Source of the DNA: a virus
Taxonomy: Duplodnaviria; Caudoviricetes
Strand: one strand, 5' to 3'
DNA: 64,000 nt
Virus record (IMG/VR): IMGVR_UViG_3300032007_000017
Below, one piece after another: positions 1 through 64,000 of this stretch. Made by a program: the position numbers and the translations under genes. Under the pieces are notes generated by a model. That model made no database searches and was not told where the DNA came from. It saw only the letters and a list, made by a program, of their open reading frames with translations. Each line of letters starts with the position of its first letter. Positions within the stretch are counted from its first letter, which is position 1.

Positions 1-92
1 TTCAGGGCGATGGTTCTCTGAGACTCTGTGGTACATCGGTACTTCCTGATGGAAAGTCTCTTGAGTTCAAGACTGATGGGGAAACCCTTCAG

Positions 93-617
93 ATGAAGAA
101 CTTCGGTAAAGAGTATTATGCTTTCCATGATAAGGATACCATTATCGAAGGAGAAGACTGGGTTTATCCTACCGATATGCCTGTCATCTCCGATGAAATT
201 GAAGATGGTACTTATTGCCATGCTCATAATGGATCTATTATGAGTTGGTGTGTACTTGAAAATCGTATATGGGTTCTTGCCCCTAGAGACGGTCATCCTA
301 CTCCTTGGTATGAACTTACTGAGGGTTGGAAGGCTGGCCTTGAGCCTAAGGTTACAAGTAATGAAGGCGGCGAATTTGTCATTGCATGGTATGAGCCGTC
401 TAGTACCACTATAGAAGGACTCTCAAGCATAGTTGAGGGCCTCTCAGGAGAAGTAAGTGCTCTCAGTGAACGTGTAGCGTCCGTTGAGCAGAAGACTTTG
501 ACTCCTGATAACAGCACTATCTTTAAGACGAACACGAATGTGATTTACGTCAACGAGATTGAAACGTCTAAAGTTAAGGGTCTTAATGATACTTTAAGCT
601 GGAAAGACTATATGTAA
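93..617 (+). CDS. Probable virion structural protein; may be the C-terminal part of a gene starting before the window
   Basis: 174-aa ORF with a short coiled coil; ends LSWKDYM, like the LSWQTTM end of the next gene; followed by a hairpin at ~627-658. Confidence 0.5.
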   Translation: MKNFGKEYYAFHDKDTIIEGEDWVYPTDMPVISDEIEDGTYCHAHNGSIMSWCVLENRIWVLAPRDGHPTPWYELTEGWKAGLEPKVTSNEGGEFVIAWYEPSSTTIEGLSSIVEGLSGEVSALSERVASVEQKTLTPDNSTIFKTNTNVIYVNEIETSKVKGLNDTLSWKDYM

Positions 618-689
618 TCTATAGAGTCCTATACAGATAGTGATATTCTGTATAGGACTTTTTAGAAAAAAAGGTCGGATTTGTATTTC

Positions 690-701
690 AACAATATAAT
701 A
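690..701 (+). promoter_or_regulatory. AR9-type late promoter motif AACA-N6-TA (representative of about 15 copies)
   Basis: Also at 2124, 3727, 3901, 12604, 46954, 52958 (+) and 9701, 38392, 39162, 39268, 39485, 40157, 40954, 42434, 60892 (-), all intergenic; those upstream of genes are co-oriented with them. Confidence 0.75.
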
Positions 702-753
702 ATCCGATCAAGTAATTCGGAGTCCAAGAATAATTATAAGGAGGAATATACCT

Positions 754-2055
754 ATGCTTTCTTGGCACATTGTAACTGCTGCTACTTATTATGCTGCAGG
801 CACCTATGACGAGAACAAGCTGTACTTCCTGAGCGACACTGGCGAGATCTACAAGGGCGCTCTGCCGTTTAGTGAGGCAATTGCTTTCGTCGATGATACC
901 GCTTCGGGTGCTACTTTCGATACCGAGCTTGGTAAGATCACCAACCCGGCCCGTCGTAAGCTGTACGTCTCCAAGGCGACCCTGGCTGCTAAGACCTATG
1001 ATGGTACTGCTTGGCAGTGGGTCATCCATCCTGTCGTCGCTACTCTCGACGATACCAACACCACCGATCCCGTTTCCGGTAAGGCTGTTGCTGACTACGT
1101 CGCTGACGTTATCGGCGATTCCGAGACCTTCTTCCATGCTGTTGCCTATGATTCCACCTCGAAGGTTCTGTCCTTCACTGGTGGTGAGGACGGCAAGAAG
1201 CAGGTCACTCTGAATGGTCTGGCTTGCCAGATCACCTATGATGATACTACGGGCAAGCTTGCCATCAAGGACAAGGCTGGCACTGAGCTCTCTTCCATCA
1301 ACCTCGACCTCGAGCGTTTTGTGAAGAGTGGTACGTATAATGCCACGACCCGTAAGATCACGCTGTACTTCGATGATGCGAAGACCGACTACGTCGATAT
1401 CGATGTTGCCGACCTGATCAGCATCATTAGCGCTACCGATACCGATAGCGTTGACCTGACTGCTACCAACACCCAGCAGGGCACTGTCCTGAAGGCTGAT
1501 GTCAAGCTGGCCGCTGGTGCTGGTCATACTGATAACCTGATCAAGGTTATTGCTGGCGAGGGTCTGTATGTTGCTCCGACCGATCTGAGCGACTACATGC
1601 AGCTGGTCGATAATGCTACCAATGGTGACATTCTGACGGTTAACGCCAGTGGTCAGGCTGTTGATAGCGGCAAGAAGATCGGCGGCGGCACGATCAGCGT
1701 TGATCATGACGCTAACACCCTGGCTACCGAGGCTGCTGTTGAGGCCATTCGTGCTGCTCTGCAGACCAACATCGATGGCAAGATCGCTAAGGTTGCTGGC
1801 GCTACCGCTGGTAATCTCCCGACCCTGACCAACGATGGTCAGCTCTCCGACAGTGGTAAGGCTATCGGTGGTGCCACTCTGGCTGATACGCCGACTGCCA
1901 ATACCCTGGCTACTGAGGCTGCTGTCAAGAAGTATGCTGACGACCTCAAGACCAACTCCATCGTTCAGGATGTCGCTGCGAATGCTTCTGAGACCACTAA
2001 GGTTGCTAGCGTTAAGGCTATCGCCGATGCTCTCAGCTGGCAGACCACGATGTAA
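754..2055 (+). CDS. Putative virion fibre/decoration protein (Ala/Thr/Asp-rich, internal repeats)
   Basis: RBS AAGGAGG; AACA-N6-TA motif at 690-701; repeats GDILTVNASGQAVDSGK/GNLPTLTNDGQLSDSGK and ANTLATEAAV x2; terminator at ~2082-2112. Confidence 0.55.
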   Translation: MLSWHIVTAATYYAAGTYDENKLYFLSDTGEIYKGALPFSEAIAFVDDTASGATFDTELGKITNPARRKLYVSKATLAAKTYDGTAWQWVIHPVVATLDDTNTTDPVSGKAVADYVADVIGDSETFFHAVAYDSTSKVLSFTGGEDGKKQVTLNGLACQITYDDTTGKLAIKDKAGTELSSINLDLERFVKSGTYNATTRKITLYFDDAKTDYVDIDVADLISIISATDTDSVDLTATNTQQGTVLKADVKLAAGAGHTDNLIKVIAGEGLYVAPTDLSDYMQLVDNATNGDILTVNASGQAVDSGKKIGGGTISVDHDANTLATEAAVEAIRAALQTNIDGKIAKVAGATAGNLPTLTNDGQLSDSGKAIGGATLADTPTANTLATEAAVKKYADDLKTNSIVQDVAANASETTKVASVKAIADALSWQTTM

Positions 2056-2158
2056 TTCACTTACATCAAAAGTCAAACTTATCGAGAGGGACTTCGGTCC
2101 CTCTCGGTTTTTATTGTATAAAAAACAATAAAATAATTTATAGTATAGGGAGGATATT

Positions 2159-2344
2159 TTGATGATCATTGAAGTTCCTTATATGCCTGGTGAATCCAGG
2201 TTTTATTCTGATAAGGGAGTTAAGATCCAAAACAAAAAGACTGGTGAGATCTCTGATGAGATTATCTCCGATGAAAAGCTCGATCCTGCAGATTTTGTTG
2301 AATTGGATACTGCTGTTGACACTGATACTCCTATTGAGGAATAA
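2159..2344 (+). CDS. Small hypothetical protein
   Basis: RBS GGGAGG; AACA-N6-TA motif at 2124-2135. Confidence 0.6.
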   Translation: MMIIEVPYMPGESRFYSDKGVKIQNKKTGEISDEIISDEKLDPADFVELDTAVDTDTPIEE

Positions 2345-2398
2345 TTACACTAAATCAATTCACATCTTATTAATATCCTAAATAAGGAGTGTATTATT

Positions 2399-2968
2399 AT
2401 GCCGTTTTTCTTTAAGTTTAGAGACTGCTTAGAGTCTGAACTCGATTCTCAGTCTTTTATTTCCGGTACCTTCATTGTCACCAGAGATGCTGGTAATTTA
2501 TATTGCGATACATTAGCTGGTGATCGTTTACCTCTTGGACAGGTTGTTCATGTTGTTACTGGCTCTATTAGTAGCATTCTTTATCCTGAAAGTGGTCACT
2601 TCTATTATAGTACCACTGATAAGAATGTGTGCTTCTATTCTGATGGTACCTTCCAGCCGATCAATATGACCGTTGGCTATATTGATTATAAGAATATTCG
2701 TGTACCGGCTGCTGGAAGTGCTAGTGTTGCTATCAATACTGGCTATTCTGGAAGAATCATGTCTGTTGCTACTCTGAAGCTCGATACCGATATCTCGATC
2801 TATGATCTGGATGCAACACAATTTGTCGGAGCTGGTAAAGTTAGAGCTAACGCTGCTGTCAACACCAATGGAAGCTGGTCGATTCCTCTCGTCAACGAGA
2901 ATACCAATTATGATTGGCTTGGTGGAATTACCGCTGTTATCGTTCAGAGAACTGCACTGCCGTCGTAA
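2399..2968 (+). CDS. Hypothetical, probably virion-associated protein
   Basis: RBS AAGGAG; 189 aa; in a late gene cluster. Confidence 0.6.
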   Translation: MPFFFKFRDCLESELDSQSFISGTFIVTRDAGNLYCDTLAGDRLPLGQVVHVVTGSISSILYPESGHFYYSTTDKNVCFYSDGTFQPINMTVGYIDYKNIRVPAAGSASVAINTGYSGRIMSVATLKLDTDISIYDLDATQFVGAGKVRANAAVNTNGSWSIPLVNENTNYDWLGGITAVIVQRTALPS

Positions 2969-2980
2969 AGGGTGATATAA

Positions 2981-3709
2981 ATGGCTGAAAGACTTCCCAG
3001 TTTCGTTAAACGAGATGGTGAGTCCATCATATTCAATGAAGATGGAGAATTTATCTTCTATGTATATGATGAATTCTTTCAAAAAGAATATGCACAAGTT
3101 AAAGGAGATCTAGTTAATCTAATTGGTATCCTTGACTATGCTGTTTTCGATAAGAATGGTAAGAATAGTGGATTGAAGAGATTTTATTTCCCTTCTGTCT
3201 TTCTTACTAGACCTTATTCCATGGAAAAGATGAAAAACGTGAAGCTCACGAAAACTCAAGAGCCTCGCGACTATAGACTTCTTAGATATAAGAAAGGTGA
3301 TGCTATCATTGTCACTACAAAAGTTCCTCAAGAACTTCGTAGTGTGGAGGACTTTTATAAAGTCTTCTTATATGGTAAGCTTCCCACCACAATTCCTTAT
3401 GGAAAACTTCAAGATTACTTCCCTAAGAATATTGCCTTAAATGGCGGTAACTATGGAGTTAATCTTCAAGTATTCGGAATGGTTATAAGTGAAACATGTA
3501 GAGATCCTAATGACTTAAATAAGCCCTTTAGGATGACAAACTTTACAGATGAGACAGCTTATAAACCTATTTCGATTATTGATGTACCCAAATACATCTC
3601 TCCGCATCAATCTCTTACTTCCCAAAACTGGGATAGTGCTATTGTTGGTGCTATTATGCATCCGACTGATGTTGATTCTCCTTTGGAGAAGCTTGTTATG
3701 GGTCAATAA
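2981..3709 (+). CDS. Putative virion RNA polymerase small subunit (beta-prime C-terminal region)
   Basis: YFPKNIALNGGNYGVNLQVFGMVISETCR and SIIDVPKYISPHQSLTSQNWDSAIVGAI...SPLEKLVMG align by eye with the bacterial beta-prime C-terminal motifs ([47 protein letters not shown]). Confidence 0.55.
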   Translation: MAERLPSFVKRDGESIIFNEDGEFIFYVYDEFFQKEYAQVKGDLVNLIGILDYAVFDKNGKNSGLKRFYFPSVFLTRPYSMEKMKNVKLTKTQEPRDYRLLRYKKGDAIIVTTKVPQELRSVEDFYKVFLYGKLPTTIPYGKLQDYFPKNIALNGGNYGVNLQVFGMVISETCRDPNDLNKPFRMTNFTDETAYKPISIIDVPKYISPHQSLTSQNWDSAIVGAIMHPTDVDSPLEKLVMGQ

Positions 3710-3734
3710 GAAAAAATAAAGCCATCAACAAATT

Positions 3735-3875
3735 GATAAAGGACCAGCCAGTCCTGGTCCTTTATCTTTATTCATAAGCTTGTCGACTTAAGCTCATGAA
3801 TGATCCGATCGTCTAAACAAACCGGGATAGCTAAACGATCAGGAAGACGGGTAGCAGAAATGCTACCCGTCGTTC
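3735..3875 (+). other. Multi-hairpin non-coding unit between two promoter motifs (candidate sRNA or leader)
   Basis: AACA-N6-TA at 3727-3738 and 3901-3912; four consecutive stems including GACGGGTAGCA-GAAA-TGCTACCCGTC. Confidence 0.4.
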
Positions 3876-3980
3876 TATCTATGCCTCATTGCTGAAGTTT
3901 AACATAGCAGTAAAGCACAAATACCACATTAAGTATGTCATTTTTGTGGCTTAAAATTTGTTATAAAGGAGGAAACTTCC

Positions 3981-5861
3981 ATGATTCCTGGTACTTTCTT
4001 TGAATGGGATGACCAGAGTGAGATCATTAATCTTGATATTGTTCAAGTGAGAACAATGCCATTATTTGCTCAGGTCTTCACATCTGATAAGGGAGAGGAA
4101 GGATGGACTAAGCTTAGTGGCCAGGATTGGTTTGATATGTACGCTGTCAACAACACTGTTGACTTCTCGCGTCATGGACAGCCTCTCCTTCAGACGGCTA
4201 TGGCCGTTAATGCTGGTGCTGAGATCCTTAGCAAGCGTGTTGTTGCTGATGATGCGGCACTGGCTAATATTGCGGTTATTGCCCAGGTCGTTCCTGGTTC
4301 TACTTCTACGTCTCCGGCTACAATCTCTTATACTCTTAAATCTGCTTCTGGATGCAAGACTCAGGCTGAGATTATCTCTGCCATTAGTGCTGCAGTAAAA
4401 GCAGATAATGATGCAGAAGAGGCTGCAGCCGAAGAAGCTGGAAGAGAGCCCAATCTGTTCTATCCTCTGTGGATTTTCTTCGATAATGGTCGTGGTGAGT
4501 CGAAGAAGCGTATTCGCATTTCTCCGAACTACAACCTGTCGAAGAACTATACGAATTTCTTCATGTATGATCTTGACGTGCTTGAGAGCAATTCTGAGTT
4601 TGATACTCTGCATTTCTGCCTCAATTCCGACATGATCAATAATGGCGAGAACATCTCGCTTCAGTATGTTGTCCATACTCAGTCTAATCAGATCGATGCC
4701 TACCAGTATAGCGAAGATATCCGTAGCTTTATGGATGCTGTTATAGCTAAACTTCCCGAAGGCACTGAGAATCCTGAGGGACTCGATCTTATCTTTGCAC
4801 ATGATAAGAAGGGTCGTTCAATTAGTACTGTCGTTGTCAGTGATACCGATGTTGATCTTTCGATCAATTCTGGTACTCTGCTGATGAATGGTTCTAACGG
4901 CTCCTTTGGCGATTCGCCTATCACTGCAGAGAACTATGGTCTTATGCTTGCTAAGGCTTTTGCTGGTTATGTGCCGCAGGGTCAGCGTAGCTTTAAGATT
5001 CTGACAGCTAAAGATGGTTGCTATGATCCCATTATTTACAATGTCGATCGCTACTATATCGATGCTGTTATGGATGCAAACTATCCCGATGTGGTTAAGC
5101 GTGCTATCGAGCAGCTTGTTACCTATCGTGAGGATTGCTTCTACTTCCGCGATATGGGTACCGATAAGAACACGATTGATCTGATTCTGTCTGCTAATGA
5201 CGATATGATGAAGACCAAGTTCGCTGGTACTTATTGCACGTACTATGATGTCATCAACCCGTACTCTCGTAAGCAGATCACTGTTACGATGATGTACTCG
5301 ATGGCTCAGCTGGTTGTCCAGCAGTTCAACAATGGTCGTAACCTGCCGATGGCTGGTATCAAGTATGGTTTTACCATTACTGATGCTATCGAAGGCACTG
5401 TTGGCTTTACGCCGACTATCTGCCCGGGCCTCAATCAGAAAGAAGATCTGCTTGATGCTCGTATCAACTATGCGACCTATATTGACAATGCACTTGTTAT
5501 TGAGTCTCTGTATACCTCTCAGGAGAAGTACAGCCAGCTCAGTTTCATGAACAATGTCATTGCTACTCAGGAAGTTATTAAGGAGATCCGTCGTAGATGC
5601 CCGGCTCTGCGTTATAGCTTCATTGATGGCGATGATCTTGAGAAGTATCGTGCGGATGTTGAAGAGGTAATTGCTCCCTTTGTGTCTAACTTCAAGAGTC
5701 TGACACTCGAGTATAAGCAGGATCCTTATTACACTCGCAATAAGATCTTCTATGCAGTGCTTGCTGTTCGGTATCGTGACTTTGTCCAGACCGAATACTT
5801 CAAGATTACTGCCCTTAGCAGCGATACTAGTGTTGATACCACTAGCAGCGCTACTGTCTAA
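3981..5861 (+). CDS. Tail sheath protein
   Basis: 626 aa; MIPGTFFEWDDQS N-terminus and sheath-like C-terminus (LLDARINY..., QLSFMNNV, AVLAVRYRDFVQTEYFKI); followed by a tube-sized gene. Confidence 0.85.
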   Translation: MIPGTFFEWDDQSEIINLDIVQVRTMPLFAQVFTSDKGEEGWTKLSGQDWFDMYAVNNTVDFSRHGQPLLQTAMAVNAGAEILSKRVVADDAALANIAVIAQVVPGSTSTSPATISYTLKSASGCKTQAEIISAISAAVKADNDAEEAAAEEAGREPNLFYPLWIFFDNGRGESKKRIRISPNYNLSKNYTNFFMYDLDVLESNSEFDTLHFCLNSDMINNGENISLQYVVHTQSNQIDAYQYSEDIRSFMDAVIAKLPEGTENPEGLDLIFAHDKKGRSISTVVVSDTDVDLSINSGTLLMNGSNGSFGDSPITAENYGLMLAKAFAGYVPQGQRSFKILTAKDGCYDPIIYNVDRYYIDAVMDANYPDVVKRAIEQLVTYREDCFYFRDMGTDKNTIDLILSANDDMMKTKFAGTYCTYYDVINPYSRKQITVTMMYSMAQLVVQQFNNGRNLPMAGIKYGFTITDAIEGTVGFTPTICPGLNQKEDLLDARINYATYIDNALVIESLYTSQEKYSQLSFMNNVIATQEVIKEIRRRCPALRYSFIDGDDLEKYRADVEEVIAPFVSNFKSLTLEYKQDPYYTRNKIFYAVLAVRYRDFVQTEYFKITALSSDTSVDTTSSATV

Positions 5862-5884
5862 TCTGTAGAAAGGAGTATATAGAT

Positions 5885-6784
5885 ATGGGACAGTATTACA
5901 TGTTTAATGACCTGAAGTCCGCTCGTGATATTACCAAGTACACGTTATTCCGTGGTACTACCGACTGGACTCAGCTTGAACAGTTCGATATGTATGAGTC
6001 TGGCTATAACTATCTCGTCATGATCAGCATGCCTAAGTTCATTCGTGATATGGCTGAGCAGGATCCTGAGGTTGATAAGCTGGCTAAGGCTTATAAGCAT
6101 ATTATTGAACGTGACTTCCTTGGTTTCGACAGTGGTCTCGACAATATCAGTGTTGAAACTCAGGAGATCTCCAATAACGTTCAGTCTGTCAACGTTATCA
6201 CGAAGGTTAATGCACCTAGTGCTACCACCTTCTCTATGACACTGCGTGAGCGTAGTGGAACCCCGATTACGAGAATGCATGAGCTTTATCTGCGTTGTCT
6301 GAAGGATCCTGGAACTGAGTTTAAGACTTACAATGGTCTGATTCAGCTTCCTGGTATTACCACAGACAAGGAAGGATTCTATATCGATCCGAAGGATGCT
6401 GGATTCCATAAGGAATGCTTCTCCTTCCTCTATATGGCAACTGATAATACCGGTCTGCTTCTTGAGCGTGCTGTGTATTATGTTTGCTGCCAGCCTCAGA
6501 GTGCTAACCTTGAGATCTACAATGGTCAGCATGGTACTCCTGAATTCCAGCAGGTTTCCTGCGAGTTCAGTGGTCTGCCTCTGATGAGCGATAGGATCAA
6601 TGAACAGGCTAAGCGTATCCTTAACTGGATGAACAACAAGGCCAATGAGAATATGGTTCAGCGTAATAGCTGGAACTTCGATTATGAGCAGGTTGCTGGA
6701 CGCAGAATTGATGGAAACAGAATGGATGATTCTGCCGCACGTGATCATGGTCTGCTTCAATCCAGTCTTATTGGCAATCAGTAA
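5885..6784 (+). CDS. Tail tube protein (probable)
   Basis: 299 aa directly after the sheath gene; beta-rich tube-like pattern (FSMTLRERSG, QQVSCEFSG). Confidence 0.7.
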   Translation: MGQYYMFNDLKSARDITKYTLFRGTTDWTQLEQFDMYESGYNYLVMISMPKFIRDMAEQDPEVDKLAKAYKHIIERDFLGFDSGLDNISVETQEISNNVQSVNVITKVNAPSATTFSMTLRERSGTPITRMHELYLRCLKDPGTEFKTYNGLIQLPGITTDKEGFYIDPKDAGFHKECFSFLYMATDNTGLLLERAVYYVCCQPQSANLEIYNGQHGTPEFQQVSCEFSGLPLMSDRINEQAKRILNWMNNKANENMVQRNSWNFDYEQVAGRRIDGNRMDDSAARDHGLLQSSLIGNQ

Positions 6785-6789
6785 TAACC

Positions 6790-6822
6790 AAAAGAGAGTC
6801 CCATTTTGGGACTCTCTTTTTT
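6790..6822. terminator. Bidirectional intrinsic terminator
   Basis: AAAAGAGAGTCCC-ATTTT-GGGACTCTCTTTT between convergent genes. Confidence 0.75.
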
Positions 6823-7159
6823 ATTGGTTTTTAGAAACCCATACTCGTATTCCTGATAGAATCTTTTCGAAATCTTCATCGGACATATTGTATATCTGAT
6901 CTCTTGTATATGTGAGTCTTCTATCTGGACTATGCAAGATATGCATACTATCCTGATTCCAATTGGATGAATACAAAATTAATAAACGTTGTTTATATCT
7001 TGTACGCAGATCTTCAGCATTTTCCATTTTAATCTCTCTTTCTATTGCATCATAATCAATGTCTTTATTAGTTTCTTTTATGCATTTATCTACATATTCT
7101 AAAATAGATTCTGGGGTAGTAAGATATTTATCATAATAATTATCTGGTATTATTCCCAT
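6821..7159 (-). CDS. Hypothetical protein
   Basis: 112-aa ORF with RBS AAAGGATG. Confidence 0.6.
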   Translation of the reverse strand: MGIIPDNYYDKYLTTPESILEYVDKCIKETNKDIDYDAIEREIKMENAEDLRTRYKQRLLILYSSNWNQDSMHILHSPDRRLTYTRDQIYNMSDEDFEKILSGIRVWVSKNQ

Positions 7160-7220
7160 TTTATCACATCCTTTTTAATATAATGTATCCGAGGGTATCA
7201 AAAGATACCCTCGGTTTTTA

Positions 7221-9677
7221 TTATTGCTGGTCTTCTTCACCTTTTCTGGATACTTCGACAAGTTGTCTGGACTTTCTGAGAATCTCTTCATGACGAGAGA
7301 TATCAAGATGAGTACCAAGATAGAAGTAATAGAGTTGTCTCATATACTCATTCTTAATAGCCTCATCCTGCTCATTGGCGAGATCAAACTCAGTGACATT
7401 CTGAACAAACTGTTTTGTATTCTCTGCAATCTGATTGGTATTTGCAGTATTGATAAAGACAGGCGGCGGGAAACTAGCTTCAAGCTCAACATTCTCTTTA
7501 TATTCAAAGTTATAGATCTTAGTGCAAATCCTAGACACAAACGGGGAGAATACAGATTGTCTTGCATAGATCTTTCTTAAGAACTTAGAGTTTGCCATAG
7601 AAAGCTGAGAAGCATAATCTACAGACATACGAGACTGAATAATTTCAAAAGGCACGCCAATAGAATTGATTGCCATTTCTTTGACTTGTTCAAGTTGCTC
7701 TGAATTGTCTGTAAACTGTTGGCCAGGCATAGTTTGAATATCAATGGGAGAATTACCATCTGTGCCAACTGGGATAAAGAGGTCATTAAATTTACCAGTA
7801 ATATTTAAGACATTATTGATATTAGAGAACTGTCTAAAACCAAAATTGCCTTGCTTTACTTGGTTAATGACATTTAAAAGAGTCTGAGCTATATTGGTAT
7901 CAACCTGTTGTTTGACATAATAAACTCTCTTATCTTGTCCTCTCACAAGCCTACCAATAGCATCAGTGATATACATAGAAGCATAGATCTTAGCAGGTAC
8001 CATTGCCTTATCAAGATCAGAAATACCTCTATGAGTAATGGGATCGAGTTTAAAGTATACATGAACCATATCCTCAGGCGGAATAAAGGTAATTTTTACC
8101 TTATCGATAGCCGGAGTATTAAAGAGATCATTATACTTTAAAATCTGGTAAATCTCTTCTCTAAGATCCTGATTTGCCTGAATAAACTGCTTATCAATAA
8201 ACTGGGAAAGTTGCCCAGCGACATATTTTAGCAGTTCTTCTTGACGAGAAGGATCAACACAGTTAAACGGAGCATTCATACCAGAGTTAGATCCTCTAAG
8301 AGATGTAAGAGAATCGCTCATGATATAGTTCAATCCTCTGAAGTCTTCAAGAGCTTCATAAGATCTAAGCTCAATGTAATAATATCCTAAGCAGGTATTA
8401 TTAGATCCAATGTAAATAGGAATGACTTGTTCACGCTTAATACGAGATACAACGCAACCAGGAACATCGACAGTTATCTCAGGTCTATTATCTCTCTGAT
8501 TTGCAAATCCAATTAAGCCATCAGAAACAAGCTCATTCTTGTGGTTCGTCTCATCATCAATATCTTCTTCAATACCATCAACGACAAGCTTACCACTCTT
8601 TTTATCTTTCTTAACGATCTTAAGATCTTTCTTGCCTTCATTCAATGCTACTTCATTCAAGAATTGAGCTGAAGTAGATTCCATAAATCCTTTTCTCTTA
8701 TTGGTAATCTGAGCATTTCTAACTTCAGATTCGATAATACCACGACGGCAAATCTCAACCTGAAGATGGAAAGATTCAGACTGATTGAGAAGGGATTGCA
8801 TCTGCGGTTGATCAATACGATGTCCGGCCTTTACAGAAGAACCTTCTGTAACAACAGCGGATTCTATGACATATTGAGGGTTTGCAGACTCTAAGACAGA
8901 TGCTTTTGTATTATCGCTAATGACAGAACGTTTATTATCAATAGACAGCATGAATGTCTCATTAAGCCTATCATCGGTTCCAACAGCAGACTCATGCTCA
9001 ATATTAGCAGAAGTTATTGGATTAGTATAAGGCTTATCAGTAAGCAATCTACTTAAAGCAGTCTTATACGGGACAATGTAAACGAAGTCTTCACCATACT
9101 TAGAAGCATGGTAATAGACATCTTCTATAAAAGGAAGAAGATTATATCTCTTCTTGAGATCTTTACAACGTTCATCGAAAGTTGTATCATCATCTTCTCC
9201 AATAGACAGATTCTTTAAAGTCAAGAAATCTTTAGAGAAATAGTCAGGAGAGAGAACTCCTTCTTTAAGAATAAGAAGAGCTTCTTCAAGATCAGGAAAG
9301 TACTTACAAGTAGAATCAATCTCTGCGTCCATCTCCATAAGATATCTATTGGACTGGAAAACAGCAAAGAAATCATCATAATTCAGAGCATCATCAAAGA
9401 ATTTAGAAACGCCATTTTTGCCATTTATTCTTGATGTCTCTGTATCAAATTTAAACTTAAGCCTAGAATAAAGCTTCGAAACGCTAGGAATTCCCATAGT
9501 ATTGATATTCGAAGCGACGATATCATCCAAATTAGAACTGATATCTTTTCTAAGCCTATCTATATTAGCATTATTAGACGGGGATGTAAAGTACGTAGTT
9601 TGATAAAGAGATGACATAGATCGATTTACACGACCCATGAGACCTCTTAAACCACGTCTCTGGTCATTATCGGGCAT
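7221..9677 (-). CDS. Portal protein
   Basis: C-terminal half matches T4 gp20-type motifs by eye (GRLVRGQDKRVYYV; DLFIP..G.SPIDIQTMPG; AINSIGVP; SKFLRKIYARQ); AACA-N6-TA motif at 9701-9712. Confidence 0.75.
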   Translation of the reverse strand: MPDNDQRRGLRGLMGRVNRSMSSLYQTTYFTSPSNNANIDRLRKDISSNLDDIVASNINTMGIPSVSKLYSRLKFKFDTETSRINGKNGVSKFFDDALNYDDFFAVFQSNRYLMEMDAEIDSTCKYFPDLEEALLILKEGVLSPDYFSKDFLTLKNLSIGEDDDTTFDERCKDLKKRYNLLPFIEDVYYHASKYGEDFVYIVPYKTALSRLLTDKPYTNPITSANIEHESAVGTDDRLNETFMLSIDNKRSVISDNTKASVLESANPQYVIESAVVTEGSSVKAGHRIDQPQMQSLLNQSESFHLQVEICRRGIIESEVRNAQITNKRKGFMESTSAQFLNEVALNEGKKDLKIVKKDKKSGKLVVDGIEEDIDDETNHKNELVSDGLIGFANQRDNRPEITVDVPGCVVSRIKREQVIPIYIGSNNTCLGYYYIELRSYEALEDFRGLNYIMSDSLTSLRGSNSGMNAPFNCVDPSRQEELLKYVAGQLSQFIDKQFIQANQDLREEIYQILKYNDLFNTPAIDKVKITFIPPEDMVHVYFKLDPITHRGISDLDKAMVPAKIYASMYITDAIGRLVRGQDKRVYYVKQQVDTNIAQTLLNVINQVKQGNFGFRQFSNINNVLNITGKFNDLFIPVGTDGNSPIDIQTMPGQQFTDNSEQLEQVKEMAINSIGVPFEIIQSRMSVDYASQLSMANSKFLRKIYARQSVFSPFVSRICTKIYNFEYKENVELEASFPPPVFINTANTNQIAENTKQFVQNVTEFDLANEQDEAIKNEYMRQLYYFYLGTHLDISRHEEILRKSRQLVEVSRKGEEDQQ

Positions 9678-9757
9678 AATCTCACCTCGAAATCATTAAT
9701 TATTAAAGTGTTGAGGACAAAAAATAAAGCTAGAGATAACCCCTAGCTTTATTTTAA

Positions 9758-10570
9758 TTATGAATCCAAATGAATAAACGTAGCATACGTTGACTCTATA
9801 AACTGTCCAGGATAAATATATTTGAATGGATTCTTTTTATGAGTGACAATAAACTGAATCTCGAATATTTTGGGATTGTCCAATCTATCTCTCAGTTTAA
9901 TATCAAGAGAATCATCTTTATTTATCGGGAATAGAGTCTTAAACATAAAGAATCCATAATTCCTTTTATCGACTTCAAGATTTACATAGCTTTCTCCCAT
10001 CATAACCTTATTAGCTAGCACTGATGCAATGGTATCATTAAGATGCATAGCATAATAGGTCTTGATAGGTTCGGAAACTAATTGTCTAGAATGAAGAAAT
10101 CCGTTTACTAGACTGATTACATTCGGAAGCATAACAGATTTTCTACCATCTGGACCATACAAATCTACAAAATCAATTGGTTCATTGAGTCTAGTGTTTA
10201 CCAGACCCCAGAGAGATGCATCAGATATAGGTCTCCATACAGGTTGTATATACTTGAATTCTTCTCTCATAGATAATGGAACCATTGCCCATTGAAGATC
10301 TTCAAGTATTGCAAAGTCTATATATTTATTGACTATATCTGCATCTACTGTATCATATCTGAATATGAATGAGGATGGAACCTCTAGTTCTAGTGGGAGA
10401 GGCATCTCCCTAATGGAATGTATCTCATCTGGAATTCCATAGATAGCATGCCTCTCCGCACAAACGTAATAGAAGTGGCAACCTTTCATAGCTTTTGCGA
10501 TTGTGATAATAATATCAAATCGCTTTACTACTTTATAACTAGAAGGATTGATTGGGTGTGACAGCCACAT
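9758..10570 (-). CDS. Hypothetical protein
   Basis: 270-aa ORF overlapping the 3' end of the DNA polymerase gene; exact start uncertain. Confidence 0.6.
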   Translation of the reverse strand: MWLSHPINPSSYKVVKRFDIIITIAKAMKGCHFYYVCAERHAIYGIPDEIHSIREMPLPLELEVPSSFIFRYDTVDADIVNKYIDFAILEDLQWAMVPLSMREEFKYIQPVWRPISDASLWGLVNTRLNEPIDFVDLYGPDGRKSVMLPNVISLVNGFLHSRQLVSEPIKTYYAMHLNDTIASVLANKVMMGESYVNLEVDKRNYGFFMFKTLFPINKDDSLDIKLRDRLDNPKIFEIQFIVTHKKNPFKYIYPGQFIESTYATFIHLDS

Positions 10571-12533
10571 TTTCTTTCCACTCCTGCAGTTTCTGTATTA
10601 ATTCCTCAGACATTTCCACCTCATTAATGAATGGGCGATAATATCCTCCTTCTGTATGCTTTTCATACAGTGGGAAATAATACTTTTGATATTGGGTAAA
10701 CGGATATCTGCATCCATCATCCATGGTCTCAGGCAGCCTTGCAATAGGATGTCTGGGCTGGATTTCATAGGTGTAGAGATCTCGTATATATGTCACAAGT
10801 TGATTGAAGTTCGGCAATCCTAACCAGCGTGTACCGAATTCTAGCCACTGATGAGATTGTAGATCTTCACAGAATTGTCCTCCTGCTGTATAATGTTCAT
10901 AATGAGTCCTATTATGCTTATCATGGATCTTACCAGCAATAATAATAAGACCAATCTGGACATACGGGAAGACATTAAACTGACGCATAATCGACGGATA
11001 CAGAGATTTATAGTCAGAGTCGACTAGATTCTCAAATACATTCGTCGGATTACCGTTAAGAAATACTCTCGATTTATCGTTAACTTGAAGCGGATCAGCC
11101 ACAAAGGCCCCAGGATAGGGCTGAGCGACATTATCATAATTGATATTATTACCCTTTACGTAACCTCTATCCCAAAGAACTTGCTGACCGCGATTAGCAA
11201 GATATACAGTTTGACGATGAATCTTTGCATATCGAGTATTGTTCATCAAACACTTAGAGAATACATACTCTAAGTCTTGAGTATAATACTCAATACAATA
11301 TTGAACGATAGTATCACAGACGTTATAGAAGAAGAATGTCTTATAGTTTTTATAAGGCAGTAACTCAATCTGAGTTGTGATATCTTTATAGTCAAGCTTC
11401 TTCACCTTGGCTATAATTGTACCAATAGCATCCAATCCATAGGATAGGTACTTTGTCTGTCCTTTTCGTCTGGATGCAAATTGGATCATTTGATCGAGCC
11501 AGACTGTATAAGAAGAGCATGAGAAGAAATCGTTACGCTCATCAAATACATCTTTATTTCTATCGTCGACATAATAGAAGCATTCTTTGACCTTGAAATC
11601 TGGATGGCAGATTACATTTTCTGGTTTTCTACCAAGACGTTCAATTCTTGCAATCAGATATGGAAGGTCGAATGCTTCATTCCATGCCAGACAGAAATCT
11701 GGTTTATAGCTGTTTACCAGTTTAAAGAACTCACGTATCATTCTATATTCATCATCTTCATCATAGAATGCTACATTGAATTTCATATTCTCTAAACCAA
11801 AGTAAAATGGCTCCTTGGTTTCAGAGTTATGATTATTCTCTGAAACATGAGCCAATACAAATTGCTTTAATTCAGCAAGATTCTGCTGAATATTTGCTTC
11901 TAGTTCAGCAATTTGTGGATTCCTAGGATTCCTCAGAAGGAATGTATAGGTCTCCATTCTATCCTGAAAAACGATGGTAATTGCATTGACTGGTGCTTCT
12001 CCAGGTTCCGGAAAATCACCAGCAATATCGATACCATCGACCTCAATATCGAAGAAAGCTTTAGAGATCTGACAGATCTGGTTTGTATAGGTATTATTAA
12101 ACCAAAATCTATAATGATCTTCCAAAGTATTATCTGACATAAACACATCAGGGTGTTTATGAATATCTTTTATTTTTCTGAAATCGCCACTTCGAATAGT
12201 CTCTTTATACCAAGAAGTATATCCGAGCTTATCACAGATATCTGATTCAAGGAATAAATGAGGAGTATCATGGGCATCCACACTATTTAAAGGTGCATAA
12301 GTTCGATTATATGCTACCCGCTTATCAGGTTTTGCAATAAAATATTCATAAGCAGGATTCATAATCTCTTCTTTATGCTTCATTCCTGTTTTATTATCTT
12401 TATAGATAATAGTCATGCATTGAGTATATTTACTCTTTCCATTTTCATCTGGTGGCAACCTCCATTTCTTTACCATAGTATTCATAATGGTAAGATCATC
12501 ACCAGGTTGCCTTGCAGTAAGTTTCAATTGCAT
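10539..12533 (-). CDS. Family B DNA polymerase, N-terminal part (3'-5' exonuclease plus motif A) of a split enzyme
   Basis: ExoI FFDIEVD, ExoII AWNEAFDLPYL, ExoIII YNVCD, motif A DSDYKSLYPSIM; no motif B/C; start placed at MQLKL after AGGTGAG. Confidence 0.85.
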   Translation of the reverse strand: MQLKLTARQPGDDLTIMNTMVKKWRLPPDENGKSKYTQCMTIIYKDNKTGMKHKEEIMNPAYEYFIAKPDKRVAYNRTYAPLNSVDAHDTPHLFLESDICDKLGYTSWYKETIRSGDFRKIKDIHKHPDVFMSDNTLEDHYRFWFNNTYTNQICQISKAFFDIEVDGIDIAGDFPEPGEAPVNAITIVFQDRMETYTFLLRNPRNPQIAELEANIQQNLAELKQFVLAHVSENNHNSETKEPFYFGLENMKFNVAFYDEDDEYRMIREFFKLVNSYKPDFCLAWNEAFDLPYLIARIERLGRKPENVICHPDFKVKECFYYVDDRNKDVFDERNDFFSCSSYTVWLDQMIQFASRRKGQTKYLSYGLDAIGTIIAKVKKLDYKDITTQIELLPYKNYKTFFFYNVCDTIVQYCIEYYTQDLEYVFSKCLMNNTRYAKIHRQTVYLANRGQQVLWDRGYVKGNNINYDNVAQPYPGAFVADPLQVNDKSRVFLNGNPTNVFENLVDSDYKSLYPSIMRQFNVFPYVQIGLIIIAGKIHDKHNRTHYEHYTAGGQFCEDLQSHQWLEFGTRWLGLPNFNQLVTYIRDLYTYEIQPRHPIARLPETMDDGCRYPFTQYQKYYFPLYEKHTEGGYYRPFINEVEMSEELIQKLQEWKENVAVTPNQSF

Positions 12534-12636
12534 AATCTCACCTACTATCTTAATTATTGCACAGTTATAATATATTTTCAAATTGACTTTTAAAGATTAC
12601 ACTAACAGCAAATTATATTAGAAGGAGGATTTCAAT

Positions 12637-13632
12637 ATGGAATTCTATTATCCTTTCATAGGCACCGAGCCTACAGAAGAAATTTCTGCTAAGAAGAATG
12701 CACTCGATGGTTATACAGAATTCGATACGTCATTCTTCGAAGATGATGGTGCGAAAATCGTCCCCTCTGAACAAGAACTCGAGCTTGCAGATAAGAATAA
12801 TAAAGCTAAGAAAGCCCCTGAAAGACTTACCAAAGTCTCTCAAAAGGGTGGTCCTTTCGATGTACCAGTTCCTGTAGCATCTACAGAAGCTGTTGTAGAT
12901 CCTATGACTGTACCTTATGCTGATTCTTATCGTAGAACTAATTCATGGCTTGAGCAGTCTGTTCTTCAGACGGATGTACTTGCTAGTGAAGTAAAAGAAG
13001 ACTTGGATAAGATCCGTGCTTCCAATACCATGAAGTCTAAGTACACCTATATCTCTAATCTTGCTGGTGTTCAGGCTAGTTTGATTGGTACGAAGATTCA
13101 GGCTATTCGTGAAATCAATAACTCTATCAACAAGGCTCATGAACTTGAGCTTAAGAGAGCTAAGGATATCAAGGATGCTCAGAAGGATCAGCAGAATGAT
13201 GATTCTCGCATGATGGATATGTACAATGCCTTTATCAATTCTCCTATGGGCATGTACAATAATGCTTTGAATATGCCGACTGTCCCTGAAGCGATGCTTG
13301 GTACGAATGGTTTAAACCCCACTATCCAGGGTGTATCAATTGCTCCGAACGCTGGTCTGTCTTCCAATCAGTTGTCTCCCGAGCAGCTTCGCATGAGAAT
13401 GGAGGGCAACCCCAATATTGAAGAGGTTGTCATGTATGAACCTTCTACAGGTAGACGTTGGTTCCAGATTTTAGATAATTCGACAGGTCAACCTGTCCCC
13501 GGTATGCCTACAAGTGACGATTTCTTACTTTCGGATGTCACTATTGATGTCCGTAGTGGGACTGCTAAGAATCGTAACATTGACCGGGTTTGGAGGCTCG
13601 TAAACACCGAAAATACAGTTTACGAATATTGA
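12637..13632 (+). CDS. Hypothetical coiled-coil protein with N-terminal YYPF motif
   Basis: RBS AAGGAGG; AACA-N6-TA motif at 12604-12615. Confidence 0.7.
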   Translation: MEFYYPFIGTEPTEEISAKKNALDGYTEFDTSFFEDDGAKIVPSEQELELADKNNKAKKAPERLTKVSQKGGPFDVPVPVASTEAVVDPMTVPYADSYRRTNSWLEQSVLQTDVLASEVKEDLDKIRASNTMKSKYTYISNLAGVQASLIGTKIQAIREINNSINKAHELELKRAKDIKDAQKDQQNDDSRMMDMYNAFINSPMGMYNNALNMPTVPEAMLGTNGLNPTIQGVSIAPNAGLSSNQLSPEQLRMRMEGNPNIEEVVMYEPSTGRRWFQILDNSTGQPVPGMPTSDDFLLSDVTIDVRSGTAKNRNIDRVWRLVNTENTVYEY

Positions 13633-13639
13633 TGTGAAA

Positions 13640-14166
13640 ATAAAAGGGGGAGAGCCCCGATTGTGGGCTCTCCCAAGAAAGAGGAAGTTCGATGCATCTC
13701 TATCGCATGGGCGCATCGATTAATTATATGCTATCAACTATATAAAAAATAAATATAAGAGGACTTTTTGTCCTCTTATTTCTTTGCTAAAACTAATTAG
13801 ACAGTCATTATGACTGTCTAATTAGTACTATGGAGGAATCAATCAATGAAAACCAAAAAGAAATATAGAAATTGTGGCTTTACTTAATAGTTAGATAGAC
13901 TATATACAAGGGACTCGAAAGTCCCTTGTATATAGTTTTGAAAGAAGAAGTCAATCTGGGAAAAGTGTGGATAACATGTTGAAAAATCATAAGTTTCATC
14001 CAAAACCAAATAATGGTTTTACTTTTTTTGTTATATGCATAAAAAATAATACGAGGGTCTACCAGCCCCCCGTATTACTGTATGTAGTCATATAAGAGGC
14101 CCATCTCACAAACCTCTTACTGAGTACATACTAATGTGGACGTATTTCAGCCCACCATTAGTATGT
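13640..14166 (-). ncRNA. Cluster of candidate small RNA units (promoter motif, unstructured stretch, long hairpin)
   Basis: No long ORF; perfect hairpins at ~13792-13826 and ~13899-13936; AACT-N6-TA at 13881-13892 on the minus strand. Confidence 0.35.
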
Positions 14167-16905
14167 TCAGTTCGCATTAAAATCCCAAATTATATTATTG
14201 GTAGATTTATCAATATCAATACCATCAGATCTAAGAAGAATGATATCAGCATTTGATACAATCATCTCAGAAGAATGTGAGATCATAATGCACTGCTCAG
14301 TTTCCATAAGATCCATGATATTATCCATCAATAAAGCAAATGCTGCTCTATTAGGTTCATCAAGAGGATCATCAATTTCATCTACTTTAATGACATTATA
14401 CTCAGTAGAAGAAATCTTCAAAAGAGCAAATGAGATAATCATGGATATCATAGTCAACTGAGAGGAACTCATTGAAGATATATCATCATTCAAATATCCA
14501 TTACCAATGCAAGGAATTCTAAACTCATTTTCATTGATAACGAATGGTTGAAGTTGATACTGTCCTCCAAATAGATAAGACAATAACTTATTGGAGAGTT
14601 TCAGTATATTACCCATATAGAGTTCCATAAATACTAGCTGGATGCCAGTAGTAGGGGATGAATAGAACTTGACTTTTTCATACTTCTTAATCTCAGTTTG
14701 ATAAGACTCAAGAGATTTTTCATAATCTGCAATCTGTCCAAGCTTGTAAACCAAATCATCTCGTTCTCTATTTTTATGAGAAACATCATTCTCATAAACT
14801 TTCAAACGAGTAACCTCTTCTGCTCTTCTAGCTTCATGATTACGAATGAAATCTATCTGAGATTTATACTGATCAAGCTCATTCTTTGTAGAATCATAAA
14901 GTTGCATTGTTTGCAGTATCTGATCGACCTTGGGTATCAAATAATCGTTTATTTGATGAATTCTGTCTTCTGATACTGCTAAAGCCCTTTGAACGTGTTC
15001 TACGATCCTTTGGTTCGCCTCAGAGTGCCTAAATAAGGCGCTGAGAGAAGCTTCAAGTTGAATTTTCATGTCGTAGAACTTTTTCATGCCTTCTTTCATT
15101 CCAGCAAGAGAAGCTAGCTTAGCTTCATACTTTTGAATATTTCCTACTATGATTTGATATTCTTCAAAGTAATTGGCTAAGTCAATATATTGATAGATTC
15201 TATCAATATATTTCAATTCATCTCCTCCAAGAAGAGTCTCAAAGAACTCTGCTTTGGATTCGAATATTCCTCCATTTGGAAGTCTTGAAAGAATGGAATG
15301 ATTCTTATCAATAGAACGAATGATCGTTCTAATGGCATTTAAGCAAGCATTATGAACTTCTGCATGTTTAACCTCAGATTCATATTGATCTATTTGTGCT
15401 TTAAAAATATCATATGAATTGGTTAAGTCAGATAGAGTTTCTGCCGGATTAGTAGCAGCGGCTTTTACAGCATCTGATATAAAGAAGCATGAATCAATCT
15501 TACAACCACTAGGACGATTCTTTAACTTTTCTGCCAGCTTACGATTAGTATCTGCTTCAGCAATTGCTGTTAGATACTTTTCGTTATACTGGTCTTTGGT
15601 ATCAAGAACCGCCTGTTGTTTCGATGTATCAATAACAGAAGGCATGCCTATATAATTAATGGTAGCAAACTCATTGATACATTCTTGAATTGTATGATAG
15701 TCATACATAAACTTAAAATCTTCTACTAAGCGAGTAATCTCATGCACTGTCTCCAACGCAATAATATACTCAGCTTTTGTAAAAGAATTCGGATCAATAC
15801 CTGTAACAGATATTGTCTGGGCTATCTGTGCCGCATCTTGTTTAGCACTATTCAGATAGGATTCGACCTCATTATACTCATCAGACTTTAAAGAGGATAA
15901 CTGATTTTCAATATCATCAATCTGTCCTTTGATAGATTGAATTTGATTTATCAATCCATTATTAATAGATCTAATTCTCTCTATCTCAGACTTGAAATAG
16001 GTATTAGCAGCATAGTCTTTCTGAAGTTGCTCAGCCAATGCTTTTGCTTCCACTTCAGGAATAAACATCATCTGCATACCATCTCGATGATAACCAAAAA
16101 TCATCTCTTTAAGCTCTTTATTAAGCTTTCTGAGTTCAGATTCTTTGCTCTTATATGAAGTTTGAATAGAAGCATCGGGATCAATGTTTCTGATTTCTAC
16201 ATCAATCTCTGTAATGGTTCTTTTAACTTCATCAATGTTTCTTTGAATTTCATTTGTCTCTCGTTCTACAGAATCTTTTAAAGCCTCTAAACTTGCTTTA
16301 TCTCCAAGAGCTCCTAATCTAGTAGTGATACTAGACATAATAGCCTTAACAGCACTTACTTTCTTAGAAACTGTCTTGTAGATATCGTTATAGACTTCAA
16401 GAGATTCGATAATAGAATTAACAAACTTCTTTCTCTCAGCAGGCTTCTTATAACCAAGACCTCTATCATCCATGGATAGTTTAGAGAGAGCAAAGAAATT
16501 AGGATCAAGCTTAAATTCAGAATACAAAATGTCTCGATAACTCGTTACATTCCCATTCTGATTCATCTCAATCATAACTCCATTATCATTAGACTTTGAG
16601 ATAAATGCTTTAGTGGTTTCTCTTGTACCATTTGGTTTCAGTTCATGAAAGAACTGAATTAGATAGTTGTGTCCTTTGTGATAGACTCCTACTATTTTAC
16701 TAGCAGATCTATCAGGAATAAATGCATCAGTACTATCTGGAAATAAACTTAATGCATTCATAATAGTGGTCTTACCAGACCCATTGGTTCCTTTAATGAC
16801 TTGGACTCTATGTGTAGCAAGACTAAAATCTATCCTGATATTATAGAGACCCATTCCATTATAGATACCAACGTAGTTATTCAGTTCAAGACTTGTAAAT
16901 CTCAT
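14167..16905 (-). CDS. sbcC: SbcC/Rad50-like SMC ATPase
   Basis: Walker A GTNGSGKTT, long coiled coils, central Cys hook CKIDSC, variant signature MSSSQ, Walker B IIKVDEID. Confidence 0.9.
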   Translation of the reverse strand: MRFTSLELNNYVGIYNGMGLYNIRIDFSLATHRVQVIKGTNGSGKTTIMNALSLFPDSTDAFIPDRSASKIVGVYHKGHNYLIQFFHELKPNGTRETTKAFISKSNDNGVMIEMNQNGNVTSYRDILYSEFKLDPNFFALSKLSMDDRGLGYKKPAERKKFVNSIIESLEVYNDIYKTVSKKVSAVKAIMSSITTRLGALGDKASLEALKDSVERETNEIQRNIDEVKRTITEIDVEIRNIDPDASIQTSYKSKESELRKLNKELKEMIFGYHRDGMQMMFIPEVEAKALAEQLQKDYAANTYFKSEIERIRSINNGLINQIQSIKGQIDDIENQLSSLKSDEYNEVESYLNSAKQDAAQIAQTISVTGIDPNSFTKAEYIIALETVHEITRLVEDFKFMYDYHTIQECINEFATINYIGMPSVIDTSKQQAVLDTKDQYNEKYLTAIAEADTNRKLAEKLKNRPSGCKIDSCFFISDAVKAAATNPAETLSDLTNSYDIFKAQIDQYESEVKHAEVHNACLNAIRTIIRSIDKNHSILSRLPNGGIFESKAEFFETLLGGDELKYIDRIYQYIDLANYFEEYQIIVGNIQKYEAKLASLAGMKEGMKKFYDMKIQLEASLSALFRHSEANQRIVEHVQRALAVSEDRIHQINDYLIPKVDQILQTMQLYDSTKNELDQYKSQIDFIRNHEARRAEEVTRLKVYENDVSHKNRERDDLVYKLGQIADYEKSLESYQTEIKKYEKVKFYSSPTTGIQLVFMELYMGNILKLSNKLLSYLFGGQYQLQPFVINENEFRIPCIGNGYLNDDISSMSSSQLTMISMIISFALLKISSTEYNVIKVDEIDDPLDEPNRAAFALLMDNIMDLMETEQCIMISHSSEMIVSNADIILLRSDGIDIDKSTNNIIWDFNAN

Positions 16906-17234
16906 TATGTAAACTGTTTATATGCATATTTCTTTTCTTGTTGATTTACATCAGTAGGTTTCTTTTCTTTTACAATACCAATACGGATAAGGTCTTGAAA
17001 TTCTCCACTCATAATACTGATATCATCCGGTGTAGTGACACCAATATTCTTGCATACAGTTTCTACATCACTATATGTGAAATCATCAGTTAATTGCTGA
17101 AGAGTCAGATAAAGTAAACGACTTACACGTTCTTTATTCTGAAGGTCTGATCTCCAGCGACTGTTGATATATTTGACTTCGTTTTGATTAAGATCTTCAA
17201 TTATTTCTTGCATTGTCGTCATAATGGCAATCAC
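16905..17234 (-). CDS. Hypothetical protein
   Basis: Stop overlaps the sbcC start; AACA-N6-TA motif upstream at ~17248-17259. Confidence 0.6.
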   Translation of the reverse strand: MIAIMTTMQEIIEDLNQNEVKYINSRWRSDLQNKERVSRLLYLTLQQLTDDFTYSDVETVCKNIGVTTPDDISIMSGEFQDLIRIGIVKEKKPTDVNQQEKKYAYKQFT

Positions 17235-17290
17235 CTCATAATAAGATTAATGATCTGTTTTCATAAAGGTAATAAAAAGAAAAGAGAGAG

Positions 17291-17650
17291 CTATAAGCTC
17301 TCTCTTTTTCTCATAAGTTCTCTCTTCTTTCTCTGCTCAGTATCTGTAAGCTCTTTAAAAGCGCTTAAGAATATTTGAGAATTCAGAGGATTTGCATCAG
17401 GAATTGGAAAACCTCTATCCCAAAGTATAGGAAATGCCTTACCACACTTTATACATCTAAATGTATAGAATGGGGTTCTGGTATTAAATTCCATACAGTG
17501 GGCACCGGCCATGTATTGATCTGCGATCTTTCTATAACCCACTGGATCATTGAAATACTCGTAGAGTTCTATACTTCGATGAGATCTGCAATTAGGGCAA
17601 GTATCAATCGGATCAATCATAAGATTAATCTTTTTGATAAACTCACTCAT
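17291..17650 (-). CDS. Zinc-ribbon protein
   Basis: CPNC...CIKC; start MSEFI after GAGGAG. Confidence 0.65.
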   Translation of the reverse strand: MSEFIKKINLMIDPIDTCPNCRSHRSIELYEYFNDPVGYRKIADQYMAGAHCMEFNTRTPFYTFRCIKCGKAFPILWDRGFPIPDANPLNSQIFLSAFKELTDTEQRKKRELMRKRESL

Positions 17651-18377
17651 TTGTTTCCTCCTCATAATTAGGTGTAGGCGGTGCTACAGGTGGAACAGTA
17701 TTGCTGTATTTATTTCTCCAACGATTGAAAGACCCAAGAAGTTTATACTTATTGGGAAAGTCTCTCGAAAGAGTATCACAATACTTGAAATCTTCCTCAA
17801 AGAACTTATAGTATGTGTCGTTATCTATAGCAATGCCAGTATCAATAAACGCAACTCTGAATGTATCGGGCTTTGTCAGATTGATTCTGGTGTTATTATA
17901 GATATACCATGTGATGATGTGCATGATGGCGAATTTAATCTGGCACAGATATTCACCATCACATGCATCGTCAGGATAAATGATATCCAATAGAAGGTCA
18001 TGCATGACCTTGATAAACTTCATCGTATTGACGCCATCCGCTGTATTAACAGGCGGAATGACAATGATCTTACCTAGTTCGCGGAACAATTCAGAATACT
18101 TGGAAACAGTCTCTGACTTAGCTACACTAGGTTTATTGATATCTTCACAGATTCCGAGCCAATAGTCTCTGCCACGGAATTGAAGATAGTAAAACGAGGT
18201 ATGGTCGAGATCGAAAAGCCTACTACGATTAGCAGGCCCCTCGAAATCGATGATTGCTTGACGAATGGGCTCTTGACCCATGTGAGCAGGATAACTGCCA
18301 GAGATCGCTTTGTTGAAAAGCGTTACTGCGAATTCAAAAAGGTTAGTCGGGTTTTGCGGTGCGATAAACATATCCAT
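17643..18377 (-). CDS. Hypothetical protein
   Basis: RBS AAAGGAGG; ATATTAT-type motif upstream at ~18422-18431. Confidence 0.65.
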   Translation of the reverse strand: MDMFIAPQNPTNLFEFAVTLFNKAISGSYPAHMGQEPIRQAIIDFEGPANRSRLFDLDHTSFYYLQFRGRDYWLGICEDINKPSVAKSETVSKYSELFRELGKIIVIPPVNTADGVNTMKFIKVMHDLLLDIIYPDDACDGEYLCQIKFAIMHIITWYIYNNTRINLTKPDTFRVAFIDTGIAIDNDTYYKFFEEDFKYCDTLSRDFPNKYKLLGSFNRWRNKYSNTVPPVAPPTPNYEEETNE

Positions 18378-18440
18378 TTCCTCCTTTATAGTGATAGAGT
18401 ACTGCCAATACCCTACACTATTATAATATGTAACCAAATG

Positions 18441-19190
18441 CTAGATAACCCAAGGCAACTTAGCGAAGGATCCTTTCTCAACATCGTATGCATCGATGAG
18501 ATCTTCTGCAATCGGGGTGGTAGTCCTAAATGCATTGGCTACAATTTCAGGAGTAAGAGAAATTAATTGCTTAACTATGGATACAGTAAGCACATTCGTT
18601 AAAATATTCTTAGAGTTATCAGCCATGAGATTATCACCCATGCGAATATCAACAAAGTGCTTTATGCATCCACGGAAGTCAAGCAGATATACCTTAAGAT
18701 CATCACCAGATATATCTTTCGGATCCTTCTCAAGAAAATCCATTCTCAAGAAGAAATTAATGATATTGAGATGATCATCAAAACTCATGCAATATACAGA
18801 GTTATTGTTGATATTGAAGAGCTTCCCAGGAGTAAGATTGGCATACAGGCCTTGATCCTCATTCTCAACAACAGGAGCTTTAATGCCATAGATATTAAAG
18901 CTCATGGTAAGAGGACGACCAACTCCAAATACAGCATTTCCGATGTTTACTTTTGAATACGGATCTTCGTCTCTAATAATAGAGAAAATCTTCCATCCTG
19001 GATTTCTCTGACTGAATGTCTTAATGATCAAATCATTATCGATTCTATCAGCGATCATACGTTTAAGGTCACCGCTAAAAGATTCATCAAATTTACTTGC
19101 TAGATTATTGAAAACCAGATAGCTTTCATTGCACACATATGTATGTGCTTCTTGCAGTGATGATACCATCTTCTTGACAAAATTAACCAT
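18441..19190 (-). CDS. Hypothetical protein
   Basis: Start MVNFV overlaps the end of the upstream gene. Confidence 0.65.
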   Translation of the reverse strand: MVNFVKKMVSSLQEAHTYVCNESYLVFNNLASKFDESFSGDLKRMIADRIDNDLIIKTFSQRNPGWKIFSIIRDEDPYSKVNIGNAVFGVGRPLTMSFNIYGIKAPVVENEDQGLYANLTPGKLFNINNNSVYCMSFDDHLNIINFFLRMDFLEKDPKDISGDDLKVYLLDFRGCIKHFVDIRMGDNLMADNSKNILTNVLTVSIVKQLISLTPEIVANAFRTTTPIAEDLIDAYDVEKGSFAKLPWVI

Positions 19191-19542
19191 CTTCAAATCC
19201 TTTCTCTGTATCAACCAGATAATTTATCGCATTTGGATTATAGTCTCGGTTAAATCTTTTATACTTCTCTCTGAGGTACTCATCCTCACCAAAAGGATTG
19301 AATCTCCATCCAGAGTCTGTAAGTATAAATTTATCAGATGTAAATCCACACTCCAAGCAATGGAAGACGGTAGAAGTATCGACAACAAAGTTGCTAGGTG
19401 CTCCATCTTCATCCACCATTGCGAAGATGCTATCGCTCTGTTTATAGGCTAATGCAGCTTTAAAACATTGCGGGCAAACGCAAGGAGGAAGTTCCTTAAA
19501 AGGATGATAAAGTTTATTAGTATTTCTTGCCATCTCTATCAC
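19183..19542 (-). CDS. Zinc-ribbon protein with N-terminal LYHPF motif
   Basis: CPQC...CLEC. Confidence 0.6.
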   Translation of the reverse strand: MIEMARNTNKLYHPFKELPPCVCPQCFKAALAYKQSDSIFAMVDEDGAPSNFVVDTSTVFHCLECGFTSDKFILTDSGWRFNPFGEDEYLREKYKRFNRDYNPNAINYLVDTEKGFEDG

Positions 19543-19763
19543 CTACCTGTCGGAAGTGTGTATTTCATCTTAGTGTCATCACCCTCAGCAACAATCTTCA
19601 TATCAGAATATCTATTGCTGGGAGATGATGACATCTCAGTGAAGGATTTACGAGATCCTTTGTAGTACACGGTTCCAATGTTGAATGTTTTACCCATCTG
19701 CTCTTGGATTTTCCTCATGAACTTTTCTTGTTCAGAGGAATAAAGGAAATACTTATACGCCAT
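19539..19763 (-). CDS. Small hypothetical protein
   Basis: Start MAYKY after GGAGG, overlapping the end of the RNAP gene. Confidence 0.6.
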   Translation of the reverse strand: MAYKYFLYSSEQEKFMRKIQEQMGKTFNIGTVYYKGSRKSFTEMSSSPSNRYSDMKIVAEGDDTKMKYTLPTGR

Positions 19764-21729
19764 AAGGCATTCCTCCAACTTGACGGAATGGATAGTAATA
19801 AATCCCAGGCTCAACTGCTTCCATTGCAGTAAAGAGAATCTTTTGACAAGCAACAGCTTTCTCTTTCAATGTCTTAGCCTTAGTTTCACTACCCTTAATA
19901 TTAAGTAATTTCCCTTTTGCATCGAAAAGCTGAAGTTCTCCATTGGCTTTGATATAGTCGTCATAGAGATCTCTATACTTCTCTTCCCAGGTATCAGGTT
20001 CTTCATAGTCAGTAAAGTAACCATCAGTCATATGGTTAAACGGACTAATCAAACCAGTAACACCAGGATTATTATCTGAAGAAGCATCAAGGTCAATTCT
20101 GCCGACATGAGAAGGATGAACAAAACGAATAGATTCAGGAATACTATTGTTGTCATCTTCACCAATGCCAGAGATACCCTTCAAACTGAATTTCAATGCA
20201 AGCAAAGAGTCCATATCACTGACGATATTTCTATACGAAACAAGGTTCGATTTCGAAATAGCCTTCAGAAGGTACATAGGATCAGTTCTGATAGCTCTCT
20301 TAATTGATTCAACAGTGATACGATTATTCTGATCAGAAACACGATTGATACCACGTGCTACTTTATAGATATAGGTAGCAGCAACATACTGTCCGAAACG
20401 AATACGTTTGATACCTACATCATAATTGTCCTTCTTCTTCAGTTCTACGAATTCTCTCATGATCCATCGAAGAACTGAATACATGTCTTCTTTACTTTCA
20501 TCTTTAAGTCTCAGATCCTCTTTGGTAGCGATGTCATAAACGTTTTCGAAAGAATCTAAAATACTCATGCCTTTGTTGTACGTATCCGTAACAGCAGGAT
20601 CACCGGCAAACATAGCTAAGTATTTGTCATTTCCGCAACGATTAAACTCGCCACCAAGAGTCCTAATCCAGAATTCCTTCTTAAAAACTAATCTATAGTC
20701 CATTCCTGGTATCAGGTTAGTAAAGATGCATGTAATGAATCCCTGTGTAACAGGATCATTATCAGTTAAGTACTTATCAGCAATGACGTACAGTTTTCCT
20801 TCTTCTTTCTCGAAGCAATAAACTGATTCGTCAAGACAGGGTTTGTTAGAAACAGCAACTCCATGAATTCCAAGGAATTTCATAGTTCCTTCAAATCCCA
20901 TCTTTGCTAAGAAGTACTTATCAACGCAAACAGTCTTGTTGAAGATATTTGCTCTATAGTTTAAGAGTTTAATCTCTTCACCAGTCCTCATGTCAAATAA
21001 GCCTATCGTATAACGGAAGACTCGAGCGGCCATGAAGATGATCTTGAATGAGATATTCGGGATCTTACTGTTTGTGTAGTTATTATTGTAGGTAGAACCA
21101 TCCACAATCTGGTAGAGAGTGGATCTCACAATACCATTGATTCTAAAGTAGTACTTGTCAATCACTCTCGGAACACAGATATATACATCGAATGATTCTT
21201 CAGAAACTACTTTACCAGCAGCCAGATCTTCAGGACGAATCGAAAGATTATTCTCAAGATTAACTGCAACATGGTATGTCACAATCAGAAGTCTGATATC
21301 CGACTGATTCATATTGATGTATTCATATGGATTATCACGCTTCTTGGTCTTTGTCTTATTACGAGCAAGATACTCATAATAATTAAACATGATCTTCTTA
21401 ATCTGATCATAGTCATCTACAACTCTAAACTTCTCCACTTCGATGGAGAAGTAGTTATTATGTCTTTCACAAGACTTAATAACCTTTTGGAGTTGATCCA
21501 TAACTTCATCATCAGAACGCACAAAAAGATCAGGGTTAAATTGTTCTTTATAGAACTGGTTGAATTGAGACAGAAACTGTCTCTGATTCATTGCATTGAT
21601 AGGAGGCATATCAGGAGGCATAAACCTAGTCCTAGTTGTCTCCTCTACATACTTCAAATAGTCTGTGACTACTTGATCAACTACTACTTTAGAAGTAGTT
21701 TCATTTTTCTTATTCTTCTTCGTCGCCAT
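19753..21729 (-). CDS. Non-virion RNA polymerase beta subunit, N-terminal part
   Basis: YYFRING..STLYQI and RFVHPSHVGRIDLDASSDNNPGVTGLISPF (bacterial [24 protein letters not shown]); ends where the beta-C gene begins. Confidence 0.85.
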   Translation of the reverse strand: MATKKNKKNETTSKVVVDQVVTDYLKYVEETTRTRFMPPDMPPINAMNQRQFLSQFNQFYKEQFNPDLFVRSDDEVMDQLQKVIKSCERHNNYFSIEVEKFRVVDDYDQIKKIMFNYYEYLARNKTKTKKRDNPYEYINMNQSDIRLLIVTYHVAVNLENNLSIRPEDLAAGKVVSEESFDVYICVPRVIDKYYFRINGIVRSTLYQIVDGSTYNNNYTNSKIPNISFKIIFMAARVFRYTIGLFDMRTGEEIKLLNYRANIFNKTVCVDKYFLAKMGFEGTMKFLGIHGVAVSNKPCLDESVYCFEKEEGKLYVIADKYLTDNDPVTQGFITCIFTNLIPGMDYRLVFKKEFWIRTLGGEFNRCGNDKYLAMFAGDPAVTDTYNKGMSILDSFENVYDIATKEDLRLKDESKEDMYSVLRWIMREFVELKKKDNYDVGIKRIRFGQYVAATYIYKVARGINRVSDQNNRITVESIKRAIRTDPMYLLKAISKSNLVSYRNIVSDMDSLLALKFSLKGISGIGEDDNNSIPESIRFVHPSHVGRIDLDASSDNNPGVTGLISPFNHMTDGYFTDYEEPDTWEEKYRDLYDDYIKANGELQLFDAKGKLLNIKGSETKAKTLKEKAVACQKILFTAMEAVEPGIYYYPFRQVGGMPYGV

Positions 21730-22396
21730 CTACTCTCGTCTCCCTATCACCATAATTCAGAGGATAAGAAATCTCATGTCCCATAGGATTAGCAACATCA
21801 TTTGTTGCATCAGACAGTGTCAGAGTAGCCTTGATGTCAAGAGCGTTACAATATGTAACGAGTTTCTTAAGAGAAATAGAATCTTTCTTAAGAAGTCTCT
21901 TATCGTTTGGGAAATTAGACTGTCCAAAACGATAATCATAACTATCAAGATCAATATGCTTTGCAACAATAGCTTCTTTCAAAGCAACCATTGCAGGTTC
22001 ATCACTCTCACTAATAACTGGGACTGTAAGAGAGTTAATCGTAGTCAGAATAGATCTCTCTTCTCGATTCAATCTATCCTGAGTAGCAATGACATCTCTA
22101 AGAGTTCTTGCTTCAGAGAAGTCAATAATATTAGACTGAGAGTATTCAGCAGTCTCATACTTAGTAGCAGGGGATTTGAACCAATCAAATCCAAGACCAA
22201 GACAATAGAGACCAGGACGAATATCATAATTGGGATTACGAATTGGATAAACAAATCCATCGCCAGGCATAACGGCAATAGATTCAGGATATGTCAAGTA
22301 TAATGCACGATTGTGACAAAACTCTTCATAGGTAACGACATCATAAAGAGCGTCACGAATCTTCATTTTCCTCATTGTGTGTCGACTCCTTTTCAA
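21710..22396 (-). CDS. Hypothetical protein with possible C-terminal XRE-like HTH
   Basis: ISLKKLVTYCNALDIKATLTL resembles an XRE-family C-terminus. Confidence 0.55.
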   Translation of the reverse strand: MKRSRHTMRKMKIRDALYDVVTYEEFCHNRALYLTYPESIAVMPGDGFVYPIRNPNYDIRPGLYCLGLGFDWFKSPATKYETAEYSQSNIIDFSEARTLRDVIATQDRLNREERSILTTINSLTVPVISESDEPAMVALKEAIVAKHIDLDSYDYRFGQSNFPNDKRLLKKDSISLKKLVTYCNALDIKATLTLSDATNDVANPMGHEISYPLNYGDRETRVDGDEEE

Positions 22397-22487
22397 AAAG
22401 TAAATGCGGGGGTGGGGTACACCCCCGCATCCTATTTTTTCTTAATTCACTGAAAATAAATCAAGTGTATTAAAAAGGAGCATCTTC

Positions 22488-23189
22488 TTAGGAAATGCGC
22501 AACTGGAAGATAGGCAGATACGGACTATTGCGAGACATTGCAGCCTTAGCAGCAACTGCCACGTCGTTCTTCTCAGTAGCATCATCGTTCTTAACGATCT
22601 GCTTGACAGAATAGCCAGGAACGATGGAGTATACCTTAACACCGCCCTCAAAGCTAACACTAGCCTCGAAGGTGGATTCCATCTTAAGGACAACCTCTTC
22701 CTCAGAATCGTTGGAGTTCGCATCGAGGAAGTTCTTGATCTGATTGATGAACTCTGTTATGATACGAATCAGATCAGAGTTAGAGTCGCAATGCGTACGA
22801 ATGTCAGTGAACAGTTCGGACTGAACGATCGTCAGGAATGCATCGCTGAAGGTATTCAGATTCTCATCACAACCTTCCATATCCTTCTCGTCGAAGGTCA
22901 TGGAGAGAACCCAGTTACCCTCATCTTCGGAATCATCAACCGGAGGCTCATAGTTGAGGATGGTGCCGATCACGAAGTTACCCTTATCATCATTAAAACT
23001 AAATCCAATCTTATGGACATTTTTCTTAGCATGATACTTAGTCATGAGTGCAAAGGAACGGAAGAAGACTCGATAGAGTCCACCGACCATGTACTCGGGG
23101 ACAATCATACTATACTTATCCTTAAGCTTCGTACGGATGTCATTGTTCAGGGTGCAGTTCTTGTCATTCAAAAAATCGAATGTCTTCAT
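22488..23189 (-). CDS. Hypothetical acidic protein (possible HU/IHF-like fold)
   Basis: RBS AAGGAG; codon usage like the major structural genes; weak HU-like pattern at the C-terminus. Confidence 0.55.
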   Translation of the reverse strand: MKTFDFLNDKNCTLNNDIRTKLKDKYSMIVPEYMVGGLYRVFFRSFALMTKYHAKKNVHKIGFSFNDDKGNFVIGTILNYEPPVDDSEDEGNWVLSMTFDEKDMEGCDENLNTFSDAFLTIVQSELFTDIRTHCDSNSDLIRIITEFINQIKNFLDANSNDSEEEVVLKMESTFEASVSFEGGVKVYSIVPGYSVKQIVKNDDATEKNDVAVAAKAAMSRNSPYLPIFQLRIS

Positions 23190-23311
23190 AGTGGTACTAC
23201 TCTCCTTACATCTTAAAAAATCTTATAATTAAACGATCTCTCGTTTAACCCAAATTAATAATATCTAGTTACTCTCGAGTTTAACCGTTTGTAATTTTTT
23301 ACATTAACTTG

Positions 23312-25657
23312 TTATATCTGAGAAAGATACCAGTCAATGTTTTTACGAAACTCCTCGATAGCAACTATCTTTGTTTGTGGGCCAATCTTAGTCAACTTAG
23401 TGCTGGTATATCCTGTATAAGGAACAATCAGCAAATCAGTTGCTTTGGTTACACCAGATTTAGAATTAGCATCATAACCTCTTCTAACGAGATCATCTTC
23501 TAATGTCTTATCTCTGCAACCAGTCCATCTTATTTGTTTTTGTTTTACTCCATAAGTGACCTGACAATTAGGCATATGCCTAATGATATTCAAATCCTCC
23601 ATGAAATAAGGTCTTTCCTTAATGATGATATCAGCAGTCTTCTGTCCGATTCCTTTAATACAACGAAGTCTAAAGGAAAGATCATTCGGAGTAGAATTCA
23701 TGATAGCATCAATAGGAACTTCTATCAAAATCTTTTTCCATGTCTCGGCAGCAATATCTGTAAAACCGAGAGCTCCTACCATACGATAGTCAGGAATAGG
23801 ACTATTCAAGAATAATTCTCTGGCTTCTACAAAGTTCTTTGCATTACCAGGCCCTAACTTTAATGCAACATCTGCAGGTTGAATGGTAAGATAATCTTTA
23901 AAAGATCTCAACTTAAGTTTCTTTACTGCAGATTCTGCAAACCCTCTAATGGTTAATTTATCAAGCATATTGGCAACTCTAGAGATTTGTCTTTCAGGAC
24001 AAGTAAAGTTAGGACAATATGCTGAATCTGCCGTACCATCATCCTTATAGAAGAATGTGAGCGGAGATCTACAGAAGGGACAAACAGTCGGAAAAGGTAT
24101 TACTTGTCCAACATGTTCAAAATACTCATCGATATCATTATATCCACCAGGTCTCTTTGTAAGATAAGGCATTACATCATTCACATATGTGAGATAGACT
24201 GGATCACCTTCACAAAGAGCTAGGTCTTGAAATCTACCATAAGAGTGACAAGAAGATTTTGTATGAATAGTACCAATAAATTCCACAGGATCATAATGAG
24301 CCATCGGAATTACAATACCATTCTGTCCTACTTCAAAACTCCAACCTCTAAAGATAGATCTCTTTGTAAGTGGATTGAACTTAATTGCCATAGAGAATTG
24401 ATCTACAGAGTTCTTGGTTCCAAGAATATCTCTAGCATTTTTATCTGCGATATGAACAACCACACCGTCATACATAAAGTTAGAGATCTCTCTCATAGAC
24501 TCTGCTTCTTTTACAAACTCATATACTTGATATAGGACTGTATTATAGTCTCCTTCAATAACAGCATACGGAAGAGCAACATCTTTCGTATAATACTGAT
24601 TCATGAACTTGACTTCATCTACAGGATCTATATCAAGAGAAGTCTTTAATGGAACTAATGTGATAAAGTCACGATACTTATAAGCATCGGTTCCTTTCAT
24701 AATTCCAATGACTCCATTACGAGCATTCTTATAAGACTTTCCTTTAAGCCGTCCAACAATCTCAAGATTAGTCTTTGTAATGATACATTCAAAGAGCATA
24801 CCAAAAGATTCTGTAACAGGAACAGCTCTAGGGAATTTATAATCTTTGAAGATGACAGTCAGATCATCAGCAATATCTGTATTTGCATCACCTCTAGATC
24901 TGGCTCCATGAATTCTATCAGTAACTTCAGTTTCAACAGAGAATCCATCCATCTTAAGCTCTACTAATAGCTTAATATGATTTGGATTTAAAGCTCCCAT
25001 AGAAACTAGCTTACCTAAGAAATCTCGTTCAAAGATCTTAATTGTTGGATCATTAAGAATATCTGGATTGCTTTCAAGAACTTCTTTGATAAGTGTAAAC
25101 TTGCACTTATCGAGAGTTCCACTAAGCTTCCGATATCTTCTCTGTGCATTGATTGTTACACTTCTATACTCTGGATAATCTTTAGGAGGTTTAATCTCAT
25201 AGAAAGCAGGATTGACTGGAGGTTGATTGAATAATTGGTCTCTGAATATCCACTGATCTACTGGCTTTCTAGATTCATCAATCAATTTGAATGGATAATA
25301 ATACTGAGTAGCACTTGTAGTATTATTTCTCTCACTTGTATAATCAATAGGTACAAAATCTGCACCAACTTGATATACATCTGGATAGATTTGCTTATAC
25401 ATATTCATAAGCATATCATAAATTCCATCATCTACAAGTGGTTCTGCATCAAAGTTATTATAGATGATATTGAAGATTCTCATCAATGTATCGAGATCTT
25501 CATTATACTTATCGTCATAGGTATTATTCTTATATGCATCTAAAAGAAACATTACAAAGTTTTGAATGATTCCTTTATTTGCATAAAGTTCTTCCATAAC
25601 AGATCTATCACCGGCAAGCAATCGCTGGTGAGCTTGTTTAATGTCAAATGTTTGCAT
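23312..25657 (-). CDS. ligA: NAD-dependent DNA ligase
   Basis: Motif I ELKMDG, SRGD, DGVVV, AIKF, Zn finger CPFC..CPNFTC, HhH GIGQKTA, C-terminal BRCT. Confidence 0.92.
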   Translation of the reverse strand: MQTFDIKQAHQRLLAGDRSVMEELYANKGIIQNFVMFLLDAYKNNTYDDKYNEDLDTLMRIFNIIYNNFDAEPLVDDGIYDMLMNMYKQIYPDVYQVGADFVPIDYTSERNNTTSATQYYYPFKLIDESRKPVDQWIFRDQLFNQPPVNPAFYEIKPPKDYPEYRSVTINAQRRYRKLSGTLDKCKFTLIKEVLESNPDILNDPTIKIFERDFLGKLVSMGALNPNHIKLLVELKMDGFSVETEVTDRIHGARSRGDANTDIADDLTVIFKDYKFPRAVPVTESFGMLFECIITKTNLEIVGRLKGKSYKNARNGVIGIMKGTDAYKYRDFITLVPLKTSLDIDPVDEVKFMNQYYTKDVALPYAVIEGDYNTVLYQVYEFVKEAESMREISNFMYDGVVVHIADKNARDILGTKNSVDQFSMAIKFNPLTKRSIFRGWSFEVGQNGIVIPMAHYDPVEFIGTIHTKSSCHSYGRFQDLALCEGDPVYLTYVNDVMPYLTKRPGGYNDIDEYFEHVGQVIPFPTVCPFCRSPLTFFYKDDGTADSAYCPNFTCPERQISRVANMLDKLTIRGFAESAVKKLKLRSFKDYLTIQPADVALKLGPGNAKNFVEARELFLNSPIPDYRMVGALGFTDIAAETWKKILIEVPIDAIMNSTPNDLSFRLRCIKGIGQKTADIIIKERPYFMEDLNIIRHMPNCQVTYGVKQKQIRWTGCRDKTLEDDLVRRGYDANSKSGVTKATDLLIVPYTGYTSTKLTKIGPQTKIVAIEEFRKNIDWYLSQI

Positions 25658-25732
25658 ATAAACACTCCTTTCTCATAATAATAATATCTAATTTCAGAGT
25701 GTATTGAAGAGGGGATTGCTCCCCTCTTCAAA

Positions 25733-26854
25733 TCATTTCATAGCTTTTCCAACAGCATTAATTGTTTGCAAAGTTCCATATGAAACCTGTTGATTGTTTT
25801 CTATAATAGCCTTTGCAAGTGCTGCTTCCTCATTATGACGATCAGTATCACGTATCTGATTAATACGTTCAATCATTTCGTCCTGAGAAATATCAAACTC
25901 AAGCGGAGATCTCAAGAAAGGATACTTATACTTTCTATTGAACTCTGCCCTCTCCATAACTGCTTCATGATCAACATATTCACCATCCTGATATTCAATA
26001 AACGGATGATAATAGGTCTTATCAGAAGCAAAGAACTTAAAGGGATTTCTAAGGAAAGGTTGAGCTTTGATTTTAGGAATCTTCATGAACTTAAGAGCTA
26101 ATCCAATTGTCTTTAGATAAGTCGAAAGGATTTCAGCTCCAATGTTTCGTGAATTGTTTTCAAGTTGAATGTCTACATTATATGGGTTGTTTGTCATTGC
26201 AGATTCACAAAGCATTCTAGCTTCAGGAGAAGAAGAATACAACATGAGAACCTGAATTACCAAGTCAATACCCATATGGCTCAGATCACCTAATTCCATG
26301 TCTCCGAATCTAATCGGAGTTCTAGAGAATTGAGCCTTGTATACTTTACTAGCCTTATTACGACTATTCTCATTCTTGATATTAGTTGCAGAAAGACTAG
26401 TAACTGAGAATTTCTCTTCTGCATGCTGCTTCAATCTATAATAATACACATATCCGCAGACAACAGGACGACGAGAAGTGACATATCTAATATTTCCGTT
26501 GGAGTCTTCAAGAGGCATAAGAATATGCTCTTGCTGAATCCAAGGAAATGCGTGTTGTAAAGCTCTGATAGTCTCCAAAGAAGGAGTATCAGTGCCAGGA
26601 TCTACATTGATATACAGCATTCCATCATCAATGATACTACTGATATATTGGGCAACTGTATCATCAGAAGCATTAGAGATAAACTCAGAAAGTACCTGAT
26701 ATTCTTTAGGAGATACAATCTGATAGAATGTCAGAATATTTCTGATATTATCTTCAATACTACTAAATTCATTGCATAATGATTTTACGATATTTTTAGC
26801 CTTATGTGTGTAAGACAGTTCAAATAGCTGACCGCCATTTTCACGTCCGTATAC
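25733..26854 (-). CDS. Non-virion RNAP beta subunit C-terminal part, exon 3
   Basis: VYGRENGGQ completes DIQVNMCG|VYGRENGGQ (bacterial DIVLNPLGVPSRMNIGQ); GYVYYYRLKQH, RFGDME. Confidence 0.9.
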   Translation of the reverse strand, partial: VYGRENGGQLFELSYTHKAKNIVKSLCNEFSSIEDNIRNILTFYQIVSPKEYQVLSEFISNASDDTVAQYISSIIDDGMLYINVDPGTDTPSLETIRALQHAFPWIQQEHILMPLEDSNGNIRYVTSRRPVVCGYVYYYRLKQHAEEKFSVTSLSATNIKNENSRNKASKVYKAQFSRTPIRFGDMELGDLSHMGIDLVIQVLMLYSSSPEARMLCESAMTNNPYNVDIQLENNSRNIGAEILSTYLKTIGLALKFMKIPKIKAQPFLRNPFKFFASDKTYYHPFIEYQDGEYVDHEAVMERAEFNRKYKYPFLRSPLEFDISQDEMIERINQIRDTDRHNEEAALAKAIIENNQQVSYGTLQTINAVGKAMK

Positions 26855-27255
26855 CATATTTTACAAATTATAATATTATAATTTATAAAATCTTTATCTA
26901 TATTCGTTAGATATAGATATAGTCATATAGACTATCTCATACTTTCATATGAGTGGAGATCATTTGTTCATCCTATTTCTAGGAGTCGGATTTTTCGAAC
27001 TCACTTAAGTCCTACTCTCCCGCAAGGAGATGACCGTTGAACCTTCACCATTTTACAGGTGAGTGGCTGCTAAACACCCATTTACTATCATTTAGGATTT
27101 GACCATGTGATAATCCTAATCTCTTTTTTCTGCTTTCGCAACTATCACGCTTACTGTTTCCAGTTACGTTGTAGTGGATTAGGCTTTAGGGTTTCAAAGC
27201 AATTAACCCGAAGTACTTGCATATTACTATACAAGCAGTGCATACTTTAATTTAC
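26855..27255 (-). ncRNA. Group I intron (ORF-less, 401 nt) in nvRNAP beta-C; boundaries may be shifted by 2 nt (26853-27253)
   Basis: Minus strand: P TTAATTGCTTTGAAAC, Q TTTAGCAGCC, R GTTCAACGGTCA, S AACAAATGATCT; P2 and P9 GNRA hairpins; removal restores the frame and a conserved motif. Confidence 0.9.
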
Positions 27256-28365
27256 ACCACACATATTGACTTGAATATCAACAACTTCACCGTCATAGGT
27301 TTTAGGCATCAGATTATCGGGTTTAACCCTAGAAATGACACCTTTACCCCCATAGCGGTTGGTCAACTTGTCGCCAGCACACGCTTTGATATTTTCAACA
27401 ACGGTAATGGTGATTACAGTACCGGAGAATACCCTCTCATTCAAGAACTTATCACCTTTCAGCTCTGCTTGACAATTGCTGTAAAGCTTCTGAAGGTCAT
27501 AAGTCATAGATACATGAGATCCATCTCCACGATATTGATCTACTACATCAACAATTTCTTGGCACATACGCATATGCTCTGCATGATACCTAGCAATCTG
27601 TTGATAGTAGATCTCATCAAAGACTTCAGGATTATTACATTGCACATCAATATCGACTACTTTACCAAAGACGGTAATCTTCTCGTCAGACATAAATGCA
27701 GTAGACAATCTATTGAAGTCTTGAGAATAGAATGCTTCTTCTTTTTTCTCTTTGCGAACAGCACAGAGAATATCATCTTTTGTCATCTCTCCAATATCAG
27801 GAAAGATCTTATAATTATTTGCATCGCCAAAGAGATTCAAAGGAATATCATTTACGTTGAAAGTGATATTAAACTTATGGATCAAAGGAGATGCAAGCTT
27901 TTCAGAGGCTGATTCAGAGATAATGATAGAGTCTTCCATTGTCTCTTCAGAAGCATTGAAGAGAACGAGAAGATTCTTACCATCCATTCTGTTATTGTAT
28001 TCATCAAATGCTCTTGATTTGTGAAGAACGGTTCCCTTAGGAACCCCTCCTCCAACTACAATAGCATCAAGCTCTGTATTATCATTGATGTATCCAAATG
28101 TTTCAGTAATATGCTGATATTCGGATCTTTCAATAACATCAAGCTTTTTACCACTCTCATCTAAGAGAATGATATAGTAGTGATCATAAGGACGAGAACT
28201 ATACTTAGGAATAATTCCTACTGCAGTATAATCCTGATCTGCTATTCTAAAAGAAGATGAATACTGACCAAACTGATTTTCAAAACCAGTAGATACATAG
28301 GGGACATCTGGATTACATAATGCCAATCTCTGCTCAAGGTTAGTTGAGAACATTAACTTCCGCAC
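27256..28365 (-). CDS. Non-virion RNAP beta subunit C-terminal part, exon 2
   Basis: RKLMFSTNLEQ, GKNLLV, EDSIIISES, GDKLTNRYGGKGVISR. Confidence 0.9.
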
Positions 28366-28560
28366 CATATTCTATAGTATTGTAAAATACTCTAGTTCCT
28401 AGTTCACTGAATCCCTACTAGTTTAATACTAGATTTCTTATACTAATATTTCCGGAAGTTACACAAAAATACTAATATAAGAGCGGAATTCTCCGAAGGC
28501 TTAAACTCCCATGTATGGATCATGGTACATAAACACAGCAAAGTATAGAGAACTCTTTAC
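28366..28560 (-). ncRNA. Putative TnpB omegaRNA scaffold
   Basis: Directly downstream of tnpB: TATGTACCATG..CATGGGAGTTTAAGCCTTCGGAG..long hairpin..GGGATTCAGTGAACTAGGAA; resembles right-end RNAs of Firmicute TnpB elements as I recall them. Confidence 0.65.
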
Positions 28561-28564
28561 TTAT

Positions 28565-29821
28565 TTATGCTATGTCTTTAAGTAAGAGTGTTTCTCTTCC
28601 CTCGGAAGTAACTAGGGGTTGTTGATATGCCAAATTCCGTAAATTATAAGCGGCATTAAGGTCTCGATCTTCTGTATATCCACAAATTGGGCATACAAAA
28701 GTTCTATAGCCATTAATATAGTAACCCTTAGATCCACAATGACTACATTGTTTTGAAGATGGAAAATATTTATTAGCAGTAATGACAGGAATATTTCTCC
28801 ACCTAGCTTTATACTTTAGCTGACGATGTATTTCACAATACATCATTTGATCATTATATGATCGTAAAGCATAATTATTGTGAAGCTGTTCATTAACAGA
28901 AATCGACTCGATTACTATTGCTTCTGGATTTCTATCAACAATTTCTTTTGTGGCTTTATTGATGTCATTTTTGCGTATATTTACCATCTTTTTAATGAGC
29001 TTAAGGCGTTTATTTTTTCGCTTATAATGATTTATAGATTTTGGCACATCCTCGTACTTGGTTCTCGTAGCGAGTCTGATCTTATTATACTTTTCATAAT
29101 CCTTACTTAATCTACGATCTAATTTTCTTCTACGTTGCTCAAGCTTTGATGTATCAGTAAATTTGTAGAATTTACCATATGAAGTTGTGATCATATTTAT
29201 AAGTCCTACATCAATACCAACAGGTTCAGTTTTTGGTTTATCTTCCATAGAAATATGTGTTTTATCATAATTTTCATATGAAGCCCCAAACCAAAAATTC
29301 AATCCATCATAATGAACTGAACAACGATAGAATTTGGTTCCTTTAGGAATTTGATGATCTTTTGCAAGTACCTTCAAATCCTTAATACCAGAAATGCTAA
29401 TATAATCTCCTATAACCCTAGTTCTATCGTGTCTAGGAGAAAAAGACCTGGATTTATATTCATTTTTTCTAGACTTAAACTTTGGGTATCTGTTTGGATT
29501 CGATTTATCAAAAAATCCTTGGAATGCTTTATCTAGATGGTCAAGGGTTTCTCTCATACATCCAACAGTTGATTCCTTAAGCCATTTATATCTAGAATCA
29601 TGATTCCGCATATTAGCAAATTTTGTTATTAGATCATAGTAGCTAATGTATGGATTTCCATCAGCATGATTATTATTTTGTATCTCAAGACCAAGATTAT
29701 AGATAGCTCTAGCCAATTGAATTTGGCGCATAAGCTGTTTTGCTTGCTCTTCTGTAGGATAGAGCTTAATTCTGACGCCTACAAGATTTTCCTCATTTAC
29801 ATTAGGTGGTTTTCGACCCAT
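28565..29821 (-). CDS. tnpB: TnpB RNA-guided nuclease
   Basis: HTH KLYPTEEQ, YPKFKSRK, RuvC-I GIDVG, RuvC-II IVIESI, Zn finger CSHC..CPIC, RuvC-III DRDLNAAYNL; RBS AAAGGAGG before ATG 29821. Confidence 0.93.
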   Translation of the reverse strand: MGRKPPNVNEENLVGVRIKLYPTEEQAKQLMRQIQLARAIYNLGLEIQNNNHADGNPYISYYDLITKFANMRNHDSRYKWLKESTVGCMRETLDHLDKAFQGFFDKSNPNRYPKFKSRKNEYKSRSFSPRHDRTRVIGDYISISGIKDLKVLAKDHQIPKGTKFYRCSVHYDGLNFWFGASYENYDKTHISMEDKPKTEPVGIDVGLINMITTSYGKFYKFTDTSKLEQRRRKLDRRLSKDYEKYNKIRLATRTKYEDVPKSINHYKRKNKRLKLIKKMVNIRKNDINKATKEIVDRNPEAIVIESISVNEQLHNNYALRSYNDQMMYCEIHRQLKYKARWRNIPVITANKYFPSSKQCSHCGSKGYYINGYRTFVCPICGYTEDRDLNAAYNLRNLAYQQPLVTSEGRETLLLKDIA

Positions 29822-30215
29822 CGAATACACCTCCTTTCTATAATGATTTACATATTAGTACGATGAATATTATTTTACAATACTTTCGAACACCTTTGTC
29901 TATATTCGCAACTTATAGACCCTTTCGGCTCATACTTTCATATGAGTGGAGATCATTTGTTCATCCTATTTCTAGGAGTCGGATTTTTCTTCCACCATAA
30001 GCTTGTGGTTCTACTCTCCCGCAAGGAGATGATCGTTGAACCTTCACCATGCTAATCGTTTAGGTGAGTGGCTGCTAAACATCCCAATCTCTATACTTTT
30101 TATATCCATCACGCTTATCGTTTCCAATTACGTTGTGGATATAGAGCTCTAAGGGATATGTCAAAGCAATTAACCCGAAGTACTTATAGATTACTCTATA
30201 AGCAGTGCGCTATAC

Positions 30216-30320
30216 ACCGGAGTTTGTGCAGTTGAATGGCATTAAGGTTCCTTTACCAAAAAGATGTTCTGGTGTAGGAAGTGGTGCATTTCTAATCTGT
30301 TCTACAAGTTCACTTGCCAT
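30216..30320 (-). CDS. Non-virion RNAP beta subunit C-terminal part, exon 1 (35 codons; spliced protein ~778 aa)
   Basis: RBS AAGGAGG, then MASELVEQIRNAPLPTPEHLFGKGTLMPFNCTNSG; absent from the ORF track. Confidence 0.85.
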
Positions 30321-30438
30321 GATTTATTCCTCCTTCATGTATTGTGCAGTTGAATGGCATTAAGGTTCCTTTACCAAAAAGATGTTCTGGTGTAGGAAGT
30401 GGTGCGCTTCTAATCTGTTCTACAAGTTCACTTGCCAT
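30224..30438 (-). repeat. 97-bp tandem duplication of the RNAP beta-C gene start
   Basis: 30224-30320 and 30342-30438 differ at 2 nt; each copy has its own RBS. Confidence 0.95.
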
Positions 30439-30522
30439 AATGAAATCTCTCCTTACATGTGTGCGTCATTTAAGAAGAAGCCAGTCTAGAAATGTGTCTA
30501 TTTCTAGACTGGCTTTTGATTA

Positions 30523-31785
30523 TTACGCTGCGTCTTGAATTACGGATTCATTCATGATTTCGGCATTAAGCATATTAATAATGCTTATGGATGCCTTACG
30601 ACTCTTAGCCGATTCCTCAGCAAGCTGATCATCAGAGTTGAGAATAGATCTGAGATATTTTGTAGCAGCTCTACTGAATGCTTCTGCAAACTCAGGATCA
30701 TTCTCAAGCTTATCTTTAAAATCTTTCTGATAGAATTTCTTATCGTATCCATCGAGAGAAAGATAAGCACCAGACTGATTGATTACTTTAGCAGATCTCA
30801 TTGCTACAAACAATGAAAGATCTGCATCGAATCCATGCTCATAGTCAAAGACAAGAGTACAGATTCTACCAGCTCTGCCAGTACGAGACTTACAGATCAT
30901 AGCATCAACAATGATACCATTGATACCAAGATCTTTGTCTTCGCTAAGCTTGGTATTTTCATCCATACGAATGATCAGATTAGGAGTATATTTCCAAATA
31001 CGACCACCAGGAAGAGTTTCTCCTTGCTTAAGCCAAGCCATATCAGGCTTCTTAGGCATGAAAGATACATCATCATTGATATGATTGATTGCAATCAGAA
31101 TGATATTAGTAGCCTTCAGCATAGGAATAACTCTCTTCAGAGTAAGTGTATTCGTTTTAGCTGCAGCAGTAGCAGACATAGAACCACTAAGTTCTTCCTC
31201 TTCAGTAAGCTTATCGGGAATAAGCATAGGAACTGAATCAAGAAAATAGATATCAGGAATCAGCTTAGTGATCTTATTTCCATAAGTATCATAAAGACCA
31301 GTATCATAGCTCATCTCATCGTAGTTAGCAAGCTTAACATCATGAAGAGCTTTGATTGACTGATAGAAATTCTCTACAGTGATACCAGAGTTACGATAAC
31401 GATACTTTGCCTGCATTGTATCATTATCCCATCCAGTAAGAACTTTCTTACGAATATCATTTGTACCACCTTCAATATCATCATGATAGATTGAAGAACC
31501 TTCGAATCTCTCAGTGATACGAGCAGCAATTTGGATGGACAGAGTAGTCTTACCACAACCAGGACGACCTAAGATTTCCATACAGGCTCCATCAGTAATA
31601 CCAAGGGATACATATGAAAATGGAGGTCTTCCATCTTGAGGTTTAACGCTCATAATACATCCATTTGCAAAGTCAAGGGTTAAAAATCCAGTAGGATACT
31701 GAATATCAGGCTCTCCCTCTTTCTTCATTCTAGGATCTTTGAATTTGGAGACTTCTTCGCGATAACGTTGGACTGTTGAAAGCAT
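30523..31785 (-). CDS. recA: RecA/UvsX-like recombinase
   Basis: YPTGFLTLD, Walker A GRPGCGKTT, Walker B YFLDSV, LIAINH, PGG, KSR. Confidence 0.88.
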   Translation of the reverse strand: MLSTVQRYREEVSKFKDPRMKKEGEPDIQYPTGFLTLDFANGCIMSVKPQDGRPPFSYVSLGITDGACMEILGRPGCGKTTLSIQIAARITERFEGSSIYHDDIEGGTNDIRKKVLTGWDNDTMQAKYRYRNSGITVENFYQSIKALHDVKLANYDEMSYDTGLYDTYGNKITKLIPDIYFLDSVPMLIPDKLTEEEELSGSMSATAAAKTNTLTLKRVIPMLKATNIILIAINHINDDVSFMPKKPDMAWLKQGETLPGGRIWKYTPNLIIRMDENTKLSEDKDLGINGIIVDAMICKSRTGRAGRICTLVFDYEHGFDADLSLFVAMRSAKVINQSGAYLSLDGYDKKFYQKDFKDKLENDPEFAEAFSRAATKYLRSILNSDDQLAEESAKSRKASISIINMLNAEIMNESVIQDAA

Positions 31786-31971
31786 TTGTATCTCTCCTTA
31801 ATCGCGTTATTAATACGTAATGTATAGTTGACGTTTGAGTAAAAAGAAACTAGTATCAATAAAAGTCCCCTCTCTTCCAAAAGGAAGAGAGGGGTTATCA
31901 TCTCTTCTCTAAACCAAATGTTGTTATGCAATGAGCGTGGTTTAGAGAACAAGATTTCTCCTTAATAGCAT

Positions 31972-32874
31972 TTACGGAATATAAATATTGTTTTGATCAT
32001 ACATTCTATCGACCACGTCTCTAATACGACCAAAATCTCTAGATAATGCACGAAGGGAGAATCTTACAGGAGGTCTGGTATTTGACCAGGCATCCAAGAA
32101 TATCTTAATGAGCCTGTAGATATCGCCGCTTGTCATGTTATTTGTAAGAGTTAGAACGGCAAGTGTGATATTGCTAAAGACATCATGAATATCTTGCTCA
32201 TCAAACGCATTATCAGAAGCAATACCATGCTGTTTAGGATCATAGTCGAACATGGTAGCCATAAACAAATAACGCATTTGATCAAAGAGCTTTTCATAGA
32301 TATAGATGATGGTCTGCTCTGTCATAATCTTATCACTGCAAGTGCAGATATAGAAATTAACTCTTACTGCATTCTGATATTCATCAGTAGAGCTATATCT
32401 GCACATTGCAAGATAAACCGCATTCTCTTCAGGTAAGCCTTCAATAGTTAACAGATTGCCAATCGTTCTAGAATTGACAATCTTAGATATCTCGAGCATT
32501 TCATGAAGAACTTCATGAGTTGCAGCTCTATAGTAGAGATATGAATAGCAAAGCTTATTCACAAACAGTCTACGAGACTCAGTGATTGGCATAGTAGAAA
32601 GAACATCTTTCAAGACTCTTAAGAAATCCATATCACCGAGCTTCTTAGCATACTTGCAAGTCCCATCGATAAATTGCTTAGCAATGAAATCGATATTGGA
32701 CCTTACAAAATTATGCATATCATGATCATTCATGGCAGAGAAATTATTGATCATTTTATAGAAGTAATCTAACTGCCATGCATCAAAAGAAGGTGTATAT
32801 TCAGGTTGCGGATCGGGTGGAAGACTATTGATTTCAGTCATAAACTGAGGGATCTCATAACCATTAATGTCCAT
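31972..32874 (-). CDS. Hypothetical alpha-helical protein
   Basis: Start MDING after AAGGAGG. Confidence 0.65.
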   Translation of the reverse strand: MDINGYEIPQFMTEINSLPPDPQPEYTPSFDAWQLDYFYKMINNFSAMNDHDMHNFVRSNIDFIAKQFIDGTCKYAKKLGDMDFLRVLKDVLSTMPITESRRLFVNKLCYSYLYYRAATHEVLHEMLEISKIVNSRTIGNLLTIEGLPEENAVYLAMCRYSSTDEYQNAVRVNFYICTCSDKIMTEQTIIYIYEKLFDQMRYLFMATMFDYDPKQHGIASDNAFDEQDIHDVFSNITLAVLTLTNNMTSGDIYRLIKIFLDAWSNTRPPVRFSLRALSRDFGRIRDVVDRMYDQNNIYIP

Positions 32875-32884
32875 TATATCCTCC

Positions 32885-33208
32885 TTATAAAACAAACTTT
32901 GTTCCAAGATAACTGTTGAAATATTCAGTTATTGGAATCTGATATTTTCGTTGTATGATCGAAAATGGACCACTAAATGTATCACTTGCAATAGTGACTT
33001 TCTTTACAAATCCATTTGGATCTACTCTAAATGAAACATAGGTGCGATTGAATGCACTAAGAGTGATCATCTCATCATCATCGATTGTCACTCCGGTTTT
33101 AATGAGGTAAAGACTCACTCCAGGGTTTAAATAAGATTGAATGTCCTCCTTTAATTGAGAATTAAAATTGGTGTAGCGACGAGTCTTGATTACAATATTA
33201 TCTTCCAT
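32885..33208 (-). CDS. Hypothetical protein
   Basis: RBS AAAGGAG; ATATTAT-type motif at ~33241-33250. Confidence 0.6.
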   Translation of the reverse strand: MEDNIVIKTRRYTNFNSQLKEDIQSYLNPGVSLYLIKTGVTIDDDEMITLSAFNRTYVSFRVDPNGFVKKVTIASDTFSGPFSIIQRKYQIPITEYFNSYLGTKFVL

Positions 33209-33288
33209 TGTATCTTGACTCCTTTCTTGTACTTCACTATTATAATATGTGGTTGAAGTGAAAGTTATTAATAAAAAAGAAAAGAAGG

Positions 33289-33939
33289 CTAGGCCTTCTT
33301 TTCTCTTAGTTTGAACTCTGTTCCTATAAATGTTACTACTGGATCACCACGTTGAATAGAATTATGCTGAGACCAGGCATCATTAGTTGCTTTCGCTAAC
33401 TTCTCTTCATTTCTTTTCTTAATGAGAGAAATCATTCGTTCTTTAACTTTAACTAAATTTGCATGTTGGGATCTCTCTTCTGTGCAAACAACGAATTCTC
33501 CAGTAGGTTTATAGATACAGCGAATTCCAGTTTCTACCTTATTGACATTTTGTCCTCCAGGACTCCCACTATGCAAAGGTTCATAAGAAAACATTGATTC
33601 ATCAAATTCTTCTTTATTAACTTCATTGATTCCAACTCGTTGAAATGAAATAAACCAATTCTTTCTCTTATGATTCTTCCTATAAGGACTTTTACAGATC
33701 CATTGAATCGTACCAATATACTTATCGAGATCATCAGGAGTTTCGAAAATAACCGATTTCAAATCTCCAGAATTTTCTCCATCTACTTTAATAGGATCAT
33801 ATATCGGATGATTCATGACAAGATAATGAAAGAATAAACCAGCAGCACATTCACATTCTACGGGAGCATGAATTCCAGCAGAAATCTGATATTGATTGTA
33901 CTTCTTAGCATATTCTTCATCTCTATTCGTTTTTCTCAA
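33289..33939 (-). CDS. prfH: Peptide chain release factor H-like protein
   Basis: QISAG..APVEC, GTIQWICKSPYRKNHKRKNWF, SGSPGGQNVNKVETGIR, ERSQHAN; directly downstream of rtcB. Confidence 0.88.
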   Translation of the reverse strand: MRKTNRDEEYAKKYNQYQISAGIHAPVECECAAGLFFHYLVMNHPIYDPIKVDGENSGDLKSVIFETPDDLDKYIGTIQWICKSPYRKNHKRKNWFISFQRVGINEVNKEEFDESMFSYEPLHSGSPGGQNVNKVETGIRCIYKPTGEFVVCTEERSQHANLVKVKERMISLIKKRNEEKLAKATNDAWSQHNSIQRGDPVVTFIGTEFKLREKKA

Positions 33940-33942
33940 TGT

Positions 33943-35049
33943 TTATCCTCCAGCTTTGAAGTTATATACCGGTCGAATGATATTCTGAATTTCCACAGTA
34001 GGTTCAATGAGTCTCTTAATATAATCAGAATCTTTATATGCCATAGGAGATTCATCAAGAGTATTCTTTGCAACCGTAGTAGAATAAATACCTTTCATCT
34101 CAGATTTAAACTCATTCAATGTATGGTGTTGTGCAATATCAGATCGAGAATACTTACGACCGGCACCATGAGGAGCGGAGCAATTCCAATCCACATTTTC
34201 TTTGCCAACTCCAATAATGCAACCATCTCTCATATTGAGAGGAATAATCACATTATCATCCTTCCCGGCTTTAATAGCTCCCTTACGAAGAATATAATAA
34301 AGCTTTCCATCAAGATTAATATGACCGATATAATTGTGGGGTACAGAAATACACCAGTCAATGTCCCACTTCATTGCCTTGCAGATCGTATACATAATAG
34401 CATATCGATTCAGCTTAGCAAACTCTACACCAATCTCTTGATCATGTATATACATCATACGCAAAGAATCTTCGAGATAGGTGTATGGATGGGGAACTTC
34501 ATCAGACAGTGTAAGCTTATCTGCAGTATTGTGATAGTGCTCTTCAATAGCATATCCAAGAGAACGACTACCACTATGAACCACAAGATAGAAATCATCT
34601 TCTTCATCTTTATCAAGTTCGATGAAGTGATTTCCACTACCAAGAGTTCCAATAGCTCTTTTAGCCTTCTCTAAATCAATCGACTCAGCACAAGCGAGTT
34701 GTTCGAGATCGATATCATCATCAAAGGGACCACTCTTATCTCTATTCTTAGTACCAGATGGAATCAACTCCCTAACTACCTTATCAAGATGATCCATCTC
34801 AATATGCTTCTTGACTTTGATCTTTGCATAGGTCATTCCGCATCCGATATCAGGACCAATCAGTCCAGGACAAATCTTATCATTACGGATGATCATAGAG
34901 AGGCCAACAACTGATCCTTTTCCTGGATGGCAATCGGGCATAATACGAATAGTATTGCCATCAAATACAGGAGATTCGATCATTGTATTGATTGAACCAA
35001 AGGTTGATTTCTCCAAATTTTCTGCAAAGATTTTGCAATCAGCAGGCAT
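33943..35049 (-). CDS. rtcB: RtcB-family RNA ligase
   Basis: MPDCHPG, GPDIGCGM, GTLGSGNHFIE, VHSGSR, HN, RKGA, HGAGR, DESPMAYK. Confidence 0.93.
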   Translation of the reverse strand: MPADCKIFAENLEKSTFGSINTMIESPVFDGNTIRIMPDCHPGKGSVVGLSMIIRNDKICPGLIGPDIGCGMTYAKIKVKKHIEMDHLDKVVRELIPSGTKNRDKSGPFDDDIDLEQLACAESIDLEKAKRAIGTLGSGNHFIELDKDEEDDFYLVVHSGSRSLGYAIEEHYHNTADKLTLSDEVPHPYTYLEDSLRMMYIHDQEIGVEFAKLNRYAIMYTICKAMKWDIDWCISVPHNYIGHINLDGKLYYILRKGAIKAGKDDNVIIPLNMRDGCIIGVGKENVDWNCSAPHGAGRKYSRSDIAQHHTLNEFKSEMKGIYSTTVAKNTLDESPMAYKDSDYIKRLIEPTVEIQNIIRPVYNFKAGG

Positions 35050-35059
35050 AAAAATCCTC

Positions 35060-35194
35060 CTATTTTATTCTACTTCCATTTGAGTTAATACTGGAAAGAA
35101 TTCTTTTGATATCATCATTTTGGCGAATGACTTTATCAAGCTTTCCATTAAGAGCTTTGATCTCATCTAAAAGCTCTTGTTCAAAATTACTCAT
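35060..35194 (-). CDS. Small coiled-coil protein (44 aa)
   Basis: MSNFEQELLDEIKALNGKLDK..; overlaps the upstream stop; below the ORF-track cutoff. Confidence 0.5.
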   Translation of the reverse strand: MSNFEQELLDEIKALNGKLDKVIRQNDDIKRILSSINSNGSRIK

Positions 35195-35564
35195 TCTTAT
35201 CACTTTCTTTCATTTGTTCTACTTTCACAAAATGAGAAGGAGCCCAATCAGGAGTGTTGAAACCCATAATATTTTCTTGAAGCTCCGTCATCTGATCATA
35301 TGATAGATTCTCAAATATGATTGACAATTTGTATGTTGCATTAAGATCTTCTTTTTCTTTCTCACTCATATCATCGTAGAACTTTTTCATACATTCCTCA
35401 GAGCAGAATGGAGCTTCAGACACAATATCAATAAAATGTGTAGGCTCTTTGCATAATAAGCAAGGTTCACTCTTATCTGTATAGAGAAGTCCTTCTTCCT
35501 CGAGGTCACTCATACGACTATTCCAAGCACTAGTAGCATTCGGATATTTTTCTGCGTATTTCAT
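35187..35564 (-). CDS. Small Cys-motif (TRASH-like) protein
   Basis: CLLC...FCSEEC; RBS GGAGG. Confidence 0.6.
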   Translation of the reverse strand: MKYAEKYPNATSAWNSRMSDLEEEGLLYTDKSEPCLLCKEPTHFIDIVSEAPFCSEECMKKFYDDMSEKEKEDLNATYKLSIIFENLSYDQMTELQENIMGFNTPDWAPSHFVKVEQMKESDKNE

Positions 35565-35622
35565 AATAATACCTCCATAAAAATAAAAGAAAGAGGGGAC
35601 TTAATGTCCCCTCTTCTCGATT

Positions 35623-36774
35623 TTAATAATCAGCTTCGTTGACACCTTTTTGAAAGGACTTGGTTCCAAAGCTATCGAAGAAATCTGAATCGCTTCGACT
35701 GTTTTCCTTCTGGGTTCCCATCATGTCGAATCCGTCATCTTCGAGCTCACTAACCATACCGCCAATGGCATCGAAAAATCCATCTTTGGTTTTATCGACT
35801 TTTGCAGTCTTTTCTTTATAGGACTCAAAGATCTCCTGAATCTCTTCTGTCGGCATCTTCATGCCGCTTGCGATAAAGGAAATCTTGTATTCCTTTGAAT
35901 CGGAATTCTTATGAATGAAGAACTCAAACGGTTCGCCATAGAAGCTTCTCAGATCATTGCCATTATAATCAACAGTATCCTCATCATTGGGAACGTCGAA
36001 GATCATAGCAAGTCTCTTGGCACCAGGATTCACACTGGGAGTGATGAATCCTTGTGATCTGATGAAGTTGCTGAATCCCTTATGGAAATCTTCAGCAGTT
36101 GTTCTTTTAAACCGATAGGTATTGGCTGCCATAAATCCGGGGGTTGTAGCAGCCTTATATAAATCGGTGTCATCCATGACTTGGGTTCCAGTCTGATTAT
36201 AGGAACCGGTCAGGATCCGCATTACTTCGATGAAAAGCTCATTGGCAAGCTTTTCGGCCTTGAACTTATTACCGTTTGCTTGGTCAAGGAACTTCGCATT
36301 CGAAATTCCAATGATAGTAAAATCATCCGAGAGCTCCTGGCAGATTTCGAGACTGTTCTTCATACCTCTGGCATCGTCACCGAAACCAAAGAATAGAACA
36401 ATTATAACGTTCTTTCCTTTCTGCTCATGGAAGTATCTTGCAAGAATGGGAATGCTGGAACTACCGGTACCACCTTCGGTAGCACCGACAAGCACTATTG
36501 CCTGATCATCGTCGTTAACAATGTGATTGATATCAATCTTACCTCCTCTAAGATCGGAGATAAGCATCTCTCTACCAACGGATCTTTCCTTTCCACAACC
36601 ACCCAGGGTTCTGTTTCCCTTACCAAAGATGATTGTATCGAGACCTGTGTTCTCGATATCTTTATCCGTACTATTGATAAGATGGACTTTTTCGGGTTTA
36701 TACCCGCTGCGGACCAGATCTGTGGCAACCTTGTTACCACAAGCGCCACACCCTACGACAGAAAAACTAAGCAT
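35623..36774 (-). CDS. Tubulin/FtsZ-family GTPase (PhuZ/TubZ-like)
   Basis: VVGCGACGNK, GCGKERSVG, signature GATEGGTGS, MDDTD, acidic tail. Confidence 0.88.
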   Translation of the reverse strand: MLSFSVVGCGACGNKVATDLVRSGYKPEKVHLINSTDKDIENTGLDTIIFGKGNRTLGGCGKERSVGREMLISDLRGGKIDINHIVNDDDQAIVLVGATEGGTGSSSIPILARYFHEQKGKNVIIVLFFGFGDDARGMKNSLEICQELSDDFTIIGISNAKFLDQANGNKFKAEKLANELFIEVMRILTGSYNQTGTQVMDDTDLYKAATTPGFMAANTYRFKRTTAEDFHKGFSNFIRSQGFITPSVNPGAKRLAMIFDVPNDEDTVDYNGNDLRSFYGEPFEFFIHKNSDSKEYKISFIASGMKMPTEEIQEIFESYKEKTAKVDKTKDGFFDAIGGMVSELEDDGFDMMGTQKENSRSDSDFFDSFGTKSFQKGVNEADY

Positions 36775-36807
36775 GATAATTCCTCCTTGTGTATTATATG
36801 AATTTAA

Positions 36808-37608
36808 TTAGTCGACAAGATATACGTTTACGTTGTTTCTTGTTATGGCATAGCATTCGTCATGGCTATGGCATGCTATATCAATTGTAGTTCCATTCAT
36901 ATTACCTGTATCATCTACACGATAGTATCCATAACCCTCAATGTAAAGCCTAGTACCGAATTTAACACCATTTAATGCACATGTGGTGCCAATTTCGGCA
37001 GGTCGACCACTGGCTGTAATGCCATTGGTCGTTGTACAACAATGAGCACAATATGGATCGTACCCAGTAATGCGATACGATCCCAGATATGTCATACCAC
37101 TTGTATCCGCGGACGTATTATTACGGATAGATATAGTGGTCGTCTTCTTTGGTCTACTGGCTTCAATCTCTTCAATCTTATCCAGGTCAAGCGGATAAAT
37201 CTTCAGGATCTTACCAATTAGCAATTCTTTTCCTTGAAGGCCGTTGTCGTACTCGATCTGCGGCCAATAAATACCATTTCCATAGTATCTCTCGGCTAAG
37301 CCCCAGTATGTATTTCCGGACTGAACTTCGAATTCTTCATATTCTCTTCCATCCCAGTATACATATTCAGGCTCTGGATCATTGATAACCGCAGTACTTG
37401 TTTCTTCTTCTTCAATCCCATCAATCATTGGATTGTATTGAGGGATTTTGGTTTTGAGATATTCTATTTCAATCTCATATTGTTCAATTTTCTCGTTATT
37501 TTCTTCAATCTCCTTTTCGTAATTCATTGCTCCTATATAAGTACCAATAACAGTCATAAGTACAATAGCTGTCATAAGTCTCAACAGTATCGATTCACTC
37601 TTTGTCAT
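36808..37608 (-). CDS. Membrane-anchored LysM plus 3D-domain cell-wall protein
   Basis: N-terminal hydrophobic helix, LysM (VQSGNTYWGLAERYYG), 3D domain (ITGY..GITASG..VDDTG..IDI). Confidence 0.85.
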   Translation of the reverse strand: MTKSESILLRLMTAIVLMTVIGTYIGAMNYEKEIEENNEKIEQYEIEIEYLKTKIPQYNPMIDGIEEEETSTAVINDPEPEYVYWDGREYEEFEVQSGNTYWGLAERYYGNGIYWPQIEYDNGLQGKELLIGKILKIYPLDLDKIEEIEASRPKKTTTISIRNNTSADTSGMTYLGSYRITGYDPYCAHCCTTTNGITASGRPAEIGTTCALNGVKFGTRLYIEGYGYYRVDDTGNMNGTTIDIACHSHDECYAITRNNVNVYLVD

Positions 37609-37665
37609 TCTTGTCCTCCAAAACGCTGGATACCACCTAGAGGGTGGTATCCATAAGGTTTATAC

Positions 37666-37800
37666 TTACTTCTTGTTTTTCTCTGCTTCCTTCTTGGCGA
37701 AGGCAGCCTCAATCTCCTGTCTCTCAGCCTCGGAGATAGGCTTGTACCCGAACTGACCAGCAGGATAGCCTTGTTCGGTAATGACTCCAATGTTTGCCAT
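37666..37800 (-). CDS. Small protein (44 aa)
   Basis: RBS AAAGGAG, then MANIGVITEQGYPAGQFGYKP..; ATATTAT-type motif at ~37838-37847. Confidence 0.6.
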   Translation of the reverse strand: MANIGVITEQGYPAGQFGYKPISEAERQEIEAAFAKKEAEKNKK

Positions 37801-37849
37801 AATAGTTAAACTCCTTTCCTTATGGTTTCTCCATTATTATAATATGTAA

Positions 37850-38239
37850 CTAAAAAAGTTCTTTCAAGCGATCTGCATCGTTTAAATATTGGTTCCATAT
37901 TTCAGTTACATCTCTGACACCAAAATAATGGTCTCCAACAGATATACATTCAAAAAAGCATACATTCATATGCTCAGATTTTGCAAGTGTTCTATAATTT
38001 CTAGCCTCATTTAACAATGTCTGAGGCTGCATAAACCCATAATACAGAATACATTCAAGTGCTACTTTCTGATCTTCAGAAGTTTTAATCATCAGAAGAG
38101 CACCAATCATATCTTTATCAGTTTGATCAGCAGAAATAATCTTAACTTTCTGATCAATAACATGAGAAGCAACATTTGTAGGATTGTTGGCTTTCATATA
38201 ATCATCGAATGGAATAATCTCTCGTTTCATAAGTATCAT
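37850..38239 (-). CDS. Hypothetical protein
   Basis: RBS GGGAGG. Confidence 0.6.
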   Translation of the reverse strand: MILMKREIIPFDDYMKANNPTNVASHVIDQKVKIISADQTDKDMIGALLMIKTSEDQKVALECILYYGFMQPQTLLNEARNYRTLAKSEHMNVCFFECISVGDHYFGVRDVTEIWNQYLNDADRLKELF

Positions 38240-38419
38240 TCCTCCCTTATTAATATGTACTTTTCAAGATAATATTCCCCAGGTATAACCTGGGGAATAT
38301 TATCAAGAGTGATGTAAGGATGGTCTTTTTACATTTACGACACTTGACACGAAAAGATATAGAATGACACACAATACCGGCTAAGCCGATTTACTTGTAT
38401 GTTTATGAGAGATATTTAT

Positions 38420-39145
38420 TTATACTTCTCTTACAACTCTACGTTCTTTATTACGAACTGTAATCGGAAGCATATAATCCTGATTAATAATATTCGTATA
38501 AATACAAGATCCTAAGAGATAATAATTCAATGTGTTTTTAGACGTAAAATCATCTTGATCAATGGGAATATCTTTCTCAGACAGAGTACCAGTAGTGGCA
38601 ATTGTTGCATAAGCAACAGACTTTGCATTCATAGCATCTGCTCTGAATGTAGATAATTCCTTCATTGTATGATCCATATTCATGGCAATTAATCCTTCCA
38701 TTTCACGGTCGGATTCTTTACCACCTTTATCATGATACACAAGAAGACCAGTCTTATAATCACGATCATTAATTCCTGTAGTAGTATGATTCTTCTTAAC
38801 GATAAACTGTTTCATTTTCTTAATATGAATTGGAACTACTACAGCTTCTTTAGATGTAATAGGCTCTCCCTTAGAGTTCTTATACATATAAGGAAGATAT
38901 ACTTTCTCAGTAAGAGGAACTCCAAGTACATCTAACCCTTCTTTGATATCTTCCATCTTAGGTTCTACTACCCAAGGTTTTACATGAAAACGAAATGGAA
39001 GAGGTCTATTACAAAATGTTTTAAATTGAGTATCACTCATTTTAGAAAACAGATTCTTATAATATGCTGTATTTGATCCAGTCTTATCAACTGCATCAAA
39101 ATATTTATAGATTAATTCTTCAGCTTTTTTACGTTGCGGAGTCAT
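38420..39145 (-). CDS. Virion RNA polymerase beta subunit, extreme C-terminal part
   Basis: PIHIKKMKQFIVKK..DYKTG..KGGKESDREMEGLIA..KELSTFRAD, a second copy of the beta C-terminal motifs distinct from the nvRNAP gene; AACA-N6-TA motif at 39162-39173. Confidence 0.8.
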   Translation of the reverse strand: MTPQRKKAEELIYKYFDAVDKTGSNTAYYKNLFSKMSDTQFKTFCNRPLPFRFHVKPWVVEPKMEDIKEGLDVLGVPLTEKVYLPYMYKNSKGEPITSKEAVVVPIHIKKMKQFIVKKNHTTTGINDRDYKTGLLVYHDKGGKESDREMEGLIAMNMDHTMKELSTFRADAMNAKSVAYATIATTGTLSEKDIPIDQDDFTSKNTLNYYLLGSCIYTNIINQDYMLPITVRNKERRVVREV

Positions 39146-39172
39146 TTAATCACTCTCCTTTTAATAAAGTGT

Positions 39173-39790
39173 TGATGATCACAGGGTTTTACCCCTGTGA
39201 TCATCATTGCAAGAAGAGACGTGGATGCTTGATAAAAGCAACAGGATATAAGAAATCAATCTAACCCTAATAAATTGTTTATTCTTTAAAAATAAAAATA
39301 AAGGTGATTAGAGGGGAAAGATTCCCCTCTAATCTATAGAAGATTGTGAAGACATGATGATCAAGCAATTAACAACGTCTTTTCTTGCATTTTCATAAGA
39401 TTAAACTCCTATATTCATTAAAGCGATAGACTCGCTAAAGTCTTAGTTTTACTTATGATAAAACGAGTATCGCTTAGATCATCCTAATAAAATGTTAAAG
39501 ATAGGGAGCATAGAGCTCCCTATCTTTATGCCTTTGTTATACCTGTTAGAAAAAGCAAATGATACACTTTTAAACAGAAGATAGACGAATTGGAAATCCT
39601 AGACGATGTTTTGCCTTTGTTGCCGAGAAGAATTACTTGGTAGCATATGATACTTTCGTTTTACCAGTGGGGCGATGATATGATTACATAAACTCTATAG
39701 AATTCTAATTATATTTTCTTTTATAAGCGATAACTTCGCTAAAGGTTAATTAGATTATATAGAAGGTATCATATCATTTTTTCAAATTCC
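39173..39790 (-). ncRNA. Three tandem candidate structured ncRNAs with mutual complementarity
   Basis: Promoter motifs at 39268-39279 and 39485-39496; hairpins at 39173-39206, 39306-39334 and 39496-39528; shared CTTTAGCGA-N5-TCGCTT motif; no ORFs. Confidence 0.5.
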
Positions 39791-39794
39791 TGTG

Positions 39795-40860
39795 TTCTAA
39801 GTACTTAAGGGGAAATGATTAAGTACTTAAGAGTGGGGAAACACTCTGCTCGCAATTACGGACCACAACATATTGTGCATCATTCTACACTATATTGAGT
39901 GGATTATTCATTTATCTCTTCAGATTAAATATTTTTTATTTGAACTACTATATACCAACATTACAATATTCAATTTTTGAAAGTTTCTACAGTTGGCGTT
40001 GTACAAACACATTAGCTAGAGAAGTTAACAAATTCATACACTTAGTAGCACAGGTTTTTTTGTATATAGGAGTTCTTTATATTATAGAGAGTAAATTCTC
40101 TTTATTTAATTATAGAGATAGAAGTTTACCGCTCTCAATATAAATATAGACTGATTTACTAATATGTTTTTGACAGATATATTTATATAATTTTTATAAG
40201 AAATTCATAGAACTAAAAATCTAAAGAGACTAGAGCGTTAGCTCTAGTCTCTGATTTTAATTAATTGAATTATTCTCTTTCTTATGATTTGTTCTAGGTT
40301 CTTTTCCCATATATATTTAAAGTTATTTACCTGGAGAACGCCGAGAACCCGCCCTTATTCGGGTTCTCCGCCATAACTTAAATAAAAAGAACGTCTTACG
40401 ACGAATTTAGATTAAAATAGGAAGGTCAAATTTTCTCAAAAATTTCGAAAAATTGGCAAAAAATAAACCCCGTAGCCTCAGCTACGGACAAAAAAATATA
40501 CCCATGTTTAGATTAAACATGGTTAAATAAATTAAGTTAATTTAGATAAACTTAAATGAAATTTATTAAACTTAAGATATAGATTTAATAAACTTTTTTG
40601 AAATGTATAAACATTTCATGTTTATATTATGTGTTTATTTTCAAGTTTACTCAGGTAATTTTTCAGAAAAATATATTTTCTATTGCCCCATGTATCCTTT
40701 TTCTTTTTTTTATTATATATAATTTATTTATATATAATTTATATATATTTAATTTATTTATTTTATTTAATTTATATATATTATATTTATTTTCCTTCCT
40801 TCTTCCAAGCCCCCTTTATTAGTAATTTTGTTAGTTTTGTAAAAAATTATTTTACATTTT
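39795..40860. other. Long AT-rich non-coding region, candidate replication origin
   Basis: Nearly pure A/T at ~40700-40790, several palindromes, AAGTACTTAAG x2. Confidence 0.35.
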
Positions 40861-41161
40861 CGGATTTATAGAGAGGGGAAGCAACCCCCTCTCTATAAAC
40901 AGCCAAAAGAAAAGGAAACAAGAGATGGAATAAGAAAGAATGATTCATATGAGTAATTTATTGTTAGTGAATTATGAAAAATTACTCAAAAGCCAAATGC
41001 TGAATATAATTCCAAATATTCCAACTGGTGGTAAAAATGGAAGCCAGAAAAAGATACTAGATAGCAATGTAATTATTCCTATAAGTTTAATCATGATAAT
41101 AGCCTCCTTTAATGTATTGGTCATTTTAATAATATGTAGATGAGTGGGAATTTAATCCCAC

Positions 41162-42424
41162 TCATCTATTAGCATTATGGATAGACAATGCGAAATACAT
41201 CTTGATTGCTCTTTCAAAAGAATTCTTAGTAGCAAGACGAGATCTTCTACGGATATATGCAGGAGAATTCTCAGAAAGTAAAGATTCAATCAACTCCTGA
41301 GTCTTCTTTAACTCAGGTTGTTTGGCATTTGGTTTTGGAGAGATCGTATAAGTAATAAACTTAGGATTTCTCACATCTTTATCCTTACTATCGCTATAAT
41401 TACAATATGCCGTAATCATAAGCATAACAAGCTCTCTGATCTTGATAGTACTTCTAGGATCACCAAAGAGAGATTCCATAATAGACTTCATCTCTTTTGT
41501 AGTGATATTAGAATCTGAACAAGCTCTACAGATAGCATAGTCAACACCAGAACTCAGCATGTAATTGACTGCTTTCTCTGTCATTTTCTGAATTCGTAAA
41601 GAATCTGAATCAGCAAGTCTATAACTATCTTCTTCAACAGAATCAGAGTTATAGTTCATATATAACTGATCTCTCTTCTCCCAATTCTTATAATACTCAT
41701 TTGCAATATTACGAAGGAAGGAACGAAGACGAGATTGAAGCTGGTTAATCATGATATAAACCACATCTTCATCAGTAAAGCTTTTAAGATTCTTTGAATA
41801 TGTAGTATACCAAACATTTGAAATCTTTCTGACAGCTCCAATAACAGATCCTTCAGAAACAATATCAAACTTAGTATTCAGAGAATTATTGACGGTATAC
41901 TCCATAATATGTCTTGCAGGAAGTACTACTTTCCATTGATTATAGTGAATAGAAGGATAGAATTTACCAGAGAATGCAAGATGAATACAAGCAAGCTCTG
42001 CTTCTTTCTGCATTTTCTTGAGATAGAAATAACGAATGACACACATCATCGTTACTGTAAATTCATCTTTAGCAGCTAGAGGAGAGAAATGAGGTTCATT
42101 ACCATAATAGGTCTTTTGAATACACTCTGTTACAAAGCTCTTATCAATATCAAGAGCTTGAAAGAGTGCATTTGCATCATCTTCTCCAAAGACAATTCTA
42201 GCGCAAGGAAGTGTATCATAAAGATCATCTGATCTCTTTTGAATAAAATTAGATACAAGTTGCTTATACTTTTGCTTACCATTAGGTCTATCGAGCTGTT
42301 TCTCTACTAATGGATAGAGTTTGTCTCTAAAGACTGTAGTATCTGCATCAATCTTATAAGCAACTTCATTGAGAGGACTAAGAGACATAAACATAGTCTC
42401 TAATAATACATTATTAGGCATCAT
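41162..42424 (-). CDS. Hypothetical protein (420 aa)
   Basis: AACA-N6-TA motif at 42434-42445; RBS GAGGTG. Confidence 0.7.
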   Translation of the reverse strand: MMPNNVLLETMFMSLSPLNEVAYKIDADTTVFRDKLYPLVEKQLDRPNGKQKYKQLVSNFIQKRSDDLYDTLPCARIVFGEDDANALFQALDIDKSFVTECIQKTYYGNEPHFSPLAAKDEFTVTMMCVIRYFYLKKMQKEAELACIHLAFSGKFYPSIHYNQWKVVLPARHIMEYTVNNSLNTKFDIVSEGSVIGAVRKISNVWYTTYSKNLKSFTDEDVVYIMINQLQSRLRSFLRNIANEYYKNWEKRDQLYMNYNSDSVEEDSYRLADSDSLRIQKMTEKAVNYMLSSGVDYAICRACSDSNITTKEMKSIMESLFGDPRSTIKIRELVMLMITAYCNYSDSKDKDVRNPKFITYTISPKPNAKQPELKKTQELIESLLSENSPAYIRRRSRLATKNSFERAIKMYFALSIHNANR

Positions 42425-42466
42425 ATCACCTCTTACTAAAATGTTTCAGGTAAAAAAGAAATCGCC

Positions 42467-42733
42467 TTAGCGATTTCTTTTCTTCGTCAGCTTCTCAATA
42501 AAGCACAAAGCCTTATAAAGAACCCAACGTGCAGGGACTGACAGCATTGCCAGAGTCATAAACCCGGCAAATGCTACCATGATGAGCATCCCAAAGAACT
42601 GGGATTCGGTAGGATCGGTCATGAAATGTGCCAGAATGAAGTTTGGTGCCCAAATGATATAGGGCACTAAAAATGCCATTCCGGCAAGAATGCCGATGCT
42701 GTGGTAGATGGCTTTTGCAATCAATTTCTTCAT
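42467..42733 (-). CDS. Small membrane protein
   Basis: Start MKKLI after AAGGAG; two hydrophobic helices. Confidence 0.6.
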   Translation of the reverse strand: MKKLIAKAIYHSIGILAGMAFLVPYIIWAPNFILAHFMTDPTESQFFGMLIMVAFAGFMTLAMLSVPARWVLYKALCFIEKLTKKRNR

Positions 42734-42770
42734 GTTCTTTTTCTCCTTTTTATTTTTATATTTGGTATAA

Positions 42771-42995
42771 CTAACTATTGACAGGACTATATCCTGCCAG
42801 GAACTGATGCAATGCATCAATCGAATACTTGCCTAATGCCATGGGTGCAATTCGATTAGTATGCAGAGCGATCTGAGATGGAGTCAGTGGTGATGACTCC
42901 ATCTCACTCTCTTTGACAAACGTAATACGTCCATCATCGAGAATAAAGTAGCAGCCAGGATCTTGTGTCGTCCTACTGCAATATAGAGACCTCAT
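42771..42995 (-). CDS. Small hypothetical protein
   Basis: RBS AAAGGAG; ATATTAT-type motif at ~43060-43069. Confidence 0.55.
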   Translation of the reverse strand: MRSLYCSRTTQDPGCYFILDDGRITFVKESEMESSPLTPSQIALHTNRIAPMALGKYSIDALHQFLAGYSPVNS

Positions 42996-43142
42996 AGCTC
43001 TACTCCTTTCTTCTAGAATTCAAGTGGGGGTGAGATATAAGTATCTCTTTATTCATAATTATAATATGTAATTGAAAATGATAACTTTTACGGATCATCG
43101 AAATCAACAAACCCCACACCAAAACTGGTGTGGGGTTACATT

Positions 43143-43721
43143 TTATGTAGAAGCTTGTTGTTCGTCTTTTTTGACTTTGGATAATGTATACAGATCAATG
43201 AGTTTATCAACAATTTCTTTTGTTTTATCATTGATTAGTTTCTTATCCTTTCTACAAGCCCAATACTTGTCGGCTGGCATATACTTGCTGTTTTCTCCAA
43301 CAGCAATCCAATCCAGTACCATTTCTACAATGGATTCTGGATCCATTTCCAAAGCAACAAATTGTCCATTGCTCATATCTATCCAGTGTTCTAGATAATA
43401 TGAATTCTCATGATAATGAGCTAATAGACTACGCTGATACATATATTTTCTACGAGGAGAATCTATTGGTAGATCTTCTGTAGGGAATCTATAGAAATAA
43501 GCCATAATACCAATAGTTTCAATCTTGTTTGATAATTTAGATAGGTCATGTGCTGTTATCCTAGCTTCTACAGTTGAATAATCGGCGCCTGCCACTTTAC
43601 AAAATACCTCGCCATATTTATCAAATGCCTTCTTGATCAATTCTCTGTGATTTGATACATCTCGCAGGAATGCATCACGTGCCTCTTCCTTTGTGTCAAA
43701 TGTTTGAATATTACTTTTCAT
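43143..43721 (-). CDS. HD-like (DUF5662-type) protein
   Basis: NH..HDLSKL..HYHEN..EMVLDW pattern. Confidence 0.55.
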   Translation of the reverse strand: MKSNIQTFDTKEEARDAFLRDVSNHRELIKKAFDKYGEVFCKVAGADYSTVEARITAHDLSKLSNKIETIGIMAYFYRFPTEDLPIDSPRRKYMYQRSLLAHYHENSYYLEHWIDMSNGQFVALEMDPESIVEMVLDWIAVGENSKYMPADKYWACRKDKKLINDKTKEIVDKLIDLYTLSKVKKDEQQAST

Positions 43722-43799
43722 GATGACTCCAAACAGCCTCCTTTCTCTAGGCTCATTAATGGTATGTTTCAGGTAAAAAATAAAGGGCCCTTAGGCCCT

Positions 43800-44363
43800 T
43801 TATCTTCTTTTATCTTTATAGAAATATGTAGCAGGATCTCTTTTCCATTCATTATAATTATTATAGATATCTTCAGCTATTTTTTCGGGAGTTTTGGTAG
43901 GAGCTCTATTGTTTATAACAGCATAATTGCATAAAGAGTGATAGAATGGATATCTGATATCTGCAAGTTTTCTTTTTGACTTTATATTGATACTCATGGT
44001 TCTGGGGTCTCTGACGTATTTGAGATCACATTTGACCCAGACGATAAATGTATCTGTCATTGTACGAAGCAATTGTCTACAATCTTCGCTCATAACAATG
44101 CCACCACCAGTATCGATAATAAATTCTTCACCTATAAATTCTCTACTGCTACATATATTCTCAATAATACTTAATGTATCATGCTGAATTCTATTTCTAT
44201 AGTATTCTGTAATATTACTTACATCTCCACAAATTCCTTTAATTACCTGATCCATACGTGTATAATTAACCATAGTTTTAGGATCATCTAAAACATCTTG
44301 CAATGCATTTGCAATTGTTGACTTACCTGCTCCAGGCATACCAATTAAAATGATTTTAGACAT
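43800..44363 (-). CDS. Shikimate kinase-like P-loop kinase
   Basis: KIILIGMPGAGKSTIA, IIDTGGGIV, R..FY. Confidence 0.7.
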   Translation of the reverse strand: MSKIILIGMPGAGKSTIANALQDVLDDPKTMVNYTRMDQVIKGICGDVSNITEYYRNRIQHDTLSIIENICSSREFIGEEFIIDTGGGIVMSEDCRQLLRTMTDTFIVWVKCDLKYVRDPRTMSINIKSKRKLADIRYPFYHSLCNYAVINNRAPTKTPEKIAEDIYNNYNEWKRDPATYFYKDKRR

Positions 44364-44409
44364 AATAAAACCTCCTATAAAATGTAAAGAGGCCCGAAGG
44401 CCTCTTTAT

Positions 44410-46788
44410 TTAATTGATCTGTGAATATATGATTTGATCATTCTTTAAATTCAATACCTTATCTCCACCAGATACTGAACTACCAATGGTAATTCCTTTA
44501 ACAGGGAATTGTAGTTCTCCAGCATTAAAGCATCGAATTGTAAGAGTCTGAGAATCATCAGCACAAAGAATATTCTGAATTGTATCATCTTTTGATAAAC
44601 GAATCAGAGAGAATTCTTTCTTTTCCTTATCAACACCAGGAATACTATTAAAGGCAACTTTATTCAGTTTACCCATCTTAGTAACACAGATCAGATAAGG
44701 AGCATGCTTAGCATTTAATATAATCATTCCATCAAGATTTCCAGACTTAAGAGTCTTATTACCCCTAGCAGCTCTTTTCATAGTAGAAATAGAGTTGACA
44801 GGAATAGTCATGACTCTCTTGTTATTGAAAACCAAGATAGAGCAATTAGAGAATGCTATATTCAGATCCTGAATATAATCACCCTTATCAAGCTTTGCAT
44901 ACAAGAGACCAGAAGAAGGAATCGTAGTAAACTCATCCAACTCCATCTTCTTAATAAAGCCAGACCTTGTAATAGATACAATGTGATATCTTACAGAAGT
45001 CTTATCTTTATTTCTCATCTTCTTCAAAAGATCCTCAGAAAATACTTTAACGCAATTTCCAGAGAATGTCTTAAAGATAAATCTAAGATCAGTTCTTGCA
45101 TCAAACGGGAGTTTATTGACTAAGAGCTTAAATACCTTACCAGCTCCATCAAAGATAATCAAATGATCAGCATTATCAATTTCGATAATCTGTTTGATTA
45201 CATCATTCTTGATAGAGTTGAACTTAGAACCAGCAGGTACTTTAGCAATGAATCCTTTTTCAGTAATAGCTACATACATCGGACCAGTAGGAATGAAATC
45301 CTTAGCAGAACTCATATGAATGAGTTTAGAATGCCTAGGACAACCATACTTCTGCTTGATTGTAAGTAGCTCTTGTCGAATATATTCAGTGATAGCATTA
45401 TCATCAGTTGTAAGCATAAAATACTGATCTCTCATCTGATAGAGCTGAGCTCTTTCTTCCTTCAGCTTCTTCAGATATGCAGGAGTCAAATTTCCAAGGT
45501 TTGCATTGATGATATACTTTGCTTGAAGATCGGTAACATCAATCATCTTAATGATATACTCGATCAATTCATTACTATCTTTTGTATTATCTTTACGATA
45601 AGACCGAATCTTAGCGATTACTTGATCAATTTTGCCAGACTCCATCAGTTTAATGAAAGCTTCCTTTTCATGAAGCTTAGTATTAATCTGCTGAAGACGA
45701 TTGACAAAGAGTCTATACTTAACCTTCTTACGATGCTCAATAAAGAACAGAAGATAATCACGATAAGAAGGTCTAATCAGATCCAAACCATTCAGCATCT
45801 CAAAGTTAATTCTTTGAGTAGACTGAATAGAAGTATTCTGATAAAGTACATTCTTGATATATTCAGGATCAGTTCCTGATTTCAAGATATACACGTATTC
45901 AAGATTGTCTCCTTTTGATTCATCGAACTCAGAGTCAATCTGAATGATCTTCTTTTTAGCAACAAGCATATTGACCTGATTAATAATGGTATCCAGAAAG
46001 ATTCCATCAGGAATACTATGGATAATCACTGCAGGTCTATGCTTGAAGTTCTCATTAGAATAATCCTGAACGGTTTCGATGATTCCTCTTACAGTAAAGA
46101 ATCCAAAACCGGTCTTAGAAATCTCTGCCCAGTTAGCATCATCAAAGATTTCACAATGCTGACAAGTATCAGGAATCAAGACAATATTGGCTTTAGGATT
46201 ATCCATAAGAGTAAGAATAGCATCGATTACTTCATTGGTATTATGACAAGGAATCTCTGCTTTCTTACCAACACCAATACCAAAAGAACCATTGATCATT
46301 GCCATCGGTAAAGCTGAAGACAAATATTCAGGTTCTTTACGAGTATGGTCATAATTGTCAACCCAGTTGACTGAGTCAGATGCTTCTCTCATATCTCCAA
46401 CGATATATTCAAGAGCAAAGTCACTAAGTCTTACCTCATTATATCGAGGAGCTGCCATAGGATCACCTTGAATATTACCAAAGGATCCTTGCTTTGCACA
46501 AACTGGAAGATATGACTCAAACCAGTTTACCATAGGCTTTACAGATCCAGCAAGAGATTGATCACCATGACCATGATATCTCATTGCTGCACCAGCAATG
46601 GTAGCTGTCTTTATTGTATGAGTCGTAGCACCTTCTTCAAGCATAGTATATAATAATCTACGCTGAACAGGTTTGAATCCATCCTTAATGTCAGTCATGA
46701 TTCTATCATAAGTGACATATAAGGCATAACGTTGATAATCTGATTTAAATTGCTGTGACAGATTAACAGGAATTATTTTTTCCGACAT
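44410..46788 (-). CDS. gyrA: Type IIA topoisomerase / DNA gyrase subunit A
   Basis: DGFKPVQRR, HGHGD, AAPRY catalytic Tyr, GIGVG..IPCHN, C-terminal pinwheel repeats; start placed at MSEKI after AAGGAG. Confidence 0.92.
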   Translation of the reverse strand: MSEKIIPVNLSQQFKSDYQRYALYVTYDRIMTDIKDGFKPVQRRLLYTMLEEGATTHTIKTATIAGAAMRYHGHGDQSLAGSVKPMVNWFESYLPVCAKQGSFGNIQGDPMAAPRYNEVRLSDFALEYIVGDMREASDSVNWVDNYDHTRKEPEYLSSALPMAMINGSFGIGVGKKAEIPCHNTNEVIDAILTLMDNPKANIVLIPDTCQHCEIFDDANWAEISKTGFGFFTVRGIIETVQDYSNENFKHRPAVIIHSIPDGIFLDTIINQVNMLVAKKKIIQIDSEFDESKGDNLEYVYILKSGTDPEYIKNVLYQNTSIQSTQRINFEMLNGLDLIRPSYRDYLLFFIEHRKKVKYRLFVNRLQQINTKLHEKEAFIKLMESGKIDQVIAKIRSYRKDNTKDSNELIEYIIKMIDVTDLQAKYIINANLGNLTPAYLKKLKEERAQLYQMRDQYFMLTTDDNAITEYIRQELLTIKQKYGCPRHSKLIHMSSAKDFIPTGPMYVAITEKGFIAKVPAGSKFNSIKNDVIKQIIEIDNADHLIIFDGAGKVFKLLVNKLPFDARTDLRFIFKTFSGNCVKVFSEDLLKKMRNKDKTSVRYHIVSITRSGFIKKMELDEFTTIPSSGLLYAKLDKGDYIQDLNIAFSNCSILVFNNKRVMTIPVNSISTMKRAARGNKTLKSGNLDGMIILNAKHAPYLICVTKMGKLNKVAFNSIPGVDKEKKEFSLIRLSKDDTIQNILCADDSQTLTIRCFNAGELQFPVKGITIGSSVSGGDKVLNLKNDQIIYSQIN

Positions 46789-46990
46789 AATTTTAGATAA
46801 CTCCTTTGCTAGTTTCAATCTTATGTTTATTCATCATTTAAAGAGCGATGTCAGAAACTCTGATATTGTAATAATGAAATTCATATAATCACCTCAATAT
46901 AATAATATCCAACTGAAAGACATATTATTATTATGAGAGTTTATGACCCTTTAAACATTTGATTAGCAATAACACAAGGAGTTGAAACTA

Positions 46991-48532
46991 ATGGCTGATA
47001 AAAAGAAAGTGAATCAAACCGATTTCAAATCCAATATTGAAAACTATTATGACGAATTTAAGTCATATGAAACTTTCGCTGATGCTGTGCGTCATTTGCC
47101 AGGCAACTATTTAGGAGCCATCGGAAATACTGGATGGAAAGCAATGGTTCGAGAAATATTTCAGAATGCTACAGATGAGGCTATTAAAAATGAATCCCCA
47201 TGCAATTATGTCATTCTGAAATATAATGAGAGTGATCAGTCTGCAGAAGTTATTGATAATGGTCGTGGTATTCCGCATAATCACATTATCGATATCTATA
47301 CATCTGCACATGTATCGACTAATTTTATCGAATCGAAAAAGCTATACGAATATTCCTCTGGTGCACATGGCGTCGGCGGTGGCGTTGCAATGGCATTGTC
47401 TGAATTCATGTCCATTGAATCTTCTGTCCTAGGTGTATGCCATCGAGTAGAGTTCAATAGAGGTATTCCTTGGAAATATGGAGAAAAGAAAGTCAAGTCT
47501 GATATCCAACAGGGTACCAGAATATTTCTGACTCCTGATAGAGATATTGTGGGTCAAACTAATCTTACTTCTGATGAAGTATTGAATGGATTAGTTCTAA
47601 AAATCTTCCCACTGATTCCCATTGGATATACTATCGAGTATATTGGTACTAGATATGATGGATCAGTAGATCATCAGATTCTTACCAATAAAGATGGTAT
47701 CATGTTCAATCTGAATAAGAAGGTTGCAAAACCCCTTATTCATCCGATTGAAATCTTTGAAGACAATGGCACCATGAAGTTCCATGCTGTATTTACCTAT
47801 GATCCTACAGCTATGGAAGACTCCGAAGATATCGATGCATTTGCAAACTATACGCCTTGCGTGGGCGTGAATCAAACGAAGTTCTTAGAAGCTCTTTGTT
47901 CATTCTTCACTCAGTATATGAATAAGATCTTCTTAAAAAATCAGAAGATTACTGTTACTCAGGCTGATATTAAGACTGGTCTTAAAGCAGTAGTTGATGC
48001 TGCACATTTGCATCCAATTTTCGAAGGACAAGGTAAAGTGGCAATCAATAATCCTGACTTAGGAAAGTTCATTTATGATCTTACCAAAAAGTCTCTCGAG
48101 AATTGGGCAAAGGTTAATCCTACTGAGCTTGCTAGACTCTGTAAATACTTTAAAGATATTGCAGAGATCAGGTCTAAGCTTGAGAATGGAAAGACCAAGC
48201 TTAGTAATCAATATGCAAAGTCTATAATTTCTGGTGATCCTGAAAAGTATTTGAAAGCCTCCGGCAAGAAAGGTGTAGAGCTCTATATAGTCGAGGGAGA
48301 TTCAGCATTTGGATCTGCTCGTTCTGGTAGAGATCCAGTACACAATGCCGTATTCCCCATACGTGGTAAGATCCTTAATGTATTTGGCAAGGTTAAATCA
48401 GAGGTTTTCAAGAATCAAGAAATAGCATCGATTACCAAAATTATTACAGGTCTTGATCATTATGATAAAGACTTCGATCCTGCAAAATCTAGATTTGATA
48501 AGATTATATTTATGGCTGATGCCGATCCGGAT
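46991..48532 (+). CDS. gyrB: Type IIA topoisomerase / DNA gyrase subunit B, exon 1
   Basis: EIFQNATDE, DNGRGIP, GAHGVG, VEGDSA, PIRGKILN, MADADPD. Confidence 0.92.
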
Positions 48533-49685
48533 AAATATGTGTTGCTGTCCGGCCCAGTGGTGACACTGGTGAACAAAATCCCTTTAATTGCTGGAAACTC
48601 CTTACATCAAGCAAACTACAACGTGGCTAGCAATAGCGAGCGTGAATGTTTGAAAATTGCTTGATTTGGACAATCAGCAGCTAAGACCAATTATAATACC
48701 ACTATTTAAAGAAAGGAGTATAAAATATGTATTATCCATTTATAAGAAATGATATACAGTGGAAACCAATAACTGATGATATGGTACCAAATATAGAAAA
48801 AGATAGATATCTGATTTCTAATGCTGGTACGATATACGATAAATTACAAGATAAAATACTAAGTGTCCATAATTGTGGCGAAGGATATTTAAGTGTATCT
48901 CTTGCAACTATTGATGAATCTGGTTTAAGACACCGTAAAGGAATGCTTGTCCATCGTTTAGTTGGAATGGCATTTATTGATGGTGATTGGAATAAACAGA
49001 TTAATCATAAAGATGGAGATAAAGTTTATTGTGAAGAAGAAAATCTAGAGTGGGTTACACCAAGAGAAAATTTAATGCACGCTTTAGATATGGGTCTTCA
49101 TAAATCCGGCGGAGATAGAATAACGTCACATTTGACAAATGAACAAGCCGTTATTGTTAAACAAGACTTAGCTAATAGAATGACTATTAGCCAGATACTA
49201 AATCACATAGGTCTTGAAGATAATAAAAGAAATAGGGGTTTGATCATTGATATTAAACGTGGAAAAACGTATACTAGAGTGGGCACCGATATATCATATT
49301 CTGTCGAAAAATTATGTGAACGAAGACTAGATAGAAATACTGTAATACAGATATGCGAATATATGCAAGCAAATCCGAATATTACATATGGCTATTATAG
49401 TAGACTTATTGATATGCTTGGGATACCTTGCTATAATCAAGAAGAGCGTTCAATGATTAGAAGTATGATAGGTAGTATTTATCGTAGAAAAGCATATACT
49501 GATATATCTAAAAATTATAATTGGTAAAGTTCAGAGACTATCGAAATGGCGAATAATATTCGTACAGAGTAGAGTAGGATTGTATGATTGCATAAGTTGC
49601 TCTAAATTTATGCAATCATATGATTCGAAATGGGGGACTCTCATATATGTATATGAGATGAAGATATAGTCCAACCGCCTGAAAG
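48533..49685 (+). mobile_element. Group I intron in gyrB with an HNH homing endonuclease in the P6 extension
   Basis: P1 CCGGAT/GTCCGG with U-G at the splice site; P AATTGCTGGAAAC, Q AATCAGCAG, R GTTCAGAGACTA, S AAGATATAGTCC; ends in G; removal restores DADPD|GKHI; ACCAATTATAAT/ATTATAATTGGT stem flanks the ORF. Confidence 0.92.
48727..49527 (+). CDS. NUMOD4-HNH homing endonuclease (I-HmuI-like)
   Basis: WKPI..YLISNAG, VHRLVGMAFI, INHKDGDK..NLEWVTPREN. Confidence 0.9.
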   Translation: MYYPFIRNDIQWKPITDDMVPNIEKDRYLISNAGTIYDKLQDKILSVHNCGEGYLSVSLATIDESGLRHRKGMLVHRLVGMAFIDGDWNKQINHKDGDKVYCEEENLEWVTPRENLMHALDMGLHKSGGDRITSHLTNEQAVIVKQDLANRMTISQILNHIGLEDNKRNRGLIIDIKRGKTYTRVGTDISYSVEKLCERRLDRNTVIQICEYMQANPNITYGYYSRLIDMLGIPCYNQEERSMIRSMIGSIYRRKAYTDISKNYNW

Positions 49686-50615
49686 GGTAAACACATTCGA
49701 TCTCTTCTTTGTAGACTCTTCGTCGTGTATTTTCCGAAATTCATTGAAGCTGGAAAAGTATATGCTGCTGTACCTCCTCTCTTTGGTCTATATCAAGGAG
49801 GTAAAGTAGTACAGTACTTTACTGACAATAATGAAGTATCTAGATACGTGAAAGATCAGTTTACAAAAAGATATGAGCTTAGAGATAAAGATACTGGTAA
49901 GAAGCTTACTAGTAATGATATCATTAAGCTCTTCTCTACAAATCTAGATTATGTAGAACTTCTGGAGAATACAGCTAAAATTGTTGCTGTTCATCCGAAA
50001 CTTCTTGAGGATATTCTTATTCAGGTCGCTGATGATATTGAACTTACGGTTGCACGTACCAAGCACGCAGCGGCAACAAAGGCAATGATTAGCATGAGTA
50101 TGGTTAATCAGGATACTCTTAAGGGTATGATTGATACCAATGTCAGTTTCTCTTTGAAGAAGCTCAATCTCAAGGCTCTTAAACAGAGACTTGAGAAAAA
50201 GTACAGATTCATTAAAGTTGATATTGACAATGGTAATATCGTCATTAGAGGTCTTGTATACGAAAAGACTCAAGAGATTGCAATTGGGCCTAGGTTTATC
50301 AGTAGCTGCTATGATGTCATTCATCTTCTCAGCAAGAATGAAAGAACTTATTTCAGTGTCAATGGAGAGACAAAGTCCTTGTATGAAGTCATGATGCTTG
50401 TAGCAAAACTGTTGCCTAATCTGAAGAGATACAAAGGTTTGGGCGAACAGAATCCTGATGAGCTTTATGATAGTACAATGAGTCCAGATGGACGTGTGCT
50501 TCTTCAGTATACAATGCAGAGTGCTAAAGAAGAGATTGAGAATATCAGAATTATCGATAATGATAGATCTGCTATTCTGAAAGGTCTCTCTGTTACACGT
50601 CAAGATATTGAATAA
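49686..50615 (+). CDS. gyrB: Gyrase subunit B, exon 2
   Basis: GKHIRSLL..PPLF..RYKGLGEQNPDEL; in frame with ORF 49725-50615. Confidence 0.9.
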   Translation, partial: GKHIRSLLCRLFVVYFPKFIEAGKVYAAVPPLFGLYQGGKVVQYFTDNNEVSRYVKDQFTKRYELRDKDTGKKLTSNDIIKLFSTNLDYVELLENTAKIVAVHPKLLEDILIQVADDIELTVARTKHAAATKAMISMSMVNQDTLKGMIDTNVSFSLKKLNLKALKQRLEKKYRFIKVDIDNGNIVIRGLVYEKTQEIAIGPRFISSCYDVIHLLSKNERTYFSVNGETKSLYEVMMLVAKLLPNLKRYKGLGEQNPDELYDSTMSPDGRVLLQYTMQSAKEEIENIRIIDNDRSAILKGLSVTRQDIE

Positions 50616-50627
50616 TAGGAGAACACT

Positions 50628-50804
50628 ATGGTCACTAATTCAGAGAATAAAAGTACAACTCTTATATCCGATTGGATTGATAGTTTACCGTATGATAGGA
50701 AACCTAAAATCCTTTCATTTTCAAGAATTACACAAAAGGAATTCTCTGTTATTAATTCTCCTATTAAAATCAAAGAAGATGTAAATCATCATCTCTTTGG
50801 ATAA
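50628..50804 (+). CDS. Small hypothetical protein (58 aa)
   Basis: RBS AGGAG, then MVTNSENK; followed by a terminator. Confidence 0.5.
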   Translation: MVTNSENKSTTLISDWIDSLPYDRKPKILSFSRITQKEFSVINSPIKIKEDVNHHLFG

Positions 50805-50806
50805 AA

Positions 50807-50834
50807 GAAAAGGGCTTCGGCCCTTTTCTTTTTT
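50807..50834 (+). terminator. Intrinsic terminator (identical copies at ~52910 and ~56474)
   Basis: GAAAAGGGC-TTCG-GCCCTTTTCTTTTT. Confidence 0.85.
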
Positions 50835-50912
50835 GTCATATATAGGAATTATAATTGCATATTATTATTGTGATGATGGCCAAACAAAAATTTATAAAAG
50901 GAGGAATTTACC

Positions 50913-52190
50913 ATGTTTGAAATAACTGGTATTCTGGTCATTAATGAAGATAAGGTCCAATACAAACAATCGTTAAAACTGGGCTTTATTCCCGGTAGGT
51001 CCACATGTTGTTCAAATTTTAATTGGCGATTTGCAGATTGCTTATTAGATACAATCTGTATAATCAATGGTATCATCAGAGGAGAATTTGCAGAGCTTGG
51101 TCCATCTATAGAAAGATTAAACAGTTATAAAGGAACAATTATCACATACACACTCGATGAAGATCAGGTCGTATTTCGATTCATCGGCAATGATGCTATC
51201 TATATTGAGATCAAGAAACAAGATAAATTTATTTGTATTGATAGGTGCTCTTATAATGGAAATGCCCAATTTAATGGGATAATAATGAACGCAGCACCAA
51301 TCATTATTAAACATGCACCTAAGATTCATAACGAAATTGACAAGAGATTTATAGTTGCTGATGAGATTATAAACAGCTTTTTCTCAACTGGATCTATAAT
51401 CAATAAATCTAGAAAGTTTGCCAATGATGTATTGAATCCAATGCTTGAATCCAATGATATTGTGTTTTCGGATACCTTTACCGGAAACTTCGTATCTGCC
51501 ATGTGTAATGGTGATGTCCTTGCTATTTTATTCAGATATGAGACAAAGTTAGATAATAGATCGAGGTTGAAGAATAAATATGAATCAAAAATGAAGTCTG
51601 ATCTTGACTTAGGAGTATTTTTAAATAATAACCTTAGACGACAAATGTCTCAATATACATCCGATAAAGGAATATGCTATCTTAATATTCGTAAAGAAGA
51701 TTTCCCGAATAATATGGTAGTAACTAATGATTTTGGGCATCATTTCGATAAGACTATAAACAAACCTTTATTGGTGGAATCAGATAACTATATTGGCACT
51801 GCTATTCCTCTTACTGCCAACAAACCAACTCAAGAAATCATGGATACTGTTGGTGAAGTAATGACTTATGTCATGCAAATTAGAACAAATGAAATTACAA
51901 TCGATGAAGTGCCTAAAAAATATCGAGATACAGTCCAAGAGATGATTGATTTATCTAAGGATGAGAATTCATTCTGCCTGGGATTGGCATTTGATCCTGT
52001 TATCAATAGAATGATTCCTCTTACTCCAGATAGGCTTGAATCTTTACATAAGATTGGTGCTATTGATGAATCTACATATCAAACAGCGCAGCAACTTATA
52101 AAAGAGTTTAAATCAATGAGTGAATCCTATCAAGAAGACGATGACGACGACAATTATTATGAGGAGGACGACGACTATGCCAACAATTAA
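50913..52190 (+). CDS. Hypothetical protein with acidic tail
   Basis: RBS AAGGAGG; CATATTAT motif at ~50858. Confidence 0.7.
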   Translation: MFEITGILVINEDKVQYKQSLKLGFIPGRSTCCSNFNWRFADCLLDTICIINGIIRGEFAELGPSIERLNSYKGTIITYTLDEDQVVFRFIGNDAIYIEIKKQDKFICIDRCSYNGNAQFNGIIMNAAPIIIKHAPKIHNEIDKRFIVADEIINSFFSTGSIINKSRKFANDVLNPMLESNDIVFSDTFTGNFVSAMCNGDVLAILFRYETKLDNRSRLKNKYESKMKSDLDLGVFLNNNLRRQMSQYTSDKGICYLNIRKEDFPNNMVVTNDFGHHFDKTINKPLLVESDNYIGTAIPLTANKPTQEIMDTVGEVMTYVMQIRTNEITIDEVPKKYRDTVQEMIDLSKDENSFCLGLAFDPVINRMIPLTPDRLESLHKIGAIDESTYQTAQQLIKEFKSMSESYQEDDDDDNYYEEDDDYANN

Positions 52191-52908
52191 ACTATTTCTC
52201 TGCCCGAAAGACTATAAACCCAATTTCTACGATGGAATCAAAGATGACTGGGATGAAGATGACTGGGATGTCGTATTTACTGAGAAAAAGACTCATAATA
52301 AAGCATTCATTTGCTTGAGTTATGAATCCAGTGTTAATGAATACGGCACTGCGCTCAAAAACCTTGCAGTGCGTTCCAAAGCAACCAAATTTAATTCCTA
52401 TAAACCCCAAGCTCCGTTCGAAACTAACTCCGTCATGCATATTGATGTAGAAGGAATAGAAAGAGCAGCGATTCCTTGCACTGGAGTTGAGCCCTTTGGT
52501 AAGGGAGATATTAAGTCTGATGAGCTTAGACAGTTTATTTATAAACTCGTCTATGTTGATCTCGACAAATTCAAAATCTATGCTCCGTATCTTCCTATGA
52601 TTGGAAAGCCTGAATTTATCAAAGACGATATGTCTTGGGATCTCTTTGCAAATCATCTCAATATCCCTGGCGTCGAATATATCAATGAAACCAAATTCAG
52701 GATCGATGGTATCGAGTATACAGACGAAACTCTAAAAGAATGCCCACGTTACACCGAGCTATTCATAAGGATTCTATATCATGTATACGCAGACGACTAT
52801 ATATTCATCAAAACCACGAAAAACGACCAGGAAAAACTTCCTGTGTTTGGTGATTTTGAAGATTATAAATGGGAGCCTGAACACATGGTAACAGTAATCT
52901 GCATTTAA
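52177..52908 (+). CDS. Hypothetical protein
   Basis: Likely start MPTIK after GAGGAGG. Confidence 0.65.
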   Translation: MPTIKLFLCPKDYKPNFYDGIKDDWDEDDWDVVFTEKKTHNKAFICLSYESSVNEYGTALKNLAVRSKATKFNSYKPQAPFETNSVMHIDVEGIERAAIPCTGVEPFGKGDIKSDELRQFIYKLVYVDLDKFKIYAPYLPMIGKPEFIKDDMSWDLFANHLNIPGVEYINETKFRIDGIEYTDETLKECPRYTELFIRILYHVYADDYIFIKTTKNDQEKLPVFGDFEDYKWEPEHMVTVICI

Positions 52909-53023
52909 AGAAAAGGGCTTCGGCCCTTTTCTTTTTTGTAAAATATAAAAAATCTATAACAAAATAATAGTTTAATTGCAGAAATGCAATAACCCCACAT
53001 TTTATTTTGGAGGAATCATCATC

Positions 53024-53491
53024 ATGTATCAGAACAATAATCGTAACTACAACAATCGCAGTAATTACAAGAAGGATTCCAACAATCAGCCCCAGCGTCC
53101 TAAGAAGGCAAATATGCTCTTCCCGATCGTCGACAAGTTCAAAGTCGTCAACACCAGAGATGATTCCGTTACTGTTGTTGATAAGGATGTCGTGTTCGAT
53201 AAGCTGCGCAGTCTTCAGGACAATGGCGTGTTTGGCATTCTGACCGAGAATGTTCAGGTTCCTAAAGAACTGATTCTCGGGCCTGGTAAGAAGGGCTTTG
53301 GTGTTTGTGGTTTCATCAACAAGTTCGATTTCGAGAACAATACTGTTGAGCTGACCATCTATGCCAATGCTGTTGAAAAGGTTAAGGAATTTACTTCTGC
53401 AAAGAAGTATGCTCTCGAGCCGAAGATCATTCTGTTTAACGGTGAGTTTAAGAGCTTTAATGGCTTTTATCTTACTGAGGTCAATGACTAA
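53024..53491 (+). CDS. Hypothetical protein with Asn/Arg-rich N-terminus
   Basis: RBS GGAGG before MYQNN; AACA-N6-TA motif at 52958-52969. Confidence 0.7.
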   Translation: MYQNNNRNYNNRSNYKKDSNNQPQRPKKANMLFPIVDKFKVVNTRDDSVTVVDKDVVFDKLRSLQDNGVFGILTENVQVPKELILGPGKKGFGVCGFINKFDFENNTVELTIYANAVEKVKEFTSAKKYALEPKIILFNGEFKSFNGFYLTEVND

Positions 53492-53570
53492 ATTAATATT
53501 AAGACAGGGAGTAATCCCTGTCTTAATTTTTACTCAAATATATATTATTATATTAAGAGGTGATGAATAA

Positions 53571-55193
53571 ATGTATACGGCAAATGATTATTATGATACG
53601 TATTTATCCCAATCTAGCAATGTACCTCCTGCTAATTATTCTGGAAGTTTAGCAGATTGGAAAAAAGAAACAGAATCTATTACTATGAGTGGAGAAAATC
53701 CTCTTGTTGGAGTTACTGATCCCTCTAATTGGATTGAAGATTTTGATAATAAATATAATGATGAAGCTCTATTTAATTTAGCATATAATTCGGTGATTAA
53801 TGATCCAGATAAATTTTCAGTAATTTTCGAATCTATGATAAATATGCTATATAGACTTAGAACTTCTAATGATTCTGCATATAGTGATTATTATTATAAA
53901 TTCAAAAGATTTATGTTTTTGAATATAGATGGTTGTATGATGACTAGTATGTATAAGATCATTAATAGCCATGAATTAGAGACTAAATATAATCATCATA
54001 TGTGCAGTACTCCATTTGGATATTTATACATTGTGATAGATACTCAAAAAGTGTATCATGATTCATCTAATGGCAATAGATATTGTTTGAAAGATGGTAT
54101 TAATAATTATACCAAATTTGCAATGAATGCCTTAATGGAACCTGGTAACCCTCACTATACGGATTATGTCGACGTTTATAAATTCGATAATAATCCCAAT
54201 GATGAGTATAGAATGAGTGATGATGATCGATATATAGCAAAATCCTATATCAGTCATATTAAAGAGATTGGAAGAAATAAACTCCTTGTAATGACAATGT
54301 CATCAGAAGAATTTCTGTTGTCTGCAAATCTTTCTATTGATAAATTCAATTTTGGTGTTGTATATAAAGTAGTGTATAGCTATGGTGCTACTGAATATTA
54401 TATGAAAACAATGTATAGAGGTACCACAGCAATGACTAGATTAGATGAAGAATTCCTTAAATCTCTATCTAATGATATTGCACGTACCAATGATATTAAA
54501 GCTGGTACTGGTGGTACAGGTGGTGGTTCTACCACTGAATATTATTGGAATCATACCAAGTCTAATGATTATAATGATATTCACAATATCAAGAGAGAAT
54601 ATATAAAATCCATTCAAACTCAGCCTATTGAACTTTATTTCCCAGAATTAAAAGGAAAGAAGATTTTTGATAGACCTATAGTTGCTGTTACTCTTGATAA
54701 GGATAATGTATTCAATACATATGTCAATAAATCATATAAAGATATAAGAGAATACTATATTTATCGATATAATAAACGTATTGATGGAGAAATGATATGC
54801 TATAATACTAAAGATCCTCATAAGATCTATATTCTTAACCAAACACAATTCAATGAAGATCTGTTTATTATTGGAGGGGATTTTAATTCCAATATTAGAA
54901 ATGGATCTATTTGTGTTATTGGAGAGAGATTATCAGAATTATGCGAAGGATGTATTAGAGATGAATATCCTCATCATTTTGGCATTCGTAATGGGTATTA
55001 TTGTAGAGTGATACCATTTAGTCTAAATGATGAAGAAGGTTTATCAGTTGAATACAAAACAAAATTCAGAACTTATAGTATTGTAATTATTACATCCGAG
55101 ATATGGACTAGTAATAAGGTTGTCACTTATGTAGATAACTGGCATTTCAATAATGCTTTTAGAGAAGAGATCCATCAAATGTTTGGAATATAA
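53571..55193 (+). CDS. Hypothetical protein
   Basis: 540 aa; RBS GAGGTG; TATATTAT motif upstream. Confidence 0.7.
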   Translation: MYTANDYYDTYLSQSSNVPPANYSGSLADWKKETESITMSGENPLVGVTDPSNWIEDFDNKYNDEALFNLAYNSVINDPDKFSVIFESMINMLYRLRTSNDSAYSDYYYKFKRFMFLNIDGCMMTSMYKIINSHELETKYNHHMCSTPFGYLYIVIDTQKVYHDSSNGNRYCLKDGINNYTKFAMNALMEPGNPHYTDYVDVYKFDNNPNDEYRMSDDDRYIAKSYISHIKEIGRNKLLVMTMSSEEFLLSANLSIDKFNFGVVYKVVYSYGATEYYMKTMYRGTTAMTRLDEEFLKSLSNDIARTNDIKAGTGGTGGGSTTEYYWNHTKSNDYNDIHNIKREYIKSIQTQPIELYFPELKGKKIFDRPIVAVTLDKDNVFNTYVNKSYKDIREYYIYRYNKRIDGEMICYNTKDPHKIYILNQTQFNEDLFIIGGDFNSNIRNGSICVIGERLSELCEGCIRDEYPHHFGIRNGYYCRVIPFSLNDEEGLSVEYKTKFRTYSIVIITSEIWTSNKVVTYVDNWHFNNAFREEIHQMFGI

Positions 55194-55312
55194 AGAAAGG
55201 GCTTTGCCCTTTCTTTTTTAATTGTAAAACTATTATATTTGGATTACATATTATAAATATGAATAGAGGTAGTGATGGACCTCTATATCTTAAATTTAAA
55301 GGAGATTTTACC

Positions 55313-56473
55313 ATGAAATACTTCAAAGAAGGACTTAGTTCCGAGGAATTAAAGCGCGAGTATCGAAAGCTTGCAAAGCAGTACCACCCCGATCTCAATA
55401 AGCAGCAGGACACTACCGATATCATGAAAGCGATCAATCAAGAATACGACACGTACTTTACTAGTATTCGTTACTGCGAAATCGGGTATAACCCCGATGA
55501 TATCAAAGCGAGCTATGAGAGAGCTCGCAAAGAACGTGAAACAATTTTGGTATTCCTGCGTAGGGATAAGAAGGAAGGCGGCAAAAACTGGTTCACTAAC
55601 AATCGTTACGGAAAGATTGTTAGCGATGACAGTGAATCCTGGAAAGGCTTCCATGGAGGATTCTCGGTTGTAGAGTTAACTCGTGTCGTTGAAGGTGAAA
55701 GGTCCTTTGTCGACATCATGTTTAACGAGTATTCAAACGTAAAGGAGCAAAAAGCTCGGCGTATTCCAATGAATATTACTTTCCCATCATATGCCGAGAT
55801 GTACTTTGGCCTCCAATATGGAGCTTTTGGAAACTCCACGGATTTGACCACTACAGCTACAGCACCGATCAAAAATGCTCGTATGGATGAGTATGATGAT
55901 TATATTCACATTCGTCATAAGATTTATGGTGATATGTGGATCACAAACCAGGGCCGTATAACTCCATCTTTGTTCGGACCTGTAACTAAGCAGTATCGTA
56001 CTGGATATATGACATGCGGGAACCGCATTATGGAATGCGGAGTTCCGAATATCGGCGAATATGAAGTTGTTGAGAAGGTCAACGCTGATGAATTTGGATT
56101 TCGTGCATTTCAGGATTGTTCCAAAGCGGAATTCGAGAAATATCATGATACAGAATTTCATAAATTTCATAAAGCACTCGGTTGCAAAGAAATCACGCGA
56201 AACAGATATGGTGAGTGGGATTCATTATGGTGGATCGATGATCCCACTGTTAGTTACTTTGCCCGTAAGGGCATCGTAAAGTTTTATCAGTCCGAATATA
56301 ATTTCAAAATGCGGTATGGTGTATTCGATATGGATAGCTTAAAGAAAAACATCCATTTAATCACCATTGAAGAGGCTGAGATTATTCAGGACTTCCTGGA
56401 TGACCTCTATAGGGACTTTGATGATCACGTGAAAGCGATGATCAAAAAAGGAAAGATAAAGATCAATATCTGA
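55313..56473 (+). CDS. J-domain (DnaJ-like) protein
   Basis: ELKREYRKLAKQYHPDLN; start MKYFK after AAGGAG. Confidence 0.8.
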   Translation: MKYFKEGLSSEELKREYRKLAKQYHPDLNKQQDTTDIMKAINQEYDTYFTSIRYCEIGYNPDDIKASYERARKERETILVFLRRDKKEGGKNWFTNNRYGKIVSDDSESWKGFHGGFSVVELTRVVEGERSFVDIMFNEYSNVKEQKARRIPMNITFPSYAEMYFGLQYGAFGNSTDLTTTATAPIKNARMDEYDDYIHIRHKIYGDMWITNQGRITPSLFGPVTKQYRTGYMTCGNRIMECGVPNIGEYEVVEKVNADEFGFRAFQDCSKAEFEKYHDTEFHKFHKALGCKEITRNRYGEWDSLWWIDDPTVSYFARKGIVKFYQSEYNFKMRYGVFDMDSLKKNIHLITIEEAEIIQDFLDDLYRDFDDHVKAMIKKGKIKINI

Positions 56474-56544
56474 GAAAAGGGCTTCGGCCCTTTTCTTTTT
56501 TATCTTGAACTTTTTAGTAATACTTGAATTAAGGAGGAACTACT

Positions 56545-56856
56545 ATGAGTTTCTATAAAGATATGATCCTTCAAGAAGGTATGAAGGATGTTGCTAAGAA
56601 AGCAGTTGAAGTCGCTAAAGACTATGGTCGTACTGCTATTGGATCAAAAGATCCTGCATATAAAGCTATTCGTGCTCCTTATGATAAAGAGATTGCTAAG
56701 TATAGAGAAGCAATTAAGAGATGCAAAGAGCGTGGAGATAAAGAGGGAGTTGAGCAGTACCAAGATAGAATTAAAGAGGCTAATGCTGAGTTCCAGAAAA
56801 AGATGAAGAAGTATCGTGATGCTAATAATCCAAAGCAGGAGATTGCATTTATCTAA
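56545..56856 (+). CDS. Small helical protein (possible internal head protein)
   Basis: RBS AAGGAGG; N-terminal MILQE shared with the next gene. Confidence 0.6.
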   Translation: MSFYKDMILQEGMKDVAKKAVEVAKDYGRTAIGSKDPAYKAIRAPYDKEIAKYREAIKRCKERGDKEGVEQYQDRIKEANAEFQKKMKKYRDANNPKQEIAFI

Positions 56857-56888
56857 TCGATTACATATTATCTATATGAGGTGATTAG

Positions 56889-57590
56889 ATGAAAGGTGAA
56901 TATGGAATCTTTACAGAGATGATTCTTCAAGAGAGATATCTCTTAAATGAAGAAGATCTTTACTATAATAAAGATAAATGGGATAAAGGACAAACCAATC
57001 TTTGTTTTATTACTGGTCATAGTGGATCTGGTAAATCTACAATGGGATCCAATATGCAAAAAGGTAATATTACATGGATAAATCTAGATGATCTTCAGTG
57101 TGTAAAAGATCATTTTACAATGGCAAATCTTAAAGAATACTCGAATCTTATCTATAGTTTCTTTGCTGGTCCTGGAAAGAAATGGTATGTTGGATTTAAT
57201 GATGGTATTCCAGAAGAATTTCAAAAAGAGGGAGAATATGAACGAGCATTATTTAATGATTTCATTGACTATGCTATTCAATATTCTAAATCTCATAAGA
57301 ATGAAAGATTTGTCATAGAAGGAATTTGGCTATTTCTATTTATCGATCCTTCTAAACTTAAAGATTATGCTGTTTATGTAAAAGGAACTAGTATGATTAT
57401 AAGTAAAATTAGAGGGATTAAGAGAGATGCTAAGAATGATTGGAAAGAAGCAAAAGATAATAAAGAGAAAGCCAAAATTATAGTATCTACTCTTAGAAGA
57501 CTAATAGTCAATAATCAATATACTGATTTTGAAGGTAGAATAAGAACCTTTAGAAAGTACTTTGAAAATTTAATAAAGAGAGCCCATTAG
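56889..57590 (+). CDS. P-loop NTPase/kinase
   Basis: CFITGHSGSGKST, FVIEG. Confidence 0.7.
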   Translation: MKGEYGIFTEMILQERYLLNEEDLYYNKDKWDKGQTNLCFITGHSGSGKSTMGSNMQKGNITWINLDDLQCVKDHFTMANLKEYSNLIYSFFAGPGKKWYVGFNDGIPEEFQKEGEYERALFNDFIDYAIQYSKSHKNERFVIEGIWLFLFIDPSKLKDYAVYVKGTSMIISKIRGIKRDAKNDWKEAKDNKEKAKIIVSTLRRLIVNNQYTDFEGRIRTFRKYFENLIKRAH

Positions 57591-57643
57591 GGCTCTCTTT
57601 ATTTTTTATGCTGAGTGAGATGATTATCTATATTTATATATCT

Positions 57644-58807
57644 TTAAGTATAATATTGAATAATACAAATACCATCTCCACCATCATGAATCATAATTCC
57701 AGCACCTTGTATAAGACCACTACCTCCACCACCAAATCCAGCAGAATGGCAATTTTCTCCTCCTTTTCCATAACTAGCTCCACCCCCACAATAGTTTCCT
57801 CCTTTGCTAAAATATCCACCTCCACCACCAAATACTTCTCCACCATCTCCGCCTCTTCCATATCCACCACCTCCACCACTAGCCGCACGCCAACCAGTAC
57901 TACTACCAGTAGAATAAGACCAATATGTACTATTTCCTCCATTTCCACCATAACCCCCACCACCTCCTACTCCGCTATATGATACCTGCTGAGTGCTATA
58001 ATTTCCTCCACCACCATTACCGCCGAATCCTCCCCCTCCTCCACATATTCCATTTTTATTTGATACATTTTTGGTACCCAATAATCCCCAACCTCTACAA
58101 TCACTAGGAACACGCGAATTACTCATAGTATTTGTTCCATTAGTTGCTGATTTTGTATTATTACCTCCATTACCTCCATAAGTACCACCAGTTCCACCAG
58201 TATATAAAGCTCCACCACCACCTCCATAAGTACCACCACTACCACCAGTAGCATAAGTGCCACTACTTCCTCCACCTCCTCCCCATGTTCCTCCAGCACC
58301 TCCATATTCTCCCCCTCCACCGCCAAACTGATATCCTATCCCTCCACCACTAGATCCACCTCCACCGCTTCCACCATTACCACCATATCCATATGTATGA
58401 GAACCACCGCTACTATCTTGTATTGATCCTCCTTTTCCACCATTGGCACTTAGATTACTACTACCACATATAAAAGAAGATGTACCACCGGTTGTTCCAT
58501 TATAATAATTGCTACTAATCGAATAATTATTTCCTCCTCTTCCAATAATAATATTTGCAGTGTTTCCACTTTTAATATCAAATTCTCCATTATTCATCCA
58601 TCCTCCGCCTCCACCAGCCATAGCAATATCTGATGATAACCATCCAATTCCAGCCCCTCCACCTCCAAATATTCTTACACTAATATTTCCAGTATGCTGT
58701 GGTATAACCCAATTATTTGTATTGGATATTATAACTTCTGTTTTTAAAACACCAGTACCCCCACCAGATCCAGAACCACCTCTACGAGAAATTATACCTT
58801 CAGACAT
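57644..58807 (-). CDS. Glycine-rich protein, paralogue A1
   Basis: MSEGIISRRGG...GGDGICIIQYYT; GGxGG repeats. Confidence 0.8.
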   Translation of the reverse strand: MSEGIISRRGGSGSGGGTGVLKTEVIISNTNNWVIPQHTGNISVRIFGGGGAGIGWLSSDIAMAGGGGGWMNNGEFDIKSGNTANIIIGRGGNNYSISSNYYNGTTGGTSSFICGSSNLSANGGKGGSIQDSSGGSHTYGYGGNGGSGGGGSSGGGIGYQFGGGGGEYGGAGGTWGGGGGSSGTYATGGSGGTYGGGGGALYTGGTGGTYGGNGGNNTKSATNGTNTMSNSRVPSDCRGWGLLGTKNVSNKNGICGGGGGFGGNGGGGNYSTQQVSYSGVGGGGGYGGNGGNSTYWSYSTGSSTGWRAASGGGGGYGRGGDGGEVFGGGGGYFSKGGNYCGGGASYGKGGENCHSAGFGGGGSGLIQGAGIMIHDGGDGICIIQYYT

Positions 58808-58811
58808 AAGA

Positions 58812-58900
58812 AATGCACCTTCCTTGTGAGGAAGGTGCATTATATGCGCCCTCCTCGAATTTGTAGTTTTTAACTACACTTCCGGGGGGGGGGGCAAACT
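58812..58900 (-). promoter_or_regulatory. Structured leader with G11 tract and SD-sequestering hairpin (homologue at 62234-62318 with G10)
   Basis: CCCTCCTCGAATTTGTAGT..AACTACACTTCC-G10/11-CAAA repeated; SD inside a 12-13-bp hairpin. Confidence 0.7.
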
Positions 58901-58958
58901 GAATAAGGTTACCCCTATAATTATGATTCATCTTCATATTAGATTATACTCTTTTCTT

Positions 58959-60257
58959 TTAAGTATAATATTGAATAATACAAATACCATCCCCACCATT
59001 CCCACCAACATCTCCCCATCCTCCACCTCCAAACATTCCAGTTTTATGACCACTGTTTCCTCCCATTCCATATCCACCACCGCCTCCTCCTCTCCCACCT
59101 GAACTTCCGCCTCCAGGAGCAAAATATCCACCTCCACCTCCACCACCATTTCCGCCTTTAGCTTTTTTTCCATATCCTCCCCCACCCCCACCACCTTCTG
59201 TAGTTCCTTCTCCGCCATCTCCGCCATATCCACCACCTCCACCTCCACCACCATTACCCCAAGTTAAAGCACTGCAATAGGCATTTCCTCCATTGCTACC
59301 ATATCCACCACCTCCACCTCCACTTACCATAATATGATACCAAGTATCTTCATCATGTTCTACATAAGTATTTGTATATGAACTACCGCCATTTCCGCCA
59401 TATCCTCCCCCTCCTCCATAATTATTGCCTCCTCTTCCTTCTCCTCTTAATAATACTCCTCCTACATTATCTACATTAGTCCAAGTAGAGGTATTAGTAC
59501 CATCTTGAGAATTAGTAAAATTATTATTTTTACTATTATATATTCCACCGTTTCCGCCATAAGTCCCTCCTCTTCCACCATTAACGCAAGCAGAGATATT
59601 TGAGTATAAAGATATGCTCGTGATCCTAATACTTCCTCCCCCTCCTCCACCATAAGTTCCTCCGTTTCCACTTAAACTAGTTTTGAGATTATTTCCACCA
59701 AGTTCACTAATATGTATATATCCACCACCTCCGCCTCCATAAGTTCCTCCATTTCCACCATACCAACCTCCTCCCCCACCACCCCATATACCACCATTGC
59801 CTCCAGATCTATTTCTATTAATATCAAAATGTGTTTGGCCTCCTCCCCCAAATTGGTATCCACTTCCTGCATTAGGTCCTCCACCTCCAGATCCTCCAGA
59901 TCCTCCAGTTCTAGACTCTCCACCCCCTCCTCCATTGGCACTTAAATAACTACCAAAAGAAGTAGTGCCACCACTATTACCTCCAGCACTTTGATTTTTT
60001 CCAGAATTTCCACCTAACCCAATTTGTACTGATATATTGGTTCCATTAGGAATATCAAATTCTCCATTATTCATCCATCCTCCTCCCCCTCCTCCACAAT
60101 TGCCGCCTCCACCTCCACCACCAAATAATCTTACACTAATATTTCCCTTATGATCAGGAACAGTATAAGTTTGTGATTCAAATATCATATCCGTAAATAA
60201 TGCGCTTCCTCCTCCTGATCCGCTTCCTCCTCGCCGACTGATAACCGCCTCACTCAT
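58959..60257 (-). CDS. Glycine-rich protein, paralogue B1
   Basis: MSEAVISRRGG...GGDGICIIQYYT; in-frame upstream extension open to 60476. Confidence 0.8.
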   Translation of the reverse strand: MSEAVISRRGGSGSGGGSALFTDMIFESQTYTVPDHKGNISVRLFGGGGGGGNCGGGGGGWMNNGEFDIPNGTNISVQIGLGGNSGKNQSAGGNSGGTTSFGSYLSANGGGGGESRTGGSGGSGGGGPNAGSGYQFGGGGQTHFDINRNRSGGNGGIWGGGGGGWYGGNGGTYGGGGGGYIHISELGGNNLKTSLSGNGGTYGGGGGGSIRITSISLYSNISACVNGGRGGTYGGNGGIYNSKNNNFTNSQDGTNTSTWTNVDNVGGVLLRGEGRGGNNYGGGGGYGGNGGSSYTNTYVEHDEDTWYHIMVSGGGGGGYGSNGGNAYCSALTWGNGGGGGGGGYGGDGGEGTTEGGGGGGGYGKKAKGGNGGGGGGGYFAPGGGSSGGRGGGGGGYGMGGNSGHKTGMFGGGGWGDVGGNGGDGICIIQYYT

Positions 60258-60929
60258 ATATTTCAGCACTCCTTTCATTTTCGAGGAGAGCGCTGACAAA
60301 ATTAAGAAGAAGTAGCAATTCCTTGCTACTTCATATTTATTACAGTCTTCTTTATCATCAATCCTATTATCAAGATGATTACTCTCTAGATCTCTATATC
60401 GATTACTATTATCAACCCCATGATAATAGTCATACTGTCGTCTTCTTCTCTTCAACAATAACAAGATAATTGCCACCTCCTTATTGTAGAATATATTTCT
60501 ATATCTATATCAAATAAATTTATTTTTTACAAAACTTCGCATATATGGGAATTTATAAGAAACGGCGACCCGTTTGATAGCATCCACCCTGCTATCGTTC
60601 GAGTCGCCGTCGCCGTTTTGTAAATGAATTTTCTTTATACTTTCTCTTAGTAAATATAAAGAAAAGAAGAGACATGACCCGAAAGTCATGTCTCTTATTT
60701 AGATTACATTTATTAGAAGAGATAAATGTATTAAGAAAAGGCAAAGATATACATGGAGTTACCAAGCCTTAAAGTTTCAGATAAGAGACACCTCTCTCCT
60801 CCCACCTCCCTATCATCCTAGGGGGGGGGGCATCTCAGGTTGTCTGTTGTAGAAAACTACCTTTCTCTGGCCTGGGAAACTCCACTTTCTTTATCTGAAT
60901 GTTTAAAGTGTTGAAAAATATTACAATGA

Positions 60930-62228
60930 TTAAGTATAGTACTGAATGATACAAATTCCATCTCCACCTCTATGCCATGGATAAGAAATCCAAGTAGACT
61001 CACTATTTGATCCACCTCCACCTATACCGGCGCTTACCATATATTCTGCTCCGTTTCCATAACTACCTCCACCTCCTAAATATTCATTATTTCCATCTCC
61101 TCCTTTTCCATACCATCCACCTCCACCACCTCCATTATTTCCACCACGCGCTGTTTTTCCATATCCACCACCCCCACCACAATTAAATCCTCCATCTCCA
61201 CCATATCCACCACCTCCGCCTCCACCCCAATAATTATTATATGCATCTCCTCCATTACTTCCATATCCCCCACCGCCTCCACCGCCAAATGCTCCTCCAT
61301 TCCCTCCATTTCCGCCAAATCCACCACCTCCGCCTCCACCGCCTTGATAACTATTTTTACCATTTACTCCACCTCGTCCTCCTTTTCCCCATCCTCTTAA
61401 ATATTCTCCAGTAGCTGGATCTTTATCTACATTAGTCCAAGTAGAGGTATTAGTACCATTATTACCATTTGTAAAAACTCCTTTATAAGAATCACTTCTA
61501 TAATATCCTCCATTCCCTCCATTTCCACATAATCCAGAATTACCCTCAGAACTATTTTGCGTATTAATACATCCACCATATCCTCCTTTATCTCCTTTTT
61601 TTCTATAGATGCTGGCACTACCACCCCCTCCCCCTCCACCACCATAATACCCGCCATTTCCACCATTTGACCATCTATCTTCATCATCTACTGCTCCTCC
61701 CCCTCCACCTCCGCCATAATATCCGCCATCTCCTCCAGTACAATACCTCCATGTTCCTCCACCACCTCCTCCACCATAAGTTCCTCCATTTCCGACATAG
61801 AATCCACTTCCTCCGCTTCCCCCGCCACATTGAAAATTACTTCCACCACAATTTGCTCCCCCACCGCATCCTCCTCCATCTCCACCACCATTTGCTGACA
61901 CATAACTACCAAAGGAAGTAGTTCCTCCAGCTTCAGAACTCATTATTCCGCCTTTACCAACAACTATTTCTATTTCTTGACTAGGAATAACTTCTATTTG
62001 TTGTATATTTACATTTCCTCCATTTCCAGATTTCCATCCATATCCTCCTGTATTATAAGTACCAAAAGCTCCTGCTTGACCTCCTCCGACACATATAACT
62101 GTAATAGTATTATTTTTAATATTTTTTGGAATAATAAAATTAGTATTTCCGAAAAATGATTGTGTGATTAATTCTCCACCGCCACCAGATCCAGAACCAC
62201 CACGTCTAGAAATTACTGCCTCTGACAT
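60930..62228 (-). CDS. Glycine-rich protein, paralogue A2
   Basis: Same termini as the paralogues. Confidence 0.8.
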   Translation of the reverse strand: MSEAVISRRGGSGSGGGGELITQSFFGNTNFIIPKNIKNNTITVICVGGGQAGAFGTYNTGGYGWKSGNGGNVNIQQIEVIPSQEIEIVVGKGGIMSSEAGGTTSFGSYVSANGGGDGGGCGGGANCGGSNFQCGGGSGGSGFYVGNGGTYGGGGGGGTWRYCTGGDGGYYGGGGGGGAVDDEDRWSNGGNGGYYGGGGGGGGSASIYRKKGDKGGYGGCINTQNSSEGNSGLCGNGGNGGYYRSDSYKGVFTNGNNGTNTSTWTNVDKDPATGEYLRGWGKGGRGGVNGKNSYQGGGGGGGGFGGNGGNGGAFGGGGGGGYGSNGGDAYNNYWGGGGGGGYGGDGGFNCGGGGGYGKTARGGNNGGGGGGWYGKGGDGNNEYLGGGGSYGNGAEYMVSAGIGGGGSNSESTWISYPWHRGGDGICIIQYYT

Positions 62229-62367
62229 ATAAAAGTCACTCTCCTTAGAGGAGAGTGACTAATAGCACCCTCCTCGAATTTGTAGTGTTTAACTACACTT
62301 CCGGGGGGGGGGCAAATTGACTAATATGAAGATGAATCATAATTAGATACCCCTTTATTTAAAAGAT

Positions 62368-63594
62368 TTAAGTATAGTATTGGACAATGCAGATACCATT
62401 ACCACCTCTACCAGGATATACTCCAGAAGTAGCATTACAAGCTCCTCCACCAGCTCCTATACCACCATTTTTTCCATTACCAATAGTAGTATAAATTGTT
62501 CCATGACCACCATTTTCATAACCTCCCCCTCCACCTCCATCACTTCCGCCACAACTAAAATATCCTCCGCCACCTCCACATCCGCCTCCTCCACTAGCTC
62601 CTTTTCCATATCCTCCACCTCCACCACTTCCAGATTGTGAAGAATCCCCACTACTACCATTTCCTCCATTTCCTCCATATCCACCACCACCTCCACCAGC
62701 AGGATAAGTTGTAGATGTATATGATCCTCCATCTCCACCATATCCTCCTCCCCCACCATATCCATACCAAGAACTGTTTTTATACCATCCATTTCCTCCA
62801 TTTCCTCCAAACCCTCCTCCACCACCAAATGCATGATTTGCAGTATTTATTACATTGCTTGAATTTCTCATATATCCTCCTCTTCCCCATCCTCTTAAAT
62901 ATTCTCCTGTCTTAGGATCTTTATCTACATTAGTCCAAGTAGAGGTATTAGTACCATCGGTAGCATTAATACTGAGATTTCCTCCATTTCCTCCATAAGT
63001 ACCACCTATTCCTACATTACTACTATACATCCCACATCCTCCACCACCTCCATATGTTCCACCATTCCCACCATTACCATATCCTCCCCCTCCCCCTCCA
63101 TAAGTACCACCATCTCCACCATTTCCATCGCATCCTCCTCCTCCGCCACCCCATATTCCTCCGCCCCCACCATGTGTTCCTCCTCCTCCTCCAAATTGAT
63201 ACCCATACCCACCATTTGACTTACCTCCCCCACCACTACCTCCATTGCCACCAGTTCCAACTGATCCTCCCCCTCCTCCATTAGCACTTAAAAAAGTTCC
63301 AAATGTTGTTGTTCCACCACTACTACCACCATAAGCGTCATGCCCATTTAAACCTCCATTTCCTATAGTAATACTTACAATAGTCCCATTAGCTATATCA
63401 AATTCTCTATTATTCATCCATCCCCCACCTCCCCCACCACGTCGAGCTCCTCCACCTCCACCTCCAAAAATAAATACGCTAATATTTCCTATATGAGATG
63501 GAATAGCATAAAGATTATTTTGCCTAATAATATCAGTGTGCAACTCTTTTCCGCCAGATCCTCCACCACGCCTACTAATTACCGCCTCACTCAT
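62368..63594 (-). CDS. Glycine-rich protein, paralogue B2
   Basis: Same termini; in-frame upstream extension open to 63711. Confidence 0.8.
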   Translation of the reverse strand: MSEAVISRRGGGSGGKELHTDIIRQNNLYAIPSHIGNISVFIFGGGGGGARRGGGGGGWMNNREFDIANGTIVSITIGNGGLNGHDAYGGSSGGTTTFGTFLSANGGGGGSVGTGGNGGSGGGGKSNGGYGYQFGGGGGTHGGGGGIWGGGGGGCDGNGGDGGTYGGGGGGYGNGGNGGTYGGGGGCGMYSSNVGIGGTYGGNGGNLSINATDGTNTSTWTNVDKDPKTGEYLRGWGRGGYMRNSSNVINTANHAFGGGGGFGGNGGNGWYKNSSWYGYGGGGGYGGDGGSYTSTTYPAGGGGGGYGGNGGNGSSGDSSQSGSGGGGGYGKGASGGGGCGGGGGYFSCGGSDGGGGGGYENGGHGTIYTTIGNGKNGGIGAGGGACNATSGVYPGRGGNGICIVQYYT

Positions 63595-64000
63595 ATATTT
63601 CAACGCTCCTTTTCTTGAGGAGGGCGCTGACAAAATTATAAAGAAGTAGCATCCCATGCTACTTCTTTCTTTCTTTCTATATCCATTAGATGATAACAAC
63701 AAGAATGCCACCTCCTTGTCTATATTTATATACCTATATCATTTAAATACCCTTAAAATGCACGATAAAAATCCTATACCATTCTTGGTATAGGATTGTA
63801 ATGTCATATTCAATATAACAAAGATCAGTTATTAGTATTCTTTACATTATTCCTAAATAAAGAATATTAATAAAAATGATTAAAGAGAGAGATTAGAATG
63901 ACATTCATCTTATATCCAAGATAAAATCTCACCCACCTCCTCTCTCCTCCCTAGGTAACTAGAGCGAAAATGCTCTTCTATTATGGGCCTTCCTTAGGGG

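Follow-up and report, generated by a model that had tools for sequence, protein, structure and literature searches.

The phage T4 clamp gp45 is reported to bind DNA ligase (PMC6212786) and to act as an activator of late transcription (PMC7892883); late transcription of phage Mu reportedly uses the beta clamp (PMC12867686), and transposases are reported to bind the beta clamp as well (PMC4549789). In PhiKZ a clamp-derived processivity subunit has been found, and the tail of the polymerase N-subunit folds into a palm-insertion domain together with the C-subunit (PMC13648687). Rhc from Goslar has been linked to late transcription by a concurrent study, as far as it is cited in PMC13648687.

The DNA analysed here, a stretch of 64,000 nucleotides (the window), derives from an uncultured AR9-like giant phage in which the peptide Y-x-P-F recurs on loose protein ends. 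The peptide is non-random, lies outside the catalytic domains and is conserved in position, and the spelling in all proteins of a genome tends to shift together. The best explanation is that Y-x-P-F is the form taken in this phage by a short linear docking motif of the whole clade, which in general would read hydrophobic/aromatic - x - P - hydrophobic, in many cases with x - F behind it. No published description of such a tag was found, and AR9 itself does not carry it.

Occurrence of the peptide and the proteins that carry it

All seven peptides listed in the first-pass annotation are present at the positions given there and lie in the frames of real ORFs. In 1000 per-protein shuffles of the 63 ORFs, Y.PF was expected 1.76 times and none of the shuffles reached the 8 copies observed, while Y[YHR]PF was found 8 times (0.20 expected) and the extended pattern [YFLM]-Y-[YHR]-P-F-[IKR], which was defined post hoc after the data had been seen, 7 times (0.009 expected). 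In addition, YYPF, YY.PF and Y.PFI were among the five most enriched patterns in an unbiased survey of 3- and 4-mers with gaps, from which Gly-rich ORFs were excluded. Because the codons differ between the copies (TAT or TAC; CCA, CCT or CCG; TTC or TTT), the motif is a peptide and not a DNA repeat, as had been proposed, and an Rfam scan gave no match at the gathering thresholds. The eighth Y.PF match lies in a small ORF (29806-30000, plus strand) which is antisense to the TnpB region and probably no gene.

Every copy is located outside the domain matched by Pfam or PHROG, in line with the suggested placement at termini or in insertions beyond the catalytic folds. Y.PF is absent from the sheath-like ORF and the virion structural ORFs inspected (2981-3709, 3981-5861, 5885-6784 and 7221-9677), again as expected. 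[quoted passage not shown]

The carrier with most copies is the N-terminal piece of a family-B DNA polymerase (10539-12533, minus strand; 664 aa from the ATG at 12533). PF03104 (E 2.7e-11) and phrog_3011 (E 1.2e-53) match residues 34-596 of the 680-aa ORF and cover 561 of 576 profile positions. The piece contains the exonuclease domain and motif A (SLYPS), with no motif B or C downstream, as in the split family-B N-subunits of jumbo phages with multisubunit RNA polymerases, in which exonuclease and motif A share one gene that ends inside the palm and the remainder is encoded elsewhere. The same protein (P0136) is found on a 270,305-bp contig. Its tail carries three tag copies, CRYPFT (10695-10712), YYFPLY (10665-10682) and YYRPFI (10626-10643), the first two of which had been noted earlier as nearby variants (RYPF and YYFPL); the aligned site of CRYPFT is present in 82 homologues. 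The tail is modelled as coil with pLDDT below 50, which says little because the whole C-terminal half is modelled poorly, and part of the tail may not be free, as the equivalent PhiKZ tail folds with the C-subunit.

Two pieces of the beta subunit of the late RNA polymerase (non-virion, nvRNAP) are tagged. The N-terminal piece (19753-21729, minus strand), which is 25–29% identical to the nvRNAP beta of AR9 and S6 and the tail of which was inspected in 120 homologues, is aligned by phrog_2943 over residues 161-571 of 658 and carries YYYPFR in its C-terminal tail (19783-19800). The last piece of the C-half (25733-26857, minus strand) is aligned by phrog_3295 over residues 3-236 of 374 and carries YYHPFI (25997-26014) and the previously noted variant YKYPFL (25913-25930) in its tail, both sites being kept in 9 relatives. 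In the NAD-dependent DNA ligase (23312-25657, minus strand), YYYPFK (25286-25303) occupies residues 119-124 of an N-terminal extension, ahead of the matches to PF01653, PF03120 and phrog_3869, which begin at residue 223.

The remaining carriers are smaller. A Zn-ribbon protein (19183-19542, minus strand) has LYHPFK near its N-terminus (19495-19512), a site present in 9 of 9 relatives. ORF12637 (12637-13632, plus strand), a conserved 331-aa protein with no Pfam or PHROG family match and a poorly folded Atlas model, carries FYYPFI at residues 3-8 (12643-12660). A conserved 233-aa protein of unassigned function (22488-23189, minus strand) probably bears a variant C-terminal tag, PYLPIF (22506-22523); its orthologues end in YYCPF (L006), YYPI and YYSPI (L005) or TPIYVM (L003). 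Finally, an HNH/NUMOD4 homing endonuclease within a split topoisomerase II gene (48727-49527, plus strand) begins with MYYPFI as its residues 1-6 (48727-48744), and its matches to PF13392, PF07463 and phrog_59 start at residue 11.

Conservation and spelling among related phages

The motif is found at the same nine aligned sites in up to nine related metagenomic phage loci, which span beta-N identities from 83% down to 48%, so that the positional conservation in orthologues asked of a real signal is there. The residue after P tends toward uniformity within a genome: the window has F at 8 of its 9 sites, L003 has I at 7 of 8 and L010 has M at 4 of 4. L009 has W at position -2 in 6 of 8 sites. 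Other genomes are mixed, namely L005 (I, F and L after P) and L013 (PM in the polymerase, PV, PI and PF elsewhere). Overall, 176 pairs of sites within a genome were concordant for the residue after P, compared with 96.5 in shuffles, of which none in 20000 reached 176. Likewise, two tandem tag copies of the polymerase tail match each other in 61 of 82 homologues, compared with 25.5 in shuffles (0 of 10000 reaching 61). Among phylogenetically independent pairs, M went the same way in 4 pairs and the opposite way in none, I in 3 and none, and F in 1.6 and 0.5, a phylogeny-aware test which, with only 5-6 pairs, was not significant (median p 0.125-0.25).

Among the HNH relatives, 26 of 83 have a peptide of the PIIF, PMIF, YYPF or YKYPF type within their first 18 residues, compared with 1% in control windows. 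Taken together, the conserved sites, the common spelling within genomes, the agreement of the tandem copies and the tags of the HNH proteins suggest a short linear motif in co-evolution with a single partner. The earlier proposal of a linear motif read by one shared hub gains strong though indirect support from these same evolutionary observations; that the tags dock to one shared partner is in our view quite probable.

A predicted clamp-fold protein encoded next to the polymerase

Of the two kinds of hub initially proposed, the clamp or scaffold has gained a concrete candidate, and for the import factor none was seen in the window. The candidate receptor is a 270-aa two-domain sliding-clamp-like protein (9758-10570, minus strand), encoded directly after the polymerase piece. 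Its start and the polymerase stop codon lie within a shared stretch of 32 nt, so that the two are probably translationally coupled. An overlap of 32-35 nt is kept in six relatives (L003, L004, L005, L008, L012 and L013). The protein diverges faster than its neighbours, with 58% identity compared with 80–83% for polymerase, ligase and beta-N, apparently in the same relative.

No Pfam, PHROG or PDB sequence match was obtained for it, and a profile of 17 homologues retrieved nothing from the PDB sequences at E up to 10. The AF2 model (pLDDT 86.8, pTM 0.85) retrieved clamps only in Foldseek, and in an unbiased structure search the top 38 of 48,161 representative chains were all clamp-fold proteins, including gp45, beta, PCNA, 9-1-1 and the herpesvirus proteins UL42 and UL44 (Z 5.2-6.3 for the latter two), below which the matches shrank to about 50 residues. 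In VIA, T4 gp45 was matched at Z 9.3 (gp45 of T4/RB69 together, Z 9.1-9.3) and rmsd 4.7-4.9, with 188-189 residues aligned within model residues 15-270. The model thus has repeated clamp domains that match over the full length, and the predicted assignment as a clamp is one of fold only. Membership in the PhiKZ Rhc family was considered and rejected, as the protein has no Pfam domain and hhalign gave a probability of 0.1 against Rhc (gp155), that is no detectable sequence relation. No clamp loader (RFC-like or gp44-like ATPase) was seen among the ORFs of the window, which covers about 64 of about 270 kb; monomeric clamp-fold factors such as UL42 and Rhc do exist.

Possible readers of the tag and comparison with known systems

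The peptide could instead be an address read by an import or retention factor, through which the tagged enzymes and the endonuclease would reach DNA in a phage-made compartment positioned by tubulin. The phage does encode the tubulin on which this idea was built (PhuZ-like gene at 35623-36774, PF00091 with 36.3 bits at a cut-off of 33; also present in relatives), ligase and nvRNAP subunits are among the kinds of protein reported as imported into chimallivirus nuclei (PMC13282480), and a change of the tags in step across the proteins of a genome would suit an importer as well as a clamp. However, no gene for a chimallin shell or a PicA/Imp1-like factor was recognised among the ORFs in the same part of the genome, AR9, as the nearest cultured relative of the clade, is stated not to be a member of the nucleus-forming family, and chimallin is missing from many jumbo phages (PMC13282480). 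That family moreover imports through surface patches and not through linear signals (PMC12908238). UvsX and topoisomerase II would also need entry, yet they are untagged, and the three tandem copies on the polymerase fit a multivalent platform better than a signal for a single passage. We regard such an address as unlikely.

That the tag recruits a protein of the host (its beta clamp, SSB or a chaperone, for example) appears improbable, as close relatives differ in spelling (F, I and M among genomes at 50–83% beta-N identity), whereas the pockets of the host clamp and of SSB vary very little and accept peptides of another consensus (QL[SD]LF); furthermore, a fast-diverging clamp-fold protein encoded by the phage itself adjoins the polymerase gene. 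Some points do favour a host partner: the DnaJ-domain protein encoded at 55259-56473 (PF00226, E 5.7e-8) hints at the use of chaperones, and exploitation of the host clamp is reported for Mu (PMC12867686) and for mobile elements (PMC4549789). Even less probable is that the peptide is no docking site at all but a structural or assembly element, e.g. for fitting split subunits together, or a site on which a protease or modifying enzyme acts. Split enzymes do account for three of the tagged proteins (the N-piece of the polymerase, beta-N and the last piece of beta), and the tail of the PhiKZ N-piece folds with the C-piece (PMC13648687). Five unsplit proteins (ligase, Zn-ribbon protein, ORF12637, 233-aa protein and HNH endonuclease) nevertheless share the tag and its genome-specific spelling, and L001, L005 and L008, where one protein of 739-758 aa makes up the beta C-half, still keep both tail tags.

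Our preferred reading, to which we give about an even chance as a whole, is that of a clade-wide docking motif tethering enzymes to a phage receptor, with the clamp-fold protein as the best candidate. Tags on flexible tails, linkers and N-termini would tether to one fast-evolving phage-encoded receptor the split polymerase (with three copies), both tagged nvRNAP beta pieces, the NAD ligase, one or more Zn-ribbon proteins, two proteins of unassigned function and the homing endonuclease that belongs to a mobile insertion. The identity of this shared partner with the modelled clamp-fold protein is put forward tentatively, at slightly less than even chance; it would then serve as a platform on the phage DNA, either mobile or attached to the polymerase, much as T4 gp45 serves the polymerase, the ligase and the late-transcription proteins that are its clients. 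The homing endonuclease may have acquired the tag and with it access to replicating phage DNA.

Chimallivirus import by PicA/Imp1 resembles this situation in that it selects phage replication and transcription enzymes by determinants that vary with the phage species (PMC12908238, PMC13282480), but what that pathway recognises are patches on the surface of folded cargo and, explicitly, no terminal signals, so that a linear peptide in tails falls outside cargo as defined there (PMC12908238). With the PIP-box of PCNA clients and the beta-clamp motif QL[SD]LF, one hydrophobic hub pocket serves, in a 'toolbelt' arrangement, terminal or linker motifs of many DNA enzymes (PMC9690074) and is reportedly exploited by proteins of mobile elements too (PMC4549789). 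Like such client motifs, the tag is short and found on the flexible ends or in the linkers of polymerase, ligase, nuclease and transcription proteins. Unlike them, its consensus has a central proline, contains no Q-x-x-L or L-D-F-L-F pattern or other known clamp-client motif, and is private to a lineage instead of universal, and its receptor is putative.

PhiKZ Rhc (PMC13648687, preprint of October 2026) comes likewise from a jumbo phage whose family-B polymerase is split, with an N-piece of the same layout as that in the window, and is likewise a previously unannotated accessory protein with a clamp fold. Rhc, however, combines RNase H with a clamp-derived subunit and binds through a large folded interface and not a shared linear tag, whereas the 270-aa protein lacks RNase H, matches clamps from end to end and is encoded directly after the polymerase N-piece. 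The herpesvirus factors UL42 and UL44 are alike in being among its structural matches.

The best structural match is the two-domain clamp protomer gp45 of T4/RB69 (PDB 1B77, 6DRT), whose clients comprise polymerase (the C-terminus of gp43), ligase and the late-transcription proteins gp33/gp55 (PMC6212786 and PMC7892883) and bind by short peptides on flexible ends. The candidate receptor differs in having no sequence similarity to gp45 and no clamp loader among the window ORFs, and Y-x-P-F is unrelated to the T4 motif. Unlike in T4, the tags of this clade vary in spelling between related phages and sit on the subunits of the phage multisubunit RNA polymerase themselves, in up to three tandem copies, and in addition on a homing endonuclease.

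The Y-x-P-F peptide and the proteins that carry it

Y-x-P-F is a genuine short linear motif, which is non-random, conserved and co-evolving. All peptides which the first-pass annotation had picked out are present where it placed them, each in frame of a real ORF, and the enrichment over shuffled proteins that it proposed to look for was indeed found. In detail, against per-protein shuffles 8 copies of Y.PF were observed where 1.76 were expected, 8 copies of Y[YHR]PF where 0.20 were expected, and 7 copies of the extended pattern [YFLM]-Y-[YHR]-P-F-[IKR], which was drawn up only after inspection of the data, where 0.009 were expected; for all three patterns the observed number was reached in 0/1000 shuffles. 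An unbiased gapped-word scan also placed YYPF and Y.PFI near the top. Chance or composition as the origin of the motif is ruled out by the shuffles.

The suggestion that the motif belongs to the protein and not to a DNA repeat was equally borne out, as the copies use different synonymous codons and the constraint therefore acts on the peptide. Explanations at the DNA level (repeat, promoter or intron element) are excluded by these codon differences and by the lack of any Rfam match at gathering thresholds. No tRNAs were found in the window.

The source of the window is an uncultured jumbo phage, whose DNA polymerase occurs letter-for-letter on a contig of 270,305 bp. It has hundreds of metagenomic relatives, which lie on contigs of 240–270 kb and in one case come from pig gut; close relatives were obtained neither from IMG/VR nor by megablast against phages. 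Structural genes occupy 3–9.7 kb, and genes for replication, transcription and repair lie at about 9.7–50.6 kb, namely the N-piece of a split family-B DNA polymerase, SbcC, the beta subunit of nvRNAP (non-virion RNA polymerase) in several pieces, NAD ligase, UvsX, RtcB, a tubulin (PF00091, with a score over its cut-off) and topoisomerase II. At 33289-35049 (-) the RtcB RNA ligase adjoins a protein with an RF-1-type domain, and a DnaJ-domain protein (PF00226, E 5.7e-8) is encoded at 55259-56473 (+). Four large ORFs of 398–505 aa at 57644-63711 (-) are extremely rich in glycine and contain numerous GGGG, GGYG and GGNG runs; one of them weakly matches PF21722 (Gly_rich_2) and one weakly matches a tail-fibre-assembly PHROG. 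The GC skew goes down to -0.5 in this region.

No copy of the motif occurs in structural proteins, as had been noted from the sequence, nor in UvsX, SbcC or topoisomerase II of the window. Likewise every copy lies beyond the regions matched by Pfam or PHROG, which agrees with the earlier placement outside the catalytic folds: the tags are at residues 624–652 of the DNA polymerase N-piece (profile match 34–596), 644–649 of nvRNAP beta-N (161–571), 119–124 of NAD ligase (match from 223), 282–287 and 310–315 of the last beta piece (3–236) and 1–6 of the HNH endonuclease (match from 11). The model of the polymerase N-piece has low confidence throughout its C-terminal half, so that it does not prove disorder of the tail.

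Spelling of the tag in related phages

The orthologous module was taken from 11 related contigs, in which gene order is conserved. Conservation in orthologues, on which the first-pass annotation had made its proposal depend, is evident at nine sites in conserved positions with a nearly invariant proline: three in the polymerase tail, two in the beta tail, and one each at the N-termini of ORF12637 and of the Zn-ribbon protein, in the beta-N tail and in the ligase linker. The residue following the proline varies among genomes and tends to be uniform across the sites of one genome. It is F at 8/9 sites in the window and in L004, at 6/6 in L001 and in L002 and at 5/5 in L006 (L001–L013 being related metagenomic phage loci), I at 7/8 in L003 and 7/9 in L008, M at 4/4 in L010, and I or V at 8/8 in L009, which has W two residues before the proline at 6/8; L005 is mixed. 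Within-genome concordant site pairs numbered 176 as compared with 96.5 in within-site residue shuffles, a value reached in 0/20000 of these shuffles, which ignore relatedness.

An internally matched test is provided by a pair of tandem copies that align in the polymerase tail and share the same post-proline residue in 61 of 82 homologues against 25.5 expected (0/10000 shuffles). In a tree built from the catalytic part, independent pairs with a difference at copy 1 show a change in the same direction at copy 2, with about 4 same and 0 opposite for M, about 3 and 0 for I, and 1.6 and 0.5 for F. The phylogeny-aware sign test for the polymerase-tail sites gave a median p of 0.125–0.25 and is underpowered, since 5–6 pairs are too few to reach significance.

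The more distant L012 has mixed spellings, and L013, also more distant, has PM in the polymerase and PV, PI and PF elsewhere, which weakens the idea of a strict dialect. In sum, the tag has a common core in which a hydrophobic residue, and often x-F as well, comes after the proline, and within a genome its spelling tends strongly, though not absolutely, to be uniform. AR9 possesses the same genes in the same order, yet lacks the tag on beta-N, beta-C and ligase, which confines the tag to the uncultured clade. One sub-lineage of beta-N homologues (P0004–P0013 and L004 10001-11824; about 73% identity) lacks the beta-N tail tag, and L004 has retained Y-x-P-F on its other proteins despite this loss.

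Further proteins carry related peptides. A 233-aa protein (22488-23189) ends in YLPIF, and its orthologues end in YYCPF (L006), YYPI/YYSPI (L005) and TPIYVM (L003); a second Zn-ribbon protein (17291-17665) begins with PIIF in L003 and PMLF in L010. In the Zn-ribbon protein at 19183-19542 (-) a second N-P-F, close to the C-terminus (residues 81–86), is conserved and is still NPF in L009 and L010, whose tag spelling differs. Two conserved proteins of unknown function with orthologues in L001–L010, at 18441-19214 (-) and 31972-32907 (-), have invariant C-termini ending in [LI]-P-W-x-I and in hydrophobic-x-[IV]-P; unlike the tag, these are constant between genomes.

The tagged HNH endonuclease and interrupted genes

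The most telling tagged case is the HNH endonuclease (48727-49527 (+)), whose family match begins at residue 11, MYYPFIRN being an added N-terminal peptide. In an exhaustive search of a library without genomic context, 26 of 83 single-domain HNH relatives showed a tag-like peptide within their first 18 residues (PIIF, PMIF, PVVF, YYPF or YKYPF); among the remaining 18-residue windows of these proteins the share was just 1%. The NUMOD4 signature W-K-P-I at residues 11–15 (48757-48771 (+)) resembles the W-x-P-I spelling of L009, and matches to W-x-P-[IV] were therefore left out of this count. The frequency of tag-like N-termini indicates that this selfish endonuclease family has the tag in several spellings, as would be the case for a family adopting the address tag of its host phage.

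The insertion with the tagged endonuclease splits the large subunit of topoisomerase II (46982-48664 and 49725-50615 (+)). Between the pieces of the nvRNAP beta C-half (27247-28368 and 25733-26857 (-)), which is a single ORF of 739–758 aa in L001, L005 and L008, there is a 390-nt gap free of ORFs; a TnpB-type ORF (28565-29830) lies upstream of them, and Rfam at gathering thresholds detected no intron at 25733-30440 (-). In L001 (19358-21953), which with 83% beta-N identity is the closest relative, the ORF of the polymerase N-piece breaks off at 488 aa and an IS605-type TnpB gene (PF12323, PF07282) comes next, indicating that the polymerase gene is interrupted there.

A candidate receptor and its known counterparts

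Most likely, the motif serves to dock particular enzymes of replication and transcription, together with a homing endonuclease, on a single partner that the phage encodes. This partner may well be the product of an unannotated 270-aa ORF (9758-10570 (-)) which starts 32 nt ahead of the polymerase stop codon. The overlap of 32–35 nt is kept in L003, L004, L005, L008, L012 and L013, suggesting translational coupling; at the junction (10539-10570) the polymerase C-terminus PNQSF and the N-terminus MWLSHPINPS of the following protein are both highly conserved.

No sequence match to this ORF was found in Pfam, PHROG or PDB, a profile search of PDB sequences included. Its AlphaFold2 model, built with 17 homologues, is confident (pLDDT 86.8, pTM 0.85), and Foldseek returned sliding clamps only. 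VIA-align ranked T4 gp45 at the top (Z 9.3, rmsd 4.7, 188 aligned), and in a Foldseek-independent structure search the top 38 of 48,161 representatives were all clamp-fold proteins (gp45, beta, PCNA, 9-1-1 and herpes UL42/UL44/BMRF1/PF-8), below which scores fall to matches of about 50 residues. The clamp-fold protein also diverges faster, with 58% identity against 80–83% for polymerase, ligase and beta-N in apparently the same relative. Fold, position, probable translational coupling, client list and rapid divergence together make it the best candidate receptor. Uncontrolled co-folding of three copies with polymerase tail residues 598–664 scored 0.00 and counts neither for nor against binding; an Atlas look-up of ORF12637 and ORF 18441-19214 as alternative hubs gave no usable lead.

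The tag might instead be an import signal for a replication compartment, as had been considered in view of the tubulin gene, which is real. This seems less likely, however, since the known import pathway works without linear signals and AR9 does not belong to the family that forms a nucleus (PMC12908238, PMC13282480), and the 64-kb window showed no shell gene. A wider reading, which we regard as possible and hold tentatively, is a lineage-private peptide code in which one fast-evolving clamp-like receptor and at least a dozen tagged clients co-evolve, or else a linear signal for import into a compartment built of something other than chimallin, in which case phages would have their first known linear targeting signal. 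With docking on a clamp-like platform, replication, late transcription, ligation and selfish-intron homing would be coupled, and a spelling peculiar to the lineage would shut out the enzymes and parasites of relatives that co-infect the cell.

If true, a co-evolving shared tag would offer a direct handle on the organisation of replication and late transcription in jumbo phages with multisubunit RNAPs, name a testable receptor, and by itself assign unknown proteins (ORF12637, the Zn-ribbon proteins and the 233-aa protein) to the replication-transcription machinery; the peptide-receptor pairs could be used as orthogonal docking modules.

We found no published description of a shared linear tag in these phages, for which a comparative study remarked that a classical sliding clamp is missing (PMC7824862). 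A clamp-derived polymerase subunit was reported only in October 2026, for PhiKZ, where Rhc, in which an RNase H is joined to a clamp-derived domain, acts as a monomeric processivity subunit bound through a large interface (PMC13648687, preprint). The clamp-fold protein described here differs in having no RNase H domain and no sequence relation to Rhc detectable by hhalign. While motif, receptor and lineage-specific spelling appear undescribed in the searched literature, the principle is known: tagged clients and candidate receptor share the logic of the clamp toolbelt. It is reported that T4 gp45 binds the tails of polymerase and ligase (PDB 1B77, 6DRT; PMC6212786) and activates late transcription (PMC7892883), that the host clamp is used for the late genes of phage Mu (PMC12867686), and that clamp-binding motifs are present in transposases (PMC4549789).

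Follow-up and report, generated by a model that had tools for sequence, protein, structure and literature searches.

IStron-type group IA2 introns in a phage RNA polymerase gene most likely follow a 5′ exon ending in G and terminate in a conventional omega-G

The two insertions that interrupt a phage RNA polymerase beta-like gene in a 64,000-nucleotide stretch of viral DNA (IMG/VR record IMGVR_UViG_3300032007_000017, Caudoviricetes; the window) are most likely IStron-type group IA2 introns, that is, group I ribozymes fused to IS605/IS607-like cargo, spliced as GGUG|U....UAUGG|U, a reading to which we give a probability of roughly 0.83. No other register agrees with the relatives of these introns, and this one preserves both the terminal G and a P9.0 of 2 bp. 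Had a natural group I intron been shown to end in U, one of the firmest rules of ribozyme chemistry would have fallen; on the evidence this is no such case, and a terminal U finds no support. The true departure from the rules lies at the other end, where the last base of the 5′ exon is G and not U. This exception has already been published for IS607-type IStrons and confirmed by experiment, with the U-G pair one base inside the intron (Tourasse 2014, PMC4227781; PMC13565253). To that known 5′ splice-site exception we add clean covariation, data from nine independent sites and a relative that shares it without being an IStron, and the consequence for annotation is that introns of this family should be given the ends U....GG. 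Homology, covariation, the point at which conservation ends and the exon junctions of relatives were all read directly, and from them we infer the cleavage positions in the window phage.

Both introns lie on the minus strand, are preceded by GGTGT and end in AATATGGT. Around intron 1 the 5′ side reads ..CCGGTGT, then ATAGC and GCACTG, and the 3′ side ..GAATATGGT, then GCGG; around intron 2 the 5′ side reads ..GTGGTGT, a 12-nt loop and GCACTG, and the 3′ side ..AAATATGGT, then ATAC. Because GT stands at both ends of each intron, shifting the splice sites leaves the mRNA unchanged. The strings quoted in the first-pass annotation, the GT duplication at both sites and the P10 pairs are all present, and its length of 401 nt is correct for the smaller intron. 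It counted two mRNA-equivalent registers where there are actually three, GGU|GU...AUAUG|GU, GGUG|U...UAUGG|U and GGUGU|...AUAUGGU|, having overlooked the second (GGTG|T...ATGG|T), and it was right that each register breaks a rule, in that none meets every textbook requirement. Since all three yield one identical mRNA and are indistinguishable by it within the window, the register was assigned via homology (Table 1). Exon 2 has a continuous reading frame only with the junctions given there. The relative L005, which has no intron at the site of intron 1, reads N-S-G-T-R-K over the end of exon 1 with no indel, and at the insertion site of intron 2 a copy with TnpB is present in the relatives L005-L007. 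Exon 3 had no megablast match among phage records.

Table 1. Layout of the split polymerase gene and its two introns in the favoured register (window coordinates).
Feature	Coordinates	Strand	Remarks
Exon 1, phage RNA polymerase beta-like gene	30215..30320	-	ATG 30320-30318; last base G30215 in the favoured register
Intron 1, TnpB-carrying, IStron-like, group IA2, 1850 nt	28365..30214	-	first base U30214, omega-G28365
Intron 1 internal guide sequence GCACUG	30203..30208	-	tabulated P1/P10 pairs; P1 covaries in the alignment
Intron 1 P7 5′ strand GAUCAU	30029..30034	-	G30034 is the G of the G-binding G-C pair
Intron 1 P7 3′ strand and J7/9	29947..29956	-	AUGAUC 29956-29951; UCCA 29950-29947
Intron 1 P9.0 5′ half, CA	29948-29947	-	
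tnpB in intron 1, 418 aa	28565..29821	-	ATG at 29821; Pfam matches and invariant residues
Region 3′ of tnpB	28365..28564	-	presumed omega-RNA scaffold and intron 1 3′ terminus
Intron 1 P9.0 3′ half, UG	28367-28366	-	omega-G is G28365
AU-rich inverted repeat looping out tnpB, 3′ arm	28370..28389	-	partner arm 29871-29890
Exon 2, 1110 nt	27255..28364	-	first base U28364, last base G27255; Pfam RNA_pol_Rpb2_6
Intron 2, 401 nt, ORF-less sister copy	26854..27254	-	U27254 to omega-G26854
Intron 2 internal guide sequence	27241-27236	-	
Intron 2 P7	27035-27030, 26963-26958	-	
Intron 2 P9.0	26955-26954, 26856-26855	-	
Exon 3	25733..26853	-	first base U26853; junction ..C-G-V|Y-G-R-E-N.., shared by relatives

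The comparison set comprises 12 related elements at nine independent insertion sites: metagenomic jumbo-phage IStrons (TnpB about 55% identical), the C. botulinum CboIStron, Selenomonas SrISt1 and the intron of Staphylococcus phage PMBT8. The last intron base is G in 12/12, with conservation ending exactly at that G, and the first is U in 12/12; exon -1 is G in 11 of them and A in one, always paired to the guide (G-C 11 times, A-U once). Across the nine sites the conserved ..UAUGG, ..CGG or ..UUUG end is followed by U, U, C, C, A, U, C, U and G, and since this base varies between sites it belongs to the exon, not to the intron as the terminal-U claim required. The duplication is no special property of the element. 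P9.0 covaries immediately before the last G (CA/UG, CG/CG, AA/UU), placing omega at the second G of UGG. The canonical P1 U-G pair and the P10 that had been described are real and covary, but the U-G sits one position inside the intron, where it becomes U-A in two of the 12 (L006 and SrISt1); in the one register that the relatives allow, a G paired to C takes the place of the textbook U at exon -1. L005 and L006 have UACU and not UNCA as J7/9, with U-U as one of the two P9.0 pairs, and in L022 P1 contains a C-A mismatch and P10 is missing.

Alleles that lack the intron locate the junctions more sharply. Comparison of PMBT8 with intron-less PT1-1 and SEP9 gives an unambiguous GAG|CCT, which makes the U part of the intron and G the omega base. 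At the DNA polymerase site (L016, L018), intron-less AR9, BpSp and S6 have Gly-Ala where a register of the terminal-U type predicts Gly-Val, and that type is therefore rejected, on homologues only 26% identical and, as in the other intron-less tests, on amino-acid conservation at single positions. At the L026 site the 99% identical intron-less P0121/L031 reads Gly-Ile (DNA GGC ATT), as do 17 of the 19 readable homologues from a large protein search; cleavage after GGU predicts Gly-Val there, exon -1 being A, and is rejected accordingly. L026 had no match in the phage collection, and for the beta′-like site of L008 there was no intron-less homologue in the window or among the loci.

That cleavage, GGU|GU...AUAUG|GU, is the rival that survives best, although we consider it improbable. 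The exon would end in the canonical U, paired U-A, and omega would be the first G of GG; it thus retains both U(-1) and omega-G, leaves the window mRNA as it is and gives an equal mRNA wherever exon -1 is G, which holds for 11/12 relatives. Beyond its failure at L026, it would turn the PMBT8 omega into U and implies U, C, G or A at exon -1 over the family. It had been said to lack a P9.0, and indeed the bases AU before its omega have no partner in J7/9, while the covarying P9.0 lies one base 3′. Slightly less probable again is mixed use, in which one ribozyme would employ more than one register and slip by a base without cost at both window sites, all registers giving the same mRNA there. BcISt1 RNA circles without the first or last base have been seen in vivo (PMC4227781), but the family must be exact at sites that lack the GT duplication, and 3′ site use by CboIStron is 98% precise (PMC13521648). 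Cleavage as GGUGU|...AUAUGGU|, preferred in the first-pass annotation, puts the canonical U-G at the cleaved bond, makes P1 and P10 abut in textbook fashion and allows a 3-bp CCA/UGG P9.0 to be drawn in both window copies, but it is very improbable, as its terminal base would be arbitrary (C, C, A or G follows UAUGG elsewhere), its third P9.0 pair is missing in all relatives, where the second J7/9 base is A or G, and the covarying 2-bp P9.0 sets omega at the last G, its U-G is the pair that is U-A in L006 and SrISt1, it conflicts with the invariant G-binding G-C pair of P7, and the alternative 3′ sites used by CboIStron mutants all end in G (PMC13521648).

With splicing at GGUG|U....UAUGG|U, the G that ends the 5′ exon would be Watson-Crick paired to the guide C, and the U of the apparent U-G pair would be the first base of the intron. 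The 2-bp P9.0 (CA with UG) would position the final G of UGG as an ordinary omega-G, which would dock on the conserved P7 G-C pair, and after the first step the guide G would leave intron U(+1) and form the first P10 pair with the base that opens the 3′ exon. In intron 1 the guide CAC pairs with exon GUG, and the first guide G has intron U(+1) as its partner in P1 and the opening base of the 3′ exon in P10. The GT duplication would then be a coincidence, made of exon G(-1) and intron U(+1) at one end and, at the other, of omega-G and a 3′ exon that starts by chance with U. There is precedent for such ends: in a splicing experiment BcISt1 was cut after G, with U as the first intron base (PMC4227781), and CboIStron splices scarlessly at TGGG|U...UCGG| (10.1101/2023.11.20.567912).

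The ribozyme core is 78-80% identical to those of the IS607-type IStrons of C. botulinum BKT015925 and Selenomonas SrISt1. An RNAalifold consensus of nine family members, with the P7 pseudoknot added, has 89 pairs and 96.9% of cells paired; in 43 pairs both partners have changed, compared with 19.2 in shuffles and 3-8 in slid controls. Selection acts on the fold, and the introns would be expected to self-splice. The group IA2 assignment follows the core helices P3-P8 with P7.1/P7.2 and the extended P9 domain, and the group I features comprise the G-binding G-C pair in P7 and the 3′-terminal omega-G. P7 (GAUCAU/AUGAUC in intron 1, GGUCAU/AUGAUC in intron 2) has a G-C first pair in 9/9 members and A-U in 8/9, its inner pairs covarying, and is followed by CCA; J8/7 reads ..GAACAAA. 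Both strings had been called unusual, and both are present, but the P7 difference is compensatory variation below the invariant G-C pair. Rfam reported no family in the window at gathering score and no match to RF00028; because it gave no valid match, homology and covariation are the grounds for the group I identity. A plus-strand Intron_gpI match inside exon 2 (Rfam, E <= 10) is spurious, and motif matches at 2666-2675 and 39365-39373 in the window are not introns. The exact 20-nt J8/7-P7 word is absent from the viral and genome contigs scanned.

In intron 1 the ribozyme is accompanied by an intact tnpB and, presumably, by an omega-RNA, and tnpA is missing; intron 2 is most likely a cargo-less derivative. 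TnpB (ORF B), characteristic of IStrons, is found in intron 1 only, intron 2 having no ORF. The protein matches the Pfam families OrfB_IS605, HTH_OrfB_IS605 and Cas12f1-like TNB, and both its catalytic RuvC D/E/D residues (D207, E308 and D390, invariant in the alignment) and its four zinc-finger cysteines (C362, C365, C380 and C383) are intact. Conserved blocks lie 3′ of tnpB in all TnpB-bearing relatives, and conservation ends after ..TATGG; by analogy with CboIStron (10.1101/2023.11.20.567912) this region would act as the omega-RNA, and TnpB together with it is probably active. Neither the window nor L005-L026 has a serine-recombinase TnpA ORF or remnant between ribozyme and tnpB, and IStrons without TnpA are known (PMC4227781). 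A peptide-pattern search of viral contigs for TnpB gave no matches. The inverted repeat of intron 1 has 20-nt arms, 90% complementary and 1481 nt apart, and matches the stem described for IStrons (PMC4227781). In intron 2 the 3′ domain folds into P9, P9.1, P9.2 and a 15-bp AU hairpin that leaves AUGG free (z = -5.8). IStron-type introns with TnpB and without transposase thus occur in conserved motifs of essential jumbo-phage genes, the targets being RNA polymerase beta and beta′-like genes, a DNA polymerase gene and a terminase-like gene.

The closest described systems are the group B (IS607-type) IStrons BcISt1, CboIStron and SrISt1 (PMC4227781; 10.1101/2023.11.20.567912). Like these, the window introns have an IA2 ribozyme at the 5′ end, cargo placed after P9.2 within an AU-rich inverted repeat, tnpB followed by conserved 3′ RNA up to the 3′ splice site, an exon-terminal G paired to C with a U start and a GG end, and ORF-less derivatives. 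Unlike them, the window and nine phage relatives lack the serine-recombinase tnpA, the family 5′ flank is GGYR (GGUG, GGCG, GGCA) and not (A/T)GGG, the window end is UAUGG and not CGG, P9.0 is CA/UG and not CG/CG, and the P1 loop measures 5-18 nt against more than 70 nt; of the group B site and end, the terminal GG and the G|U junction alone recur here. The window TnpB is only 29% identical to CboTnpB, and the host is a jumbo phage in which essential replication and transcription genes are targeted.

The non-IStron relative, a group IA2 intron with an endonuclease, interrupts the major tail gene of Staphylococcus phage PMBT8 (MK893987). From guide sequence to P7 its identity with the window introns is about 76%, and it shares with them a P1 with a 5-nt loop closed by U-G, an exon-terminal G, a U start, an omega-G and a 2-bp P9.0; it differs in that P8 contains a protein ORF and tnpB is absent, in its P7 (GACUAU/AUAGUC) and in its end, ..UUUG. 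We suggest tentatively, and at somewhat less than even odds, that the G(-1)/U(+1) arrangement may mark a whole IA2 ribozyme lineage and not be a side effect of IS607 target choice. That lineage would include endonuclease introns such as that of PMBT8 and TnpA-less jumbo-phage IStrons with a GGYR flank; the cleaved bond would be set by helix geometry and not by the U-G wobble, which is U-A in two members, and one guide G would pair first with intron U(+1) and then with the base that opens the 3′ exon. Many records of Twort/K-like Staphylococcus phages have an IA2 core that is 73-76% identical to that of the window over P3-P7. Twort orf142-I2 is an IA2 intron with a solved ribozyme structure, and in the Twort intron the bond that is cleaved lies at a canonical U(-1)-G pair.

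The two introns interrupt a minus-strand gene encoding a phage multisubunit RNA polymerase beta-like protein (Pfam Rpb2 domain 6), and the exon 1/2 junction is confirmed by a metagenomic relative (L005) that lacks an intron at site 1 and reads N-S-G-T-R-K. Because GT occurs at both intron ends, the splice sites can be slid without altering the mRNA. The first-pass annotation had recognized this sliding, and the strings it quoted are all found: GGTGT before both introns, with the guide sequence GCACTG; AATATGGT terminating both; GAUCAU or GGUCAU with AUGAUC in P7; ..GAACAAA in J8/7; CCA following P7; and the P10 complements. It had counted two same-mRNA registers, however, and a one-base slide yields a third, GGUG↓U....UAUGG↓U (arrows mark the cuts), which, judged from comparative sequence evidence, is probably the one used (probability about 0.83).

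Exons of the interrupted polymerase gene
Feature	Coordinates	Strand	Gene
Exon 1	30320-30215	-	RNA polymerase beta-like gene
Exon 2	28364-27255	-	RNA polymerase beta-like gene
Exon 3	26853-25733	-	RNA polymerase beta-like gene

Exon 1 is tandemly duplicated (30342-30441 versus 30224-30323, 100 nt, 97% identity). The upstream duplicate departs from exon 1 some 10 nt short of where intron 1 is inserted and continues into a short ORF whose end overlaps the start region of the real gene; recombination or homing may have left it as a scar. Another relative, L008, has a comparable duplication of its 3′ exon end.

Intron 1 encodes a 418-aa TnpB with OrfB_IS605, HTH_OrfB_IS605 and Cas12f1-like TNB domains, in which the RuvC Asp/Glu/Asp and four zinc-finger Cys are all intact, and an AU-rich inverted repeat (20 nt, 90% complementary) loops out tnpB together with the RNA that follows it. 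The ribozyme core shares 78-80% identity with IS607-type IStrons (group I introns with insertion-sequence cargo) of the C. botulinum BKT015925 plasmid and a Selenomonas plasmid, ~76% with the Staphylococcus phage PMBT8 intron and 73-76% with many introns of Twort/K-like phages; the general Rfam group I model detected neither intron 1 nor intron 2. Intron 2 has long identical blocks in common with intron 1; where the cargo would be, following P9, P9.1 and P9.2, there is a local AU hairpin of 15 bp. On sequence grounds, the tnpB cargo, the inverted repeat and the core identity to IStrons identify intron 1 as an IStron-type group IA2 intron, and intron 2 is its cargo-less derivative. A different group I intron, the gyrB intron of the first-pass annotation, lies on the plus strand at ~49500-49710; it has the usual P7 (GACUAU/AUAGUC) and J8/7 (GAAGAUA) and is unrelated in sequence to the IStron pair.

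A protein search with the intron 1 TnpB gathered many homologues (~45-57% identity) on long metagenomic contigs, with the same ribozyme-tnpB architecture; tnpA was absent from every relative context inspected. RNAP site 2, occupied by the ORF-less copy in the window, holds a TnpB-bearing intron in L005, L006 and L007, and elsewhere the element lies inside a beta′-like gene (L008), a divergent DNA polymerase gene (L016 and L018), a terminase-like gene (L022) and an unnamed gene (L026). The DNA polymerase gene of L016 contains a canonical IA2 intron as well (~1800-2070; P7 GACUAU/AUAGUC), which ends just 29 nt upstream of the IStron, leaving a 29-nt micro-exon between them.

Across 12 elements at nine independent sites, 3′ conservation runs through ..UAUGG (the Clostridium and Selenomonas elements have CGG here, PMBT8 has UUUG) and then stops, the following base being U, U, C, C, A, U, C, U and G. 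Conservation thus ends at G and the next base varies by site, contrary to the earlier proposal of a terminal U in place of omega-G (omega being the 3′-terminal intron base). The first conserved 5′ base is U in all 12 elements, preceded by G in 11 and by A in one; exon -1 is paired to the second guide base in every element (G-C in 11, A-U in one), and exon -2 covaries with the guide (U-A, C-G, A-U, G-C). The partner of U(+1) is G in 10 of the 12 and A in two, so this pair is not a conserved wobble. In these two, L006 (2539-2570) and the Selenomonas element SrISt1 (L030), a guide A opposite intron U(+1) makes a U-A pair, so at least these natural copies do without a wobble at U(+1). For J7/9, the window and five relatives have U-N-C-A, the IStrons of Clostridium and Selenomonas have UACG or UGCG, and PMBT8 has UGAA. 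The final two J7/9 bases form pairs with those directly preceding the final G (CA/UG, CG/CG, AA/UU), a P9.0 pairing that places omega at that G. Of the 3-bp P9.0 drawn previously, two pairs hold and covary; the third, C with the final G, is confined to the window copies, relatives carrying A or G at that J7/9 position.

Intron-less alleles serve as register tests. At the PMBT8 site, the intron-less phages PT1-1 and SEP9 read ..GAG CCT.., and therefore the PMBT8 intron is U....UUUG, with G both at exon -1 and as omega. This IA2 intron is of the ordinary kind, carrying an endonuclease and lying in the major tail gene (MK893987, 1495-2633; GAG↓U...UUUG↓CCT), and since it is cut after G with U first, a non-U 5′ splice site is not confined to IStrons. 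At the L026 site, where exon -1 is A, G-I-D is found in a 99% identical intron-less allele (P0121) and in 17 of 19 readable homologues, the vacant-site DNA being GGC ATT GAT. Use of GGU↓GU...AUAUG↓GU instead is unlikely, as a cut of that type predicts Val where this allele has Ile; mixed use of registers is slightly less likely still. At the polymerase site, intron-less AR9, BpSp and Staphylococcus phage S6 read N-S-F/Y-Y/F-G-A-T/M, and L016 and L018 yield Gly-Ala only when the intron takes the U that follows GGUG or GGCG and the exon takes the C that follows UAUGG. The cut GGUGU↓...AUAUGGU↓, with an intron ending in U, is highly improbable, since it predicts Val where these phages have Ala and its third P9.0 pair belongs to the window copies only. 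All three tests are passed only by GGUG↓U....UAUGG↓U.

The proteins of L026 and its intron-less allele (L031) are 99% identical, yet 44 of 921 nt differ, and the synonymous differences concentrate near the insertion site (3′ exon +1, +4, +7, +10, +13, +19), in the presumed TnpB guide target; the pattern fits an allele escaping RNA-guided cleavage, or a co-conversion tract.

RNAalifold on nine family members recovers P1, P2, P3, the P4-P6 domain, P7.1, P7.2, P8 and P9, and once P7 is included as a pseudoknot the paired cells amount to 96.9%. Two-sided changes occur in 43 of 89 pairs, against 19.2 in shuffles and 3-8 with partners slid, and the fold is under selection. The first P7 pair is G-C in all nine members, the second is A-U in eight (G-U in window intron 2), and the inner two covary (UC/GA, CU/AG, UU/AA). 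The P7 described earlier as unusual does differ in sequence, and the difference is therefore a compensatory change below an intact guanosine-binding G-C pair.

What is truly anomalous is that the 5′ exon ends in G, and this has been described before. RT-PCR showed that BcISt1 is cut after G, with the next U missing from the ligated exons and found in the full-length circle, and its U-G pair was described as displaced one position, followed by a loop (Tourasse et al. 2014, PMC4227781). The C. botulinum element CboIStron is spliced scarlessly at TGGG↓...UCGG↓ in cells and in vitro (Zedaveinyte et al., 10.1101/2023.11.20.567912), all alternative 3′ sites in use in a 2026 mutational study end in G (PMC13521648), and a 2026 review states the G(-1)-C pairing outright (PMC13565253).

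Splicing would begin with exon GGUG and intron U(+1) pairing with the guide G-CAC-U in P1, as covariation shows, and by homology guanosine would attack the G(-1)/U(+1) bond. In P10 the guide G would then take as its new partner the base that opens the 3′ exon (U-G or C-G at seven of nine sites, U-A in L006), and P9.0 would present G28365 or G26854 to P7 before the exons are joined; the P10 complement is particular to each window copy, with 3 bp in intron 1 and 5 bp in intron 2. Conservation of the 5′ flank, GGYR, goes beyond the need of P1 pairing, position -4 being always G yet mispaired in five of nine elements, and the flank is plausibly the TnpB target-adjacent motif. Without tnpA, the elements may spread, as proposed in the literature, by RNA-guided homing, with intron-less alleles in co-infecting phages as the targets.

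Elsewhere in the window, 57600-63600 holds very long CCACCxCC-type repeat arrays on the plus strand (Gly-rich if read on the minus), in three or four paralogous units of ~1.4-3.4 kb each.

Follow-up and report, generated by a model that had tools for sequence, protein, structure and literature searches.

The locus and its splice junctions

The DNA under study is a 64-kb window (64,000 nt, the whole stretch that was read) of a ~270-kb AR9-like gut phage, and all genes of the locus lie on its minus strand. The host gene encodes the C half of the non-virion RNA polymerase (RNAP) beta subunit and is interrupted, in the window sequence, at NSGV-RKLMF by an IStron carrying tnpB (W1), with a sister intron (W2) at the end of the following exon (Table 1). 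The ligated NSGV-RKLMF matched exactly the intron-less homologues L003 (51% identity) and P0122 (81%), as well as the same-species allele P0249/L030. Moreover, the ligated exons and the intron-less allele were equal in length and frame, with 3 differences in 778 amino acids, which places the ends of the element at the splice sites at the DNA level.

The dinucleotide GT is common to both W1 junctions, so that three splice registers are equivalent. According to the rule published for group-B IStrons, splicing occurs after a G, with the U-G pair shifted by one (PMC4227781). When this rule is applied to W1, a normal terminal G is predicted one base over, whereas the register proposed in an earlier note on this sequence has a terminal U. 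Owing to the GT common to both junctions, the two registers would yield an identical product, a terminal G being present in the G-register only. The P1 helix was read as CGGUGU/GCACUG, with the U-G pair adjoining the loop AUAGC. Two other registers were tried and rejected: one in which the element runs from after CCGG to ATATGG, as two bases would be lost and the frame shifted, and one with the 5′ exon ending in GGU, as L016 reads GGC there.

Table 1. Features of the interrupted RNAP beta gene, with positions in the window
Feature	Position	Strand	Description
Exon 1 remnant copy, upstream	30342..30441	-	Own RBS; ends 10 nt before the insertion site; 97% identical, period 118
Exon 1	30320-30214	-	36 codons/36 aa; 3′ end ...CCGGTGT = ...AACTCCGGTGT; matches intron-less alleles L030 and P0122
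Predicted TAM	30218-30214	-	GGTGT, final five bases of exon 1
IStron W1, whole	30213-28364	-	1850 nt in the register of the earlier note; group-B register 28365-30214
Internal guide sequence	30203..30210	-	GCGCACUG; contiguous pairing with ligated exons CGGUGU and GC (P1 plus P10), read from the sequence
IA2 ribozyme core, P2 to P9.1	29885..30202	-	From alignment, RNAalifold and homology to introns above Rfam gathering
IR stem, 5′ arm	29871..29884	-	AGUAUUGUAAAAUA; AU-rich, perfect 14-bp complement of the 3′ arm
tnpB	28565..29821	-	418 aa; ATG 8 nt after AGGAGG; intact
OmegaRNA scaffold	28365..28530	-	AUGUA, stem-loop 1 (CCAUG-AUCCAUA-CAUGG), GAGUUUAAGCC, outer stem with two hairpins, UGAACUAGGAAC, terminal hairpin, UAUGG
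Pseudoknot arm 1	28514..28518	-	CCAUA; loop of stem-loop 1 (nexus loop)
IR stem, 3′ arm	28376..28389	-	UAUUUUACAAUACU; alternative local hairpin AGUAUU-UUAC-AAUACU
Pseudoknot arm 2	28365..28369	-	UAUGG; final intron bases, including the terminal G of the group-B register; analogous to CboIStron PK-2
Predicted guide	28346..28363	-	GCGGAAGUUAAUGUUCUC; first ~16-18 nt of exon 2; start uncertain by 1-2 nt; from the scaffold end and CboIStron
Exon 2	27254..28363	-	Starts GCGGAAGTTAATG
Sister intron W2	26853..27253	-	401 nt; no ORF; presence varies among strains
Exon 3	25733..26852	-	

Group I ribozyme and enclosing stem

W1 was classified as an IA2 group I intron, the ribozyme lying in the 5′ part of the element and its catalysis being predicted from sequence and covariation. 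The complete group I core described earlier was borne out both by covariation and by homology to introns scoring above the Rfam gathering threshold. In particular, RNAalifold applied to four relatives recovered P2, the long-range P3, P6, P7.1, P7.2 and P9, with compensatory changes in 20 of 64 pairs, and the core was ~72-81% identical to phage introns, two of which exceeded the threshold (77 and 50 bits). Furthermore, the internal guide covaried with the exons, reading GUAUGCACUG in W2, UAUGCGC in L016 and GUGC in L025. A search of the whole window at the Rfam gathering threshold returned no match, and when the tnpB intron was searched by E-value, only chance snoRNA-like matches came up and none to a group I model, because the intron has a 1.4-kb insert and a divergent IA2 core. 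The Rfam model Intron_gpI matched the ORF-less W2 across its full length with 33.5 bits (E = 8e−7), under the gathering score of 50, and 61 identical bases were common to W1 and W2.

The long stem that loops out the ORF, also noticed before, proved to be a perfect 14-bp IR stem that was reached by none of 3000 shuffles (maximum 11), with 12 AU pairs out of 14. A direct repeat, AGUAUU, precedes the 3′ IR and gives an alternative hairpin, and the long stem and this local hairpin of the 3′ arm are predicted from the sequence to be mutually exclusive, one belonging to the intron fold and the other to the omegaRNA fold. Equivalent IR stems were found in phage c-st, Romulus and L016, where the sequence differs and the pairing is kept. 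W2 shares the GGTGT flank and the ATATGGT end with W1, and its IR stem forms a closed hairpin of 16 bp.

TnpB and search for a transposase

The product of tnpB matched the Pfam families HTH_OrfB_IS605, OrfB_IS605 and Cas12f1-like_TNB and was alignable to the solved ISDra2 TnpB. The RuvC acidic residues (D204, E305 and D387) and the zinc finger (C359, C362, C377 and C380), which had been recognized from the letters, were invariant over 33 relatives with identities of 33-58%, and the protein was identical on all eight of the contigs read that carry tnpB. The listed GTG start of the gene gives 421 aa.

No ORF other than tnpB was found in W1. A Y1 transposase was searched for within the intron and was not found there, and tblastn with the serine transposase (TnpA_S) of phage c-st gave no match in the element or in the 64-kb window of the ~270-kb genome, which agrees with the claim that the intron has no transposase. 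Moreover, six related loci had the layout ribozyme, tnpB and omegaRNA, and a TnpA ORF was found in none of them. Among the related loci examined, there was no case of a tnpB of the W1 clade without the ribozyme. In related ribozyme cores, the position of tnpB was occupied by an HNH or another endonuclease. In IMG/VR, a scan with TnpB found no relative and a scan with exon 2 found a single distant intron-less locus.

OmegaRNA, predicted guide and TAM

The omegaRNA region (28564-28364) comprises ~200 nt and reaches the final intron bases, as had been proposed. Its stem-loop, outer stem and pseudoknot are backed by covariation across lineages, as 95% of the cells of the alignment were paired vs. 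78.5% in shuffles and both sides had changed in 10 of 14 pairs. The column-wise scoring covers three pairs of the pseudoknot, as the c-st row of the alignment is shifted by one base; per locus, the full complementarity is CGAUAC/GUAUCG in c-st, CCGUA/UACGG in Fi4S2 and CCAUG/CAUGG in Romulus, equivalent to CCAUA/UAUGG in W1. The omegaRNA is homologous to these counterparts (CbISt3 in the case of c-st), the stems and the pseudoknot covarying.

Through this covarying pseudoknot, the scaffold is linked to the 3′ splice site, which supports the earlier view that the 3′ exon is the guide. The pseudoknot also matches the experimentally defined omegaRNA of CboIStron, the IStron of Clostridium botulinum BKT015925 (Zedaveinyte et al., bioRxiv 10.1101/2023.11.20.567912). 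The first 18 nt of exon 2 were identical in all W1-carrying strains, and conservation among relatives extended to the 3′ splice site and then stopped. Regarding the TAM, the suggestion that it is supplied by the end of the 5′ exon is supported by a family-wide GGYRT flank at four independent insertion sites, the predicted motif being GGYR(T), while the element ends in (A)UAUGG(U), so that its own end reads ATGGT. The flank GGYR(T), with GG at −5/−4, and the end UAUGG(U) were common to W1, W2, L016-L019 and L025.

Allelic states and signs of movement

Three allelic states of the RNAP gene were found in one phage species: neither intron (L030, L031, L032 and L033), W1 only (L012, L013 and L029), and both W1 and W2 (the window and L014). 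The alleles were taken from metagenomic contigs, the same ones recurring in independent samples, and sample DRR595539 contained both intron-plus and intron-minus contigs. Between the window and L012, the intron had 3 mismatches in 1572 nt and exon 2 had 41 in 1110 nt (Fisher P = 3.7e−13), the intron being ~18 times less diverged than the flanking exon. Eight synonymous differences from the intron-less allele fell at positions −6 to +15 around site 1, against a background divergence of 3.7%, and they cluster on the predicted TAM and target; co-conversion from the donor would fit this cluster as well as selected resistance. Moreover, a 118-bp duplication scar adjoins W1, in which the exon 1 remnant carries the Ser-11 codon of the intron-less strains, the functional exon 1 copy differing from it in this variant and in the RBS. 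An intron far younger than its flanks, together with a donor-like tract and a duplication scar, suggests recent homing, and W1 appears still to move between phage genomes.

The known intron-less alleles (L030-L033) have a GGAGT flank followed by CAGAAAGCTCATGTTT, with 6 of the first 16 guide positions mismatched, and P0122/L027 has four mismatches in the first 16 target positions. These natural intron-less alleles mismatch the guide, and so would not be cut by TnpB. An empty site 1 with both the TAM and an exact match to the guide was not found among close relatives in the collections searched. As for W2, its empty site was observed at the DNA level in L012, L013 and L030, its polymorphism among strains was accompanied by a flanking tract of differences, and the same site was occupied by TnpB IStrons in the related phages L016-L018.

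Proposed explanation and alternatives

The explanation proposed, with a probability of roughly 60%, is that W1 is a non-autonomous, TnpA-less group-B (IS607-related) IStron spreading by TnpB-omegaRNA homing. The assignment to group B was made because the ribozyme and the omegaRNA are homologous to c-st CbISt3, which carries TnpA_S, while the mechanism is predicted by homology to CboIStron. Accordingly to that model, the RNAP beta primary transcript would have two exclusive fates. In one of them, the long AU-rich stem would form and return the 3′ splice site to the core of the ribozyme, and the intron would be spliced out, restoring NSGV-RKLMF at little cost to the phage. In the other, a local fold of the 3′ end would yield the omegaRNA, with stem-loop 1, the outer stem, the terminal hairpin and the CCAUA/UAUGG pseudoknot. 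TnpB would bind this RNA, and the initial ~16 nt of exon 2 would be retained as its guide. The complex would then cut a co-resident intron-less gene copy reading 5′-GGYR(T) followed by GCGGAAGUUAAUGUUC, the predicted cleavable junction for the ligated intron-bearing strain being GGTGT followed by GCGGAAGTTAATGTTC, while the intron-bearing allele would be spared because ATGGT precedes its target sequence. During co-infection, repair from the intron-bearing genome would copy the IStron and short exon flanks into the cut genome, that is, homing.

A different driver of mobility would be a serine-recombinase TnpA acting in trans from elsewhere in the phage or host genome, with TnpB only guarding against loss, as in autonomous IS607 IStrons. 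All flanks have GG at −5/−4, reminiscent of the GG targeted by IS607 TnpA, and the GT common to both junctions of W1 and of W2 resembles a crossover dinucleotide; however, this shared dinucleotide is missing in L019 and is a single base in L025. Relatives occupy at least four different sites, which is beyond what homing alone can explain, but the donor-like exon tracts and the exon-1 duplication are not expected from transposition. Given also that no TnpA_S homologue appeared in the 64-kb window of the ~270-kb genome or in the six related loci, and that no intact ORF A was found in genomes with truncated copies (Tourasse et al., PMC4227781), a transposase in trans is considered an unlikely main driver. 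A free-standing homing endonuclease elsewhere in the ~270-kb genome may also act in trans. It is likewise improbable that TnpB is no longer a homing nuclease, being inert or having another role, such as tuning the splicing of the RNAP transcript, while the intron spreads through ordinary recombination in co-infections or through reverse splicing. Such a role has a precedent in CboIStron, where TnpB and the omegaRNA fold repress splicing (bioRxiv 10.1101/2023.11.20.567912). Furthermore, W2, despite encoding nothing, is polymorphic and flanked by a tract of differences, so presence or absence and flanking tracts need no nuclease encoded in cis; nevertheless, the TnpB IStrons found at its site in L016-L018 could have driven the spread of W2 before the ORF was deleted. 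The invariant RuvC D-E-D and zinc-finger residues over 33 diverged relatives, the identical protein on the eight carrier contigs read and an omegaRNA architecture kept by compensatory changes, guide-adjacent pseudoknot included, all argue for a TnpB that is still maintained as a nuclease.

The remaining alternative, already largely refuted and thus highly improbable, regards the tnpB-omegaRNA block as a separate IS with its own ends and an intron-derived guide, nested in the terminal loop of an ordinary intron. The cargo does sit in the loop of a stem that a short loop closes in the ORF-less W2, and endonucleases, HNH or of other kinds, occupy that place in related cores. Against this, the pseudoknot is formed with the final bases of the intron and covaries with them in four lineages, conservation among relatives ends exactly at the 3′ splice site, every tnpB of the W1 clade among the related loci examined came with the ribozyme, and the same layout has been experimentally validated in CboIStron.

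Beyond the homing reading of W1, it is possible, though rather doubtful at present, that the TnpA-less IStrons in this gut jumbo phage clade are RNA-guided elements of both homing and interference. In co-infections, their exon-programmed TnpB would cut the essential RNAP beta gene of intron-less competitors, converting or crippling them, and the intron-less alleles present in the same samples would have escaped through synonymous changes that alter the TAM and target. If true, this would be an RNA-guided counterpart of the gp210 system of phage PhiPA3 (see below) and a case of TnpB spreading without any transposase in nature, and RNA-guided intron homing would possibly be a weapon between co-infecting phages.

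Comparison with known systems

To our knowledge, IStrons and TnpB homing have so far been studied in bacterial elements of Clostridia that carry, or once carried, a transposase. The present locus is a natural phage system in which the transposase is absent and the target gene is essential and highly conserved, and the idea of TnpA-less IStron homing is directly testable with its natural alleles, as close strains have zero, one or two introns. Its value is that of a well-documented instance and not of a new concept. In this regard, a self-programming TnpB homing intron had been put forward in the earlier note. TnpA-less IStrons, some with ORF B only and some phage-borne, were catalogued in 2014 (PMC4227781), an IStron was shown in 2023 to home by means of TnpB and its omegaRNA, and a 2026 review names intron homing as a way in which IStrons without TnpA could spread. 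That interpretation is therefore mechanistically sound and partly supported, the concept not being new. What is added here is the covarying pseudoknot, the GGYRT flank, the ORF-less sister intron, the three allelic states, the low intron divergence, the clustered synonymous differences and the duplication scar.

The group-B IStrons described to date include BcISt1, CbISt1-4 (two of them on phages c-st and D-1873) and CsISt1, with ORF B only (Tourasse et al. 2014, PMC4227781). W1 resembles them in the 5′ IA2 ribozyme, the ORF B (TnpB) within a long IR stem of more than 80% AU, the direct repeat upstream of the 3′ IR and the predicted U-G pair at the top of P1 beside the loop, and its intron core was ~80% identical to the c-st copy over 110 nt. 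In addition, group-B IStrons often lack ORF A and have ORF-less derivatives reduced to the IR hairpin, like W2. [quoted passage not shown] Moreover, the 14-bp IR stem of W1 falls one pair below the published range of 15-34 bp (PMC4227781), and its TnpB was only 28% identical to c-st ORF B. Also unlike canonical group-B IStrons, W1 is hosted by a ~270-kb AR9-like gut phage, targets an RNAP beta gene and showed no association with a TnpA, whether intact, truncated or as a remnant, in the element, the 64-kb window and the six related loci.

In CboIStron, TnpB cuts the donor joint and the omegaRNA competes with splicing (bioRxiv 10.1101/2023.11.20.567912). As in that element, the loop of the nexus stem-loop of W1 pairs with the 3′ end of the scaffold, overlapping the bases of the 3′ splice site; the predicted guide is the 3′ flank and the predicted TAM the 5′ flank, the element's own end being TAM-like yet different; and the splicing and omegaRNA folds would be mutually exclusive. 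CboIStron, however, encodes TnpA_S and transposes, with TGGG as the TAM and UCGG as the scaffold end, compared to the predicted GGYR(T) and UAUGG in W1. CboIStron TnpB restores excised copies, while W1 shows no excision enzyme, so only homing from allele to allele would apply. The GGYR(T) TAM predicted for the W1 clade of TnpB differs from the characterized TGGG and TTGAT types.

Among jumbo phages, PhiPA3 is reported to have a mobile group I intron with the HNH endonuclease gp210 in an RNAP gene (Birkholz et al. 2024, PMC11620839). It resembles W1, as proposed here, in being a mobile intron of a jumbo-phage RNAP gene with a nuclease that acts on co-infecting relatives. The difference is that gp210 is an HNH enzyme whose target is recognized by protein contacts, whereas guidance by RNA is predicted for the W1 nuclease, and whatever exon lies downstream would set its target anew.

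Finally, IStrons with TnpB only, annotated as 'transposase', were found in Twort-like phages of Staphylococcus, in the portal gene of Romulus and Remus and in an SbcD-like gene of Fi4S2. Like W1, they consist of a ribozyme, tnpB and an omegaRNA, have no TnpA and lie within an essential phage gene. The 5′ omegaRNA module (AUGUA, stem-loop, GAGUUUAAGCC and UUUGGAG) and the covarying pseudoknot are common to both groups, with TnpB identities of ~31-32%, while the Twort-like IStrons end in CAUGG or UACGG, have GG-type flanks and belong to a phage family different from that of W1.

The interrupted RNAP gene and its two introns

The three pieces of the interrupted gene are located in a part of the window where every gene is on the minus strand. 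When joined, they gave a 778-aa protein colinear with its single-ORF homologs, namely AR9 g089 (annotated as the C-terminus of the non-virion RNAP beta subunit), one IMG/VR contig and, in metagenomes, hundreds of proteins with lengths of 730-760 aa, and the genome was therefore taken to be that of a distant AR9/PBS1-like jumbo phage. Moreover, a TnpB identical to that of the window is encoded on a 270,305-bp contig.

Features of the interrupted gene region, other window features and related loci (window positions unless a locus is named)
Feature	Position	Strand	Remark
RecA/UvsX-like gene	31785-30523	minus	upstream neighbour of the three-piece gene
Copy of the RBS and first ~100 nt of the RNAP gene	30342-30441 vs 30224-30323	minus	upstream, tandem, 97% identical, 118-bp period
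RNAP gene, piece 1	30320-30214	minus	start, 36 codons
Intron W1 (first gap)	30213-28364	minus	1850 nt; directly after ...AACTCCGGTGT; terminates ...AGAATATGGT ahead of GCGGAAG
Stem arms of W1	29884-29871 with 28389-28376		AGUAUUGUAAAAUA, after P9.1
tnpB ORF	29821-28565	minus
RNAP gene, piece 2	28363-27254	minus	middle, 370 codons; Pfam RNA_pol_Rpb2_6
Intron W2	27253-26853	minus
RNAP gene, piece 3	26852-25733	minus	end, 373 codons
NAD-dependent ligase gene		minus	downstream neighbour, after the three-piece gene
TnpB IStrons at the W2 site of related jumbo-phage contigs	L016:2560-4372; L017:~2055-3900; L018:1-1792
omegaRNA region of the c-st IStron	L001:5573-5634
Glycine-rich ORFs	57644-63711	minus	four paralogs
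Terminator-like hairpin	50804-50853; 52907-52956; 56471-56520		three copies
AT-rich motif	18414; 33233; 37830; 43052		intergenic

The predicted exon junction across W1 (NSGV/RKLMF) agrees exactly with the coding of the intron-less relatives. No group I intron match to W1 was obtained in Rfam across its 1.4-kb insert, while W2, an ORF-less copy with 61 identical bases in common with W1, matched the whole length of the Intron_gpI model, at a sub-gathering score of 33.5 bits (E 8e-7). The W1 core was ~72-81% identical to introns of Staphylococcus, Bacillus and Clostridium phages, two of which pass Rfam gathering. Alignment with the elements of phages c-st and Romulus recovered P2, the long-range P3, P6, P7.1, P7.2 and P9, with compensatory changes in 20 of 64 pairs, and P7 covaried by inspection (GAUCAU/AUGAUC in W1 vs. 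GACUAU/AUAGUC in c-st). Furthermore, the internal guide of W1 (GCGCACUG) forms an uninterrupted pairing with the ligated exons and is re-tuned at each other insertion site (GUAUGCACUG in W2, UAUGCGC in L016 and GUGC in the metagenomic relative L025), which, at the sequence level, supports a working P1/P10. In Bacillus phage Internexus and Staphylococcus phages BE22 and CF5 (L005, L006 and L007), introns whose cores are related carry HNH or other homing endonucleases, not TnpB; CF5 has four Rfam-positive introns inside ~1.1 kb.

W2 presents the flank and end of W1, and its IR forms a closed hairpin of 16 bp. It was missing from the contigs L012, L013, L029 and L030, and its site (CGV/YGRE) is filled by a full TnpB IStron in L016, L017 and L018, whose TnpBs are the closest relatives of that of W1 (55-57% identity). 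Since relatives carry a full element at this site, W2 is best read as a putative ORF-deleted IStron, similar to the ORF-less BcISt1 copies (PMC4227781).

TnpB cargo and predicted omegaRNA

The two stem arms of W1 are perfectly complementary over 14 bp, which was reached in 0 of 3000 shuffles, and their loop encloses a single ORF. This ORF has all three Pfam TnpB domains and could be aligned to the solved ISDra2 TnpB, with D204, E305, D387 and four zinc-finger cysteines invariant in 33 relatives (33-58% identity). The TnpB-carrying group I intron described in the earlier note was confirmed. No transposase ORF was found within the element, and the serine TnpA of c-st had no match in the 64-kb window.

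In the 200 nt 3′ of the tnpB stop, a 5′ module was found comprising AUGUA, a stem-loop, GAGUUUAAGCC and UUUGGAG, which also appeared in c-st CbISt3, the Romulus portal-gene element, Fi4S2, Bacillus phage LY4 and five metagenomic relatives. The stem-loop, outer stem and pseudoknot were scored on nine sequences against shuffles and slid controls: 95% of cells were paired (78.5% in shuffles, 17-46% in slid controls), and 10 of 14 pairs had changes on both sides. In addition, the first stem-loop has a loop complementary to the final bases of the element, and the two covary across lineages: CCAUA with UAUGG (W1 clade), CGAUAC with GUAUCG (c-st), CCGUA with UACGG (Fi4S2) and CCAUG with CAUGG (Romulus). 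This is the arrangement of PK-1/PK-2 mapped experimentally in the Clostridium botulinum CboIStron; there, PK-2 takes in bases of the 3′ splice site, and the guide comes directly after them (Zedaveinyte et al., bioRxiv 10.1101/2023.11.20.567912). Both the covariation and this match indicate that the predicted scaffold extends to the intron end and that the guide would come from exon 2, as the earlier note had proposed. The 3′ IR arm has an alternative local fold (AGUAUU-UUAC-AAUACU), so intron and omegaRNA folds would be mutually exclusive, as described for IStrons (bioRxiv 10.1101/2023.11.20.567912; PMC4227781). The c-st omegaRNA region matches Rfam RAGATH-18 above gathering (61 bits); that of the window gave no match to this family.

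Predicted TAM and splice register

The consensus of the 5′ flanks was GGYRT: GGTGT in W1 (site 1) and in W2 and L017 (site 2), GGCGT in L016 (site 2), GGTGT in L019 and GGCAT in L025. The last two place the W1 clade in two other phage genes, one upstream of a radical-SAM activase gene (L019) and a fourth gene (L025), which brings the sites of the clade to four. The flanking GG is not due to P1 pairing, as it is unpaired in L016. All compared elements end in (A)UAUGG, followed by U or C. At -5, -4 and -3, the end of W1 itself (ATGGT) departs from the flank, and the occupied allele would consequently be spared.

A GT common to both W1 junctions allows three registers with one identical spliced product. 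The register of the earlier note keeps the U-G wobble and a terminal U. Group-B IStrons splice after G, the U-G pair being shifted one base into the intron, adjoining the loop (Tourasse et al. 2014, PMC4227781); by analogy, this rule would give GGUG/U...AUAUGG/U for W1, and the terminal base would be a normal G. A 5′ exon ending in GGU was ruled out as a register, as L016 has GGC there.

Allelic states and probable recent movement

One phage species, whose members are 96-98% identical at the nucleotide level over RecA, RNAP and ligase, was found in three states among metagenomic contigs, each recurring in independent samples: without introns (L030, L031, L032 and L033), with W1 only (L012, L013 and L029) and with both W1 and W2 (the window and L014). 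In sample DRR595539, a contig with W1 (L015) and one without it (L032) appeared for the same phage gene. Between the window and L012, mismatches amounted to 3 of 1572 nt in the intron part vs. 41 of 1110 nt in the adjoining exon 2 (p = 3.7e-13); W1 is much younger than its surroundings.

The window differs from the intron-less allele by 3.68%, with 3 of 778 amino acids changed. Differences cluster at site 1 (-6, -3, 0, 1, 3, 7, 9 and 15) and site 2 (-6 to +57), all of them synonymous, and the tract at site 1 coincides exactly with the predicted TAM and target. These clusters may reflect donor co-conversion, selected resistance, or both; whichever their origin, the W1 guide would not be expected to cut the known intron-less alleles.

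The upstream copy of exon 1 has its own RBS and ends 10 nt short of the intron site. In this remnant, codon 11 (Ser) and the RBS are as in the intron-less strains, while the functional copy encodes Asn-11 behind a different RBS. The duplication is probably a scar left when the intron was acquired: W1 would have come together with exon sequence of the donor, and its join on the left would have been illegitimate. The contigs L034 and L035 end at the Ser/Asn polymorphism within the duplicated exon 1.

Relation to known IStrons

Group-B IStrons include ORF-B-only elements, ORF-less ones with the IR hairpin alone, and copies in phages c-st and D-1873 (Tourasse et al. 2014, PMC4227781). The c-st match to the W1 core is CbISt3, in which OrfA and OrfB follow the matched core, and TnpB-only IStrons occur in essential genes of Staphylococcus phages Romulus and Fi4S2. 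Moreover, homing, the cutting of the empty site by TnpB-omegaRNA and the antagonism between splicing and omegaRNA have been reconstituted (Zedaveinyte et al., bioRxiv 10.1101/2023.11.20.567912). The RNA-guided homing proposed in the earlier note thus corresponds to a published model: judged by sequence and analogy the mechanism appears right, but the concept is not new. However, canonical group-B IStrons have the target GG and the end CGG, unlike W1 (GGYR(T) and UAUGG(U)), whose host context also differs. W1 is a new IStron. Its target motif is a variant one, and the evidence from nature for its recent mobility is unusually clear.

Other features of the window

The four glycine-rich ORFs (398-505 aa) consist of highly repetitive units with GGTGG-type repeats (families D1-D14) and conserved non-repeat blocks. 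The terminator-like hairpin AAAGAAAAGGGCTTCGGCCCTTTTCTTTTTT recurs in near-identical form, and the 25-nt AT-rich motif TTCACTATTATAATATGT... may be a phage promoter element.

Follow-up and report, generated by a model that had tools for sequence, protein, structure and literature searches.

Co-evolving complementarity between two candidate late small RNAs beside a virion RNA polymerase gene of an AR9/PBS1-like jumbo phage

A question raised by this locus is what occupies a gap of about 2 kb, poor in ORFs, that lies immediately upstream of a gene for a virion RNA polymerase (RNAP) subunit. The window (the whole stretch of DNA that was analyzed, 64,000 nt) belongs, as judged from its sequence, to an uncultured AR9/PBS1-like jumbo phage. 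The gene (38420-39145, minus strand) encodes a 241-aa product that matches phrog_3233 (RNA polymerase beta subunit; E = 1.6e-29), and tblastn matched it to AR9, PBS1, Goe21 and jumbo phages of Staphylococcus, Listeria and Fusobacterium at 25-38% identity. Its homologue in AR9 is gp077, a late gene that is annotated as a virion RNAP subunit and whose late promoter, P077, has been mapped. The neighborhood of the gene includes a PhuZ-like tubulin, topoisomerase II, RtcB and an RF-1-domain protein. The RtcB RNA ligase gene (33943-35049) adjoins the gene for the RF-1-domain, PrfH-like protein (33289-33939), both on the minus strand, and farther along the same strand is a 421-aa ORF (28565-29830) with the hallmarks of TnpB, namely a Cas12f1-like TNB domain, OrfB_IS605 and an HTH.

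The gap spans 39146-41161, and the only ORF of at least 40 aa on the gene strand encodes a 50-aa, membrane-like hydrophobic peptide (40972-41124, minus strand), which has a strong ribosome-binding site (RBS) and is the only plausible coding frame in the gap. The rest is made up of ORF-less hairpin units, one after another; one of them consists of a promoter-like box (40965-40954), about 60 CU-rich nucleotides and a hairpin (~40897-40866). An AT-rich repeat block lies at 40700-40790, and distant relatives have tandem repeats in the equivalent place (18 nt x5 in L003, 5125-5205, and 17 nt x8 in L005, 5275-5390); the region could be origin-like or iteron-bearing, or could hold early promoters. 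The three units closest to the RNAP gene are the subject of this report, and we address here whether they act as RNAs and, if so, with which partner.

Promoter-to-terminator units upstream of the RNA polymerase gene

An earlier note on this DNA had described three adjacent non-coding units on the minus strand, each running from a promoter motif to a strong hairpin, and this architecture was confirmed, including the observation that the box of unit 3 is only a degenerate one. The features are listed below in the direction of the gene, with L019 denoting the closest relative, in which the RNAP-fragment protein is 99% identical.

39785-39796, minus strand: P3, degenerate late-promoter-like box AACACAGGAATT (AACA-N6-TT; 39796-39785 as read), presumed unit 3 start at 39785; same in L019
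39496-39785, minus strand: unit 3, ~290 nt; 5' nested-stem domain with a UUUAGCGA-N5-UCGCUU hairpin (39743-39725), ending in T3
39528-39496, minus strand: T3, hairpin that ends unit 3
39485-39496, minus strand: P2, exact box AACATTTTATTA, predicted transcription start A39485
39300-39485, minus strand: unit 2 (u2), ~186 nt; 5' nested-stem domain with a UUUAGCGA-N5-UCGCUU hairpin (39439-39421), then arms H1 and H2, then T2
39389-39375, minus strand: H1, arm of u2, partner of H1' of u1
39367-39360, minus strand: H2, arm of u2, partner of H2' of u1
39334-39306, minus strand: T2, hairpin that ends unit 2
39268-39279, minus strand: P1, exact box AACAATTTATTA, predicted transcription start A39268
39165-39268, minus strand: unit 1 (u1), ~100 nt; 5' hairpin, arm H2', arm H1', then T1
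39233-39226, minus strand: H2', arm of u1, partner of H2 of u2
39222-39208, minus strand: H1', arm of u1, ACGUCUCUUCUUGCA, a pyrimidine-rich seed that is unpaired in the fold of u1 itself
39206-39173, minus strand: T1, hairpin that ends unit 1
39162-39173, minus strand: P0, exact box AACACTTTATTA, overlapping the last base of T1, 17 nt before the RNAP-gene ATG at 39145
38420-39145, minus strand: gene for the N-terminal fragment of the virion RNAP beta subunit

The boxes correspond to AACA-N6-TA/G, the experimentally mapped late-promoter consensus of AR9, in which the last base is the transcription start (PMC5312081). Twelve of the 41 copies of AACA-N6-TA in the window lie 5-80 nt before an ORF start, compared with 2.3 +/- 1.4 expected for random placement, and thus the motif behaves as a promoter in this genome. 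P3, which ends in TT, is off the consensus. P0 is a third exact box that abuts T1 and was missing from the series in the earlier note; with an RBS, AAGGAGAG, at 39160-39153 between it and the ATG, P0 is the predicted promoter of the RNAP-fragment gene itself. Each of the hairpins T3, T2 and T1 is followed by AACANTTTATTA, which belongs to P2, P1 and P0, respectively. All three hairpins are GC-rich, have stems of 13-14 bp and pass a terminator scan, which found 11 terminator-like sites in 2.5 kb where 0.8 were expected.

Each unit is predicted to fold more stably than shuffled sequences (unit 3, -68.1 kcal/mol, z = -4.4; unit 2, -53.6 kcal/mol, z = -5.2; unit 1, -34.4 kcal/mol, z = -5.2). As had been noted, the predicted folds of units 2 and 3 turn their 5' ends back, and both form a 5' domain of ~100-130 nt that is closed by an AUGAU.../...AUCAU helix around the common hairpin. 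Copies of UUUAGCGA-N5-UCGCUU lie at 39439-39421 and 39743-39725, and the window holds three matches with at most two mismatches where 0.32 are expected, so this shared element also stood up. Units 2 and 3 look like paralogues, unit 3 resembling a diverged copy of the 5' domain of unit 2. One further copy of the UUUAGCGA-type hairpin is present in the relative L031 (1857-1874). The loop of the hairpin (UUUAGCGA-N5-UCGCU) varies yet stays complementary to four nucleotides upstream (AGAC/GUCU in unit 2, UAAC/GUUA in unit 3), which fits a compact pseudoknot, with three copies only to compare. Directly upstream of P3, at 39797-39830 on the minus strand, are a palindrome, TTAAGTACTTAA, and a second copy, TTAAGTACTTAG, each following TTCCCC; both are unchanged in L019 and may be a protein-binding site.

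Evidence for a coding function was lacking, as no ORFs were found in the gaps that hold these units in the window and none were called there in relatives. The only ORF below the pairing site is an 11-aa frame in unit 2 (MKMQEKTLLIA), for which a coding role was rejected because its AGGAG RBS is weakened and one residue is changed in L019. A type I toxin-antitoxin module was likewise rejected, since there is no small hydrophobic toxin ORF and the sole candidate is this same frame with its unconserved RBS. The statement that the units belong to no recognizable RNA class also held. Rfam covariance models at gathering thresholds (including ROOL, GOLLD, RNase P, 6S, C4 and riboswitches) gave no match in the whole window; at permissive thresholds the top-scoring family over 38900-41400, NsiR8, reached only 25.6 of the 61 bits that its threshold requires; and ARAGORN predicted no tRNA or tmRNA genes, two-piece tmRNA included, in the window.

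Pairing between units 1 and 2 and its conservation among relatives

Hundreds of relatives of the RNAP fragment are present in metagenomes, and a gap of 1-2.5 kb without genes lies upstream of the gene in every relative that was examined. The spacers were sorted into lineages: the window with L019; L007, L023, L024 and L025; L037; L021 and L022; L028 and L029; L030; L020; L026; and more distant loci. Lineages whose proteins are ~80% identical share little or no spacer sequence detectable by BLAST, and the gap DNA of the window matched neither known phages nor relatives with 57-64% protein identity. The layout T3-P2-u2-T2-P1-u1-T1-P0-gene nevertheless recurs in eight lineages, with hairpins near -60, -180 and -380 from the ATG. 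An AAC[AT]-N6-T[AT] box follows both T2 and T1 in all eight, 0-27 nt away (4-27 nt after T2), against a background of ~0.10 per 30-nt window. The motifs of the relatives are mostly AACT-N6-TA, and their use as late promoters is assumed.

Against this background of sequence turnover, the complementarity between units 1 and 2 is of particular interest. H1' and H1 pair at 14 of 15 positions and H2' and H2 at all eight, as had been reported in the earlier note, and the two helices are separated by asymmetric bulges of 3 and 7 nt. The single mismatch, an A.C on the transcribed strand, is repaired in L019, where 39381 A>G converts it to G-C and completes the H1 helix (15/15). The gain in free energy upon co-folding u2 with u1 is -12.2 kcal/mol in the window and -18.1 kcal/mol in L019.

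To compare cognate pairs with cross-lineage controls, u2 and u1 of the eight lineages were co-folded in all 64 combinations. RNAduplex and a loose Smith-Waterman complementarity score were dropped in favor of co-folding gains, as AT-rich, low-complexity pairing dominated them and they did not discriminate. In five of the eight lineages the cognate pair showed a clear gain (-12.2, -12.9, -19.2, -14.0 and -11.5 kcal/mol), and each of these values is the best in its own row and column of the matrix. The cognate gains sum to -77.9, compared with -35.7 +/- 5.5 for deranged pairings (minimum, -53.9), and none of 7,390 derangements reached the cognate sum. There was no net gain in the other three lineages, L020, L026 and L030 (in L030 unit 1 folds on itself), so the pairing is not a universal feature of these spacers.

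The helices themselves point in the same direction. A core in which GGRUAGAR of u2 pairs with YUCUAYCC of u1 is found in L007, L037, L021, L028 and L030, and within it G-C is replaced by A-U at two positions and by one G.U in L030. The core is extended on different sides in different lineages, and second and third helices vary in sequence from lineage to lineage while their complementarity stays. The covariation that the earlier note had proposed looking for in relatives is therefore present for the core that joins units 1 and 2; the arm said to join units 1 and 3 fared differently, as described below. The repair in L019, the cross-lineage controls and the covariation together argue that the pairing of units 1 and 2 has been selected, and a pairing that co-evolved among relatives in this way probably reflects a real RNA-RNA partnership.

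Substitutions between the window and L019 provide an additional view of constraint. The RNAP-fragment gene differs at 19 synonymous and 2 non-synonymous positions. Units 1 and 2 together carry 9 differences in 324 nt, compared with 19 in ~174 synonymous sites (p = 3e-4), a rate four times lower, and by this comparison they are under purifying selection. Eight of the nine lie in hairpin loops or improve a pair, and the ninth is in a stretch predicted to be unpaired: three are in the loop of T2, three are in the loop of the 5' hairpin of unit 1, which they tighten, one is the repair of H1 at 39381, and one (39409 G>A) turns a G.U into an A-U pair in a local hairpin of unit 2. Unit 3, with 20 differences in 289 nt, does not differ from the synonymous rate.

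Between the RNAP-fragment gene and the next gene is a 180-nt spacer that is 100% identical in L019 (0 differences; p = 8e-7). It contains what may be called unit 0 (38240-38419, minus strand), in which the late box AACATACAAGTA (38403-38392) is accompanied by a 5' hairpin, a stretch of ~110 nt and a hairpin of the terminator type (~38316-38280). Blocks of unit 0 such as GUCAUAAUGUGAAUUCCUUUC are kept in the spacers of L024, L037, L021, L028, L020, L026 and L036, are more diverged in L030 and L031 and were not seen in L032. The GUCAUAAUGUGAAUUCCUUUC block looks complementary to RBSs of the GAAAGGAG type.

It might be argued that the units upstream of the gene have no function as RNA, and that they are leftover promoter and terminator cassettes in fast-evolving DNA whose complementarity is accidental. 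The lack of spacer conservation between lineages with ~80% identical flanking protein and the absence of the pairing from three lineages speak for this view. We nonetheless regard this view as very improbable, given that no derangement matched the cognate pairs, that L019 repairs the mismatch, that units 1 and 2 differ from L019 at a quarter of the synonymous rate, and that the gap is kept free of ORFs over 1-2.5 kb in every relative examined.

The same data bear on the proposal that unit 1 bridges units 2 and 3 in a three-piece structured RNA, or that all three are parts of one RNA of ~600 nt. The sequence match between unit 1 and unit 3 on which the bridge was based does exist (39255-39240 with 39547-39533, 14 bp with one bulge), and units 2 and 3 have the hairpin motif in common. 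The match performs no better than non-cognate controls, however: in the window the cognate u3:u1 pair gains -4.5 kcal/mol, and over six lineages the range is -3.2 to -7.7, compared with a non-cognate mean of -5.6 +/- 2.5; cognate u3:u1 and u3:u2 gains taken together (-2.2 to -10.5 kcal/mol) do not stand out from the non-cognate values. The unit 1 arm is changed in L019 at 39252, 39251 and 39249 without compensation in unit 3, and unit 3 diverges at about the synonymous rate. The bridge thus found no support, and a single ~600-nt RNA is unlikely because a promoter box follows both T2 and T1 in all eight lineages; in either form the proposal now seems scarcely tenable.

Separate RNAs, a read-through leader or a DNA element

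If the pairing of units 1 and 2 is real, how is it used? We tentatively favor, as a reading that approaches an even chance, that units 1 and 2 give rise to separate late small RNAs, which pair in trans, one a regulator and the other its partner or sponge. Both would be transcribed late in infection by the non-virion RNAP of the phage from the AACA-N6-TA promoters, and each transcript would stop at its intrinsic-terminator hairpin. Unit 1 would then be organized as base-pairing small RNAs usually are, its 5' hairpin leading into an unpaired, pyrimidine-rich seed and then the terminator, and in unit 2 the purine-rich complement would follow the structured 5' domain. We infer that the two RNAs would meet in trans and anneal over 22-24 bp in two helices, a duplex long enough to be a substrate of RNase III, and therefore that each would titrate or reshape the other. 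Possible outcomes are mutual titration, cleavage by RNase III or an effect on T1, and the downstream consequence might be read-through of T1 into the virion-RNAP gene or an effect on a target elsewhere. Unit 3 is predicted to have no part in the pairing.

A less likely possibility, although one to be taken seriously, is that T2 is leaky or merely structural, such that u2 and u1 reside on a single read-through leader of ~330 nt in which H1 and H2 form a long-range helix around T2. Such a helix could serve as an RNase III-type processing site, or as an insulator or attenuator before the virion-RNAP gene. When the 420 nt are folded as one continuous RNA, the minimum-energy structure contains precisely this helix in the window, L019, L007 and L021; pairing within one molecule would be favored kinetically; and the 3' arm adjoins T1 in the window, L021 and L030. 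Read-through of T2 is plausible, moreover, in view of its U-tract, which is only moderate in the window (as is that after T1) and poor in L028. On the other hand, T2 is a GC-rich hairpin of 13-19 bp across lineages, followed by U-runs in most of them, all eight lineages keep a promoter box between T2 and the 3' arm, where it would have no role in a single RNA, and the RNAP gene has its own promoter after T1.

The arms might instead function at the level of DNA, as recombination sites of an invertible promoter segment or as paired regulator-binding sites that flank T2 and P1. Repeats of 10-23 bp do flank a segment of ~135-190 bp that carries a promoter box, and arms that are half-sites for one protein would also be expected to co-vary. 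This explanation is less likely because asymmetric bulges (those of 3 and 7 nt in the window) break the arms up into several helices, because they include G.U pairs in L021 and L030, and because all 13 contigs of the six repeat-bearing lineages have the segment in one orientation; the hairpins and promoter boxes are strand-specific as well. We consider it quite improbable.

For the favored pair of small RNAs, a target beyond the pair itself was sought within the phage. Among 15-mers with at most three mismatches, the unit 1 seed has a match only in unit 2 in the 64 kb window, and no mRNA target appeared; translation-initiation regions of nearby genes gave no cognate advantage as targets of the seed. 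The complement of the seed (GGGUAGAA/GGGTAGAA) is found again at the RBS of the gene that follows the RNAP gene, immediately 5' of AGGAG, in L007 (4892), L024 (3392) and L037 (2728), and this is only a lead because it is not seen in other lineages.

One may also imagine a more specific role, which we judge unlikely as it stands: that units 1 and 2 together make an RNA-RNA switch that co-evolves and is specific to its lineage, with the logic of c4 RNA but built from two autonomous late small RNA genes. Annealing of unit 2 beside T1 would set the level of late transcription into the virion RNAP gene, or the pair might allow closely related jumbo phages to distinguish their own regulator from one belonging to a co-infecting relative.

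Known small RNAs and jumbo phage biology

The c4 antisense RNA of phages P1 and P7 is encoded near its target and on the same strand. Units 1 and 2 resemble this system in that arrangement, in being phage small RNAs with short complementary segments and a nearby same-strand target, and in that regulator and target co-vary between related phages (PMC12197685). Whereas c4 RNA is cut from a longer transcript and pairs around the RBS of its target mRNA, the target segment of unit 1 is in a second ORF-less unit, at least 40 nt upstream of the RBS and behind a hairpin and a promoter. Control of the c4 type was rejected: the u1 arms (39233-39208) lie at least 48 nt upstream of the RBS at 39160-39153 and are separated from it by T1 and P0. 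No match to the Rfam C4 model was obtained at the locus.

A second parallel is offered by AgvB and AsxR, small RNAs of prophages in E. coli O157 that bind another small RNA and neutralize it by target mimicry, and that have the same order of promoter, seed and terminator (PMC12197685). AgvB and AsxR act on small RNAs of the host and depend on Hfq, whereas units 1 and 2 are both phage genes, side by side and behind late promoters of a phage RNAP. In genomic style the nearer comparison is with jumbo phage 201phi2-1, which produces 11 small RNAs, eight of them through termination in 5' UTRs (PMC11512511). The 5'-UTR and intergenic small RNAs of 201phi2-1 and phiKZ are, like units 1 and 2, short promoter-to-terminator units upstream of structural or virion genes in giant phages that have their own RNAPs (PMC11512511). 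They belong to another phage clade with other promoter motifs, no pairing between neighboring small RNAs has been reported for them, and they have no sequence or Rfam relationship to units 1 and 2. None of the tests for membership placed units 1 and 2 in a named family.

The Campylobacter jejuni small RNAs CJnc190 and CJnc180 are encoded on opposite strands. They are reported to be a small RNA and its antagonist that form an extended duplex, as is proposed for units 1 and 2, and in the CJnc pair there is processing by RNase III (PMC8687705). CJnc190 and CJnc180 are described as cis-encoded (PMC8687705), which differs from the tandem order of units 1 and 2 on one strand. By analogy, then, the logic of units 1 and 2 resembles that of c4 RNA and of sponge or anti-sRNA pairs, and their genomic style resembles that of the 5'-UTR small RNAs of 201phi2-1. 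What this locus adds is the co-evolving pairing between neighboring units.

In giant phages that have their own RNAPs, the timing of gene expression is thought to be governed mainly through classes of promoters, and to our knowledge control at the level of RNA is almost unexplored in them. If compensatory change maintains the complementarity of two adjacent late small RNAs across uncultured lineages, RNA-RNA regulation in these phages would have a concrete and testable case, and this pair adjoins the gene for a polymerase that must be packaged into virions. The long, seemingly empty gaps in the genomes of these phages are, as sequence comparison demonstrates here, under selection.
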